DNA of 33,122 nucleotides, taken from the NCBI GenBank assembly GCA_045646995.1, contig JAZRLT010000055.1, forward strand, positions 1 through 33,122, read 5' to 3'. Of this stretch, positions 1 to 33,122 are shown in pieces. How positions within the stretch are numbered: the first letter of the stretch is position 1; each line of letters begins with the position of its first letter. Under the pieces are notes generated by a model, which searched no databases, was not told the DNA's origin, and saw only the letters and a program-made list of their open reading frames with translations. This DNA comes from Eubacteriales bacterium (GTDB taxonomy: Bacteria > Bacillota > Clostridia > Oscillospirales > CAG-382). The position numbers were made by a program, and so were the translations under genes.

Positions 1-2
1 GT

Positions 3-503
3 ATGTATTCCAACGTGTTCTACGGCGCTAACTTCGTTGATTATGTAGGATATAACGAGGACAAGCTTATTATGGTAAGCCCCGTTAACGGCGTTGGCTA
101 CGATTCCTACATCTGCGATCAGTACTTCGATTACAGAATTGAAGGACCCGCCGCTCCCGATGATATTACAGTTGCGGCTATCAAGGCGATCAAGCTTATC
201 CCCGAAAGAGTTTCCCTTGAGCATAAGGCTTTGGTCGAGGCGGCTCGTGCGGCTTACGATAAGATCGCTACTATTGAACAGCAAGCGTTGGTTACCAACT
301 ATTCCGACCTTATCTCCGCTGAACAGCGTATTGCGGCTCTCGCTCCCGAGGAAGAGGAAAAGGCTCCCACCGCTGAGGGCGGCTCGGGCGGTATCTTCGT
401 GGCACTTTTGGTGGTATTCGTTATCGTGTTCGTCGGATTTATCGTTTACAGAAACAAAAAAGAATCTTCCGATAATAACGGCGCTTCCGTTCAGCTGTCC
501 TGA
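3..503 (+). CDS. 3' end of a gene for a C-terminally membrane-anchored surface protein (5' end outside window)
   Basis: The ORF is open to the window edge. It ends with an acidic/Gly linker (APEEEEKAPTAEGGSGG), one hydrophobic helix (IFVALLVVFVIVFVGFIVY) and a basic stop-transfer (RNKK). It shares strand and codon style with the downstream cluster. Confidence 0.6.
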   Translation: MYSNVFYGANFVDYVGYNEDKLIMVSPVNGVGYDSYICDQYFDYRIEGPAAPDDITVAAIKAIKLIPERVSLEHKALVEAARAAYDKIATIEQQALVTNYSDLISAEQRIAALAPEEEEKAPTAEGGSGGIFVALLVVFVIVFVGFIVYRNKKESSDNNGASVQLS

Positions 504-553
504 TAGGAAAGCTTGACAGATACGCTTTATGATAGGAGGAATACTGATTTAAA

Positions 554-1882
554 ATGAAAAAGAACTTTAAATTAAGGCTGTTTTCGCTCGTGTGCCTTGC
601 GGCGACGGTATTCGTTACCGCCTGCGGAGCCGAGCCCACGCCTTACGAAACCAACAACAATGATAAATATACCGTTAGCGTCAAATATGACGCTAACGGG
701 GGTATATTTACCACTAACACCTCGGTTATAGTCGATTCCTATAATATCTCCGATATGGAAAAGAATTCCGATAATATGGCTGAAATAGCACTTCTTTCTC
801 CTGACGACAATGCTCGCGGAAACGATGCGTTTAAGGCTATAAATAACGGATATTTCCTCGCAGGATGGTATGCGGGAAGAACCGAAACGACCGATTCGGA
901 AGGGAAGACGTCCTACGTTTATTCCGACAAATGGGATTTTTCGGCAGATATGTTAGAGGTTGACGCCTCTAAGGAATATTCTTCCGAAACCCCTGTGTTA
1001 ACGCTTTATGCGGCTTGGGTACCCTTGTTTAAAATTGAGTTTTTCTCGCTCGGCTCGGGAGAACATCTCAAGAGCCTTGCCTTCGACCCGACGATTACCG
1101 AGGTCATCTCCGTTCCTAAGTGGAGCGATAAGACCGGTGCAGTCGAAATGTTCGATTTTCCCGAAAAGAAGGGATATACCTTTAATAAGGCTTACTACGA
1201 CGCAGAAGGCAACAATGCGATAGAAGCCGAAGCCATAACCCATTCGGGTAAGGTTAATTACGAAACCGGCGTTGCCGAAAATTCGACCCTCAACCTCTAT
1301 ATCGATTGGACCGAGGGCGAATGGTACCGAATCTATAATGCTGATCAGCTCGCAAAGAATGCAAGTCTCAACGGCAATTACGAAATTATGGCCGACCTCG
1401 ATTTTACCGATGCTGTTTGGCCCACCGTCTTTATGTACGGTAACTTTAACGGTACTATTAAGGGTAACGGACATACTATTAAAAACGTTACTATTGAACA
1501 GACTAATAATTCCAAGGTGAACGCGGGTCTATTCGGTTATCTTGCCGAAACGTCGTCGCTTTCCGATCTTACCTTTGAAAACGTAAGCTTTACCGTAAAA
1601 GCGGGTACTCGAGTAATGGGCACCAATTACGGTATACTCGCAGGTACGATATCCAAGGATGCGGGATTGGAAAACCTTAAGCTTTCTATGAGTAAATTAC
1701 AGATCGATTCGGACTGCTACTTCGGTGTAGACGACTATTCGATCGGCTTGGTTTGCGGTATGGGTAATTATGATGCCGTCGAAACCTCCGATATCGAAGC
1801 GCTCGTGGTCGGTAACAATCCCGAAAAATTCGTTCTGACGGTTGACGGAAATACCGTAACGGTATCCGAAGCTTCCGAATGA
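554..1882 (+). CDS. Surface lipoprotein with Listeria-Bacteroides (Flg_new/InlB B-repeat)-type repeats and a GLUG-like C-terminal region
   Basis: AGGAGG lies upstream. The signal peptide has a lipobox (VTAC, Cys24). Repeat signatures are VKYDANGG...GYFLAGWY...LTLYAAW and KGYTFNKAYYD...LNLYIDW. These are followed by IYNADQL...GNYEIMADLDF...FNGTIKGNGHTIKN...NAGLFGYL, a pattern typical of Firmicutes surface-protein beta-helix/GLUG regions. Confidence 0.8.
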   Translation: MKKNFKLRLFSLVCLAATVFVTACGAEPTPYETNNNDKYTVSVKYDANGGIFTTNTSVIVDSYNISDMEKNSDNMAEIALLSPDDNARGNDAFKAINNGYFLAGWYAGRTETTDSEGKTSYVYSDKWDFSADMLEVDASKEYSSETPVLTLYAAWVPLFKIEFFSLGSGEHLKSLAFDPTITEVISVPKWSDKTGAVEMFDFPEKKGYTFNKAYYDAEGNNAIEAEAITHSGKVNYETGVAENSTLNLYIDWTEGEWYRIYNADQLAKNASLNGNYEIMADLDFTDAVWPTVFMYGNFNGTIKGNGHTIKNVTIEQTNNSKVNAGLFGYLAETSSLSDLTFENVSFTVKAGTRVMGTNYGILAGTISKDAGLENLKLSMSKLQIDSDCYFGVDDYSIGLVCGMGNYDAVETSDIEALVVGNNPEKFVLTVDGNTVTVSEASE

Positions 1883-1923
1883 TAATTACGTAATAAAAAA
1901 TAAAAATATAAAGGTGACACAGT

Positions 1924-4500
1924 ATGAACAAGAAAATCATTTCCCTAATTCTGTGCCTTGCGATGTGTTTCGGAATGGCGGCTTCCTTTACGGGCTGCTC
2001 CGATAACGGCAAGAGCGCTGACGCGTTCGTTATTATGACCGAACAGCTCGACGGTTTGTTTAACCCCTTCTTCTATACCTCCGCTCCCGACGGAACCATC
2101 GTTGCGATGACCCAGATCGGTATGCTCGGCTCCAAGTACGTTGACGGCGAAGTCAAGGTTGCTTACGGTGAAGACGAAGCGGTTGTCGTAAAGGATTACG
2201 ATATCGTTGAAAACGGCGGCAATACCGTTTATACCTTCGTTGTTAAGAACGGTATCAAGTTCTCCGACGGCCATCCCCTCACTATGGAGGATATCCTCTT
2301 TAACTACTATGTATATCTCGACCCCGTTTATACCGGCTCGAATACTCTCTATTCTACCGATATTATCGGCTTGTCCGAATACCGTACCCAGACCGTAGGC
2401 TCGGCTTCCGATGACAGCGATAACCTTATCTCCTCTCAGGCTTCCTCCCGTGCAAGCGCGAGAATCAATGAGCTCGTTAACCTCTTCCTTTCTCAGGTTA
2501 AGGCTTCTTCTACCAAGGAAGTAAGCTATGAGGCTATGAAGCAGGCTATCTCGGCTCACTCGCTCAGCAGCGGTTATAAGTCCGCTATTTCTAACGACGA
2601 GGCTTCTGTTACTAACCAGAACCTTCTCGCTGACTACGAATACGCTCTCAAGCTCTTCAAGGAAGAACTCGAAACCGACTACGTAAGCGCTCAGGAATCC
2701 TACGTTGACGAGCCTTACAGCAAGTACAGCGAATTCAAGAACGAAGTCTTCTGCTTTATGTATACCGAAGGCTACGTTGAAGTTAAATACGCTGAAGGTG
2801 CTGACGGCAAGACCGACCACACCACTATCGAAACTCTTACCCCCGCTTATCCTTCCTCTATAACCACTAAGGAAGCGGCTATCGACTATATCTATAAGGA
2901 TAAGATCGCTACCAAGCTTGATGAAATCCTCAAGTATTGGGCTACTGCTACTACCCTTAATACCGAATTTACCGCTAAGGCTAAGGAAGTTATCCTTCAC
3001 GAAAACGTTGCCGACGACGGCACTCTCGCTGTTAAGAATATTTCGGGTATCGTTTCTCTCGGTCACACCTCCGAAGCAGGAAGCACTATTACCGTTAACG
3101 GCAATCAGTATAAGGTTGCTTCGGGCCATAACTCCGACGGTACCGTTACTAACGCTGATGAATACGACGTTTTGCGTATCACCATCGACGGCGTTGACCC
3201 CAAGGCTATCTGGAACTTCGCTATTACTATCGCTCCCCAGCACTACTACGGCGAGGGAAGTAAGGTCGGCGTTGATATCGCTAACGATAAGTTCGGCGTT
3301 GAATTCGCAAGCTTCAAGTTTATGACCGATATTATCCAGTCCACCAGAAATATTAAGATTCCTATGGGCGCGGGTTCTTATAAGGCTACCAACACCAAGA
3401 ACGACGATAAACCCTCCGAAAGCGATTTCTATACCAACAACGTTGTTTACTTCAAGAGAAACGATAACTTCTCTACTGTTGGTGCAGGTATCGAAAATGC
3501 TAAGATCGAAAAGATTCGTTATCAGGTAGTAAGCTCCGCGAACGCTATCGCGGCTCTCGAAGAGGGTAACGTTCACTATATCTCTCCCTCTCTTACCACC
3601 GATAACTACGAAAAGCTCGAAAACCTCTCCTCCAAGGGTATGGTTACCCTTACTACCGATCAGCTCGGTTACGGTTATATCGGTATCAACTCCGCAAAGG
3701 TTAACGATATCAACCTCCGTAAGGCTATTATGTGTGCGATGAATACCTCTCTCGCACTAGACTACTACCGCGCAGGTACCGCTTCTCAGATCTATTGGCC
3801 TATGTCCAAGGTAAGCTGGGCTTATCCTAAGGGCGCTGCTGCTACCGATAACGGTAAGGACTATCCTCCTCTCGGTACCTGGAGTCAGGACGTTGCGATT
3901 GCTAATATCGAAAAATATATGAATGCTGCAGGCGTAAGCGCAGGCTCCTCCGAGCTTAAGGTTAAGTTCACTATCGCAGGCTCCAGCCTTCAGGACCACC
4001 CGACCTATAAGGTATTCCGTGACGCCGCTACTCTTCTTAACGGCCTCGGCTGGGACGTTGAAGTAGTTTGCGATACTCAGGCACTTACTAAGATCAATAC
4101 CGGCTCGCTCGAGGTTTGGGCTGCTGCTTGGTCCTCCGCTCTTGACCCTGACCTTTATCAGGTATACCATAAGGATTCTACCGCTACCTCTACTCTCGCT
4201 TGGGGTTATAACTACCTTAAGACGAGCGGCACCGCGGAAGAAACCGCTATCCTCGATCAACTCAGCGACCTTATCGATCAGGCTCGCGAAACCAACGATC
4301 AGAGCCTCCGTGCTACTCTTTACCAGAGCGCTATGGAACAGATTCTCGATCTCGCTATCGAGCTTCCCGTATATCAGAGAAGCGTGCTCTACGCTTACAA
4401 CTCTAACGTTATCAAGGCCTCTAGCCTCCCTGCGGAATCCGAGCTTAATCCCTTCTCCTCTCCGCTCGACCGTATCTGGGAAGTTGAATTCGCAGAATAA
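1924..4500 (+). CDS. ABC transporter substrate-binding lipoprotein, family 5 (peptide/nickel/glutathione type), oversized at 858 aa
   Basis: RBS AAAGGTGA is present, and the lipobox is SFTGC. The N-lobe signature is LDGLFNPFFYTS...YTFVVKNGIKFSDGHPLTMEDILFNYYVYLDP, with later TIAPQHYY and GYGYIGIN motifs typical of SBP_bac_5. The gene sits directly upstream of Opp/Dpp-type permease genes. Confidence 0.9.
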   Translation: MNKKIISLILCLAMCFGMAASFTGCSDNGKSADAFVIMTEQLDGLFNPFFYTSAPDGTIVAMTQIGMLGSKYVDGEVKVAYGEDEAVVVKDYDIVENGGNTVYTFVVKNGIKFSDGHPLTMEDILFNYYVYLDPVYTGSNTLYSTDIIGLSEYRTQTVGSASDDSDNLISSQASSRASARINELVNLFLSQVKASSTKEVSYEAMKQAISAHSLSSGYKSAISNDEASVTNQNLLADYEYALKLFKEELETDYVSAQESYVDEPYSKYSEFKNEVFCFMYTEGYVEVKYAEGADGKTDHTTIETLTPAYPSSITTKEAAIDYIYKDKIATKLDEILKYWATATTLNTEFTAKAKEVILHENVADDGTLAVKNISGIVSLGHTSEAGSTITVNGNQYKVASGHNSDGTVTNADEYDVLRITIDGVDPKAIWNFAITIAPQHYYGEGSKVGVDIANDKFGVEFASFKFMTDIIQSTRNIKIPMGAGSYKATNTKNDDKPSESDFYTNNVVYFKRNDNFSTVGAGIENAKIEKIRYQVVSSANAIAALEEGNVHYISPSLTTDNYEKLENLSSKGMVTLTTDQLGYGYIGINSAKVNDINLRKAIMCAMNTSLALDYYRAGTASQIYWPMSKVSWAYPKGAAATDNGKDYPPLGTWSQDVAIANIEKYMNAAGVSAGSSELKVKFTIAGSSLQDHPTYKVFRDAATLLNGLGWDVEVVCDTQALTKINTGSLEVWAAAWSSALDPDLYQVYHKDSTATSTLAWGYNYLKTSGTAEETAILDQLSDLIDQARETNDQSLRATLYQSAMEQILDLAIELPVYQRSVLYAYNSNVIKASSLPAESELNPFSSPLDRIWEVEFAE

Positions 4501-4518
4501 ATTGATAATATAAAAATT

Positions 4519-4556
4519 CGACCGATAGGGAAGGCGTAAAAGCTTTCCCTCGGTCG
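4519..4556 (+). promoter_or_regulatory. Intercistronic stem-loop between the SBP and permease genes (possible partial attenuator or mRNA-stabilising hairpin)
   Basis: CGACCGATAGGGAA (4519-4532) pairs with TTCCCTCGGTCG (4545-4556) around a 12-nt loop with a 2-nt bulge. No U-tract follows, so it is not a canonical terminator. Confidence 0.4.
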
Positions 4557-4572
4557 GAGTTCGGAGTTACTG

Positions 4573-5565
4573 ATGCTTAAGTATATTTTAAAACGTCTTT
4601 TGATGTCCGTTTTCATACTTTTAGGCGTTTCGTTGATAATTTACTTCCTTATCCGTCTTATGCCCGTTGACTTTATCCAGGATAAGATCAACGCGATAAA
4701 CCAAGGCGGTGCGACGGTAAGTGAAGAAACCGTTAACGCTATGTATGAAATGTACGGGCTGGGCGATAACAGCTTTATCGGTATATTGAAGGGTTACTTC
4801 AGCTGGCTTGGCGCTATGGCAAGGTTTGACCTTGGTACGAGCTTTGTTTACGGTATCCCAGTTGCCGACGTTATCGTTGAACATATGGGAATATCCTTCG
4901 CTATCGCTTTGATAGCTACGATATTCGAATTTCTTATTGCTATCCCTCTCGGTATCACGGCGGCTACCCATCAATACAGCTTCCGCGATTACCTCGTTAC
5001 CGTTCTCGTTATGATCGGTATTTCTCTCCCGTCCTTCTTCTTCGGTCAGATGCTTAAGGACGTCCTTGCTCTCAAGCTTGGATGGTTCCCCGCGTCGGGA
5101 CTTGTCGATGCGACGGCGTCGTATACGGGTATAAGCCTTCTTATCGACTATTTGAAGCATTGCTTTATACCTATTCTTACGATAGTTATTCTCAGTATCG
5201 GTGCGAGAATGAGAATGACAAGAACGAATATGTTGGAGGTTATGAACTCCGACTATATCCGTACCGCCCGTGCAAAGGGCTTGAAGGAAAGCGTTGTCGT
5301 TAATAAGCACGCCTTCCGTAACACCCTTATTCCGATGGTAACCTCGCTTGCGGGCTTGTTGCCTTCGCTGTTTTCGGGTGCAATTATCACCGAGCAGGTA
5401 TTCGACCTTCCCGGTATCGGTAACATCGCTCTCGATGCGATGAACCGCGGCGATATTCCGTTTATAATGGGCTATAATATGTTCCTTGCGCTCTTAAGCG
5501 TAATCGGCGTTCTTCTCGCCGACCTTATGTACGGACTTGTCGATCCCCGTGTAAAACTTGAATGA
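4573..5565 (+). CDS. ABC transporter permease, OppB/DppB-like
   Basis: GGAG lies 7 nt upstream. The N-terminus MLKYILKRLL and the motif SDYIRTARAKGLKESVVVNKHAFRN (EAA loop region) are typical of the OppB/DppB family. The protein has multiple TM helices. Confidence 0.95.
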   Translation: MLKYILKRLLMSVFILLGVSLIIYFLIRLMPVDFIQDKINAINQGGATVSEETVNAMYEMYGLGDNSFIGILKGYFSWLGAMARFDLGTSFVYGIPVADVIVEHMGISFAIALIATIFEFLIAIPLGITAATHQYSFRDYLVTVLVMIGISLPSFFFGQMLKDVLALKLGWFPASGLVDATASYTGISLLIDYLKHCFIPILTIVILSIGARMRMTRTNMLEVMNSDYIRTARAKGLKESVVVNKHAFRNTLIPMVTSLAGLLPSLFSGAIITEQVFDLPGIGNIALDAMNRGDIPFIMGYNMFLALLSVIGVLLADLMYGLVDPRVKLE

Positions 5566-5576
5566 GGAGGCGCGTG

Positions 5577-6647
5577 ATGGAAGATATTACCAAAGAAGCT
5601 ATCGAAGGCGAAGTTGATACCAAAGCGGTTGAAACCGAAGAAATCGATACCGACGTGCCTTTAGATAAAACCGTCAAGCTTATGTCCCCGACGCGTATGG
5701 TCGTTCGTAGATTTTTCCGCTCGAAGCTTAGTATCGTCGGTCTAATAATGGTCGTAAGCCTTTTCGTGTTCAGCTTTATCGGTCCCCTTGTCTATACTCA
5801 ATGGGGCGAAATCGAGCTTGATGAAAGCGGTAAGACCGAATATTCGGTCTCCCAAACCACTTATACGGTAAACGGTAAGGAATATACCCTTCGCCAGACT
5901 ACCGAAAAATCTCTTAAGGATAATTTCCTTGCTCCCCCCTCTGCCGAGCATATTCTCGGTACTGATAACGAAGGCTACGATATTTTCGTCCGTCTTATGT
6001 ACGGTGGTAGAATTTCTCTTATCGTAAGCTTTCTCGCCGTTTTCCTTATTACCGTTTTGGGCGTGTTCCTCGGCGGTGTTGCGGGATTCTTCGGCGGTGC
6101 GGTAGATAATATAATAATGCGACTTTGCGATATTCTTATCTGCCTTCCCGGTATTCCGATCCTTCTTATTATAAGTACGATCCTCGACGCGTCCGAAATC
6201 GACGCTAAATACCGTATCTACCTTCTTATGATTTATCTTACCTTTATTTCTTGGCCGGGTACTGCCCGCCTTGTAAGAGGTCAGATACTCTCTCTCCGTG
6301 AACAGGAATATATGGTTGCGGCGGAGGCTATGGGCTATTCCGCTCCCAGAAAGATATTTAAGCATCTCGTTCCCAACGTTATGCCTCAGCTTATCGTTTC
6401 GATGAGCTTGAGCTTGGGTAGTATGATTCTTTACGAAGCTACTCTTTCGTATTTGAACCTCGGCGTTAAAGCTCCCTACGCCGCTTGGGGTACGATGATC
6501 AATATTATCTCCACTAATCAGGATATTCTCCAGAATCACCTTAACGTATGGGTTCCCGCAGGTATCTGTATCGTTATCGCGGTTCTCGGCTTTAACTTTA
6601 TCGGCGACGGTCTCCGCGACGCGCTCGACCCGAAAGCGAGGAGGTAA
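5577..6647 (+). CDS. ABC transporter permease, OppC/DppC-like, with an extended N-terminal and extracytoplasmic loop region
   Basis: AGGAGG at 5566-5571 favours ATG 5577 over the ORF-track ATG 5562. The motifs HILGTDNEGYDIFVRLMYGGRISL and EQEYMVAAEAMGYSAPRKIFKHLVPN are OppC-type signatures. Confidence 0.9.
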   Translation: MEDITKEAIEGEVDTKAVETEEIDTDVPLDKTVKLMSPTRMVVRRFFRSKLSIVGLIMVVSLFVFSFIGPLVYTQWGEIELDESGKTEYSVSQTTYTVNGKEYTLRQTTEKSLKDNFLAPPSAEHILGTDNEGYDIFVRLMYGGRISLIVSFLAVFLITVLGVFLGGVAGFFGGAVDNIIMRLCDILICLPGIPILLIISTILDASEIDAKYRIYLLMIYLTFISWPGTARLVRGQILSLREQEYMVAAEAMGYSAPRKIFKHLVPNVMPQLIVSMSLSLGSMILYEATLSYLNLGVKAPYAAWGTMINIISTNQDILQNHLNVWVPAGICIVIAVLGFNFIGDGLRDALDPKARR

Positions 6648-6650
6648 ATT

Positions 6651-7808
6651 ATGAGTAAAAATAATGTAAACCGCCTCACCGGTAAAGAGATTCGCGCTAT
6701 TGCGAAGGAAAATAAGAAAATCATTAAAAAGTTAGAGGCGTATAAAAATCGTAAATGCGACGAGACCGAATATCTCGGCCATATGTCCGACGAATCCAAT
6801 ATCCTTGAAATCGATAATCTTCATACCTACTTCTTCACCGAACAGGGTGTCGTAAAGGCGGTCAACGGCGTTTCCTTCGACGTTCCCAAGAATACGACGG
6901 TCGGTATCGTTGGCGAATCGGGTTGCGGTAAGTCGGTTACGAGTATGTCGGTAATGCGCCTTATACAAGGCCCCGCAGGTCAGATTTTTTCGGGCAGTAT
7001 CCGCTTTAACGCGAAGACTGCTTCGGGTGAATCGAAGGTATATGATATCGCGAAAATGCCTATGCGCGATATCCATAAGATTCGCGGTGACCAGATCGCT
7101 ATGATATTCCAAGAGCCTATGACCTCGCTAAACCCCGTGTTTACTATCGGTCAACAGCTCGATGAGGTTACGTTTATTCATAACCCCAACGCTACTAAAG
7201 AGGAAGCAAAGGCAAAATCGATAGAGATGCTCGACCTTGTCGGCATCGCTATCCCTGAACGTGTTTATAATTCCTTCCCCCATGAGCTTTCGGGCGGTAT
7301 GCGTCAAAGAGTTATGATCTCTATGGCGCTTGCAAGCAATCCCCGCCTTATTATCGCCGACGAGCCCACTACCGCGCTCGACGTTACGATTCAGGCTCAG
7401 ATACTCGATCTTCTCCGCGATTTGAAGTCTAAAATCGACGGCTCTATAATGCTTATCACCCACGACCTCGGTATAATCGCCGAAATGGCTGATTACGTTG
7501 TCGTAATGTATGCGGGAAGAGTTATCGAAAAGGGTACTGTTGAAGAGATTTTCCATAATCCTCTCCACCCATATACGATAGGACTCCAAAAGTCCAAACC
7601 CACTCTTAATTCCGACAGCGATACGCTGTTCAATATCCCCGGTAACGTACCTAATCCGGTAAATATGCCGAATTACTGTTACTTCAAGGAAAGATGCTCT
7701 AAATGTATTAAAAAATGTTCCGGCGATTATCCCGGAATGGTTCAGGTAAGCCCGACTCATTTTGTGGCTTGCCACCTTTACGGAGAGGAGGCTGAGAATA
7801 ATGGCTGA
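6651..7808 (+). CDS. ABC transporter ATP-binding protein, OppD/DppD-like, with a ~50-aa basic N-terminal extension
   Basis: GGAGG RBS is present. It has Walker A GESGCGKS, signature LSGGMRQR, Walker B LIIADEPTTALD and an H-loop ITHDL. The C-terminal oligopeptide-ATPase Cys motif is CYFKERCSKCIKKC...VACH. Confidence 0.95.
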   Translation: MSKNNVNRLTGKEIRAIAKENKKIIKKLEAYKNRKCDETEYLGHMSDESNILEIDNLHTYFFTEQGVVKAVNGVSFDVPKNTTVGIVGESGCGKSVTSMSVMRLIQGPAGQIFSGSIRFNAKTASGESKVYDIAKMPMRDIHKIRGDQIAMIFQEPMTSLNPVFTIGQQLDEVTFIHNPNATKEEAKAKSIEMLDLVGIAIPERVYNSFPHELSGGMRQRVMISMALASNPRLIIADEPTTALDVTIQAQILDLLRDLKSKIDGSIMLITHDLGIIAEMADYVVVMYAGRVIEKGTVEEIFHNPLHPYTIGLQKSKPTLNSDSDTLFNIPGNVPNPVNMPNYCYFKERCSKCIKKCSGDYPGMVQVSPTHFVACHLYGEEAENNG

Positions 7809-8796
7809 TCAGATCAAGAACGAACAACCTATTCTCGAGGTGCGTAACCTCCGTAAATGCTTCCCTTTGAAGAAGACTCTTACAGGTAAGGTTACAAGCG
7901 AGCTCGTCGCTGTCGATAACGTTTCGTTTACGCTTAATGCGGGCGAAACTCTCGGTATCGTTGGCGAATCGGGTTGCGGTAAGACTACTCTCGGAAGAAC
8001 TATTCTTAAGCTTCACGAATCCTCGGGAGGTCAGATTTTCTTCGACGGTAAGGATATTACGAACCTTAAGTCTTCTCAAATGCGCGAGATTCGTAAGCAA
8101 ATGCAGATAATCTTTCAGGACCCCTATTCCTCGCTTCCTCCCCGAAGCACGGTCGGCGGTATCCTTTCCGAGCCCGTAGAGGTTCATAATATCGTTCCTA
8201 AGAGCGAGGTCAAGTCCTACGTGCTTGATTTGATGGATAAATGCGGTCTACGCGATTATTACTATGAAAGATATCCCCACGAATTTTCAGGCGGTCAGCG
8301 TCAGCGTATTTGTATCGCTCGTGCGCTTTCCGTAAAACCCAAGCTTGTTATCTGCGACGAACCCGTTTCGGCTCTCGACGTTTCGATTCAGGCACAGATA
8401 ATCAATCTTCTTAAACAACTTCAAAAGGATATGAACCTTACCTACGTGTTCATATCCCACGACCTTTCGGTCGTTAAGTTCATTTCGGATAAGATCGGCG
8501 TTATGTATCTCGGCTCTATGGTCGAGTTCGGTAATAAGGAGGATATCTTCTCTAATCCTCTCCATCCGTATACTCAAGCGCTCTTCTCGGCTATACCCCA
8601 GCCGGACCCTGATGTAAAAATGAACAGAATTATTCTTAAGGGCGATATTCCTTCGCCTGCGAATCCTCCTAAGGGATGTCGATTCCATACCCGTTGTCCT
8701 TACGCTAAGGATATCTGTAAGGAAGTCGTTCCCGAATATAAGGATTACGGTAACGGTCATTGTGCCGCTTGCCACTTGTTGGAAGAAACCACATAA
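7801..8796 (+). CDS. ABC transporter ATP-binding protein, OppF/DppF-like
   Basis: GGAGAGGAGG precedes ATG 7801 (MADQIKNE); the ORF-track start at 7762 is a TTG inside the upstream gene. It has Walker A GESGCGKT, signature FSGGQRQR and Walker B LVICDEPVSALD. The C-terminal Cys motif is GCRFHTRCPYAKDIC...HCAACH. Confidence 0.95.
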   Translation: MADQIKNEQPILEVRNLRKCFPLKKTLTGKVTSELVAVDNVSFTLNAGETLGIVGESGCGKTTLGRTILKLHESSGGQIFFDGKDITNLKSSQMREIRKQMQIIFQDPYSSLPPRSTVGGILSEPVEVHNIVPKSEVKSYVLDLMDKCGLRDYYYERYPHEFSGGQRQRICIARALSVKPKLVICDEPVSALDVSIQAQIINLLKQLQKDMNLTYVFISHDLSVVKFISDKIGVMYLGSMVEFGNKEDIFSNPLHPYTQALFSAIPQPDPDVKMNRIILKGDIPSPANPPKGCRFHTRCPYAKDICKEVVPEYKDYGNGHCAACHLLEETT

Positions 8797-8812
8797 TTAA
8801 AGGTATAAGTAA

Positions 8813-9055
8813 ATGAGTAAGAAAGAAAAAAAGGAAAAGCCTATATATATCGACGACGGAAGAACTATTGCCGATATGTCGGGCGTTTCGGGAGGTCTTC
8901 CCGAATGGACTAAACACGGCACTACCTCGAGTGTAAAGGATATTCTGCGTACCTATTTCGGTGCGATGAGGATGATGCTCCTTCCGACTCTTGCGATAGT
9001 AGGACTTCTTCTTGTTGCCTTTCTTATAGTTTCGCTTATCTTTATTGCTATGTAA
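8813..9055 (+). CDS. Small (80 aa) tail-anchored membrane protein of unknown function
   Basis: A weak RBS (AAAGGT) is present. The N-terminus is Lys/Glu-rich (MSKKEKKEKP). A single C-terminal hydrophobic stretch (LLPTLAIVGLLLVAFLIVSLIFIAM) runs to the stop codon. It is tightly packed between the ATPase and thioredoxin-lipoprotein genes. Confidence 0.55.
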   Translation: MSKKEKKEKPIYIDDGRTIADMSGVSGGLPEWTKHGTTSSVKDILRTYFGAMRMMLLPTLAIVGLLLVAFLIVSLIFIAM

Positions 9056-9092
9056 CTTTAAATTTATCCCCTTGATATAAAAGGAGAAATTT

Positions 9093-11888
9093 ATGAGAAA
9101 TCTTAAATCATTTATGCCAAGAAGCCTCGTTTCGATGATTGCGCTTCTTCTTGCGGTAGTTTTCTGTATGTCGGCGCTCGTTTCTTGCGATAACGGCGGA
9201 GATGAAAGCAGTAACACCTCCGGTTCGGAAGCATCAGGCGAAAAGGCTACCTACACCGTAAGCGTTAAATCTAACGGCGGTGTTCCTCTTTCCGGTCTTG
9301 ATATCTATATCTATAAGGGCGCGGAATTGAAGGATATGAAGGAATTCTCCAAAACCAACGAAAACGGCGAGATAACCTTCAGTCTTCCCAAGAGCGACGA
9401 TTACTTCATCGTTGTTTCGGGCGCACCCAAGGGCTACAAGGTTGAGAAAAGCTATGGATTTGTAGGTACCTCCTCGGCGATAGTTCTTACCTCTTCGCTC
9501 GTTACCGGAGAGGATATCTCGACCGCTCAGCTCGGAATCGGTGACGTTATGTATGATTTCACCGTTATGAATTCCGAAGGTCAGGAAGTAAAGCTTTCCG
9601 AGGTGTTCAAAACTAAAAAGCTCGTCGTTCTTAACTTCTGGTATACTACTTGTAGCTGGTGTCTCGAGGAATTCCCCCTTATGGAGGAGCTTTATCGCGA
9701 CTATAAGGAAGACGTTGAAATTATCGCGCTCGACCCGCTCGACGACGCTAATGCCGTCAAGAGCTTCCGCGCTCAGCACGGTCTTTCCTTCCCGATGGCG
9801 GCTTGTCCTTCCTCTTGGTCGGCTGTGTTCGGCGTTCAGGGTTATCCTACCTCGGTATTTATCGACCGCTACGGTACTATCTGTATCGTTGAATCGGGCG
9901 CTATCACAAGCAAGCGTCCTTGGATAAGCGCGTTTGACCATTTCACCGCTGATAATTACAAGCAAAAGATCTGTACTAACGGTATCGGAGACCTTGTTTC
10001 TCAGGTTAAGCCTACCTATACTATGGATACTACCGAAAATATCTCCGCTCTTATCAATAACGGCGATATTGAGGTTACCTACCGTGCGGAGACCGATTCC
10101 GATACTGCCGAATTCACTTGGCCCTTTATTGCGGGCGAAAAGCTCGGCGAGAACTGTATCTACGCTTCCAATAAGGGTATCGACGGTTCCTACGCTATTA
10201 TTTACGCTGACGTGACTCTTAAAAAGGGTCAGGCAGTAGGATTCGATTATCTCGTTTCCTCTGAATACGGCTGCGACATAATGTACGTAATCGTTGATGA
10301 CGACGATATCTACCAGATCTCGGGCGTTTCCGATAAGGAGGAATGGAAGTCCTGCTATCCCTGCGTAGCCGAAGAGGATGGCACCTACGAGATCGCGCTC
10401 TGCTTCCTTAAAGATGAGGACGGTACCGAGGGCGACGACACCGTGTATATCAAGAATATGCGTGTCGTTGACGAAAAGGACATCGATACCGATTCCTATT
10501 TGCCCCGTTATGCGGCTACGAGCGAGGATGGATTCGAGTTCGATTACGTTGACGTAGTATTCAACGAAAAGGACGGATATTACCACGTCGGCTCGGCTAA
10601 CGGACCTCTTCTTCTCGCTGACCTTATGGGATATACCCAGTTCAATGAAGAAAAATCCGTTTTCGATATCGTTACTGCGGGAGACGCTGATAAGGGCGGA
10701 GTAAGCCTTTATAATAAGGTTGCCGAAGGCGGCTTGGGAATGGTTGATTACTTCTCCTATGCTTCCAATTCTCGACTTAACGGTGTTTGTACCGTAAATA
10801 AAGAGCTCGGCGAAATGCTAAAGCAGGTTGCTGAGGTTGCAGGCTTTGAGGATGATTCCAACGAATGGCTTAAGATATGTAAATATTTCAAGGCATACGG
10901 CAAGGGCAATACTCAGCTTGAGGACCCGATAAAGGGACTTGCTACCTTCAGCGCGTATGAAACTAAGCTCGGCAAGAACGTTTCTACTAACTATTTCCAA
11001 TACGATAGAGCGATCATCCCGAGAGGTATGTTCTCTCGCTTCACTCCTTCTAAGTCGGGCGTTTACCGTTTCAGCTCCAAGAGCGATTATGCCGAGGGCA
11101 TAGATGCTTGGATCTTTAATGAAAAGGGCGAAATAATTTACACCTATGAGCTTTCCGAAAGAATGTGGAGCGATTCGAATAACTGTTCCATGGTATACTA
11201 TATGGAAGCAGGTAAGTCCTATTATATTAATATGGCGTTCTGGGACGTTTATGCTACCGGTAGAATCAACTATGACGTTGAATATCTTGGAGCTACCTAT
11301 AAGCTCTTCCGTTCGGCTTCTCCCGGATACTTTACCTATGATTCCGACGCTACCGGAGAGGTAATGTACGACGTTATAAGCGGCGGTATAACCCCTGTAT
11401 TGAAGGATGGCAAGTATTACGACTCCGAGGACGGAAGCCTTATTTACGCTGACTTTACCGGTGTTACCAACCTCTTTGGACATTCTATCGTTGAAATGAT
11501 AGAAATGGGCGGCTTCGACTTCAGCAAGTCTGAAACCGACGGTGAGGTTCTCGCATATCTCAAACAGAATGATAACGACGTAGAAAAAACCAAGGAATAC
11601 CTCAAAAAGCTTTGGGGCGAGGAATACGACGCTAACGCCGACATCTATCAGCTCGAAGACGTTTTTTCCGGAAGATATCACGGAAAGGGCGAAGATCTTA
11701 CCGAAGAAATTCGCGCTTATAAGAGCAAGATGGATAAGTCCTCTACCGAAAAGGACGGATGTGTTGTTGTCGATGAGCGCTTGGTTGAAATACTCCAAAA
11801 GCTTATGGATAAATATACCTTTGAGGGTGTTGAAAACTCTTGGCTCAAGGTGTGCTACTACTATGACTACCTCGGACCGGCTAAATAA
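9093..11888 (+). CDS. Multidomain lipoprotein (931 aa): prealbumin-like beta-sandwich, TlpA/ResA-like thioredoxin fold (CSWC), jelly-roll-like domain, PPC-like domain and two copies of the uncharacterised DGYYH/W-x3-C-Y module
   Basis: RBS AAAGGAG is present and the lipobox is LVSC. The beta-sandwich is YTVSVKSNGGVPLSGLDIYIYKG...GAPKGYKVE. The thioredoxin fold is LVVLNFWYTTCSWCLEEFP...GVQGYPTSVFIDRYG, with the CxxC codons at 9651-9662. Module copies lie at about 10572-10890 and 11410-11870. Confidence 0.9.
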   Translation: MRNLKSFMPRSLVSMIALLLAVVFCMSALVSCDNGGDESSNTSGSEASGEKATYTVSVKSNGGVPLSGLDIYIYKGAELKDMKEFSKTNENGEITFSLPKSDDYFIVVSGAPKGYKVEKSYGFVGTSSAIVLTSSLVTGEDISTAQLGIGDVMYDFTVMNSEGQEVKLSEVFKTKKLVVLNFWYTTCSWCLEEFPLMEELYRDYKEDVEIIALDPLDDANAVKSFRAQHGLSFPMAACPSSWSAVFGVQGYPTSVFIDRYGTICIVESGAITSKRPWISAFDHFTADNYKQKICTNGIGDLVSQVKPTYTMDTTENISALINNGDIEVTYRAETDSDTAEFTWPFIAGEKLGENCIYASNKGIDGSYAIIYADVTLKKGQAVGFDYLVSSEYGCDIMYVIVDDDDIYQISGVSDKEEWKSCYPCVAEEDGTYEIALCFLKDEDGTEGDDTVYIKNMRVVDEKDIDTDSYLPRYAATSEDGFEFDYVDVVFNEKDGYYHVGSANGPLLLADLMGYTQFNEEKSVFDIVTAGDADKGGVSLYNKVAEGGLGMVDYFSYASNSRLNGVCTVNKELGEMLKQVAEVAGFEDDSNEWLKICKYFKAYGKGNTQLEDPIKGLATFSAYETKLGKNVSTNYFQYDRAIIPRGMFSRFTPSKSGVYRFSSKSDYAEGIDAWIFNEKGEIIYTYELSERMWSDSNNCSMVYYMEAGKSYYINMAFWDVYATGRINYDVEYLGATYKLFRSASPGYFTYDSDATGEVMYDVISGGITPVLKDGKYYDSEDGSLIYADFTGVTNLFGHSIVEMIEMGGFDFSKSETDGEVLAYLKQNDNDVEKTKEYLKKLWGEEYDANADIYQLEDVFSGRYHGKGEDLTEEIRAYKSKMDKSSTEKDGCVVVDERLVEILQKLMDKYTFEGVENSWLKVCYYYDYLGPAK

Positions 11889-11917
11889 GCCGATATTTTG
11901 AAGAAAGAAGGGTAGTA

Positions 11918-13168
11918 ATGAAAACCAAAAGATTTTTAAGCCTTATAACGGCTGCCGTGCTTCTCTGCACGGCGGTCGTCCTCGGCGCTTGTAACGATAG
12001 CGGCGAGTCGAGCCTTCCTGCCGAAATGGAATATAAGGTTAACGTAAAAGATGCTCTCGGTAACGTTCAAAGTGCGGGCGTTATCGTTAAGTTCTTGAAG
12101 AACGGCGAGCAGGTTGCTATGGAGACCTGCGCGGAAAACGGAACCGTGGCGAAGACTCTTGCTACGGCTGAATATGATATCGAGCTTGCGTTTACTGCGG
12201 GTGCCGACGCTTTCTATTACGAAGCGGGTAAGGTTACCCCCGAAAAGACCGAGATCGATATGATCGTTTCCGCTAAGGTTACCTCCGAACCCCAAACAAT
12301 TAACGTAGGCGCCGATGAATACGATATGTATTATGTTGACGGCGGATGTACCTACGTCGAGCTTTCTACCGAAAAGCGTAACTATTTTGCCTTCGCTCCC
12401 AAGGCGTCGGGTAAATATAAGTTTTCGGTTATCGGCGCCGCTGACGTCAAGCTCGGATACCACGGCGCTCCCCATTTCGTTCAGGAAAACAATATCGCCG
12501 AAATGACCGACGGATATTTTTGTATTTCCGTCAGAGACGGTATGATAGGAACGGGTGATACCGGTACCGCGACCTACGTTATCGGTATTGATGCCGAAAG
12601 CACAAAGAATTGTATTCTTGCTATCGAGCGTATCGGAGACCCCGAAAAGTCCGTTGAGGACGAGCCTTGGACGGTCTATAAGACCACCGTCGAGTTGAAG
12701 GAATACGATCTCCCCGAGGGCGCGGCTCTTAAGGAATTCGATCTTACTGCTTCTACCGACACCTATAACCTCGTCTTTAACGAGGCCGACGGCTTCTATC
12801 ATCTTAATTCCGCCGACGGTCCTCTCGTGCTCGTTCGTCTTGATGAGGATAGCGATTATATCGCTTCCTTCGGTACGATGCTCGAGCGCTCGGGTCTTTC
12901 TAAGTATTTCTACGACGATAAGGGCGAGTTCGTTAAGAGAGAAAGCTATTCCGAATGTATAACCGAATATCTCGAATACGTAGACCTTAACGAGGGCGTT
13001 TACCCTATGACCGAAGACCTTAAGTATATTATTCAACAGCGCGGCGATTATGTCGGCTGGTGGAACCCCGAAAGCTCTTCATATATCTTTAAGGATATGA
13101 ACGGTAATAACCTTACCGATATTAATAACGAAATAGCTTGGCTTCTTATGAGCTGCTATATCGAATAA
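11918..13168 (+). CDS. Lipoprotein (416 aa): prealbumin-like beta-sandwich, PPC-like domain and the uncharacterised DGFYH...TEDL...W-x3-C-Y module
   Basis: RBS AAGGG is present and the lipobox is LGAC. The beta-sandwich is YKVNVKDALGNVQSAGVIVKF. The PPC-like region is YFAFAPKASGKYKFSVIGA. The module is FNEADGFYHLNSADGPLVLVRL...YPMTEDLKYIIQQ...AWLLMSCYIE. Confidence 0.85.
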   Translation: MKTKRFLSLITAAVLLCTAVVLGACNDSGESSLPAEMEYKVNVKDALGNVQSAGVIVKFLKNGEQVAMETCAENGTVAKTLATAEYDIELAFTAGADAFYYEAGKVTPEKTEIDMIVSAKVTSEPQTINVGADEYDMYYVDGGCTYVELSTEKRNYFAFAPKASGKYKFSVIGAADVKLGYHGAPHFVQENNIAEMTDGYFCISVRDGMIGTGDTGTATYVIGIDAESTKNCILAIERIGDPEKSVEDEPWTVYKTTVELKEYDLPEGAALKEFDLTASTDTYNLVFNEADGFYHLNSADGPLVLVRLDEDSDYIASFGTMLERSGLSKYFYDDKGEFVKRESYSECITEYLEYVDLNEGVYPMTEDLKYIIQQRGDYVGWWNPESSSYIFKDMNGNNLTDINNEIAWLLMSCYIE

Positions 13169-13177
13169 GGTATGGTT

Positions 13178-14038
13178 ATGAGAAATAATAAGAAATGTTT
13201 TATCGCGTTACTGATACTCGCTTGTTTATGTGTTTCGATGGCTTTGTCGGGTTGCGAAAGCTCGGTAGAACCGTCCGATGATTCCGTATCGGGGGACTAT
13301 CAGTATGCGGTTAAGGTCGTTACCGAGGGCGGAATGCCCTTGGCTAACGTTCAGGTTAAGGTTTTTAACCGCGGAGACAGTCTTGTTTTTGCGGGATATA
13401 CCGATAAAGAGGGAAGTCTTACCTTCGCTTCTCCGCAATATGGTCTTAATGCGGTGCTTTCCGAGCTCCCTAAGGGTTATCGATGCGACGCTGCACAACC
13501 CTTGAACGAAAAGGAAAACAAGATCGTTGTAAAAACCTTTTTTGTAGGTACCGATATAGTCGGTAATAAATATACGCTCGGAAGCATTGTCGATGACTTT
13601 TCGGTTACCGCAGTAAACGGAAAAACCTATAAGGTTTCCGAGTTACTCGAAACCAAGAAAGCTGTCGTGCTTAACTTCTGGTTCGAGAATTGCGGACCCT
13701 GCCGAATGGAATTTCCTTATCTTAACGAGGCGTATAACGAGTATAAGGATAAACTTGAGGTTATTGCGATAAGCCCTGTTGACAGCGAAAACGCCGTTTC
13801 CGCTTACGCAAAGGATATGAAGCTTGATTTTCCGATGGTTTCGGCAAATCTCGAATGGGAACAAGCCTTCGGATTCGGCGGATATCCCACGACGGTTGTT
13901 ATAGACCGCTACGGAATGGTAGCCATGATGCATACCGGCGCGGTTACCGACAAGGAAGCGTTTGCTTCGATGTTCGAGCATTTTACTTCGGACGAATATA
14001 AACAAGGCGTTGTAAAAAATCTCAGCGAACTCAAATAA
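13178..14038 (+). CDS. Lipoprotein: prealbumin-like beta-sandwich fused to a TlpA/ResA-like thioredoxin fold (CGPC)
   Basis: TAAGGT spacing favours ATG 13178; ATG 13172 is an alternative. The lipobox is LSGC. The beta-sandwich is YAVKVVTEGGMPLANVQVKVF...LPKGYRCD. The thioredoxin fold is AVVLNFWFENCGPCRMEFP...GFGGYPTTVVIDRYG, with the CxxC codons at 13691-13702. Confidence 0.9.
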   Translation: MRNNKKCFIALLILACLCVSMALSGCESSVEPSDDSVSGDYQYAVKVVTEGGMPLANVQVKVFNRGDSLVFAGYTDKEGSLTFASPQYGLNAVLSELPKGYRCDAAQPLNEKENKIVVKTFFVGTDIVGNKYTLGSIVDDFSVTAVNGKTYKVSELLETKKAVVLNFWFENCGPCRMEFPYLNEAYNEYKDKLEVIAISPVDSENAVSAYAKDMKLDFPMVSANLEWEQAFGFGGYPTTVVIDRYGMVAMMHTGAVTDKEAFASMFEHFTSDEYKQGVVKNLSELK

Positions 14039-14057
14039 ATATAAGGGGTATCTTAAA

Positions 14058-15197
<1,140 letters not shown>

Positions 15198-15252
15198 TAA
15201 AATACAAAAATTTGATGCGATTAAACATAATCAAATTGAAGGGAGAACAAAA

Positions 15253-15684
15253 ATGAAAAGAATTTTGTTTGTCTTGCTCGCTTTGACTTTGGTGTTCGGT
15301 CTTTGCGCTTGCGCTACTACTACCGACGTAAGTAAGGCGCCTTCCGATGCCGACGTCAGCAAGACCGAATCCAAGGAAGAATCCAAAGAGGCTTCCAAGG
15401 AAGAATCCACCCCTGCTTCGCTTCCTGAATTTGTAGTCAAGGTTGTTGACGCCGAGGGTAACCCTGTTGAAGGTGCTATGATTCAGGTATGTAAAGATAC
15501 CTGCGTTCCTATGAAGAGTAATGCTGAAGGTAAGGCAATATTCAATATTACCGTTACCGACGGCTATAAGCTTTCTGTTCTTGCTTGTCCCGCAGGCTAT
15601 GAATATACCGGCGAAGCCGAGGTTTATTTGGAAAGCGGAATTACCGAATATACCGTAGAATTGGCGAAGGTAGTTTCCGAATGA
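15253..15684 (+). CDS. Small lipoprotein (143 aa) consisting of a signal, a K/E/S linker and a single prealbumin-like beta-sandwich module
   Basis: GAAGGGAG RBS lies before ATG 15253; the ORF-track start at 15184 is a GTG overlapping the upstream gene. The lipobox is LCAC. The module is FVVKVVDAEGNPVEGAMIQVCKD...CPAGYEY. Confidence 0.8.
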   Translation: MKRILFVLLALTLVFGLCACATTTDVSKAPSDADVSKTESKEESKEASKEESTPASLPEFVVKVVDAEGNPVEGAMIQVCKDTCVPMKSNAEGKAIFNITVTDGYKLSVLACPAGYEYTGEAEVYLESGITEYTVELAKVVSE

Positions 15685-16730
15685 AAAAAATAACTTTCGT
15701 GCTTTTTCTGGTGTCGGTAGTTGCTTTTGCGATGATTTTGGGCGCTTGTAACGATTCTTCGGATAATAGCTCTTCGGTGGATAATTCCGTAAATGGATCT
15801 ACCTCCGTTTCGTCGGGTAATAACTCCGAAAACGTTTCCGGCTCTGCTGATAACGACGCGTCGAATGACGCTTCCTTCGAGTCGGGCGTAAACGCTTCCG
15901 ACGGAGTAAGTGACGCCACCGACGAAAGCGATAATTCGGATGTTGTTGATAATTCCGACGAGGATAATACCTCCGATGGAAGCGAAAACTCCGATGAAAG
16001 CGACGAATCCGATAATAACGGCGCGTCCGACGACAGCACTGTTCCCGACGACAGCTCGGATGAAAGCTCTGAACCCGAGGTTGTCGGAAGCGGAACCGAG
16101 GCTGATCCTTATTTGGTTATTCCGGATGAGGATATGCATCTTGTAACCGTAAATATCCCCGCAGGTAAAGACGTATATTACAACATTTACCGTGTCGGCG
16201 GAATGAATCTTAAGATTAAGTCCAAAGACGTTTACATCATTTATGACGGAAAGACCTATAACCCTAAAAGCGGAACCTTGTCGCTCTCGATTGAAGATGC
16301 TATGGCGAGTGAAGCAATTTCTTTCCGAATAGGCAATAACGCTTCAAGCGAGCAATCCTTCGAGCTTGTCTTCTCCAACCCGACCGGTTCTTATATGAAC
16401 CCCACCAAGGTGGATGATCTCAAGGATGAAAATTTCATCGAGCTCGAGGCGGATAACGCTGTCGGCCATTACTATAAGTATATTGCCGAAAAGAAGGGTA
16501 CTATTGTATTCGCTATGTCCGCTACCGCTGACAGCACTTTGTCAGTTACCAATAACCGCAACTCCGCCCAGAGAACTACCGAAGCGGACGGCTCGGCTGA
16601 CGGCGACGTGAAATACGTCGAGATCGAGGTCGAAAAGGGCGACGAATTGATTATTAACGTCGGCGCTCTCCCGAATCGACGCGGTAAGTATCCTGCAACC
16701 GATATCACTTGGTCTGCTGAATACAAATAA
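15681..16730 (+). CDS. Lipoprotein (349 aa) with a ~110-aa Ser/Asp/Asn-rich linker and two PPC-like beta-sandwich modules
   Basis: An ATGA start/stop overlap joins it to the upstream gene. The lipobox is LGAC. The modules start at GSGTEADPYLVIP and PTGSYMNPTKVDDL. The HYYKYIAEKKGTIVF-type strand resembles modules in the dockerin protein. Confidence 0.8.
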   Translation: MKKITFVLFLVSVVAFAMILGACNDSSDNSSSVDNSVNGSTSVSSGNNSENVSGSADNDASNDASFESGVNASDGVSDATDESDNSDVVDNSDEDNTSDGSENSDESDESDNNGASDDSTVPDDSSDESSEPEVVGSGTEADPYLVIPDEDMHLVTVNIPAGKDVYYNIYRVGGMNLKIKSKDVYIIYDGKTYNPKSGTLSLSIEDAMASEAISFRIGNNASSEQSFELVFSNPTGSYMNPTKVDDLKDENFIELEADNAVGHYYKYIAEKKGTIVFAMSATADSTLSVTNNRNSAQRTTEADGSADGDVKYVEIEVEKGDELIINVGALPNRRGKYPATDITWSAEYK

Positions 16731-16736
16731 TTCCCC

Positions 16737-16765
16737 TTGCGCATAATGAAAAATTGTGCTAAACT
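16737..16765 (+). promoter_or_regulatory. Candidate sigma-A promoter for the dockerin-protein gene
   Basis: TTGCGC (16737-16742), a 17-nt spacer, then an extended -10 TGcTAAACT (16757-16765). It lies in the largest gap (91 nt) of the cluster. Confidence 0.3.
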
Positions 16766-16821
16766 GTTGAAGTAATGCTATGGAAAATAGCTTTACAAAT
16801 AAAATTTATAAGGAGAAACTC

Positions 16822-18894
16822 ATGAAAAACACTATGAAAAAAGCTCTTAGCTTGCTCGTGGTTTTCGCTATGGTTTGCGTTCCTATGATCGCAAGTGCAG
16901 CTGTTGGTGATGGCGTGGCTATGCCCAGCGATTGCATTTATAGCGGCGATTACGTAACTGTTGAAGCCGGCGCTACTACCTACTTTGAAATCGGTACCGG
17001 TATGACCGCAGGTACCTATGGCTTCGTTGTTGAAGGCGAAGGCGATTTTGACGTTGCTGTTTGTACCGAAGGCAACGGCGAATATCCTTACGCTGAAGGC
17101 GAAGCTGTTTCTGCTGTTGATGGCGTTGTTGAAACCGAAATCACCAGCTTTGAAAGCACTTATAACTACGCTGCTTTCGCTATCACCAACAACAGCGAAA
17201 ACGATGTTGACTACCTCGTAACTATCCTCTTCCCCGAAGGAACTCAGGATAACCCCAAGGCTGTTACTCTCGCTGTCGGAACCCCTGTTGAGGTTACCAT
17301 CGCAGCAGGCGTAACCTACTATATCGGCGCTTCTCTTCCTATGATGAACACCGAATATAATCTTACCGTTACCGGTGCCCCCGGCTTCTATTACGGCGGC
17401 GGTATGATGAGACCCAGCCCTGACAACAATGGTACCTACACCGCTACCGTTTCCGCTTCTATGTTCAGTGGCGGTATGGCAAACTTCAATATCTCTAACG
17501 GTACTGAAGAAGAACAGACCTATACTCTTACCCTTGAAAATATGCCTGCAGGCGCTTCTGAAGGTAACCCCGAAATCATCGAAGTATCCGATTTTTACAC
17601 CACTTCGTTCTCCGAGCATTTCTACTCCTTCACCGCTACCGAATCCGGAACCTTCACCGTTTCTATGTCTTCTGAAGAAGGCTGGATGTATCAGATCAAC
17701 GGTATTACCGCAGATTATGATTACTACTACGGCGATATGCACTGGTGTGACGACGATCCCGTTGTTATGTCCGAATCTATCGACGTAAACGCAGGTGACG
17801 TATACACTATTTACGTTGGTTCTTATATGTCCGACGAAATGGTTTACTGGTCCTTCAATTTCGAAGCTAAGACTCTTGGCGAAAAGCCCCTTTACAACGA
17901 AAACGGCGCTGACGGCTACCTTTCCGTAACCGATTCCTATGTTGATTACGATATGAATGGTGATTTCGTATACACCATCTTGGAATTCACCCCTGACGAA
18001 GCAGGTAACTATATTATCGATCTCGCAGGCGGCGCGATGGCAGGTATCGTTTCCTACAACGGTATGTGGGTTACTATCGAACCCTCCGCTGATGTTGTAA
18101 ATATGTCTACTATTGAGTGGGAATGCACCAGCGTTGGTCAGACTATCTGGGTTGCAGTTATTGCTGAAACCGAAACCGTTTCTATCAACGTTTCCTATGA
18201 AGAAGTTGTTGTTGTAGTAATTCCCGAATATGATTACGAAAACGTTGTAACTCCCGAGGAATTCGTATACAACGGCGATACCGCTGACTTCGATTACGTT
18301 GAAACCTTTGACGATATCGTTGATAACGCGGTTCTCGGTGATGATGGCTACTACCACCTCAACTCTGCTGACGGCCCCGTTCTCTTCGCTTGCCTCAACG
18401 ATGACCTTATGTCTCTCGTAGGCGCAAACACCTACGGTCAGCTTACTTACGTTGAATATGACGAAGATGGCAACGTGGTTTCCAAGACTCATTATGCAAT
18501 CGCATTCGAAGAATATGCAGCTTGCGCTTACACCGATGATGCGGGCTATATGTACTATCCTCTTACCGAAGACCTTATCGTTATGTTCCAGAACGTTGGC
18601 GCTAATAACGGCTGGTATGGCGAAAACGGATTCGTAGGCGGCGATATCGAAGATGCTTGGATGTTCGCTTGCTACTATGACGAAGAAGTTACCACTATCG
18701 AACCCGTTGTTGAACCCGAATACGACCCCAACGGCGACGGCGAATTCAATATGTTCGACTATGTATTCGTTAAGGCTACCGTTCTCAGCAACGATGCTTC
18801 CGAAGAAGAAATCGCTGCTGCTGACGTAAACGGCGACGGCAAGCTTAATATGTTCGACTATATTGCTGTTAAGTCTGCATATTTCGCAATCTAA
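16822..18894 (+). CDS. Secreted dockerin-bearing protein with several PPC-like modules and one DGYYH...TEDL...W-x3-C-Y module
   Basis: AAGGAGA RBS lies before ATG 16822 (MKNTMKKALS). The signal peptide has an ASA-type cleavage site and no lipobox. The module is DDGYYHLNSADGPVLFACL...YPLTEDLIVMFQ...AWMFACYY. The C-terminal dockerin has duplicated segments DPNGDGEFNMFDY and DVNGDGKLNMFDY. Confidence 0.9.
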   Translation: MKNTMKKALSLLVVFAMVCVPMIASAAVGDGVAMPSDCIYSGDYVTVEAGATTYFEIGTGMTAGTYGFVVEGEGDFDVAVCTEGNGEYPYAEGEAVSAVDGVVETEITSFESTYNYAAFAITNNSENDVDYLVTILFPEGTQDNPKAVTLAVGTPVEVTIAAGVTYYIGASLPMMNTEYNLTVTGAPGFYYGGGMMRPSPDNNGTYTATVSASMFSGGMANFNISNGTEEEQTYTLTLENMPAGASEGNPEIIEVSDFYTTSFSEHFYSFTATESGTFTVSMSSEEGWMYQINGITADYDYYYGDMHWCDDDPVVMSESIDVNAGDVYTIYVGSYMSDEMVYWSFNFEAKTLGEKPLYNENGADGYLSVTDSYVDYDMNGDFVYTILEFTPDEAGNYIIDLAGGAMAGIVSYNGMWVTIEPSADVVNMSTIEWECTSVGQTIWVAVIAETETVSINVSYEEVVVVVIPEYDYENVVTPEEFVYNGDTADFDYVETFDDIVDNAVLGDDGYYHLNSADGPVLFACLNDDLMSLVGANTYGQLTYVEYDEDGNVVSKTHYAIAFEEYAACAYTDDAGYMYYPLTEDLIVMFQNVGANNGWYGENGFVGGDIEDAWMFACYYDEEVTTIEPVVEPEYDPNGDGEFNMFDYVFVKATVLSNDASEEEIAAADVNGDGKLNMFDYIAVKSAYFAI

Positions 18895-18913
18895 TTGAAT
18901 TAATATTCAATAT

Positions 18914-18942
18914 AAAAAGGTGCTCGTAAGAGCACCTTTTTT
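18914..18942. terminator. Bidirectional intrinsic terminator between the convergent cluster end and spoIVB
   Basis: AAAAAGGTGCTC-GTAA-GAGCACCTTTTTT: a 7-bp GC-rich stem flanked by an A-run and a T-run. Confidence 0.8.
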
Positions 18943-18946
18943 GTAT

Positions 18947-20011
18947 TTACGCCGCTAAATGATAATATTCTTCTTCTTCTTGTACGCTTACGTCGTAAGC
19001 GGTATGAAGCATATTTTCTATAAATATGCCGTATCCCCTTGTAGGGTCGTTTACGAGTACGTGAGTCACCGCGCCGATGAGTTTGCCGTCTTGAATAATC
19101 GGACTGCCCGACATTCCCTGAACGATACCGCCGGTTCGATCGACTAACTTTTCATCGGTGACGTGGATAACGAAATTTTTCATAGTGCCCGAGCCGCCGT
19201 ATATATGCTCGATCTCTATTTCGTATTCCTCGCGGTCGTGACCGTCAAGCGTTGTCAGTATATGCGCCTTGCCTTCCTTTATTTCGGACTTGTCGGCAAC
19301 GGGAATCGCTTTGTCGGTATTTTTCGGAAGCGATATAAATCTTCCGAAAACACCTTGATCGCTGTTTTCCCAAAGCTCGCCGATAACCTTCGAATCAAAG
19401 CTGCCCTTTAATTCGCCGGGATCGTTTTTGACACTTTTTACAACGTCGGTTATGCTGACGTCAACTATTGCTCCGCGCGAGAGGGGAAGCAGTAAGCCCG
19501 TTTCGGAATCGTAAATCCCGTGGCCTAAGCCTCCGAAGTCGAGCGTTTCGGGGTCGATATAGGTGATCGTTCCGATACCCGCCGTTGAGTCGCGCACCAA
19601 GATTCCGATACGGTATTGCCCGCTGTCCTTGTCAAGAACGGGATTGACCGTTGACGATTTCTCTTCGCCGTTGCGTACGAACGCTATCGTTATCGGCTTT
19701 CCTCCGCATCCCGCGATGAGTCGGATCAACTCGTTTGCCGATTTGAATTCGGTGCCACCCGCTCTTACAATGATATCGCCCGATTGGATACCGCTATCCT
19801 TTGCGGGTGAAACCACTCCTGATGCGGTTTCTACGCCCGTCGTGCCGAGGACTATTGCGCCCTCGGTGAAGAACTTGACACCGAACGCCATTCCGCCCGG
19901 AATAAGCGTTTCAATACCCTCGGTTGCACCTGCCGAAGGAGCCGATACCGTTAATGCTATGACCGTCGCCGCCAAAAACGCAAAAAACCTTTTTGACCTT
20001 CTGCTTTTCAT
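18947..20011 (-). CDS. spoIVB: SpoIVB peptidase (S55), sporulation signalling serine protease with a PDZ domain
   Basis: AAGGGAG RBS is present, with an N-terminal signal/anchor. The PDZ-like region is GIQSGDIIVRAGG. The S55 motifs are GIGTITYIDPETLDFGGLGHGI and GIVQGMSGSPIIQDGKLIGAVTHVLVNDPTRGYGIFIENML. Confidence 0.9.
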   Translation of the reverse strand: MKSRRSKRFFAFLAATVIALTVSAPSAGATEGIETLIPGGMAFGVKFFTEGAIVLGTTGVETASGVVSPAKDSGIQSGDIIVRAGGTEFKSANELIRLIAGCGGKPITIAFVRNGEEKSSTVNPVLDKDSGQYRIGILVRDSTAGIGTITYIDPETLDFGGLGHGIYDSETGLLLPLSRGAIVDVSITDVVKSVKNDPGELKGSFDSKVIGELWENSDQGVFGRFISLPKNTDKAIPVADKSEIKEGKAHILTTLDGHDREEYEIEIEHIYGGSGTMKNFVIHVTDEKLVDRTGGIVQGMSGSPIIQDGKLIGAVTHVLVNDPTRGYGIFIENMLHTAYDVSVQEEEEYYHLAA

Positions 20012-20084
20012 TAAATGCTCCCTTGATTATATTTTGATTTGCATCGTATATAATTTATGTAAAAGGGAGATAAATATACTAAAC

Positions 20085-20112
20085 AAAAAATCCCGCAAAA
20101 ACGGGATTTTTA
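20085..20112 (-). terminator. Intrinsic terminator after the DtxR-family gene (palindromic, could act in both directions)
   Basis: AAAAAATCCCG-CAAAAA-CGGGATTTTT lies immediately downstream of the stop at 20114. Confidence 0.65.
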
Positions 20113-20113
20113 A

Positions 20114-20470
20114 TTATTTTATGTTTTTTATGGCATTAAAGGTTTCGTCGCTTATGACGTGCTCTATCTTACATGCATCCTCGGAAGCTATATCAGAAGG
20201 TACTCCGATAGAAACGAGATAATCGGTAAGGACTAAATGGCGCTCGTACATTTTTTCGGCGACTTCTTTTCCTTTTTCGGTAAGAATCAATCCGCCGTCG
20301 TCGTCGCAAAGGATATATCCGCCGTTTTTGAGAATACCTACTGCGCGAGATACGCTCGGTTTTGAAACCTTGCGGTGCTCGCAAATATCGACCGAACGTA
20401 CTGTGGGTAGCTTTTTCGATAAAACGTGTATTGCCTCGAGGTACATTTCGCCCGATTCCTGAAGCCGCAT
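20114..20470 (-). CDS. Metal-dependent transcriptional repressor, DtxR/MntR family (118 aa; wHTH plus dimerisation/metal domain, no SH3-like tail)
   Basis: GGAAGGAG RBS is present. The sequence ESGEMYLEAIHVL...VRSVDICEHRKVSKPSVSRAVGILKNGGYI...LTEKGKEVAEKMYERHLVLTDYL...DACKIEHVISDET matches the DtxR-family layout. Confidence 0.85.
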   Translation of the reverse strand: MRLQESGEMYLEAIHVLSKKLPTVRSVDICEHRKVSKPSVSRAVGILKNGGYILCDDDGGLILTEKGKEVAEKMYERHLVLTDYLVSIGVPSDIASEDACKIEHVISDETFNAIKNIK

Positions 20471-20497
20471 ATTCTCACTCCTTCCGATGTTTTTATT

Positions 20498-20526
20498 ATT
20501 TTATCATAAACTACCGAATAAATCAA
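20498..20526 (-). promoter_or_regulatory. Candidate sigma-A promoter for the DtxR-family gene
   Basis: On the minus strand: TTGATT (20526-20521), a 17-nt spacer, then TAAAAT (20503-20498). This lies about 28 nt upstream of the ATG. Confidence 0.4.
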
Positions 20527-20539
20527 GCGTTTTGAGCGT

Positions 20540-20989
20540 TCAACGGCGTTTTAACGCTTTCTTCATATTTCGCTTTCGGTTTGATGAAAATTTCGAGACG
20601 GATATCGAACCGATAAGCGATGCTGCGATTAATGAGGCGGATATAACGGCGACGTTTGTTGCACTTGTTTCGTAAGGAAGAAAGAGAGACGTTATTATAA
20701 GCGGAAACGCTATTACTCCCGAGGAAAGAAGTCCCGCCAATACGGGAGAATCCTTATAGTGAGTTGCCGAAAAAACGCTTCCTGCCGCGCTTCCGAGAAA
20801 TACGGCCGCCGCGGCAAGCACTAAAGAGAGCGAGCTCGGAGACGCGGAGCTTAAAATTGTAAAGGGTGATAAGAGTATAACGAGCGCCGTAAGAGCGATT
20901 CCTATTCCTCCGCCTATAAGCGAAGCCTTGAAGAAGCTCTGAGCTCCGCTTTGATTTTGTGACGGTGTCCTCTGCTTGGTGTGTTTCAT
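20540..20989 (-). CDS. Small integral membrane protein (3-4 TM helices), function unknown; possibly the YrzE/TIGR04086-like family
   Basis: GGAAGG RBS is present. The protein has a polar N-terminus, then Gly/Ala/Ser-rich hydrophobic segments and a basic C-terminal tail (NRKRNMKKALKRR). The family assignment is from memory only. Confidence 0.65.
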   Translation of the reverse strand: MKHTKQRTPSQNQSGAQSFFKASLIGGGIGIALTALVILLSPFTILSSASPSSLSLVLAAAAVFLGSAAGSVFSATHYKDSPVLAGLLSSGVIAFPLIITSLFLPYETSATNVAVISASLIAASLIGSISVSKFSSNRKRNMKKALKRR

Positions 20990-21036
20990 ATATATTACCT
21001 TCCTTTCGGTGAATATATATGATTTTTTCGCCTTGA

Positions 21037-22068
21037 TTATTCCGCGAAAAACCTTTCGGTAAAGGAAACGGTAAATTCGTCAAGCGCCGCAAAATCCATG
21101 GACGGAATATATATACGTTCTATTTCGGAATGTGCCTCGCGTGCCTTCAAAAGCTCCTTTTGCGCTTCGATTAAAAGCTCCGAGGAGAACCTTTCTATGC
21201 CGTGTAATTTGAGTTTGACCGATTGCAAAGCTCCGTTGTCGGTGAATCGAGAGGTTATTACGGATTTTTTCTCTTTAGCAAAGGTGCATGGAGAAACGTT
21301 GCATGAGGATATGAGCGTGCTTGATGACGGAAAATATACCGCATCGGAAATTGATGCGTCAATAGGCGAGCGGGAAATTACAGCCTCGGCACCGCGTTCG
21401 CGCACTATTCGCTCTACCGCCGTCATAAATGCTTCGGTGCATTTTCCTTTGACTTCTATAAGTCTGTCGACCTCTCCGAATACGGGAATTGTTTTTATCC
21501 CCGAAAATGTAAACGCCGAGGCGAATATGCTTCTTATTCCGCCGCGCGCTTCGGTAAGCTTATCGACGAGCCGTATTGCGGCTCGGTCGAGCTTTTGCTT
21601 GTCGGTGCATTGGGAAATGAGTGAACGTTTTATATCGAGGGTATCGCCGAGCGTTGATAAAATGCGATAAGCGTTTTTGTAGTGAACGCTTTTCGAATCG
21701 GTGAGCCGTATTATTTCATCGCGGTGGGGAAGAAGAGTACCTTCGTCCCAAAAATCCCCGAGATTTATTATACTTTCGCGTACACAAGGGTATTTTGTGT
21801 CGAGTGAGTGGGGATTTGTGCCGTCGGCGACTGCTTTGCCTATCTGCGGAACGATTACACCGTCGATCGAATCGGGATCGCCCGAGCAATATATAAGATC
21901 GACCTTGTATCCGAGCCGCTGAGCCTTTCCTGCGATACGCTTCATAAAGGTGGATTTTCCGCATCCGCTCGAGCCCTTAAGAATATAAAGTCTTTTAACG
22001 TCGGAAAAAGCGTCGTCAAAAAGCGAAACGAATCCGCTTCTTGTATTCGCTCCTGCGAAATATTCCAT
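21037..22068 (-). CDS. Uncharacterised P-loop ATPase conserved in endospore-forming Firmicutes (recalled as PRK06851-like)
   Basis: AGGAG lies 9 nt before ATG 22068 (MEYFAGANTRSGF). An alternative ATG at 22104 overlaps the upstream stop as ATGA. The Walker A is LKGSSGCGKST, and a DGVIVP...ADGTNPH motif is present. Confidence 0.75.
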   Translation of the reverse strand: MEYFAGANTRSGFVSLFDDAFSDVKRLYILKGSSGCGKSTFMKRIAGKAQRLGYKVDLIYCSGDPDSIDGVIVPQIGKAVADGTNPHSLDTKYPCVRESIINLGDFWDEGTLLPHRDEIIRLTDSKSVHYKNAYRILSTLGDTLDIKRSLISQCTDKQKLDRAAIRLVDKLTEARGGIRSIFASAFTFSGIKTIPVFGEVDRLIEVKGKCTEAFMTAVERIVRERGAEAVISRSPIDASISDAVYFPSSSTLISSCNVSPCTFAKEKKSVITSRFTDNGALQSVKLKLHGIERFSSELLIEAQKELLKAREAHSEIERIYIPSMDFAALDEFTVSFTERFFAE

Positions 22069-22100
22069 ATAAATCCACTCCTGTTTTCTGGGTTCTTTAA

Positions 22101-22715
22101 TCATTCTATGCTCGAGAAAAGATTTTTGTTTATCGATTCCGATGCGGGGATGGATTTTACTATATATCCTCCGCCGATTCGTATATGAAAATCGATTTTA
22201 TTTTCACTTAACGTGAAAATATCCCGTTCGAGCCTTTTCTTGTTTTCTTCTCCGATATACGCCTCGATCAAACGAGAGATATCCTTTTTGTCGAAAAACT
22301 CCGAGAAACGGGTTTTGGTGCCGAATTTGCGCTCCCATACTTGAGTTTTTCGTTCCTTGAAGGGCTCGCTCCGCCCGTCGGAAATAGAAATTTCGAGTAG
22401 TATCGAAAGGTACTTTTCGCTTTCGAACGTGTTTTCCCATCTCATAACGACCGAATAGGGAATAAATTCACCGTCGCATTCGGCTTGAGCGCGTTTTGCG
22501 GATTTCAATAAATCGTTTTTGGCGTAATAGATCAACCCGTCGGATAATCTTTTGTAAAACTCACAAGCGTTTTTTTGTAAAGGGTCTTTTTTCTGACATT
22601 GAATTTCGGGGTATTTAAGATTGATTTTTAATAAAGGCGTGCCGTTGTCGGATAAAATTTCTTCCTTGATTTGCCGTTCGATTAAGGAAAATTTGATTTT
22701 TTTCGTAAATAACAT
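22101..22715 (-). CDS. Hypothetical protein (204 aa), no signal peptide; possibly a DUF4163/DUF3298-like fold
   Basis: This is a clean ORF whose stop is contained in the ATGA that forms the alternative ATG-22104 start of the ATPase gene. It has only a weak RBS. The fold suggestion rests only on the pattern LKINLKYPEI...YSVVMRWENTF...LSILLEISISDG. Confidence 0.6.
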   Translation of the reverse strand: MLFTKKIKFSLIERQIKEEILSDNGTPLLKINLKYPEIQCQKKDPLQKNACEFYKRLSDGLIYYAKNDLLKSAKRAQAECDGEFIPYSVVMRWENTFESEKYLSILLEISISDGRSEPFKERKTQVWERKFGTKTRFSEFFDKKDISRLIEAYIGEENKKRLERDIFTLSENKIDFHIRIGGGYIVKSIPASESINKNLFSSIE

Positions 22716-22762
22716 ATTTCATCACCGAAATATATCTATTCCGAAAATAGCGGAATGATGAA

Positions 22763-24175
22763 TCATTTTCGCTTACCGAGCCGTTCTCGCCGTCCGAGTG
22801 TCTTTTTGGGAATAGCGAGTACGCTGTCCTGTATTCCGCTTTTGCTAAATGGCAATATCGGTGTAAGATAAGGGACACCGAAGCTTTTTGTTCGCGCGAG
22901 CAGTAATATAAGACCGCCGATGCTTAACCCCAAGCCCCAAAATCCGAATATTTCGGTCAAAACGAGCGCGCTTATACGCGAAAGAACTATAACGTACATA
23001 TATGCGGGAGTTATGAATGCACAAACTGCGGAAAATGCGACGGTGATAACTCCCACCGACGAAACTATTCCCGCCTCTACGGCTGTGTTTCCGAGGATTA
23101 TCGAGCCGACGATTCCTACCGCGTCGCCGACGGTCCTCGGCATTCTTACTCCAACCTCGCGTAATATCTCAAAAAGAAGCAATACCGCCATTATCTCCCA
23201 AAAAAAGGTAACCGGTATATCCTTTCGCGACTCGTCGATAATTCCGTAAAACTCTTTTGGCATAGCCGTCCAATCGTTCGAAATTACCGCGCAAAGAATT
23301 GAGGGTGCAAATATCGCGGCGAAAAAACCGAAAAGACGCAGTAACCGTATAAAGGTCGAATAAAACGGAGTATGGAGATAATCGTCCGACGCTTGTAAGC
23401 CTTCGATAAAAAGAAAGGGAAGTGTAATGACGAACGGACTTCCGTCAACTATTATTCCGACTCGCCCCGCCATAAGCTTCGATGCCGCCTTGTCTACCTT
23501 TTCGGTGCTTCCGTACGACGGAAAAAGCGAGACTCTGCGTCCTCCCAACAGCATTGCGATATTAGTGCTGTCGGTAATAACGCTCGCCTCGAGCTTTTTT
23601 ATGCGGACGCTTAATTCTTCTACTAATCTTTTGCTCGCACGTCCGTCTACGTAGGTTAAGATAACGTTTGTGCGGGAAACGCTACCGAGAGTAAAAAATC
23701 GGAATTTCAAATCGGGAGTGCGTATTATTCTTCGAAGAAGCGCTATATTTAGTTCCGCGTTTTCGACAAACCCTGCCTTCGGACCGCGTAAGGTTACGTC
23801 GCTGCCAGGCTCGGTGATTCCTCTCGACGGAGCGACTTGAGCGTTCGAGACGGCTTTGAAAAATCCGTTTTTGCTTTCGGTAAGAATAAGAAGATCGCCC
23901 TTTGCGATATCCTCGGCGCTTTTTTCGGGAGTGTCGGCGGAGATAAGGTAATGACATACCAGTATTTCACCGAAATTTCCGTCGAATTCATCAAGTTTGT
24001 TTCGTATTAACGGACGTATTACCGTTTCGGCAACGTAGTCCCGATCGTTTAAACCTCTTAAAAATATAATCGCAAAACGCGCGCTGTCGTTTCCTCCCTC
24101 ACGGCATACGATATCTCCGCAATCTCCGAATATGCTTAAAACTCTGTCGCGATAGCTGTCAAAGCTGTATTCCAT
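22763..24175 (-). CDS. Spore germination protein, GerA-family A subunit (GerAA/GerKA-like)
   Basis: GGAG RBS is present. The motif ITEPGSDVTLRGPKAGFVENAELNIALLRRIIRTPDLKF is the hallmark GerAA core. The C-terminal half has several TM helices. Confidence 0.9.
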   Translation of the reverse strand: MEYSFDSYRDRVLSIFGDCGDIVCREGGNDSARFAIIFLRGLNDRDYVAETVIRPLIRNKLDEFDGNFGEILVCHYLISADTPEKSAEDIAKGDLLILTESKNGFFKAVSNAQVAPSRGITEPGSDVTLRGPKAGFVENAELNIALLRRIIRTPDLKFRFFTLGSVSRTNVILTYVDGRASKRLVEELSVRIKKLEASVITDSTNIAMLLGGRRVSLFPSYGSTEKVDKAASKLMAGRVGIIVDGSPFVITLPFLFIEGLQASDDYLHTPFYSTFIRLLRLFGFFAAIFAPSILCAVISNDWTAMPKEFYGIIDESRKDIPVTFFWEIMAVLLLFEILREVGVRMPRTVGDAVGIVGSIILGNTAVEAGIVSSVGVITVAFSAVCAFITPAYMYVIVLSRISALVLTEIFGFWGLGLSIGGLILLLARTKSFGVPYLTPILPFSKSGIQDSVLAIPKKTLGRRERLGKRK

Positions 24176-24254
24176 TAATGTTCTCCGTAAGCTTTTTATA
24201 TAAGAATTATTTCCCGTTTCGTTTATCGCTAACCCTTTTTTGAGATAAAAAATA

Positions 24255-24283
24255 TTGACATAATTATCGTGATGATATAGAAT
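24255..24283 (+). promoter_or_regulatory. Candidate sigma-A promoter for the M23-domain gene
   Basis: TTGACA (24255-24260), a 17-nt spacer, then TAGAAT (24278-24283). Confidence 0.4.
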
Positions 24284-24339
24284 AATAAAAGAGGAATTCT
24301 GCCGTCAGTCGGCTTTTTATAAATTTTTCGGAGGATAAA

Positions 24340-25971
24340 ATGGCAAAAGGAAAAAAGAAGGATAAATTTAACGCCATACTTGCGGTTGTGCTTTGCCTTC
24401 CGCTCGTATTCATCGCGGTTTTTTTGATAAATCACTTTACCCGTTCTATTTCGCTTGAGGATATCAACTCGGTTACGGTTAAGATCTCTGATGACGTTTC
24501 GTATACCTTCGATAAAAATGAGGACGTTATGTTCTTCGTCGATCTTCTCTCCGGCTGTTCTCCTATCAATAGTGCGATGAGAGATGTTTCAAACGAAAAG
24601 TCGGTTTACATAATTTGTTCCGACGGTGATTACTCTTACGAGTATGAATTCTACCCGTCGCTCGATCTTTCGGGCTGTCTTTTGGTGGATTCTAAGGGAA
24701 GCCTTTACGTTCCTGCTGCCGAATCCGCTAAGGAATTGTTGTTAAGAAACGAATTTGATTTTCTTTACGCCGATTTGTTTTTACCGAATCTTTCGGTTAT
24801 AAGCGGTAATAACAGCTATACCGTTTCTCCTGTGGAAAGCGAATGGAGTTATTATAAGGCGGACGGTGAGATTTATTCCTACTCTCCCGAAAAGCTTTCT
24901 GACGGAAGCGAGGTCTTTATGATAACAAAAGGTCTCGAAAATACCCTTTCCTTCGCTCCCGACGACACCAAATTGCCCTACGAGCTTTCGGATATAAAAT
25001 ACGTTTCCCAAAGCGGTACGGAATATAATATTCAAAATATTTCCGAGCTTGATCTTTCCTTCGATACTCTTTTGGACGTTTCCTTTACCGCCAAATGGGG
25101 CTCGCTCAACGGCGCTAAGGCGTTCGGCGAGGCTAAATATAAGTTTAAGATACGCTACGATATCCCCTCGGTAATCGAAATTCCCGTAAATGATTATACT
25201 ATCGGCGATGTTATAAAGATCGATGCGACCCATCTTAACGAAGACGAGAAGGTTGAGCTTGTAACACTTCTTGATACTAAGGGAATCGATTTTGATGTGC
25301 TTTCCGAGGGTAAGGGAATAGCGCTTATTCCTGTCGGTCTTACCAATGCGGCGGGTAAATATCCCGTCGAGCTCGTTACCGTTACGGGAAACGTTAAGGA
25401 AGATATCCAGATAAATGCGCTCGAACGCGGTAACTTCGTTTCTCTTCCCAATATTGACGAAACTCAGTATAACGATATGATGTCGCTCGACAAAATGACC
25501 GAGCTTGAAACAAAATTAGCGTCAATAACCGCTAAGCGACCCGACCTTAACTATTTCGTGTTCGGTGAGGATAATCTTTCCGCACCCGTTACGTCCAAAA
25601 ATATCCTTCATCAGTACGGTCAACAGGTCAATATAAAGGCGTACTCCAATAACGATGTCGGCAACCGCGTTTGTAAGGGTATCGTTTACGGACTCGAAGC
25701 GGGCTCGCAGGTTCGCTCGGCTCAGGCGGGTGAGGTCGTCTTTAGCGGTACTCTCGCACCTACGGGCAACACCGTCGTTGTTTACCACGGCTACGGTATC
25801 TATACCTATTATTACCACCTCGACTCGCTCGACGTCGTTCTCGGCGATATCGTAAATAAGGGTCAGGTCGTAGGTAAGGCGGGCTCTACGGGCTACACTA
25901 ACGAAAAAACCGTTCTCCATTATGCGGTAAGCATTGACGGCATATTCGTAAACCCCGAAACCTTTAATTAA
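24340..25971 (+). CDS. Membrane-anchored protein with a C-terminal M23/LytM domain that appears catalytically degenerate
   Basis: GGAGG RBS is present, with an N-terminal TM helix (ILAVVLCLPLVFIAVFLI). The C-terminal sequence is CKGIVYGLEAGSQVRSAQAGEVVFSG...GNTVVVYHGYGIYTYYYHLDS...VGKAGSTGYTNEKTVLHYAVSIDGIFVNP. It aligns with LytM, but the HxxxD and first HxH residues are replaced. Confidence 0.85.
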   Translation: MAKGKKKDKFNAILAVVLCLPLVFIAVFLINHFTRSISLEDINSVTVKISDDVSYTFDKNEDVMFFVDLLSGCSPINSAMRDVSNEKSVYIICSDGDYSYEYEFYPSLDLSGCLLVDSKGSLYVPAAESAKELLLRNEFDFLYADLFLPNLSVISGNNSYTVSPVESEWSYYKADGEIYSYSPEKLSDGSEVFMITKGLENTLSFAPDDTKLPYELSDIKYVSQSGTEYNIQNISELDLSFDTLLDVSFTAKWGSLNGAKAFGEAKYKFKIRYDIPSVIEIPVNDYTIGDVIKIDATHLNEDEKVELVTLLDTKGIDFDVLSEGKGIALIPVGLTNAAGKYPVELVTVTGNVKEDIQINALERGNFVSLPNIDETQYNDMMSLDKMTELETKLASITAKRPDLNYFVFGEDNLSAPVTSKNILHQYGQQVNIKAYSNNDVGNRVCKGIVYGLEAGSQVRSAQAGEVVFSGTLAPTGNTVVVYHGYGIYTYYYHLDSLDVVLGDIVNKGQVVGKAGSTGYTNEKTVLHYAVSIDGIFVNPETFN

Positions 25972-25976
25972 TATAA

Positions 25977-26013
25977 AAAAGTGTACTTTTCGTTTTTGAA
26001 AAGTACACTTTTT
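25977..26013. terminator. Bidirectional intrinsic terminator between convergent genes
   Basis: AAAAGTGTACTTTT-CGTTTTT-GAAAAGTACACTTTTT: a long stem with flanking A/T runs. Confidence 0.8.
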
Positions 26014-26014
26014 G

Positions 26015-26782
26015 TTATATTACAACGTCGTATTTAACGGTATCGCTGTAATGCCACCACTCGTTTTTATACCCCGAAAAGCCGTGCTTTCCCATAATAT
26101 CTTCGAGAAATTGCGAATTCTCGGCGGATTCTTTGCTTACGTCCGAATAATCTCTGTCGGCGAGTTTTGTGAATTCGTCAAATTCGCTTGGCATTTCGAC
26201 TTTGCTTCCGTCTGTGCGTACGATAGTGATATCCACCGTGTTTCCGCGACTGTGAGAGGAATACCCGTTGTTGGGATTCGAAACGAAGCTCGGGTCGGGA
26301 CATATCTCCCATAATTTCCATTGCGCTTCCGTGGGACGGTAAGCGTCCCATATAAGGAGCTCATATCCCGATTCCTTAAGCTCGTTTTGGACCGCTAAAA
26401 GCTTTTTTACCGTGCCGTAACGTAAATACGCCTTGTCGGAATTGTAAATAACCTTCCCGGTAAAGTTGTTTTCGGTGGCGTATCGTATATCGGTTTTTAT
26501 GTCGGGGATATAGTCGGATATAAGCACAAGGTCGGAATCTGATGGCAAGGGAAGCGGTTCAACGCTTTCCTCATATTCAACGCTTTCCTCTTTCTCGGTG
26601 CTTTCCTCTGATACGACGGAATCGCTTTCGGTTTCTGAGGATTCTGCTTCTTCGTTAAACGAGGCTTCGGAATGCGTGCTTTTGCTTTGCTCGGGCTCGG
26701 AAGAGCTCTCGGGGTTGCTTTCCGAAGCGCACCCGACAAGCAGAAGCGATATTAAAATAAGTATTATCAGTCTATTTTCCAA
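26015..26782 (-). CDS. Exported (lipoprotein) VanX/DdpX-like D-Ala-D-Ala dipeptidase, peptidase family M15D
   Basis: The motifs are [30 protein letters not shown] and EWWHY. The lipobox is LVGC, followed by an acidic Ser/Glu linker. GAGG lies 7 nt before an in-frame TTG at 26782. The ORF-track ATG at 26824 lacks an RBS and lies 58 nt inside ung. Confidence 0.8.
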
Positions 26783-27441
26783 TCGATTTCCTCTTTTCCT
26801 ATTGAACGAAGAAATTCGTTGCATTTTGAAAAGTGCTTGCAGCCGAAGAAACCGTTGTATGCCGATAACGGGCTCGGATGCGCCGCTTCCAATATTTTAT
26901 GCTGTGAGCCTGTAATAAGGCTCTTTTTGGCGCGTGCGTAACCGCCCCAAAGTATGAAAACGATCGGTTCTTCGCGCTCGTTGAGCAGGGAAATAGCACG
27001 GTCGGTGAAGGTTTCCCAGCCCTTGCTTCGATGGCTTCCCGCGTTTCCGGCGCGAACCGTAAGTACGGCGTTTAAAAGCATAACACCATTTTCGGCCCAT
27101 TGGGTAAGCTCGCCGTGGTTAGGGGGTGTAATACCGAGGTCGCTTTCTAATTCCTTGAAAATATTAATGAGAGACGGGGGCTTTTGAACGCCTTTTTTAA
27201 CAGAAAAGCAAAGCCCGTGCGCCTGACCTTCGCCGTGGTAGGGGTCCTGACCGATAATTACGGCGCGTACGTCGTGGTAGTCGGTATATTTAAAGGCATT
27301 AAAGATGTCGTTCATCTCGGGATATATAGGAACTCCCGAGTTGAGATATTCCTGCTTTAAAAAGGCGCGCAGAGTGCGGTAATATTCCTTTTCTGCTTCA
27401 TTAGCCATCAAAGAATCCCACGAATTTTCGAATTTAAACAT
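26767..27441 (-). CDS. ung: Uracil-DNA glycosylase (family 1)
   Basis: AAAGGAG RBS is present. The motifs [18 protein letters not shown] and AAHPSPLSA are diagnostic. Confidence 0.95.
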
Positions 27442-27501
27442 ACTATCGCTCCTTTCAATAACATTATATCATAAAACATTACTAAATCAAGAAAAATGTA
27501 A

Positions 27502-27530
27502 TTGACAAATGTTAAAAATAAGGTTATGAT
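27502..27530 (+). promoter_or_regulatory. Sigma-A-type promoter driving the mgtE leader
   Basis: TTGACA (27502-27507), exactly 17 nt, then TATGAT (27525-27530). The predicted start near 27537 gives a ~170-nt leader. Confidence 0.55.
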
Positions 27531-27537
27531 TAATTAG

Positions 27538-27710
27538 ATATACTTGTTTGAAAAGGTAGGTGAGAGATCGATGGATAATCCGCGAAGTAACGGCATAAAA
27601 CCTAAAAGTATTTGCGCGGGCGGAGTAGTCGGTGTCTTGCCTTTTTCCGTTCGCGTTAAATAGGGTTTTTTGCCATTTTTTCTTTAATAATTTGAAAGGA
27701 AAAACGGCCA
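27538..27710 (+). promoter_or_regulatory. Long structured 5' leader of mgtE; candidate Mg2+-sensing M-box (ykoK-type) riboswitch, not verified
   Basis: The leader length fits an M-box. GGUAGGUGAG (about 27555-27564) resembles the conserved GUUAGGUGAGG segment. A 10-bp stem pairs 27614-27623 with 27647-27656. I could not trace the other conserved M-box segments by eye. Confidence 0.3.
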
Positions 27711-29066
27711 ATGGATATCAAACAGCTTTATGACACGCTTGTCGAGCTTTTGGATGCGAACGATTATTCGGCGATACGTTTGCTTCTGGGCGAGCAAGAG
27801 CCCTTCGACCTTGCGCTTTTGTGTGAAGAGCTTGACGAAAAATCGCTTCCGCTTGTTTTTCGTCTTATGGCGAAGGATACTGCGGCGGAGTGCTTCTCCG
27901 AAATGTCGACCGACGTTCAGGAATTTCTTCTTCGTCGTCTCACCGATGCCGAATTGAGAGCGGTCCTCGACGAAATGTTTATCGACGATACCGTTGATAT
28001 TATCGAGGAAATGCCGGCTAATGTTGCTACACGTATTTTGGCTAACTCCGATGCCGCTTCGCGCGAGGAGATTAACCGTATTTTGAATTACCCTAAGGAC
28101 AGCGCGGGAAGTATTATGACTACCGAGTATGTCCGCCTCGATAAAAATATGAGCGTTGCCGACGCTTTCGCTCGTATCCGACGTGTCGGTATGGAAAAGG
28201 AAACTATCTATACCTGCTACGTCACCGCGTCCGACCGTACTCTTGTCGGCGTCGTTACGGCGATGGACCTTCTTTTGAATGAAACCGATACGCTTGTTTC
28301 CGAAATAATGGAGACTAACGTCATTTCAGCCTCTACCGAGGAGGATAGAGAATCGGTAGTTGCCAAGATAAGCAACTACGGCTTTCTCGCTCTTCCCGTT
28401 GTCGATAAGAGCAACCGCTTGGTCGGTATCGTAACCGTCGACGACGCGATTGACGTCGCAATCGAAGAGGCTACCGAGGACGTTGAAATAATGGCGGCTA
28501 TTACGCCGTCGGATAAGCCTTATTTGAAGGTCGGTGTTTTCGAAACATGGCTTTCGCGTATTCCTTGGCTTATGCTTTTGATGCTGTCCTCTACCTTTAC
28601 GGGAATAATAATTTCCCATTATGAGTCGGCATTGAAGAATTGTATTATTCTTACTTCTTTTATTCCTATGCTTATGGGTACCGCAGGTAATGCCGGAGGA
28701 CAAACCTCGGTTACCATTATCCGTGCGCTTTCGCTCGGTGACGTGGAAACGGGCGATATTTTAAGGATACTTTGGAAGGAATTCCGCGTTTCCTTCTTGT
28801 GCGGCGTTTCGCTTGCGGCGGTTGGATTTATAAAAGCGATTACTATCGACGGTGCCGACGTGTTCGAGGCACTGACGGTTTGTCTTACTCTTGCGCTGAC
28901 TGTTATAGCTGCTAAAATCGTCGGATGCTGCTTCCCTATGCTTATTAAAAAGATCGGCTTCGACCCTGCGGTCGTTGCGAGCCCCTTTATAACGACTGTC
29001 GTTGACGTTTTGGCGCTTGTCGTTTATTTTGCGGTTGCTATGGTTTTGATACCCACTTTGGGATAA
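27711..29066 (+). CDS. mgtE: Magnesium transporter MgtE
   Basis: It has the MgtE N-domain, a CBS pair (IMTTEYVRLDKNMSVADA... and VVDKSNRLVGIVTVDDAIDV) and a C-terminal TM domain with PMLMGTAGNAGGQTS and ASPFITTVVDV. Confidence 0.95.
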   Translation: MDIKQLYDTLVELLDANDYSAIRLLLGEQEPFDLALLCEELDEKSLPLVFRLMAKDTAAECFSEMSTDVQEFLLRRLTDAELRAVLDEMFIDDTVDIIEEMPANVATRILANSDAASREEINRILNYPKDSAGSIMTTEYVRLDKNMSVADAFARIRRVGMEKETIYTCYVTASDRTLVGVVTAMDLLLNETDTLVSEIMETNVISASTEEDRESVVAKISNYGFLALPVVDKSNRLVGIVTVDDAIDVAIEEATEDVEIMAAITPSDKPYLKVGVFETWLSRIPWLMLLMLSSTFTGIIISHYESALKNCIILTSFIPMLMGTAGNAGGQTSVTIIRALSLGDVETGDILRILWKEFRVSFLCGVSLAAVGFIKAITIDGADVFEALTVCLTLALTVIAAKIVGCCFPMLIKKIGFDPAVVASPFITTVVDVLALVVYFAVAMVLIPTLG

Positions 29067-29085
29067 ATTAAATTCGGAGGTAAAT

Positions 29086-31266
29086 ATGTCTGTTATTTAC
29101 GACGCTTCTTTAGGTCAATATTCGCTCCATACCAAGAATTCGAGCTATATTATGCTCGAAAAGAACGGTTTTCTTCTCCATTTATATTGGGGTAAGAAGA
29201 CCATGGGCGATTGTACGTATATATTCCGCGAGCAGGGAAGAGCCGCCTTTTCGCCGAGAATGGAAAATTGTGACGGCTTTATCCTCGATGACGTTCCTCT
29301 CGAATATCCCTGCTGGGGTAGAGCGGATATGCGTACTCCTGCGCTCGAGATCACCAATCCCGACGGCTCGATAATTGTCGATCCCCGCGTTGTGGGAAGA
29401 CGTATCGAAAAGGGCAAAAAGGGTATTAAGGGTCTCCCCGCCGTTTATTGTGAGAACGACAGCGAATGCGAAACTCTCGTCGTTGAGCTTTACGACGAGG
29501 TAAGCGATATATCTCTCGAGCTTTATTACTGCGTTTTTGAGGAATACGACGTAATTACCAGATATGCCAAGATTATAAACAAGGGAAGTGAATCGGTTTA
29601 TATCGACCGCGCGGCTTCCGCTTCGGTTGATTTCGATAATATCAATTACGACGTTATCTCTAACTTCGGCACCCACTGCCGCGAGCGTAATATCGAGCGT
29701 GCTCCTCTTAAGCACGGACGCTTTATTATGTCCTCCCGCCGTGGTGCGTCCTCCCACGTTCACAACCCCTTCCTTATTATGACCTCTCCTACCGCTGACG
29801 AAACCTCCGGCGACGCTTTCGGATTTGTTCTCGTTTACTCGGGCTCGTTTATGTCCGAAATCGCGGCTAATCAGTTCGATTCCGCTCGTGCAGTCATCGG
29901 TCTTAACCCCGAAGCGTTCCGTTGGAAACTCGAATCGGGCGCTGAATTTACGACTCCCGAATGCGTTATGAGCTACTCCTCCGCGGGTCTCGATACGCTT
30001 TCCTATAATTTCTCGACGCTCTTCCGTACGCGTCTCTGCCGCGGTAAATTCCGCGACGTGCGCCGTCCCGTCCTTCTTAATAGCTGGGAGGCGTGCTACT
30101 TCTCCTTCGATTCCGACCGTTTGATGAAGATCGGCGATGCTTGTGCCGACCTAGGTATTGAGCTTATGGTTATCGACGACGGTTGGTTCGGTAAGCGTGA
30201 TAACGACTGCTGCTCGCTCGGTGACTGGTTCGTTAACGAAAAGAAGCTCCCCGGCGGTATCAAGCGTATCTCCGACCATCTCGCCGCAAAGGGTGTCAAG
30301 CTCGGTATCTGGTTTGAGCCCGAGATGATCTCTCCCGATAGTGAGCTTTATAAAGCTCATCCCGATTGGTGCTTGCATTACAATAACCGTCCGCGCTCCG
30401 AGGGTAGATTCCAGCTTATCCTTGACCTTACCCGTGAGGACGTTTGTGATTATATTTACGAATCGGTTGCGAAGGTTTTGCGTGAAGGCGGTATCTCTTA
30501 CGTAAAGTGGGATTTCAACCGTAATATGAGCGAAGCGGGAAGTCCTCTTCTTCCTGCCGACCGTCAGCGCGAGGTCGATTTCCGTTATTATCTCGGTCTT
30601 TATTCCGTAATGGAACGCCTTAACGAGGAATTCCCCGACGTCTTGTTCGAGTCCTGCTCGGGCGGCGGCGGACGCTTCGACGCGGGTATGCTTTATTATA
30701 TGCCTCAGGTTTGGACTAGCGATAACTCCGACGCGGTAGAAAGACTCCGTATTCAGTACGGCACCTCGCTTGTATACCCTATGTCGGCTGTAAGCGCCCA
30801 CGTTTCTGCTTCGCCTAATCACCAGACCGATCACGTTACCCCCTTCGACAGCCGCTTTACCGTCGCTATGACGGGCTCCTTCGGCTATGAGCTCGATCCT
30901 ACCGCGCTCTCTCCCGAGGAACAGCAAAAGGTTCGCGAGACTGCTGAGCTTTATAAGGAATACGGCGAAATTCTTGCGAAGGGCAGATATCACCGCTTGA
31001 GAGACCCTCACGTCGAAAATTGCTCTGCTTGGTGTACCGTTTCCGAGGATAAGAGCGTTTGTATTGCGGGTTACGTACTTACTCACGTTCGTCTTTACGG
31101 TAATAACGACCGCGTTATGCTTCGCGGCTTGGATCCCGATGCGCTCTATAAGGAACGCTTCAGCGGTGTAACCTATCGCGGCGATCAGCTTATGAACTTC
31201 GGTCTCCATACTCCTATTAATCTTGAATACCATTCTCTCCTTTGGATACTCGAGAAGGTAGACTAA
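29086..31266 (+). CDS. Alpha-galactosidase, glycoside hydrolase family 36
   Basis: GGAGG RBS is present. The motifs are LMVIDDGWFGKRD, ISYVKWDFNRNM and FESCSGGGGRFDAGMLYYMPQVWTSDNSDAVERLRIQYGTSLVYP. Confidence 0.9.
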   Translation: MSVIYDASLGQYSLHTKNSSYIMLEKNGFLLHLYWGKKTMGDCTYIFREQGRAAFSPRMENCDGFILDDVPLEYPCWGRADMRTPALEITNPDGSIIVDPRVVGRRIEKGKKGIKGLPAVYCENDSECETLVVELYDEVSDISLELYYCVFEEYDVITRYAKIINKGSESVYIDRAASASVDFDNINYDVISNFGTHCRERNIERAPLKHGRFIMSSRRGASSHVHNPFLIMTSPTADETSGDAFGFVLVYSGSFMSEIAANQFDSARAVIGLNPEAFRWKLESGAEFTTPECVMSYSSAGLDTLSYNFSTLFRTRLCRGKFRDVRRPVLLNSWEACYFSFDSDRLMKIGDACADLGIELMVIDDGWFGKRDNDCCSLGDWFVNEKKLPGGIKRISDHLAAKGVKLGIWFEPEMISPDSELYKAHPDWCLHYNNRPRSEGRFQLILDLTREDVCDYIYESVAKVLREGGISYVKWDFNRNMSEAGSPLLPADRQREVDFRYYLGLYSVMERLNEEFPDVLFESCSGGGGRFDAGMLYYMPQVWTSDNSDAVERLRIQYGTSLVYPMSAVSAHVSASPNHQTDHVTPFDSRFTVAMTGSFGYELDPTALSPEEQQKVRETAELYKEYGEILAKGRYHRLRDPHVENCSAWCTVSEDKSVCIAGYVLTHVRLYGNNDRVMLRGLDPDALYKERFSGVTYRGDQLMNFGLHTPINLEYHSLLWILEKVD

Positions 31267-31275
31267 ATAATAACG

Positions 31276-31312
31276 AAGCACCGCATTCCGTTTGGGATGC
31301 GGTGCTTTTTTC
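31276..31312 (+). terminator. Intrinsic terminator after the alpha-galactosidase gene
   Basis: AGCACCGCATTCC-GTTT-GGGATGCGGTGCT is followed by TTTTTTC. Confidence 0.8.
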
Positions 31313-31388
31313 TTTGTTGAAATCGACATTCTTCTTTTTTTGACGTCATAAAAACCCTAAATCCAATATTCGATGTATATTATACAAA

Positions 31389-31405
31389 TTCGACAAATTT
31401 CGACT
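31389..31405 (+). promoter_or_regulatory. Two tandem 0A-box-like sites upstream of spo0A
   Basis: TTCGACA (31389-31395) is the exact reverse complement of TGTCGAA. TTCGACT (31399-31405) is a 6/7 match. Their starts are 10 bp apart. Confidence 0.35.
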
Positions 31406-31509
31406 TCTTGGGGCGGTTTTTATGTAAAAATGCGTGAAAACCGTTGGAAATCAATCGAAAAATGTAAATCGAAAGTTTCGCGGAAAACCTTATTTTTGTC
31501 CAAAATCTA

Positions 31510-31538
31510 TTGATATCCGCTCGTTTTACTGATAAAAT
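31510..31538 (+). promoter_or_regulatory. Sigma-A-type promoter of spo0A
   Basis: TTGATA (31510-31515), a 17-nt spacer, then TAAAAT (31533-31538). This lies 40 nt upstream of the ATG. Confidence 0.5.
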
Positions 31539-31577
31539 ATACACACAGAAAATAAATATACAAGGAGATACAAGTTT

Positions 31578-32348
31578 ATGGAAAAACCGAGGGTGCTCGT
31601 CGCTGACAGTAACAGCGAGTTCAGAAGTCAATGCGTCCAAAGCCTTCGTAGGCAGGATATAGAGGTAGTCGCTGAAGCGGCAGACGGTCAGGAAGCGTTC
31701 CAGAAGATAGCGAGGATGAAGCCGAATGTTGTCATTTCGGATCTTTACTTGGGAAAGATAGATGGAGTCGGTCTGATAAGAAGCACGAAAATGCAAATGC
31801 CGGAAGAGTTTCCGTCTTTTATTATGCTTGCATCCTTCGCGAGCGATAACCTCTTTTCGGAATGCTGTGAGGCGGGCGCGGCGTACTGTATGCTAAAGCC
31901 TGTCGATTTTATTGCTATCGGCGAACGTGTAAAGCGTCTTATGGTGAAGGGAAGACGCGGTGCGACTGTCCCCGGTAAGGACGAGGCGGATTTAGAGGCT
32001 CAGGTTACTAAGATAATACATCAAATAGGCGTTCCCGCACATATTAAAGGATATCAGTACTTACGCACCGCGATTATAATGACTATAAATAATAACGATA
32101 TTATTAATTCCGTCACAAAAATTCTCTATCCCACCGTCGCGAAACAGTACGGCACTACAAGCTCCCGCGTCGAAAGAGCGATTCGCCACGCTATCGAGGT
32201 TGCTTGGGACAGAGGTGACCTTGACGTGCTTAACTCCTTCTTTGGTTATACCGTCCAAAATTCGCGCGGCAAGCCCACGAATTCGGAATTTATCGCGATG
32301 ATAGCGGACAATCTTAGATTAAAGAACAAAACGCTTACTACTGTATAA
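31578..32348 (+). CDS. spo0A: Sporulation master response regulator Spo0A
   Basis: AAGGAG RBS is present. The receiver domain has Asp in VVISDLYL. The C-terminal Spo0A-specific domain is [20 protein letters not shown]...[18 protein letters not shown]...[17 protein letters not shown]. Confidence 0.95.
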
Positions 32349-32354
32349 TATTAC

Positions 32355-32387
32355 AAAAAGCTTTCCGTTTATCTGGAAAGCTTTTTC
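32355..32387 (+). terminator. Intrinsic terminator after spo0A
   Basis: AAAAAGCTTTCC-GTTTATCT-GGAAAGCTTTTT. Confidence 0.8.
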
Positions 32388-32397
32388 TATGTCGATA

Positions 32398-32425
32398 TTG
32401 ATTTTTGAGAAATATCTGTTAAAAT
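32398..32425 (+). promoter_or_regulatory. Candidate sigma-A promoter with an extended -10 for the downstream membrane-protein gene
   Basis: TTGATT (32398-32403), a 16-nt spacer, then TGtTAAAAT (32417-32425). Confidence 0.4.
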
Positions 32426-32465
32426 ATATGTATAAACGGTATAGACCTGTTAAGGAGTGAATTAT

Positions 32466-33041
32466 ATGAAAACGTCTTCTAATAAGAAATCTACCGAGAT
32501 TCTCGTCATGGGAGCGATTCTTACCGCGCTCGTTATAGTTCTTCAACTTATGGGTGCGTTTATCCGCTTCGGTATGTTTTCGATATCGCTCGTGCTTATT
32601 CCGATAGTTATCGGCGCGGCTACCTGCGGACCTAAGGTTTCTGCGTGGCTCGGCGGTGTTTTCGGTGTCGTTGTGCTCTTGAGCGGCGATGCCGCGGCGT
32701 TTCTTGCTATTGATGTTTTTGGTACAATAGTCACCGTCCTTGTAAAAGGTATCGCTTGCGGTCTTGCGGCAGGCTTGGTTTACAAGCTTTTGGAAAAGTA
32801 TAACCGATACGTTGCGGTTGTTGTAGCCGCGATTGTATGTCCCGTTGTCAACACCGGCGTTTTCCTTCTCGGATGCCTTGTTTTCTTTATGGAAACGGTT
32901 ACCGAATGGGCGGGTGGTTCAAACGTAGGCGCATATATGATAACCGGACTTGTCGGCTTTAATTTCCTTTTCGAGCTCGGAACGAATATGGTTTTAAGCC
33001 CTGTTGTCGTAAGATTGTTAAATATCCGAAATAAAGAATAA
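32466..33041 (+). CDS. Polytopic membrane protein resembling an ECF-transporter S (substrate-capture) component; substrate unassigned
   Basis: AAGGAG lies 8 nt before ATG 32466; the ORF-track start at 32457 is a GTG inside the RBS. The protein is ~190 aa with 5-6 Gly/Ala-rich TM helices, and its size and layout are typical of S components. No riboswitch or EcfA/T genes are nearby. Confidence 0.5.
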   Translation: MKTSSNKKSTEILVMGAILTALVIVLQLMGAFIRFGMFSISLVLIPIVIGAATCGPKVSAWLGGVFGVVVLLSGDAAAFLAIDVFGTIVTVLVKGIACGLAAGLVYKLLEKYNRYVAVVVAAIVCPVVNTGVFLLGCLVFFMETVTEWAGGSNVGAYMITGLVGFNFLFELGTNMVLSPVVVRLLNIRNKE

Positions 33042-33049
33042 AATCCTTA

Positions 33050-33077
33050 AAATCCCCTTGACAAAAGGGGATTTTTG
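33050..33077 (+). terminator. Intrinsic terminator
   Basis: AATCCCCTT-GACAA-AAGGGGATT is followed by TTTGTG. Confidence 0.8.
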
Positions 33078-33122
33078 TGTTAAACTTGCACTTGCCGCAT
33101 GTATGGGGTTTTTGAAGTTGCG

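Follow-up and report, generated by a model that had tools for sequence, protein, structure and literature searches.

The window, that is, the whole stretch of 33,122 nucleotides that was analyzed, opens with a run of closely packed genes on the + strand. The ORF list and translations placed 14 genes between positions 554 and 18894, and their products comprise a complete importer, an 80-aa tail-anchored protein, six lipoproteins and one dockerin protein, together with g01 (Table 1). Much of this had been seen in the preliminary description of the locus: every ORF judged to be a gene lies on the + strand, the junctions range from an 8-nt overlap (7801/7808) to a 91-nt gap (16730 to 16822), the first half holds a family-5 uptake system (in Pfam terms SBP_bac_5, two BPD_transp_1, and two ABC_tran + oligo_HPY proteins), and the second half encodes seven exported proteins, i.e., the six lipoproteins and the dockerin protein. 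The gene of the 80-aa protein had been missed, and the boundaries had been drawn too narrowly. The unit was said to begin at 554, but it extends further upstream, since positions 3–503 are the 3′ end of a protease gene that runs the same way and is truncated at the contig edge. The hairpin reported at 18914–18942 as the only one of terminator grade is the sole strong intergenic site, although a hairpin of equal length lies at 672–699, inside the coding sequence of g01. The next gene, SpoIVB (18947–20011), is on the opposite strand, and many sporulation and germination genes are found in the part of the window downstream of the cluster. Lipoboxes are present in g01, in the solute-binding protein (SBP) and in the six downstream lipoproteins, while the last protein, g13, carries a leader of the signal-peptidase-I type.

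Table 1 Features of the co-directional unit
Feature	Position	Strand	Description
S8 cell-envelope protease, 3′ end	3–503	+	last 166 codons, C-terminal membrane anchor; rest beyond contig end
g01	554–1882	+	442-aa lipoprotein, lipobox VTAC
SBP	1924–4500	+	family-5 solute-binding lipoprotein, 858 aa; SBP_bac_5 E 8.8e−26, two stretches
ABC permease	4573–5565	+	OppB/DppB type; BPD_transp_1 E 8.6e−34
ABC permease	5562–6647	+	OppC/DppC type; BPD_transp_1 E 2e−30, OppC_N E 4.6e−9
ABC ATPase	6651–7808	+	OppD type; ABC_tran, oligo_HPY; Cys-rich oligo_HPY C-terminus
ABC ATPase	7801–8796	+	OppF type; ABC_tran E 6.8e−34, C-terminal oligo_HPY E 3.7e−22
80-aa protein	8813–9055	+	tail-anchored, C-terminal TM helix aa 60–78, conserved YIDDGRTIADMS motif
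g07	9093–11888	+	931-aa lipoprotein; prealbumin-like + ResA/TlpA-type thioredoxin (CSWC 9651–9662) + 640-aa C-terminal region
g08	11918–13168	+	416-aa lipoprotein; prealbumin-like, PPC/collagen-binding-domain-like beta-sandwich, C-terminal DGFYH...WLxxCY module
g09	13172–14038	+	lipoprotein; prealbumin-like + thioredoxin domain (CGPC 13691–13702); AhpC-TSA E 2.1e−19, Redoxin, Thioredoxin
g10	14058–15197	+	lipoprotein; acidic linker + prealbumin-like + thioredoxin domain (CHWC 14886–14897; Pfam)
g11	15253–15684	+	143-aa lipoprotein, single prealbumin-like domain; lipobox LCAC; weak SpaA, CarboxypepD_reg matches
g12	15681–16730	+	lipoprotein; acidic linker + two domains; found in 57 loci
g13	16780–18894 (start possibly 16822)	+	secreted 704-aa protein; Dockerin_1 E 5.3e−10
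Terminator-like hairpin	18914–18941	+	12-bp stem, 4-nt loop, T-rich tail; closes the co-directional unit

The protein fragment encoded at the contig end shares 72% identity with the C-terminus of a 2579-aa ORF (Peptidase_S8 + PA + fn3_5 + Big_2 + LRR_5) at another locus, and the close relative L101 has a homologous protease gene of 2407 aa in the equivalent position. Together with its transmembrane (TM) segment (aa 130–148) and a weak Firmicu-CTERM match, this identifies the fragment, at the level of sequence, as part of a cell-envelope S8 protease of roughly 2400 aa, for which the best matches are the C5a peptidase (7edd, E 1.8e−70), SpyCEP and entries named 'cell envelope proteinase'. The adjacent g01 (1967 homologues) had no match in Pfam, NCBIfam or PDB sequence searches and has no rotamase domain. 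In the loci examined its gene always sits between the protease and SBP genes; it precedes the SBP gene in all 10 metagenome loci with upstream sequence, as well as in L099–L102.

The SBP contains an insertion of ~240 aa (at aa ~207–445) and scores far under the cut-off of every curated SBP family, including Opp4A (E 4.7e−26) and NikA (E 5e−12) in NCBIfam; its closest solved structure is AppA of B. subtilis (E 2e−11). The 80-aa protein, without a match in family searches, is encoded directly after the second ATPase gene, and the gene occupies the equivalent position in 28 loci.

In Pfam, the three CxxC thioredoxin folds noted earlier are Redoxin/AhpC-TSA domains and the dockerin is a Dockerin_1 domain, and a comparison among the proteins of the cluster bore out the impression that they are built from recurring modules. 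Among solved structures, those most similar to the thioredoxin domains are ResA, Etrx1 and Etrx2, with all scores against curated families under the cut-offs (e.g., g09 against the ResA subfamily of NCBIfam, E 1.8e−26). The domain of g07, supported by Pfam and NCBIfam, matches ResA (4nmu) in the PDB with E 6.9e−18, and the protein has a second Cys pair (CYPC). The CxxC motifs are conserved among orthologues, mostly as CGPC, the canonical reductase motif, which is kept in 42 of 69 g09 orthologues. From its 63% identity to aa 50–289 of g07, g10 is, by sequence, a lineage-specific duplicate of the g07 N-terminus; a second thioredoxin gene was found only in the window, L001 and L003.

The modules modelled besides the thioredoxin folds have the character of binding domains. 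Neither AF2 models nor Foldseek revealed an enzyme fold in g08 or in the C-terminal region of g07. The latter (pLDDT 80; 73–80% identity between species; DGYYH unit at 10572–10586) consists of binding-type beta-sandwich and helical modules and returned only modules of the CBM16, MAM, ColG-CBD and VesC types, while g08 (pLDDT 88) returned ColG s3b, the CPE C-terminal domain and PliG, with a TM-score of ~0.5 over ~110–130 aligned columns. Judging from these models, the modules are beta-sandwiches of a generic kind, for which carbohydrate is as conceivable a ligand as protein. Pfam and NCBIfam searches gave no match for g08, whose C-terminal module belongs to no family there, nor a family match for g12. 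For g08, 1219 homologues were found, and clustering at 50% gave 1113 representatives. C144, C347 and C413 of g08 are invariant in an alignment of 21 sequences, and in one of 90 sequences C413 is invariant and C347 is kept in at least 90%. A WLxxCYY motif is seen again in both g07 and g13. The latter shares 30% identity with the C-terminal module of g08, has a DGYYH unit (18343–18357) and a C-terminal type I dockerin (18721–18873), and contains repeated modules that look by motif like the g08 sandwich domain. Motif resemblance likewise suggests a beta-sandwich character for the g12 domains. For g11, found in 68 loci, the ORF has a GTG at 15184, the true start being most likely the ATG at 15253.

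The preliminary description had made its proposal depend on the co-occurrence of importer and lipoprotein genes in related genomes. In a species-level comparison, in which all genomes were MAGs, physical linkage between the lipoprotein cluster and the importer block was seen at 39 of 48 informative loci, and these span two distinct gene orders. In type A loci (26 species) the lipoprotein cluster comes directly after the importer. In type B loci (13 of 22 informative species; order verified on a single contig in L081/L099) the genes that come after the lipoprotein cluster are FeTrx and c12, which read the opposite way, and then the protease, g01 and the importer. In the other 9 loci, no importer or FeTrx gene lies within 10 kb of the lipoprotein cluster. 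The window's order is shared by at least 26 other species and is thus not due to chance. Across relatives, the composite order is FeTrx and c12 on one side and, in the opposite direction, protease, g01, importer, small protein and lipoprotein cluster; the segment from FeTrx to the SBP was found in all five g01- or SBP-anchored loci with upstream sequence. FeTrx, a NapH-like polyferredoxin membrane protein, combines NapH/MauN-like Fer4_5 repeats (TIGR02163, E 1.8e−21, 76.8 bits against a cut-off of 213), two 4Fe-4S motifs, a TM helix and a Redoxin domain with CTPC, while c12 is a CXXC membrane protein. Since a basic stretch precedes the TM helix before the Redoxin domain, a crude hydropathy scan predicts that the Fe-S part faces the cytoplasm and the thioredoxin the outside. 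Gene fusions were also recorded in other lineages: 38 of 39 long proteins with a g08-like C-terminal unit start with a Redoxin domain, and in the 39 long relatives a g12-like unit separates the thioredoxin from the g08-like unit, the series being g09-like, g12-like, prealbumin repeats and g08-like. As Rosetta-stone evidence, these fusions fit a joint apparatus.

We consider it about an even chance (probability roughly 0.5) that the cluster is a surface apparatus that would bind, reduce, cleave and import disulfide-bonded proteins, with the window holding the larger part of a ~28-kb surface protein-foraging system of uncultured gut Oscillospirales. The lipid- or dockerin-tethered g07, g08, g11, g12 and g13, with their prealbumin-like, collagen-binding-domain-like and DGYYH modules, would bind the protein substrate, the CxxC domains of g07, g09 and g10 would reduce its disulfide bonds, and the giant S8 protease would cleave the unfolded chain, after which peptides, including Cys-containing ones, would be handed by the 858-aa SBP to the Opp-type transporter. 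Reducing power may come from the cytoplasm through FeTrx, possibly with c12, rather than through CcdA/DsbD, although the supply of electrons to the surface thioredoxins by FeTrx is a conjecture. The capture, reduction and import proposed earlier is partly supported: the co-occurrence that it called for was found, and it fits that the S8 protease lies directly upstream, FeTrx next to the protease, and that thioredoxins are fused to binding modules. Among the substrates then suggested, the protease favors proteins and peptides over free GSSG or cystine. Gene context suggests that uncultured gut Clostridia would break disulfides of extracellular proteins before their digestion and import.

Against this reading, TlpA/ResA-type proteins in known systems have, to our knowledge, dedicated partner proteins as targets and not nutrients, the SBP has its large insertion and falls far under all curated cut-offs, the importer is missing near the lipoprotein cluster in 9 loci, and the beta-sandwich modules could equally bind carbohydrate. 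The locus could instead serve ordinary peptide foraging by a cell-envelope protease (CEP) and Opp, with the thioredoxin lipoproteins maintaining the machinery by keeping surface cysteines reduced, by repairing oxidative damage in a strict anaerobe or by disulfide isomerisation at assembly, in the way that Etrx1/2 maintain MsrAB2 in S. pneumoniae. The nearest solved relatives, ResA and Etrx1/2, do target such partners (PMC3914529), the associated proteins have conserved cysteines (C144, C347 and C413 of g08, WLxxCYY in g07 and g13, CYPC in g07), and the fusions would be equally expected if the modules were clients. Yet neither Msr nor another known client enzyme is encoded in the window or among the recurrent neighbors, the linked modules have binding-type folds, and three to five thioredoxin-fold proteins with a dedicated Fe-S membrane protein would be a heavy cost for housekeeping. 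We regard this alternative as unlikely while still taking it seriously.

Reductive uptake of a non-peptide solute, for which metals and metallophores (Ni, Cu, Fe) or oxidised compounds of sulfur or selenium would be examples, with FeTrx and the thioredoxin proteins as reductases and the SBP as a NikA/CntA-like binder, appears very improbable. CcoG is a cupric reductase to which, as to NapH, FeTrx is similar, and TlpA functions in the assembly of copper sites; NikA is matched by a part of the SBP, and the prealbumin-like domain of g09 has a weak NikL-family match (E 0.004). All such matches are, however, far under curated cut-offs, the best matches of the SBP are the peptide binders Opp4A and AppA, and the invariant neighbor is a protease. 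A DtxR-type repressor gene downstream in the window and in L001 might also be cited, but it is on the other strand past the terminator and does not recur among neighbors. We see scarcely any likelihood that the two halves have separate functions and lie side by side through inherited synteny alone, with the lipoproteins serving a sporulation-like envelope process (cf. StoA). The lipoprotein cluster does stand by itself in the 9 loci mentioned, the downstream part of the window abounds in sporulation and germination genes, and SpoIVB adjoins the cluster, on either side, in 13 loci; with 80 loci in all, this is much rarer than the protease-importer linkage, and the StoA matches are weak, far under the cut-off. 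Inherited synteny alone does not predict a linkage kept in two gene orders and dozens of species, and the junctions are short, with no strong internal intergenic terminator.

No description of such a system was found in the literature searched. In keratinolysis, an S8 keratinase works together with a disulfide reductase or sulfitolysis, and the succession of disulfide reduction and subtilase cleavage resembles the proposed apparatus in concept alone; we know of no keratinolytic system in which thioredoxin lipoproteins tethered to the surface and an importer are encoded in a single dedicated and conserved cluster. FeTrx shares CX3CP Fer4_5 repeats and two 4Fe-4S motifs with NapH, MauN and CcoG but has an additional TM helix and the C-terminal Redoxin domain, and the Nap, Mau and Cco partners are absent here. 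E. coli GsiABCD imports GSSG and Opp imports GSH (PMC11719327); these transporters and Haemophilus HbpA/Dpp have the same composition of SBP_bac_5, two permeases and two oligo_HPY ATPases, but the SBP here, which is ~300 aa longer with an insertion, showed no specific resemblance to GsiB or HbpA, and the nearby protease speaks for peptides more than for free glutathione.

The membrane-tethered thioredoxin fold with CxxC is shared with TlpA, ResA, StoA and Etrx of Firmicutes, of which ResA and StoA of B. subtilis and Etrx1/Etrx2 with CcdA and MsrAB2 in S. pneumoniae exemplify CcdA-fed extracytoplasmic thiol-disulfide oxidoreductases (PMC3914529). Here, in contrast, CcdA/DsbD, Msr or a cytochrome-c client were not found nearby, and the thioredoxins form fusions with prealbumin-like domains and with large binding modules, and are linked to a protease, an importer and an Fe-S membrane protein. 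In lactic acid bacteria, CEP and Opp make up the established proteolytic system (PMC7783315, PMC10535647). The PrtP/CEP + Opp pair likewise combines a giant S8 subtilase, homologous to the one here, anchored at the surface and equipped with PA and fn3-type domains, with a family-5 ABC importer of five components, and has, as we infer it, the same logic of cutting proteins outside and importing the peptides. Unlike there, the protease and importer genes are contiguous here, a PpiC-type PrtM maturase is missing, and the protease has BspA-type LRR repeats as well as a TM anchor at its C-terminus in place of LPXTG; the lactic acid bacteria system in turn lacks the 3–5 extracytoplasmic thioredoxin-fold proteins, the module-rich binding lipoproteins and the polyferredoxin-thioredoxin membrane protein that accompany the pair here.

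The preliminary description of the window agreed with the gene, domain, motif and terminator checks and can therefore be regarded as accurate in most respects. Between 554 and 18894 all ORFs judged to be genes are located on the plus strand as had been claimed, and the junctions between them range from an 8-nt overlap (7801/7808) up to 91 nt, given a start of the last gene at 16822. The complete family-5 importer described there (a substrate-binding protein, SBP, with two permeases and two ATPases) was matched in all its parts with Pfam and NCBIfam, the three extracytoplasmic CxxC thioredoxin folds were recovered as three Redoxin/AhpC-TSA domains with the motifs CSWC, CGPC and CHWC, and the proposed dockerin proved to be of type I. 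The recurring modules were borne out by an all-against-all BLAST of the window proteins, and the hairpin at 18914-18941 is indeed the only strong intergenic terminator-like one, the weak terminator-like sites being no more frequent in the window than in shuffled sequence. The boundary set at 554 did not hold, as the 3' end of an upstream protease gene (3-503) extends the unit beyond the window. One gene, for a conserved 80-aa protein, was added to the list (see table), and the ORF at 15184 most likely has its real start at 15253. Lipoboxes could be read from the sequence in g01 (the gene ahead of the SBP gene), in the SBP and in six downstream proteins, while the last protein carries a signal-peptidase-I type leader.

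Main features of the window with their positions, strand and the databases used for their assignment
Feature	Position	Strand	Basis
Family-5 SBP	1924-4500	+	Pfam/NCBIfam
Two permeases	4573-5565, 5562-6647	+	Pfam/NCBIfam
Two ATPases with oligo_HPY tails	6651-7808, 7801-8796	+	Pfam/NCBIfam
Conserved 80-aa tail-anchored protein (added to the earlier list)	8813-9055	+	
Three Redoxin/AhpC-TSA thioredoxin folds	in 9093-11888, 13172-14038, 14058-15197	+	Pfam/NCBIfam
g13, type I dockerin at its end	16780-18894	+	Pfam/NCBIfam

A perfect 12-bp-stem hairpin (CCGTTAGCGTCA AATA TGACGCTAACGG) is present at 672-699, inside the coding sequence of g01; its length equals that of the terminator at 18914, and its tail is mixed, without a clean T run. 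A mobile-element origin was rejected, the composition being even across the window. Downstream, 18947-24175 encodes on the minus strand SpoIVB, a DtxR/MntR-type repressor, a DUF3792 protein, a PdaC-like protein and GerA; SpoIVB adjoins the lipoprotein cluster (g07-g13) in 13 of the loci from relatives, upstream in some and downstream in others.

Relatives of g08, a family without annotation for which 1219 homologous clusters were found, were scanned in one genome per species (152 stretches), and the best 80 loci were analyzed. All of these are uncultured metagenome-assembled genomes (MAGs) from animal guts, labelled as Eubacteriales, Clostridia, Oscillospiraceae, Acutalibacteraceae, Ruminococcus and similar; flanks of up to 10 kb were included and genes were called by a simple longest-ORF procedure. 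Based on tblastn and ORF clustering, the loci have a constant core of g07, g08, TRX (a g09-type thioredoxin gene), g11 and g12, followed by g13 or a g08 paralogue. An upstream importer was scorable in the 55 loci that extend 2.5 kb or more beyond the start of g07, and in 26 of them the importer and the 80-aa gene are situated immediately upstream (type A). The other 29 include 22 loci with at least 8.5 kb downstream, 13 of which (type B) carry there the minus-strand genes for a polyferredoxin-thioredoxin membrane protein (FeTrx) and a CXXC membrane protein (c12), both encoded outside the window, and then the protease gene. Nine loci (type C) have neither the importer nor the FeTrx block within 10 kb. 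On the same contig as the type B locus L081, a g01-anchored locus (L099) contains the protease gene followed by g01, SBP, permeases and ATPases, and the same FeTrx-to-importer block is found in a second g01-anchored locus (L100). Co-occurrence in related genomes had been named in advance as a test that could refute the coupling, and the coupling withstood it: with types A and B combined, 39 of the 48 informative species have the lipoprotein cluster linked to the block of protease and importer, and the gene order is permuted between the two types. Such linkage, outlasting rearrangement, is the strongest context evidence for functional coupling available here.

The order FeTrx and c12 (minus strand), then protease (plus strand) ahead of g01 was observed in 5/5 loci with enough sequence. 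For instance, in L101, from a close relative of the window (85–92% identity), FeTrx (502 aa, minus), c12 (280 aa, minus) and the protease (2407 aa, plus) are followed by g01, the SBP, two permeases, two ATPases, the 80-aa gene and g07, inside which the locus ends. Gene order is the same in L102, from a relative with g08 57% identical, where the remainder of the lipoprotein cluster is found on the same contig (L001). A reading of locus L088 as an importer block without lipoprotein cluster was dropped: FeTrx and c12 are found on the minus strand upstream of its protease, as in type B, and the lipoprotein cluster may be located outside the flank that was retrieved. Some type B loci (L042 at 8344-10608 and nine others, cluster c18) have the order g07, g08, g13, g11, with a 750-aa protein of repeated modules and a C-terminal TM anchor in place of g12.

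The C-terminus of a very large protein is encoded by 166 codons at 3-503; it shows 72% identity to the end of an ORF of 2579 aa from the metagenome locus L088, in which Peptidase_S8, PA, fn3_5, Big_2 and BspA-type LRR_5 domains are present. The first 1000 residues of this ORF match C5a peptidase (7edd, E 1.8e-70), SpyCEP and 'cell envelope proteinase' entries, and the full protease in relatives gave structure matches to C5a peptidase, SpyCEP and cell-envelope proteinase (CEP) at E 1e-61 to 1e-70. The protease C-terminus consists of a TM helix and a basic tail (Firmicu-CTERM match weak), and the LPXTG motif is absent from its end in the window (3-503). Gene g01 precedes the SBP gene in 10/10 metagenome loci with upstream sequence; its product retrieved nothing significant in Pfam, NCBIfam (E up to 1) or a PDB sequence search, and no rotamase domain of a PrtM (PpiC-type) maturase was detected by Pfam in it or in other window lipoproteins.

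The SBP_bac_5 domain of the SBP (PF00496, E 8.8e-26) exceeds the gathering score, and both permeases (BPD_transp_1) and both ATPases (C-terminal oligo_HPY domain) were recognised by Pfam; the SBP itself scored below every curated equivalog tried (Opp4A 91 bits vs. a cut-off of 650; NikA 45 vs. 393). It is ~300 aa over the usual length, with an insertion at aa ~207-445 (window 2542-3258) between two Pfam-matching stretches, for which no family was matched in Pfam or NCBIfam (E up to 1). Importer proteins (1924-8796) are 80–96% identical between species in which g08 is only 47–62% identical, and g09, g11, g12 and g13 are 30–55% identical between the same species (loci L001-L082). The transporter is far more tightly constrained than the surface proteins. 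The 80-aa protein, which has a YIDDGRTIADMS motif and a C-terminal TM helix, matched no family in Pfam or NCBIfam (E up to 1); its gene is always found directly after the second ATPase gene, and the protein is possibly an accessory transporter subunit.

The Redoxin/AhpC-TSA matches of g07, g09 and g10 are over the Pfam cut-offs, and lipoboxes read from the sequence predict that the three proteins are extracytoplasmic and membrane-tethered. Their thioredoxin domains are under the cut-offs of the ResA, StoA, DsbE and TlpA models (best ResA, 93 bits vs. 170), the closest solved relatives being ResA and S. pneumoniae Etrx1/2. A peroxiredoxin reading of the AhpC-TSA matches was ruled out, the motif being W-x-x-C-x-x-C as in TlpA and ResA. 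Orthologues keep the CxxC (CSWC or CTWC in g07; CGPC in 42/69 TRX genes), and the prealbumin-plus-thioredoxin pair is present in three copies in the window, with g10 showing 63% identity to the N-terminus of g07. One thioredoxin protein of a relative (L001, 12131-13009) bears its own dockerin, thus lipid-anchor and cohesin-dockerin tethering appear interchangeable in this system.

FeTrx combines NapH/MauN-type Fer4_5 repeats with CX3CP motifs and two 4Fe-4S ferredoxin motifs, followed by a basic stretch, a transmembrane helix and a Redoxin domain with CTPC, conserved in 16/18 orthologues. Following the positive-inside rule (crude hydropathy scan), the Fe-S part would be cytoplasmic and the thioredoxin part external. 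It is not a NapH/MauN member (TIGR02163 76.8 bits vs. a cut-off of 213; NapH equivalog 58.8 vs. 234). The polytopic membrane protein c12 (topology rough) matches the NCBIfam 'CD1871A family CXXC motif' domain at its C-terminus. The gene pair is found at 4717-6936 of L017 (minus strand) and also in L099-L102. CcdA/DsbD was not noticed by Pfam in the window genes 1-29066 nor among the named recurrent neighbour clusters of the 80 loci, and FeTrx and c12 are encoded instead; the pair is a candidate CcdA-independent electron conduit. More tentatively, FeTrx and c12 could be an unrecognised, ferredoxin-driven, CcdA/DsbD-independent route for reducing equivalents across the membrane of strict anaerobes. 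It would power a modular apparatus at the surface, made up of thioredoxin lipoproteins and binding modules, by which proteins cross-linked by disulfides (mucins, immunoglobulins, digestive enzymes, plant storage proteins and inhibitors) would be opened up to the cell-envelope protease and to a peptide importer dedicated to them.

The type I dockerin of g13 (PF00404, E 5.3e-10) spans aa 648-698, and a 'DGYYH' unit is common to g07, g08 and g13. The AF2 model of g08 (90 sequences, pLDDT 88) contains, from N- to C-terminus, a prealbumin-like domain, a beta-sandwich and an alpha/beta module. Foldseek matched the sandwich to PliG, to the collagen-binding domain of ColG and to the claudin-binding domain of C. 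perfringens enterotoxin (TM ~0.5, with ~110–130 columns aligned), and the alpha/beta module had no convincing structural match. The C-terminal region of g07 (644 aa) is 73–80% identical across species, and the structural matches of its model (pLDDT 80) are all to binding modules of the jelly-roll type (CBM16, MAM, ColG-CBD and the VesC C-terminal domain). No catalytic or ligand-specific fold was recognised by Foldseek in the g08 and g07 C-terminal models; g08, g12, g13 and the g07 C-terminal region had nothing significant in Pfam or NCBIfam (E up to 1), and full-length g07 matched PDB sequences in its thioredoxin domain only. A g08-family profile run against 1.84 billion representatives retrieved 1113 proteins at E <= 0.001 (359 at E <= 1e-30), many of them 900–1800 aa long with the g08-like unit C-terminal. 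A Redoxin domain was present in 38 of 39 long proteins ending in this unit, and BLAST placed g09-like (prealbumin plus thioredoxin), g12-like, prealbumin-repeat and g08-like parts in this order in the fused polypeptide; in L103 one fused gene sits inside the same kind of cluster. That genes separate in the window are fused elsewhere argues that thioredoxin and unknown modules form one physical unit.

Further cysteines were noted in these proteins. A second CxxC of g07, CYPC (in WKSCYPC, 10353-10364), lies in the C-terminal region outside the thioredoxin domain and is present in 44/77 ORFs of the g07 cluster, some of which are fragments. Each DGYYH-type unit ends in W-[LM]-x-x-C-[YK]-Y (10866-10886 and 11841-11861, both in g07, and 18658-18678). 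The C-terminus of g08 (13145-13165) has an invariant Cys at this position and another, invariant or nearly so, is found at aa 347; the two might form a pair that staples the module or is redox-active.

The analysis shows which genes and domains are present, and further the motifs, export signals, linkage, fusions and classes of fold. In the reading we prefer, tethered binding modules would capture a protein substrate, attached and neighbouring thioredoxin domains would reduce its disulfides with electrons supplied from the cytoplasm via FeTrx and perhaps also c12, the cell-envelope protease would cleave it, and the peptides would be imported by the family-5 SBP and ABC transporter. For capture, reduction, cleavage and import of disulfide-bonded proteins, all steps taken together, we estimate a probability of about 0.5. 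The thioredoxin arm might instead mature or maintain the machinery itself, or guard it from oxidants, in the way Etrx1/2 serve MsrAB2 (PMC3914529); the conserved cysteines in g07, g08 and g13 would fit such a role, but no gene for a known client enzyme lies nearby, and we regard it as rather unlikely.

A metal or some other non-peptide solute as the target of reductive uptake, to which weak NikA, NikL and CcoG-like resemblances and the downstream DtxR gene could point, is very improbable given the protease context and the better matches of the SBP to Opp4A and AppA. The SpoIVB neighbour in 13 loci could suggest that importer and lipoprotein cluster are uncoupled, the latter acting in another process such as sporulation, but their linkage is preserved though permuted, which makes this similarly improbable.

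Extracellular protein breakdown by gut anaerobes is poorly understood outside lactic acid bacteria and Bacteroidota, and disulfide bonds make many abundant luminal proteins protease-resistant (mucin domains, IgA, pancreatic enzymes, defensins, plant protease inhibitors). A system that is conserved and genetically compact, and that combines protease and importer with an electron supply of its own and a reductase arm at the surface, would offer a testable mechanism for nitrogen and sulfur acquisition by uncultured Oscillospirales. It would also yield candidate functions for unannotated families (the g07 C-terminal region, g08, g12, g01 and the 80-aa protein), among them the g08 family with > 1000 representatives of its own when clustered at 50%, and it raises the possibility that reducing power is exported by a route other than CcdA/DsbD.

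No description of the gene combination, of FeTrx-type fusions or of the CD1871A family in such a role was found in the full-text literature searched, an absence that is not proof; the system includes several families without annotation and possibly a new reducing-power export route. The thioredoxin lipoproteins are like ResA, StoA, TlpA and Etrx, yet they are under every curated cut-off and no CcdA companion was noticed in the sequence available here, and FeTrx is related to NapH/MauN but far under the family threshold. Nearest in working is the CEP-plus-Opp proteolytic system of lactic acid bacteria (PMC7783315, PMC10535647), composed of CEP, PrtM and Opp, and a multi-domain S8 CEP is present in both; however, the cluster described here is without PrtM and LPXTG, and it has a reductase arm that is not part of the lactic acid bacteria paradigm.

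What the first reader, a model, noticed from the sequence alone, without database searches (positions are those of the whole stretch)
18721..18894. Dockerin on a non-enzymatic-looking protein links the cluster to a cohesin scaffold
Seen: the last ~57 aa of the 704-aa protein contain two calcium-loop segments, DPNGDGEFNMFDY and DVNGDGKLNMFDY. They are encoded by near-identical 33-nt direct repeats at 18730-18762 and 18829-18861, exactly 99 nt apart. Established: duplicated DxNxDGxxNxxD segments define dockerins, which bind cohesins of cellulosome- or amylosome-type scaffolds. I could recognise no glycoside-hydrolase signature in the rest of the protein. It consists of PPC-like modules plus the same unknown module found in the thioredoxin lipoprotein. 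Inference: part of this system may be displayed on the scaffoldin, while its paralogs are lipid-anchored.
Basis: partly seen in the sequence, partly recalled or inferred. Interest (0 to 1): 0.6.

Follow-up and report, generated by a model that had tools for sequence, protein, structure and literature searches.

The report
Dockerin-anchored surface protein, non-cellulosomal system
The last gene of a conserved protease, peptide-importer and thioredoxin gene cluster in an uncultured gut Clostridia bacterium encodes a non-enzymatic protein ending in a genuine dockerin "plug", which most likely hangs it on wall-anchored cohesin "sockets" of a display system that carries no cellulases or amylases; this is real but a fairly ordinary use of a known module.

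Summary
The ORF at 16780-18894 (+) probably starts at 16822 and gives 690 aa. It ends in a type I dockerin (Pfam PF00404, E 5e-10) with two canonical calcium loops 99 nt apart.

The rest of the protein is a signal peptide, four beta-sandwich modules and a roughly 160-aa module. That module has no Pfam, NCBIfam or PDB relative, and it recurs in two neighbouring lipoproteins.

The genome is a 66%-complete MAG. It holds about 40 dockerins and at least 8 divergent cohesin modules. A close relative has the matching cohesin followed by a sortase sorting signal.

None of the dockerin proteins is a cellulase or an amylase. They carry LRR, GH25, amidase, CHAP, GDSL, subtilase and similar domains, so the system is a non-cellulosomal surface display.

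Orthologs of this gene sit in the same conserved cluster (S8 envelope protease, Opp importer, thioredoxin lipoproteins). They carry a dockerin, a sortase signal or choline-binding repeats at the C-terminus. The dockerin is therefore one of several interchangeable wall anchors.

Cohesin binding and the ligand remain untested. I rate this a new member of a known kind, of modest interest.

The parts
554..18894 (+). Co-directional cluster: lipoprotein (442 aa), family-5 SBP, OppBCDF, three thioredoxin-fold lipoproteins (931, 288 and 379 aa), lipoproteins of 416, 144 and 349 aa, and the dockerin protein as last gene. The C-terminal 166 aa of a membrane-anchored giant protein lie upstream at 3-503.
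   Evidence: Pfam scans. Synteny is conserved in loci L006-L013. In L012 the ortholog of the upstream protein is a >2322-aa protein with S8 subtilase, PA, Fn3_5, Big and LRR domains.
16809..16814 (+). Ribosome-binding site AAGGAG, 7 nt before ATG 16822
   Evidence: Sequence.
16822..18894 (+). Gene for the dockerin protein (690 aa from the likely start; the longest ORF starts at 16780 and gives 704 aa)
   Evidence: ORF list. Ortholog N-termini. RBS.
16822..16899 (+). Signal peptide MKNTMKKALSLLVVFAMVCVPMIASA, signal-peptidase-I type, with no good lipobox
   Evidence: Sequence. Helix 2-23 in the model. The cleavage site is my reading of the sequence.
16909..18207 (+). Four tandem beta-sandwich modules (aa 30-137, 140-241, 245-350, 360-462 of the 690-aa protein)
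   Evidence: AlphaFold2 model with mean pLDDT 83. Foldseek gives only generic jelly-roll arrays: neuropilin, ColG collagen-binding domain 5iku, HA70. One stretch resembles the 349-aa lipoprotein.
18217..18699 (+). Module of about 160 aa and unknown fold (DGYYHLNSADGP ... YPLTEDL ... WMFACYY), shared with the 416-aa and 931-aa lipoproteins
   Evidence: HMM matches and alignment A3. Model pLDDT 92, pTM 0.88. No PDB fold match, best E 0.59. 1149 representative clusters in the public library at E <= 0.001.
18721..18891 (+). Type I dockerin. Calcium loops at 18724-18759 (DPNGDGEFNMFD) and 18823-18858 (DVNGDGKLNMFD).
   Evidence: Pfam PF00404 at E 5.3e-10. Genome scan. DNA repeat. Three helices at aa 644-655, 661-667 and 677-689, pLDDT 61-72.
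18914..18941 (+). Intrinsic terminator-like hairpin closing the operon
   Evidence: Scan.

Best explanation
The gene encodes a secreted, apparently non-catalytic protein made of four beta-sandwich modules and one module of unknown fold. Its C-terminal type I dockerin acts as a calcium-dependent, non-covalent cell-surface anchor. The dockerin would plug into a cohesin on one of the genome's scaffoldin-like proteins. At least one of these is, judging from a close relative, covalently fixed to the wall by sortase. The protein would then sit beside its lipid-anchored paralogs, the membrane-anchored subtilase and the Opp peptide importer encoded in the same operon. There it most likely helps to capture or present the substrate of that proteolytic, disulfide-reducing, peptide-import system.

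Shown: the dockerin, the cohesins, the conserved operon, the absence of any known enzyme domain, and the anchor swapping among orthologs. Inferred: actual cohesin binding, which cohesin is the partner, wall anchoring of this genome's own scaffoldin, and the substrate-capture role.
For: - The dockerin scores above the Pfam cut-off. Both calcium loops are canonical. The two repeats agree at positions 10, 11 and 17 (M, F, K), as in dual-binding dockerins.
- The genome has about 40 dockerins of one flavour, DxNGDGKxNMFDY. This one belongs to a subgroup of 8 and is 75% identical to the dockerin on C238.
- At least 8 cohesin-like modules lie on contigs C21, C154 and C20. Their profile finds solved cohesins: 5lxv_A at 4.5e-5 and 4uyp_A at 1e-4.
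- In relative G001, a cohesin 70% identical to the third C21 cohesin is followed by an (SEDS)n linker and the sorting signal KTPETGDASS + hydrophobic stretch + KSRK.
- The window's genome has two sortases and proteins with the same kind of tail.
- Positional orthologs in the same cluster end in a dockerin (L006, L008-L010), a PxTG[DA] sorting signal (L007, L011, L012 and many P-ids) or choline-binding repeats (P0014, P0019).
- On a tree of 44 orthologs the anchor type is clustered. Dockerin needs 3 changes against a shuffled mean of 14. The sortase state lies on both sides of the midpoint root.
- No enzyme or CBM family was found.
Against: - No binding data exist, and no cohesin can be assigned to this dockerin subgroup.
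- The model of the dockerin part has only moderate confidence (pLDDT 61-72).
- The one cohesin protein of this genome that could be wall-anchored is cut by the contig end. Its anchoring therefore rests on a relative.
- Only about 8 cohesin modules were found for about 40 dockerins, and the genome is 66% complete.
- The substrate-capture role rests on operon context alone.
- The beta-sandwich modules could still be an undescribed carbohydrate-binding family.
Confidence: 0.7

Rival explanations
1. It is a component of a true polysaccharide-degrading cellulosome or amylosome. The beta-sandwich modules and the unknown module would be novel carbohydrate-binding modules that target the complex to fibre or starch.
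For: Jelly-roll beta-sandwiches are the usual CBM fold, and Foldseek finds such arrays. A GH36 alpha-galactosidase lies 10 kb downstream in the window. A third of the genome is missing.
Against: Among the 40 dockerin or cohesin proteins scanned, none matches a cellulase, xylanase or amylase family. The families found are LRR_5, F5/8-C, GH25, SH3, GDSL, GHL10, S8, amidase, CHAP and 5'-nucleotidase. No CBM was detected on the scaffoldins. The gene is fixed in an operon with a subtilase, a peptide importer and thiol-disulfide oxidoreductases. The GH36 gene is on the far side of divergently oriented sporulation genes.
Confidence: 0.1
2. The dockerin-like tail does not bind a cohesin. It would serve as a calcium-dependent stabilising or EF-hand-like element, or bind another partner such as a wall polymer, the unknown module of the lipoprotein paralogs, or another dockerin.
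For: Dockerin-like modules occur in many genomes without cohesins (my recollection of Peer et al. 2009, listed as reference 34 of PMC2930009; the paper itself could not be read). Calmodulin EF-hands score almost as well as solved dockerins against this 64-aa tail. Dockerins outnumber the detected cohesins about 5 to 1.
Against: The Pfam dockerin score is above threshold. About 40 near-identical C-terminal modules occur on unrelated secreted proteins, together with cohesin genes in the same genome. Orthologs replace the tail with bona fide wall anchors.
Confidence: 0.1
3. The protein is docked on the adaptor scaffoldin (the 1140-aa C21 protein with two cohesins, Cys-rich repeats and its own dockerin). 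It would act in a cell-free or loosely attached complex rather than next to the operon's membrane proteins, so its operon membership would be regulatory only.
For: The 1140-aa protein has cohesins and a dockerin of the same NMFDY type. This is the architecture of adaptor scaffoldins.
Against: Orthologs with a sortase signal or choline-binding repeats are fixed directly to the wall. That argues that proximity to the cell is what is conserved.
Confidence: 0.1

Closest known systems
Dockerin-bearing proteins of unknown function, and group-4 dockerins that bind the sortase-anchored ScaE cohesin, in Ruminococcus flavefaciens FD-1 (PMC2930009; PMC5301203)
   Same: A signal peptide, non-enzymatic or unknown modules and a C-terminal dockerin. 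FD-1 has 118 dockerin proteins with 155 unknown domains, plus LRR and peptidase cargo. Group-4 dockerins, including a peptidase-Doc and an unknown protein, bind ScaE, which is fixed to the wall through LPXTG and sortase, and they show internal symmetry.
   Different: The host genome here shows no cellulases or hemicellulases with dockerins. The dockerin flavour (NMFDY in both repeats) and the cohesins are divergent: Pfam Cohesin scores are only 17-34 bits. The cargo belongs to a protease, Opp and thioredoxin operon.
Non-cellulosomal cohesin-dockerin systems (Peer et al. 2009, listed as reference 34 of PMC2930009; described from my own knowledge, the paper was not readable here)
   Same: Cohesin and dockerin modules used for protein display or assembly without plant-cell-wall enzymes.
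   Different: Those surveys list modules. Here the dockerin protein is tied to a defined conserved operon, and its orthologs show dockerin, sortase and choline-binding anchors in exchange.
Lactococcal proteolytic system: PrtP cell-envelope proteinase plus Opp oligopeptide importer (my own knowledge, not tested here)
   Same: A giant S8 subtilase with PA and Fn3-like domains, anchored to the envelope, encoded with an Opp-type ABC importer.
   Different: The lactococcal system has no thioredoxin-fold lipoproteins, no beta-sandwich accessory proteins and no dockerin. The parallel concerns the operon, not the dockerin protein.
Ruminococcus bromii amylosome (my own knowledge)
   Same: A gut Clostridia cohesin-dockerin system with few scaffoldins and a few dozen dockerins in a small genome.
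   Different: Amylosome dockerins sit on GH13 amylases and starch-binding proteins. No GH13 appears among the matched families listed for the dockerin proteins.

Membership tests
Type I dockerin (Pfam PF00404) | Profile match above the curated cut-off | tested here: met
   39.8 bits against a cut-off of 22.9, E 5.3e-10. 44.8 bits in the genome scan.
Type I dockerin (Pfam PF00404) | Two duplicated segments of about 22 residues, each with a 12-residue calcium loop (D/N at positions 1, 3, 5, 9 and D at 12) followed by a helix | tested here: met
   DPNGDGEFNMFD and DVNGDGKLNMFD lie 33 residues apart. Helices follow each loop in the model at aa 644-655 and 677-689, pLDDT 61-72.
Type I dockerin (Pfam PF00404) | Carried by a secreted protein, usually at the C-terminus | tested here: met
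   N-terminal signal peptide, and the dockerin forms the last 57 residues.
Type I dockerin (Pfam PF00404) | A cohesin partner encoded in the same genome | tested here: met
   Cohesin matches on C21 (3 proteins, 5 modules), C154 and C20. Their profile hits solved cohesins.
Type I dockerin (Pfam PF00404) | Calcium-dependent high-affinity binding to a cohesin | not testable with these tools
   Needs recombinant Coh/Doc ELISA or a microarray. No complex prediction tool was available.
Cellulosome / amylosome component | Dockerins carried by cellulases, hemicellulases or amylases in the same genome | tested here: not met
   The matched families listed for the 40 dockerin or cohesin proteins include no GH5/9/48/10/11/13 (only the first 25 of 38 matched families are listed). 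Caveats: the genome is 66% complete, and dbCAN was not available.
Cellulosome / amylosome component | Scaffoldin with several cohesins plus a substrate-binding CBM | tested here: not met
   The scaffoldin-like proteins have 1-2 cohesins each and no Pfam CBM. One has Cys-rich zinc-ribbon-like repeats instead.
Known CAZyme or CBM family (N-terminal 640 aa) | Sequence or fold match to a catalogued family | tested here: not met
   No Pfam or NCBIfam hit and no PDB sequence hit. Foldseek gives only generic beta-sandwich arrays for the whole model and nothing for the unknown module. dbCAN itself was not run.
ScaE-type sortase-anchored cohesin display | A cohesin protein ending in an LPXTG-like signal, a hydrophobic stretch and a basic tail, plus a sortase gene | tested here: inconclusive
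   Met in relative G001, where a 70%-identical cohesin is followed by KTPETGD...KSRK. The window genome's copy is cut by the contig end. That genome has two sortases and the same tail type on other proteins, including an orphan tail at the start of C69.

The most novel reading that the evidence does not exclude
In this lineage of small-genome gut Clostridia, the cohesin-dockerin system would assemble a protein-harvesting surface machine rather than a carbohydrate-degrading one. The dockerin-tagged beta-sandwich protein would capture disulfide-rich host or dietary proteins. It would hand them to the lipid-anchored thioredoxin-fold reductases and the envelope subtilase, and the Opp importer would take up the peptides. 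That would be the first cohesin-dockerin complex tied to a defined proteolytic and peptide-uptake pathway. The shared module of unknown fold would be its substrate-binding or partner-binding unit.
Probability: 0.2. Interest if true: 0.55.

Novelty: new member of a known kind. Interest (0 to 1): 0.33.

Why it matters
Dockerins are usually read as flags for cellulosomes or amylosomes. In this case that reading would mislead. The dockerin is one of several interchangeable wall anchors (dockerin, sortase signal, choline-binding repeats, lipid) used by a widespread, undescribed family of surface proteins. The family is tied to an envelope protease, a peptide importer and extracellular thioredoxins in uncultured gut Clostridia.

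The finding gives a concrete and cheap experiment: one dockerin tested against about eight cohesins. It also places a module of unknown fold, found in 1149 representative clusters, at the cell surface. The principle itself, non-enzymatic dockerin cargo on non-cellulosomal scaffolds, is already known, so the gain is incremental.

Tried and rejected
1. I tested whether relatives whose ortholog has a sortase signal lack dockerins. They do not. All 8 related genomes have 8-53 dockerins whatever the ortholog's anchor, so this comparison does not discriminate.
2. The full-length Foldseek search gave only low-TM generic beta-sandwich arrays. I do not read the neuropilin, Cry or HA70 hits as homology.
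3. A PDB sequence search with the family profile gave nothing meaningful.
4. The 64-aa tail hits calmodulins almost as well as solved dockerins. I rejected the EF-hand reading because of the Pfam score, the genome-wide dockerin family and the cohesins.
6. Peer et al. 2009 (PMC3035643) is not held. It is named only through the reference list of PMC2930009.
7. No tool allowed a cohesin-dockerin complex prediction, so no partner could be assigned.
8. The classification of anchors among 145 further family representatives used simple regular expressions. Its counts are approximate: 48 lipoprotein, 32 sortase-like, 8 dockerin, 1 choline-binding, 56 unassigned or fragmentary.
Full report
**Observation.** The longest ORF over the finding is 16780-18894 (+), 704 aa. 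Its last 57 residues read YDPNGDGEFNMFDYVFVKATVLSNDASEEEIAAADVNGDGKLNMFDYIAVKSAYFAI. The two 12-residue loops (18724-18759 and 18823-18858) both fit the dockerin calcium loop D-x-N-x-D-G-x-x-N-x-x-D. The underlying DNA repeat has a start-to-start spacing of 99 nt. Pfam Dockerin_1 matches aa 648-698 at E 5.3e-10 and 39.8 bits, against a cut-off of 22.9. A scan of the whole genome recovers the same site. One correction: an AAGGAG site lies 7 nt before ATG 16822, and orthologs start at MKNTMKK. The protein is therefore most likely 690 aa. It has a signal-peptidase-I type signal peptide (...PMIASA/AVG) and is the only non-lipoprotein among the cluster's exported proteins. A terminator-like hairpin at 18914-18941 follows the stop codon.

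**Anatomy of the protein.** An AlphaFold2 model built on 27 homologs (mean pLDDT 83) shows the following parts:
- four beta-sandwich modules (aa 30-137, 140-241, 245-350, 360-462);
- an alpha/beta module (about aa 466-626);
- a low-confidence linker;
- a three-helix dockerin (aa 644-689, pLDDT 61-72).

Apart from the dockerin, nothing matches Pfam or NCBIfam or any PDB sequence. Foldseek with the whole model returns only generic jelly-roll arrays with TM below 0.35: neuropilin, the ColG collagen-binding domain 5iku at E 1.8e-6, and HA70. 'PPC-like' is therefore true only as a fold class.

I modelled the alpha/beta module alone from an alignment of window and locus sequences (A3). The model is confident (pLDDT 92, pTM 0.88), yet it has no structural relative in the PDB (best E 0.59). 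The same module occurs in the 416-aa lipoprotein and the 931-aa thioredoxin lipoprotein of the window. A profile search finds it in 1149 representative protein clusters. dbCAN itself could not be run.

**Is there a cohesin scaffold?** The window's genome is a MAG of 1.6 Mb in 242 contigs, 46% G+C and 66% complete. It holds about 40 dockerins and cohesin matches on three contigs. Contig C21 carries three cohesin proteins:
- a 769-aa protein with two cohesins;
- a 1140-aa protein with two cohesins, a long run of Cys-rich repeats and its own dockerin;
- a protein with one cohesin after three N-terminal repeats, cut off by the contig end.

C154 and C20 each carry small cohesin-plus-dockerin proteins. 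Individual Pfam scores are weak (17-34 bits). However, a profile of nine of these modules (A4) finds solved cohesins in the PDB: R. flavefaciens ScaC 5lxv_A at 4.5e-5 and A. cellulolyticus ScaC 4uyp_A at 1e-4.

In relative G001, whose cluster proteins are 60-97% identical to the window's, a cohesin 70% identical to the truncated C21 cohesin is followed by an (SEDS)n linker. It ends in KTPETGDASSLIVFAVLALIALAGSAVVIKSRK, an LPXTG-like sorting signal. The window's genome has two sortase genes. It has the same type of tail on other proteins, and an orphan tail lies at the very start of contig C69. A sortase-anchored cohesin scaffold is therefore likely here, but this is inferred by homology.

**What kind of system is it?** I scanned the 37 other dockerin ORFs (the window's own was scanned) together with the dockerin-less 769-aa C21 cohesin protein and the C21 cohesin protein cut by the contig end, 40 proteins in all, against Pfam. 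Besides the dockerin, the families found are BspA-type LRR, F5/8 type C, GH25 lysozyme, SH3, GDSL lipase, GHL10, subtilase, 5'-nucleotidase, GDPD, glucosaminidase, amidase_3, CHAP, NAGPA and Ig-like domains. No cellulase, xylanase or amylase family appears. This is a non-cellulosomal surface-display system, not a cellulosome or an amylosome.

Nearly all dockerins share one flavour, DxNGDGKxNMFDY in both repeats. The window's dockerin falls in a subgroup of eight. These have Y/x-D-x-N-G-D-G-x-F-N in repeat 1, a linker one residue shorter, and a ...AYF ending. The closest is 75% identical. Both repeats carry M10, F11 and K17. That symmetry is usually linked to dual-mode binding; this is my inference.

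**Context and relatives.** The gene is the last of a co-directional cluster (554-18894). The cluster comprises a lipoprotein, a family-5 solute-binding protein, OppBCDF, three thioredoxin-fold lipoproteins and three further lipoproteins. The partial ORF at the window start ends in a membrane anchor. In locus L012 its ortholog is a protein of more than 2322 aa with S8 subtilase, PA, Fn3_5, Big and LRR domains. That is the architecture of a cell-envelope proteinase.

The cluster is conserved in eight MAGs from human, goat, sheep and buffalo gut. In every case the last gene is the ortholog of the dockerin protein, but its C-terminus differs:
- a dockerin in L006 and L008-L010;
- a PxTG[DA] signal with a hydrophobic stretch and a basic tail in L007, L011 and L012;
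- among database homologs, also choline-binding repeats (P0014, P0019).

I built a maximum-likelihood tree of the conserved core of 44 orthologs. Anchor type is strongly clustered: all labels need 4 changes, against a shuffled mean of 15.7. The sortase state occurs on both sides of the midpoint root. Dockerin forms one clade of 14 (support 92/95) plus two smaller groups. It needs 3 changes, although the well-supported branches force only 1. The choline-binding pair is nested inside a sortase clade.

Among 145 further representatives of the unknown-module family, a rough classification gives 48 lipoproteins, 32 sortase-type, 8 dockerin and 1 choline-binding. The C-terminal module is thus an exchangeable surface anchor. 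The dockerin is the version used by the window's sub-lineage. All eight related genomes have 8-53 dockerins whatever anchor this protein uses.

**Mechanism.** The best-supported reading has three steps. The protein is exported by Sec. Its dockerin binds, with calcium, a cohesin of a scaffoldin that is itself fixed to the wall, directly by sortase or through the dockerin-bearing adaptor. The non-catalytic beta-sandwich and unknown modules are thereby held at the surface, next to the lipid-anchored paralogs, the envelope protease and the peptide importer. A substrate-capture or substrate-presentation role is an inference from operon membership and shared modules only.

Three rivals each get about 0.1:
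- novel CBMs in a true fibre- or starch-degrading complex;
- a dockerin-like tail that does not bind a cohesin;
- docking on the adaptor scaffoldin in a looser, cell-free complex.

**Comparison with what is known.** Dockerins on non-enzymatic or unknown proteins are well documented. R. flavefaciens FD-1 has 118 such proteins with 155 unknown domains, plus LRR, peptidase and serpin cargo. Its authors already suggested roles outside cellulose degradation, including structuring the cell surface (PMC2930009). Group-4 dockerins of that organism, including a peptidase-Doc and an unknown protein, bind the sortase-anchored ScaE cohesin and are internally symmetric (PMC5301203). Earlier notes of this scan also list hundreds of non-cellulosomal cohesin-dockerin display loci. 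Those are unchecked leads, but they agree that the kind is common.

What is specific here is threefold: the link of a dockerin cargo to a conserved protease, Opp and thioredoxin operon; the documented exchange of dockerin, sortase and choline-binding anchors among positional orthologs; and the confident but unmatched fold of the module next to the dockerin. I found no paper describing this operon.

**Verdict.** It is a new member of a known kind, of modest interest.

Noticed in passing
G000 contig C21:8405-11827 (locus L026); also L040, L042, L045: The 1140-aa scaffoldin-like protein carries many tandem Cys-rich units between its cohesins and its dockerin. They alternate between CENDQTCTVCGDVL and DCENGGYTTHTCxNCGDTYTD, with a weak Zn_Ribbon_1 hit. 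Shorter runs of the same repeat precede the dockerin in at least three cargo proteins. It may be a zinc-binding rigid spacer specific to this lineage's dockerin system.
   Followed up: partly
G000 C21:15004-17082 (L053) and C69:1-72; relative G001 C58 / C90 (L054, L057): The cohesin protein with three N-terminal repeats of about 110-aa runs off its contig inside a repetitive PSE/SEDS linker, in both the window's genome and the relative. An orphan sorting-signal tail (SMIVFAIIALVAIAGSAVVVKTRR) starts contig C69. The scaffoldin is probably split by assembly breaks in the repeats.
   Followed up: partly
window 18217-18699, 12659-13165, 10410-10892: The shared module of unknown fold has invariant Y, G-Y-H, G-P, W and C-Y positions across 22 copies. 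It occurs in 1149 representative clusters at 50% identity in the public library, mostly as lipoproteins or sortase substrates. No Pfam family covers it.
   Followed up: partly
window 3-503 and locus L012:14657-21623: The partial ORF at the window start is the C-terminus, with a membrane anchor, of a giant protein carrying S8 subtilase, PA, Fn3_5, Big and LRR domains. Together with the Opp genes, this resembles a cell-envelope-proteinase and peptide-uptake system.
   Followed up: partly
homologs P0004, P0006, P0008, P0014: Orthologs differ by whole-module insertions and duplications: an extra module of about 145 aa in P0004 and L006, an F5/8 type C domain in P0005 and P0006, and duplicated beta-sandwich pairs in P0008 and P0014. 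L008-L010 keep only the last beta-sandwich, the unknown module and the dockerin (353-357 aa).
   Followed up: no
window 18742-18747 and 18841-18846: The only variable hexamer inside the two otherwise identical 33-nt dockerin repeat cores is GAATTC in one copy and AAGCTT in the other (EcoRI and HindIII sites). This is almost certainly coincidence.
   Followed up: no
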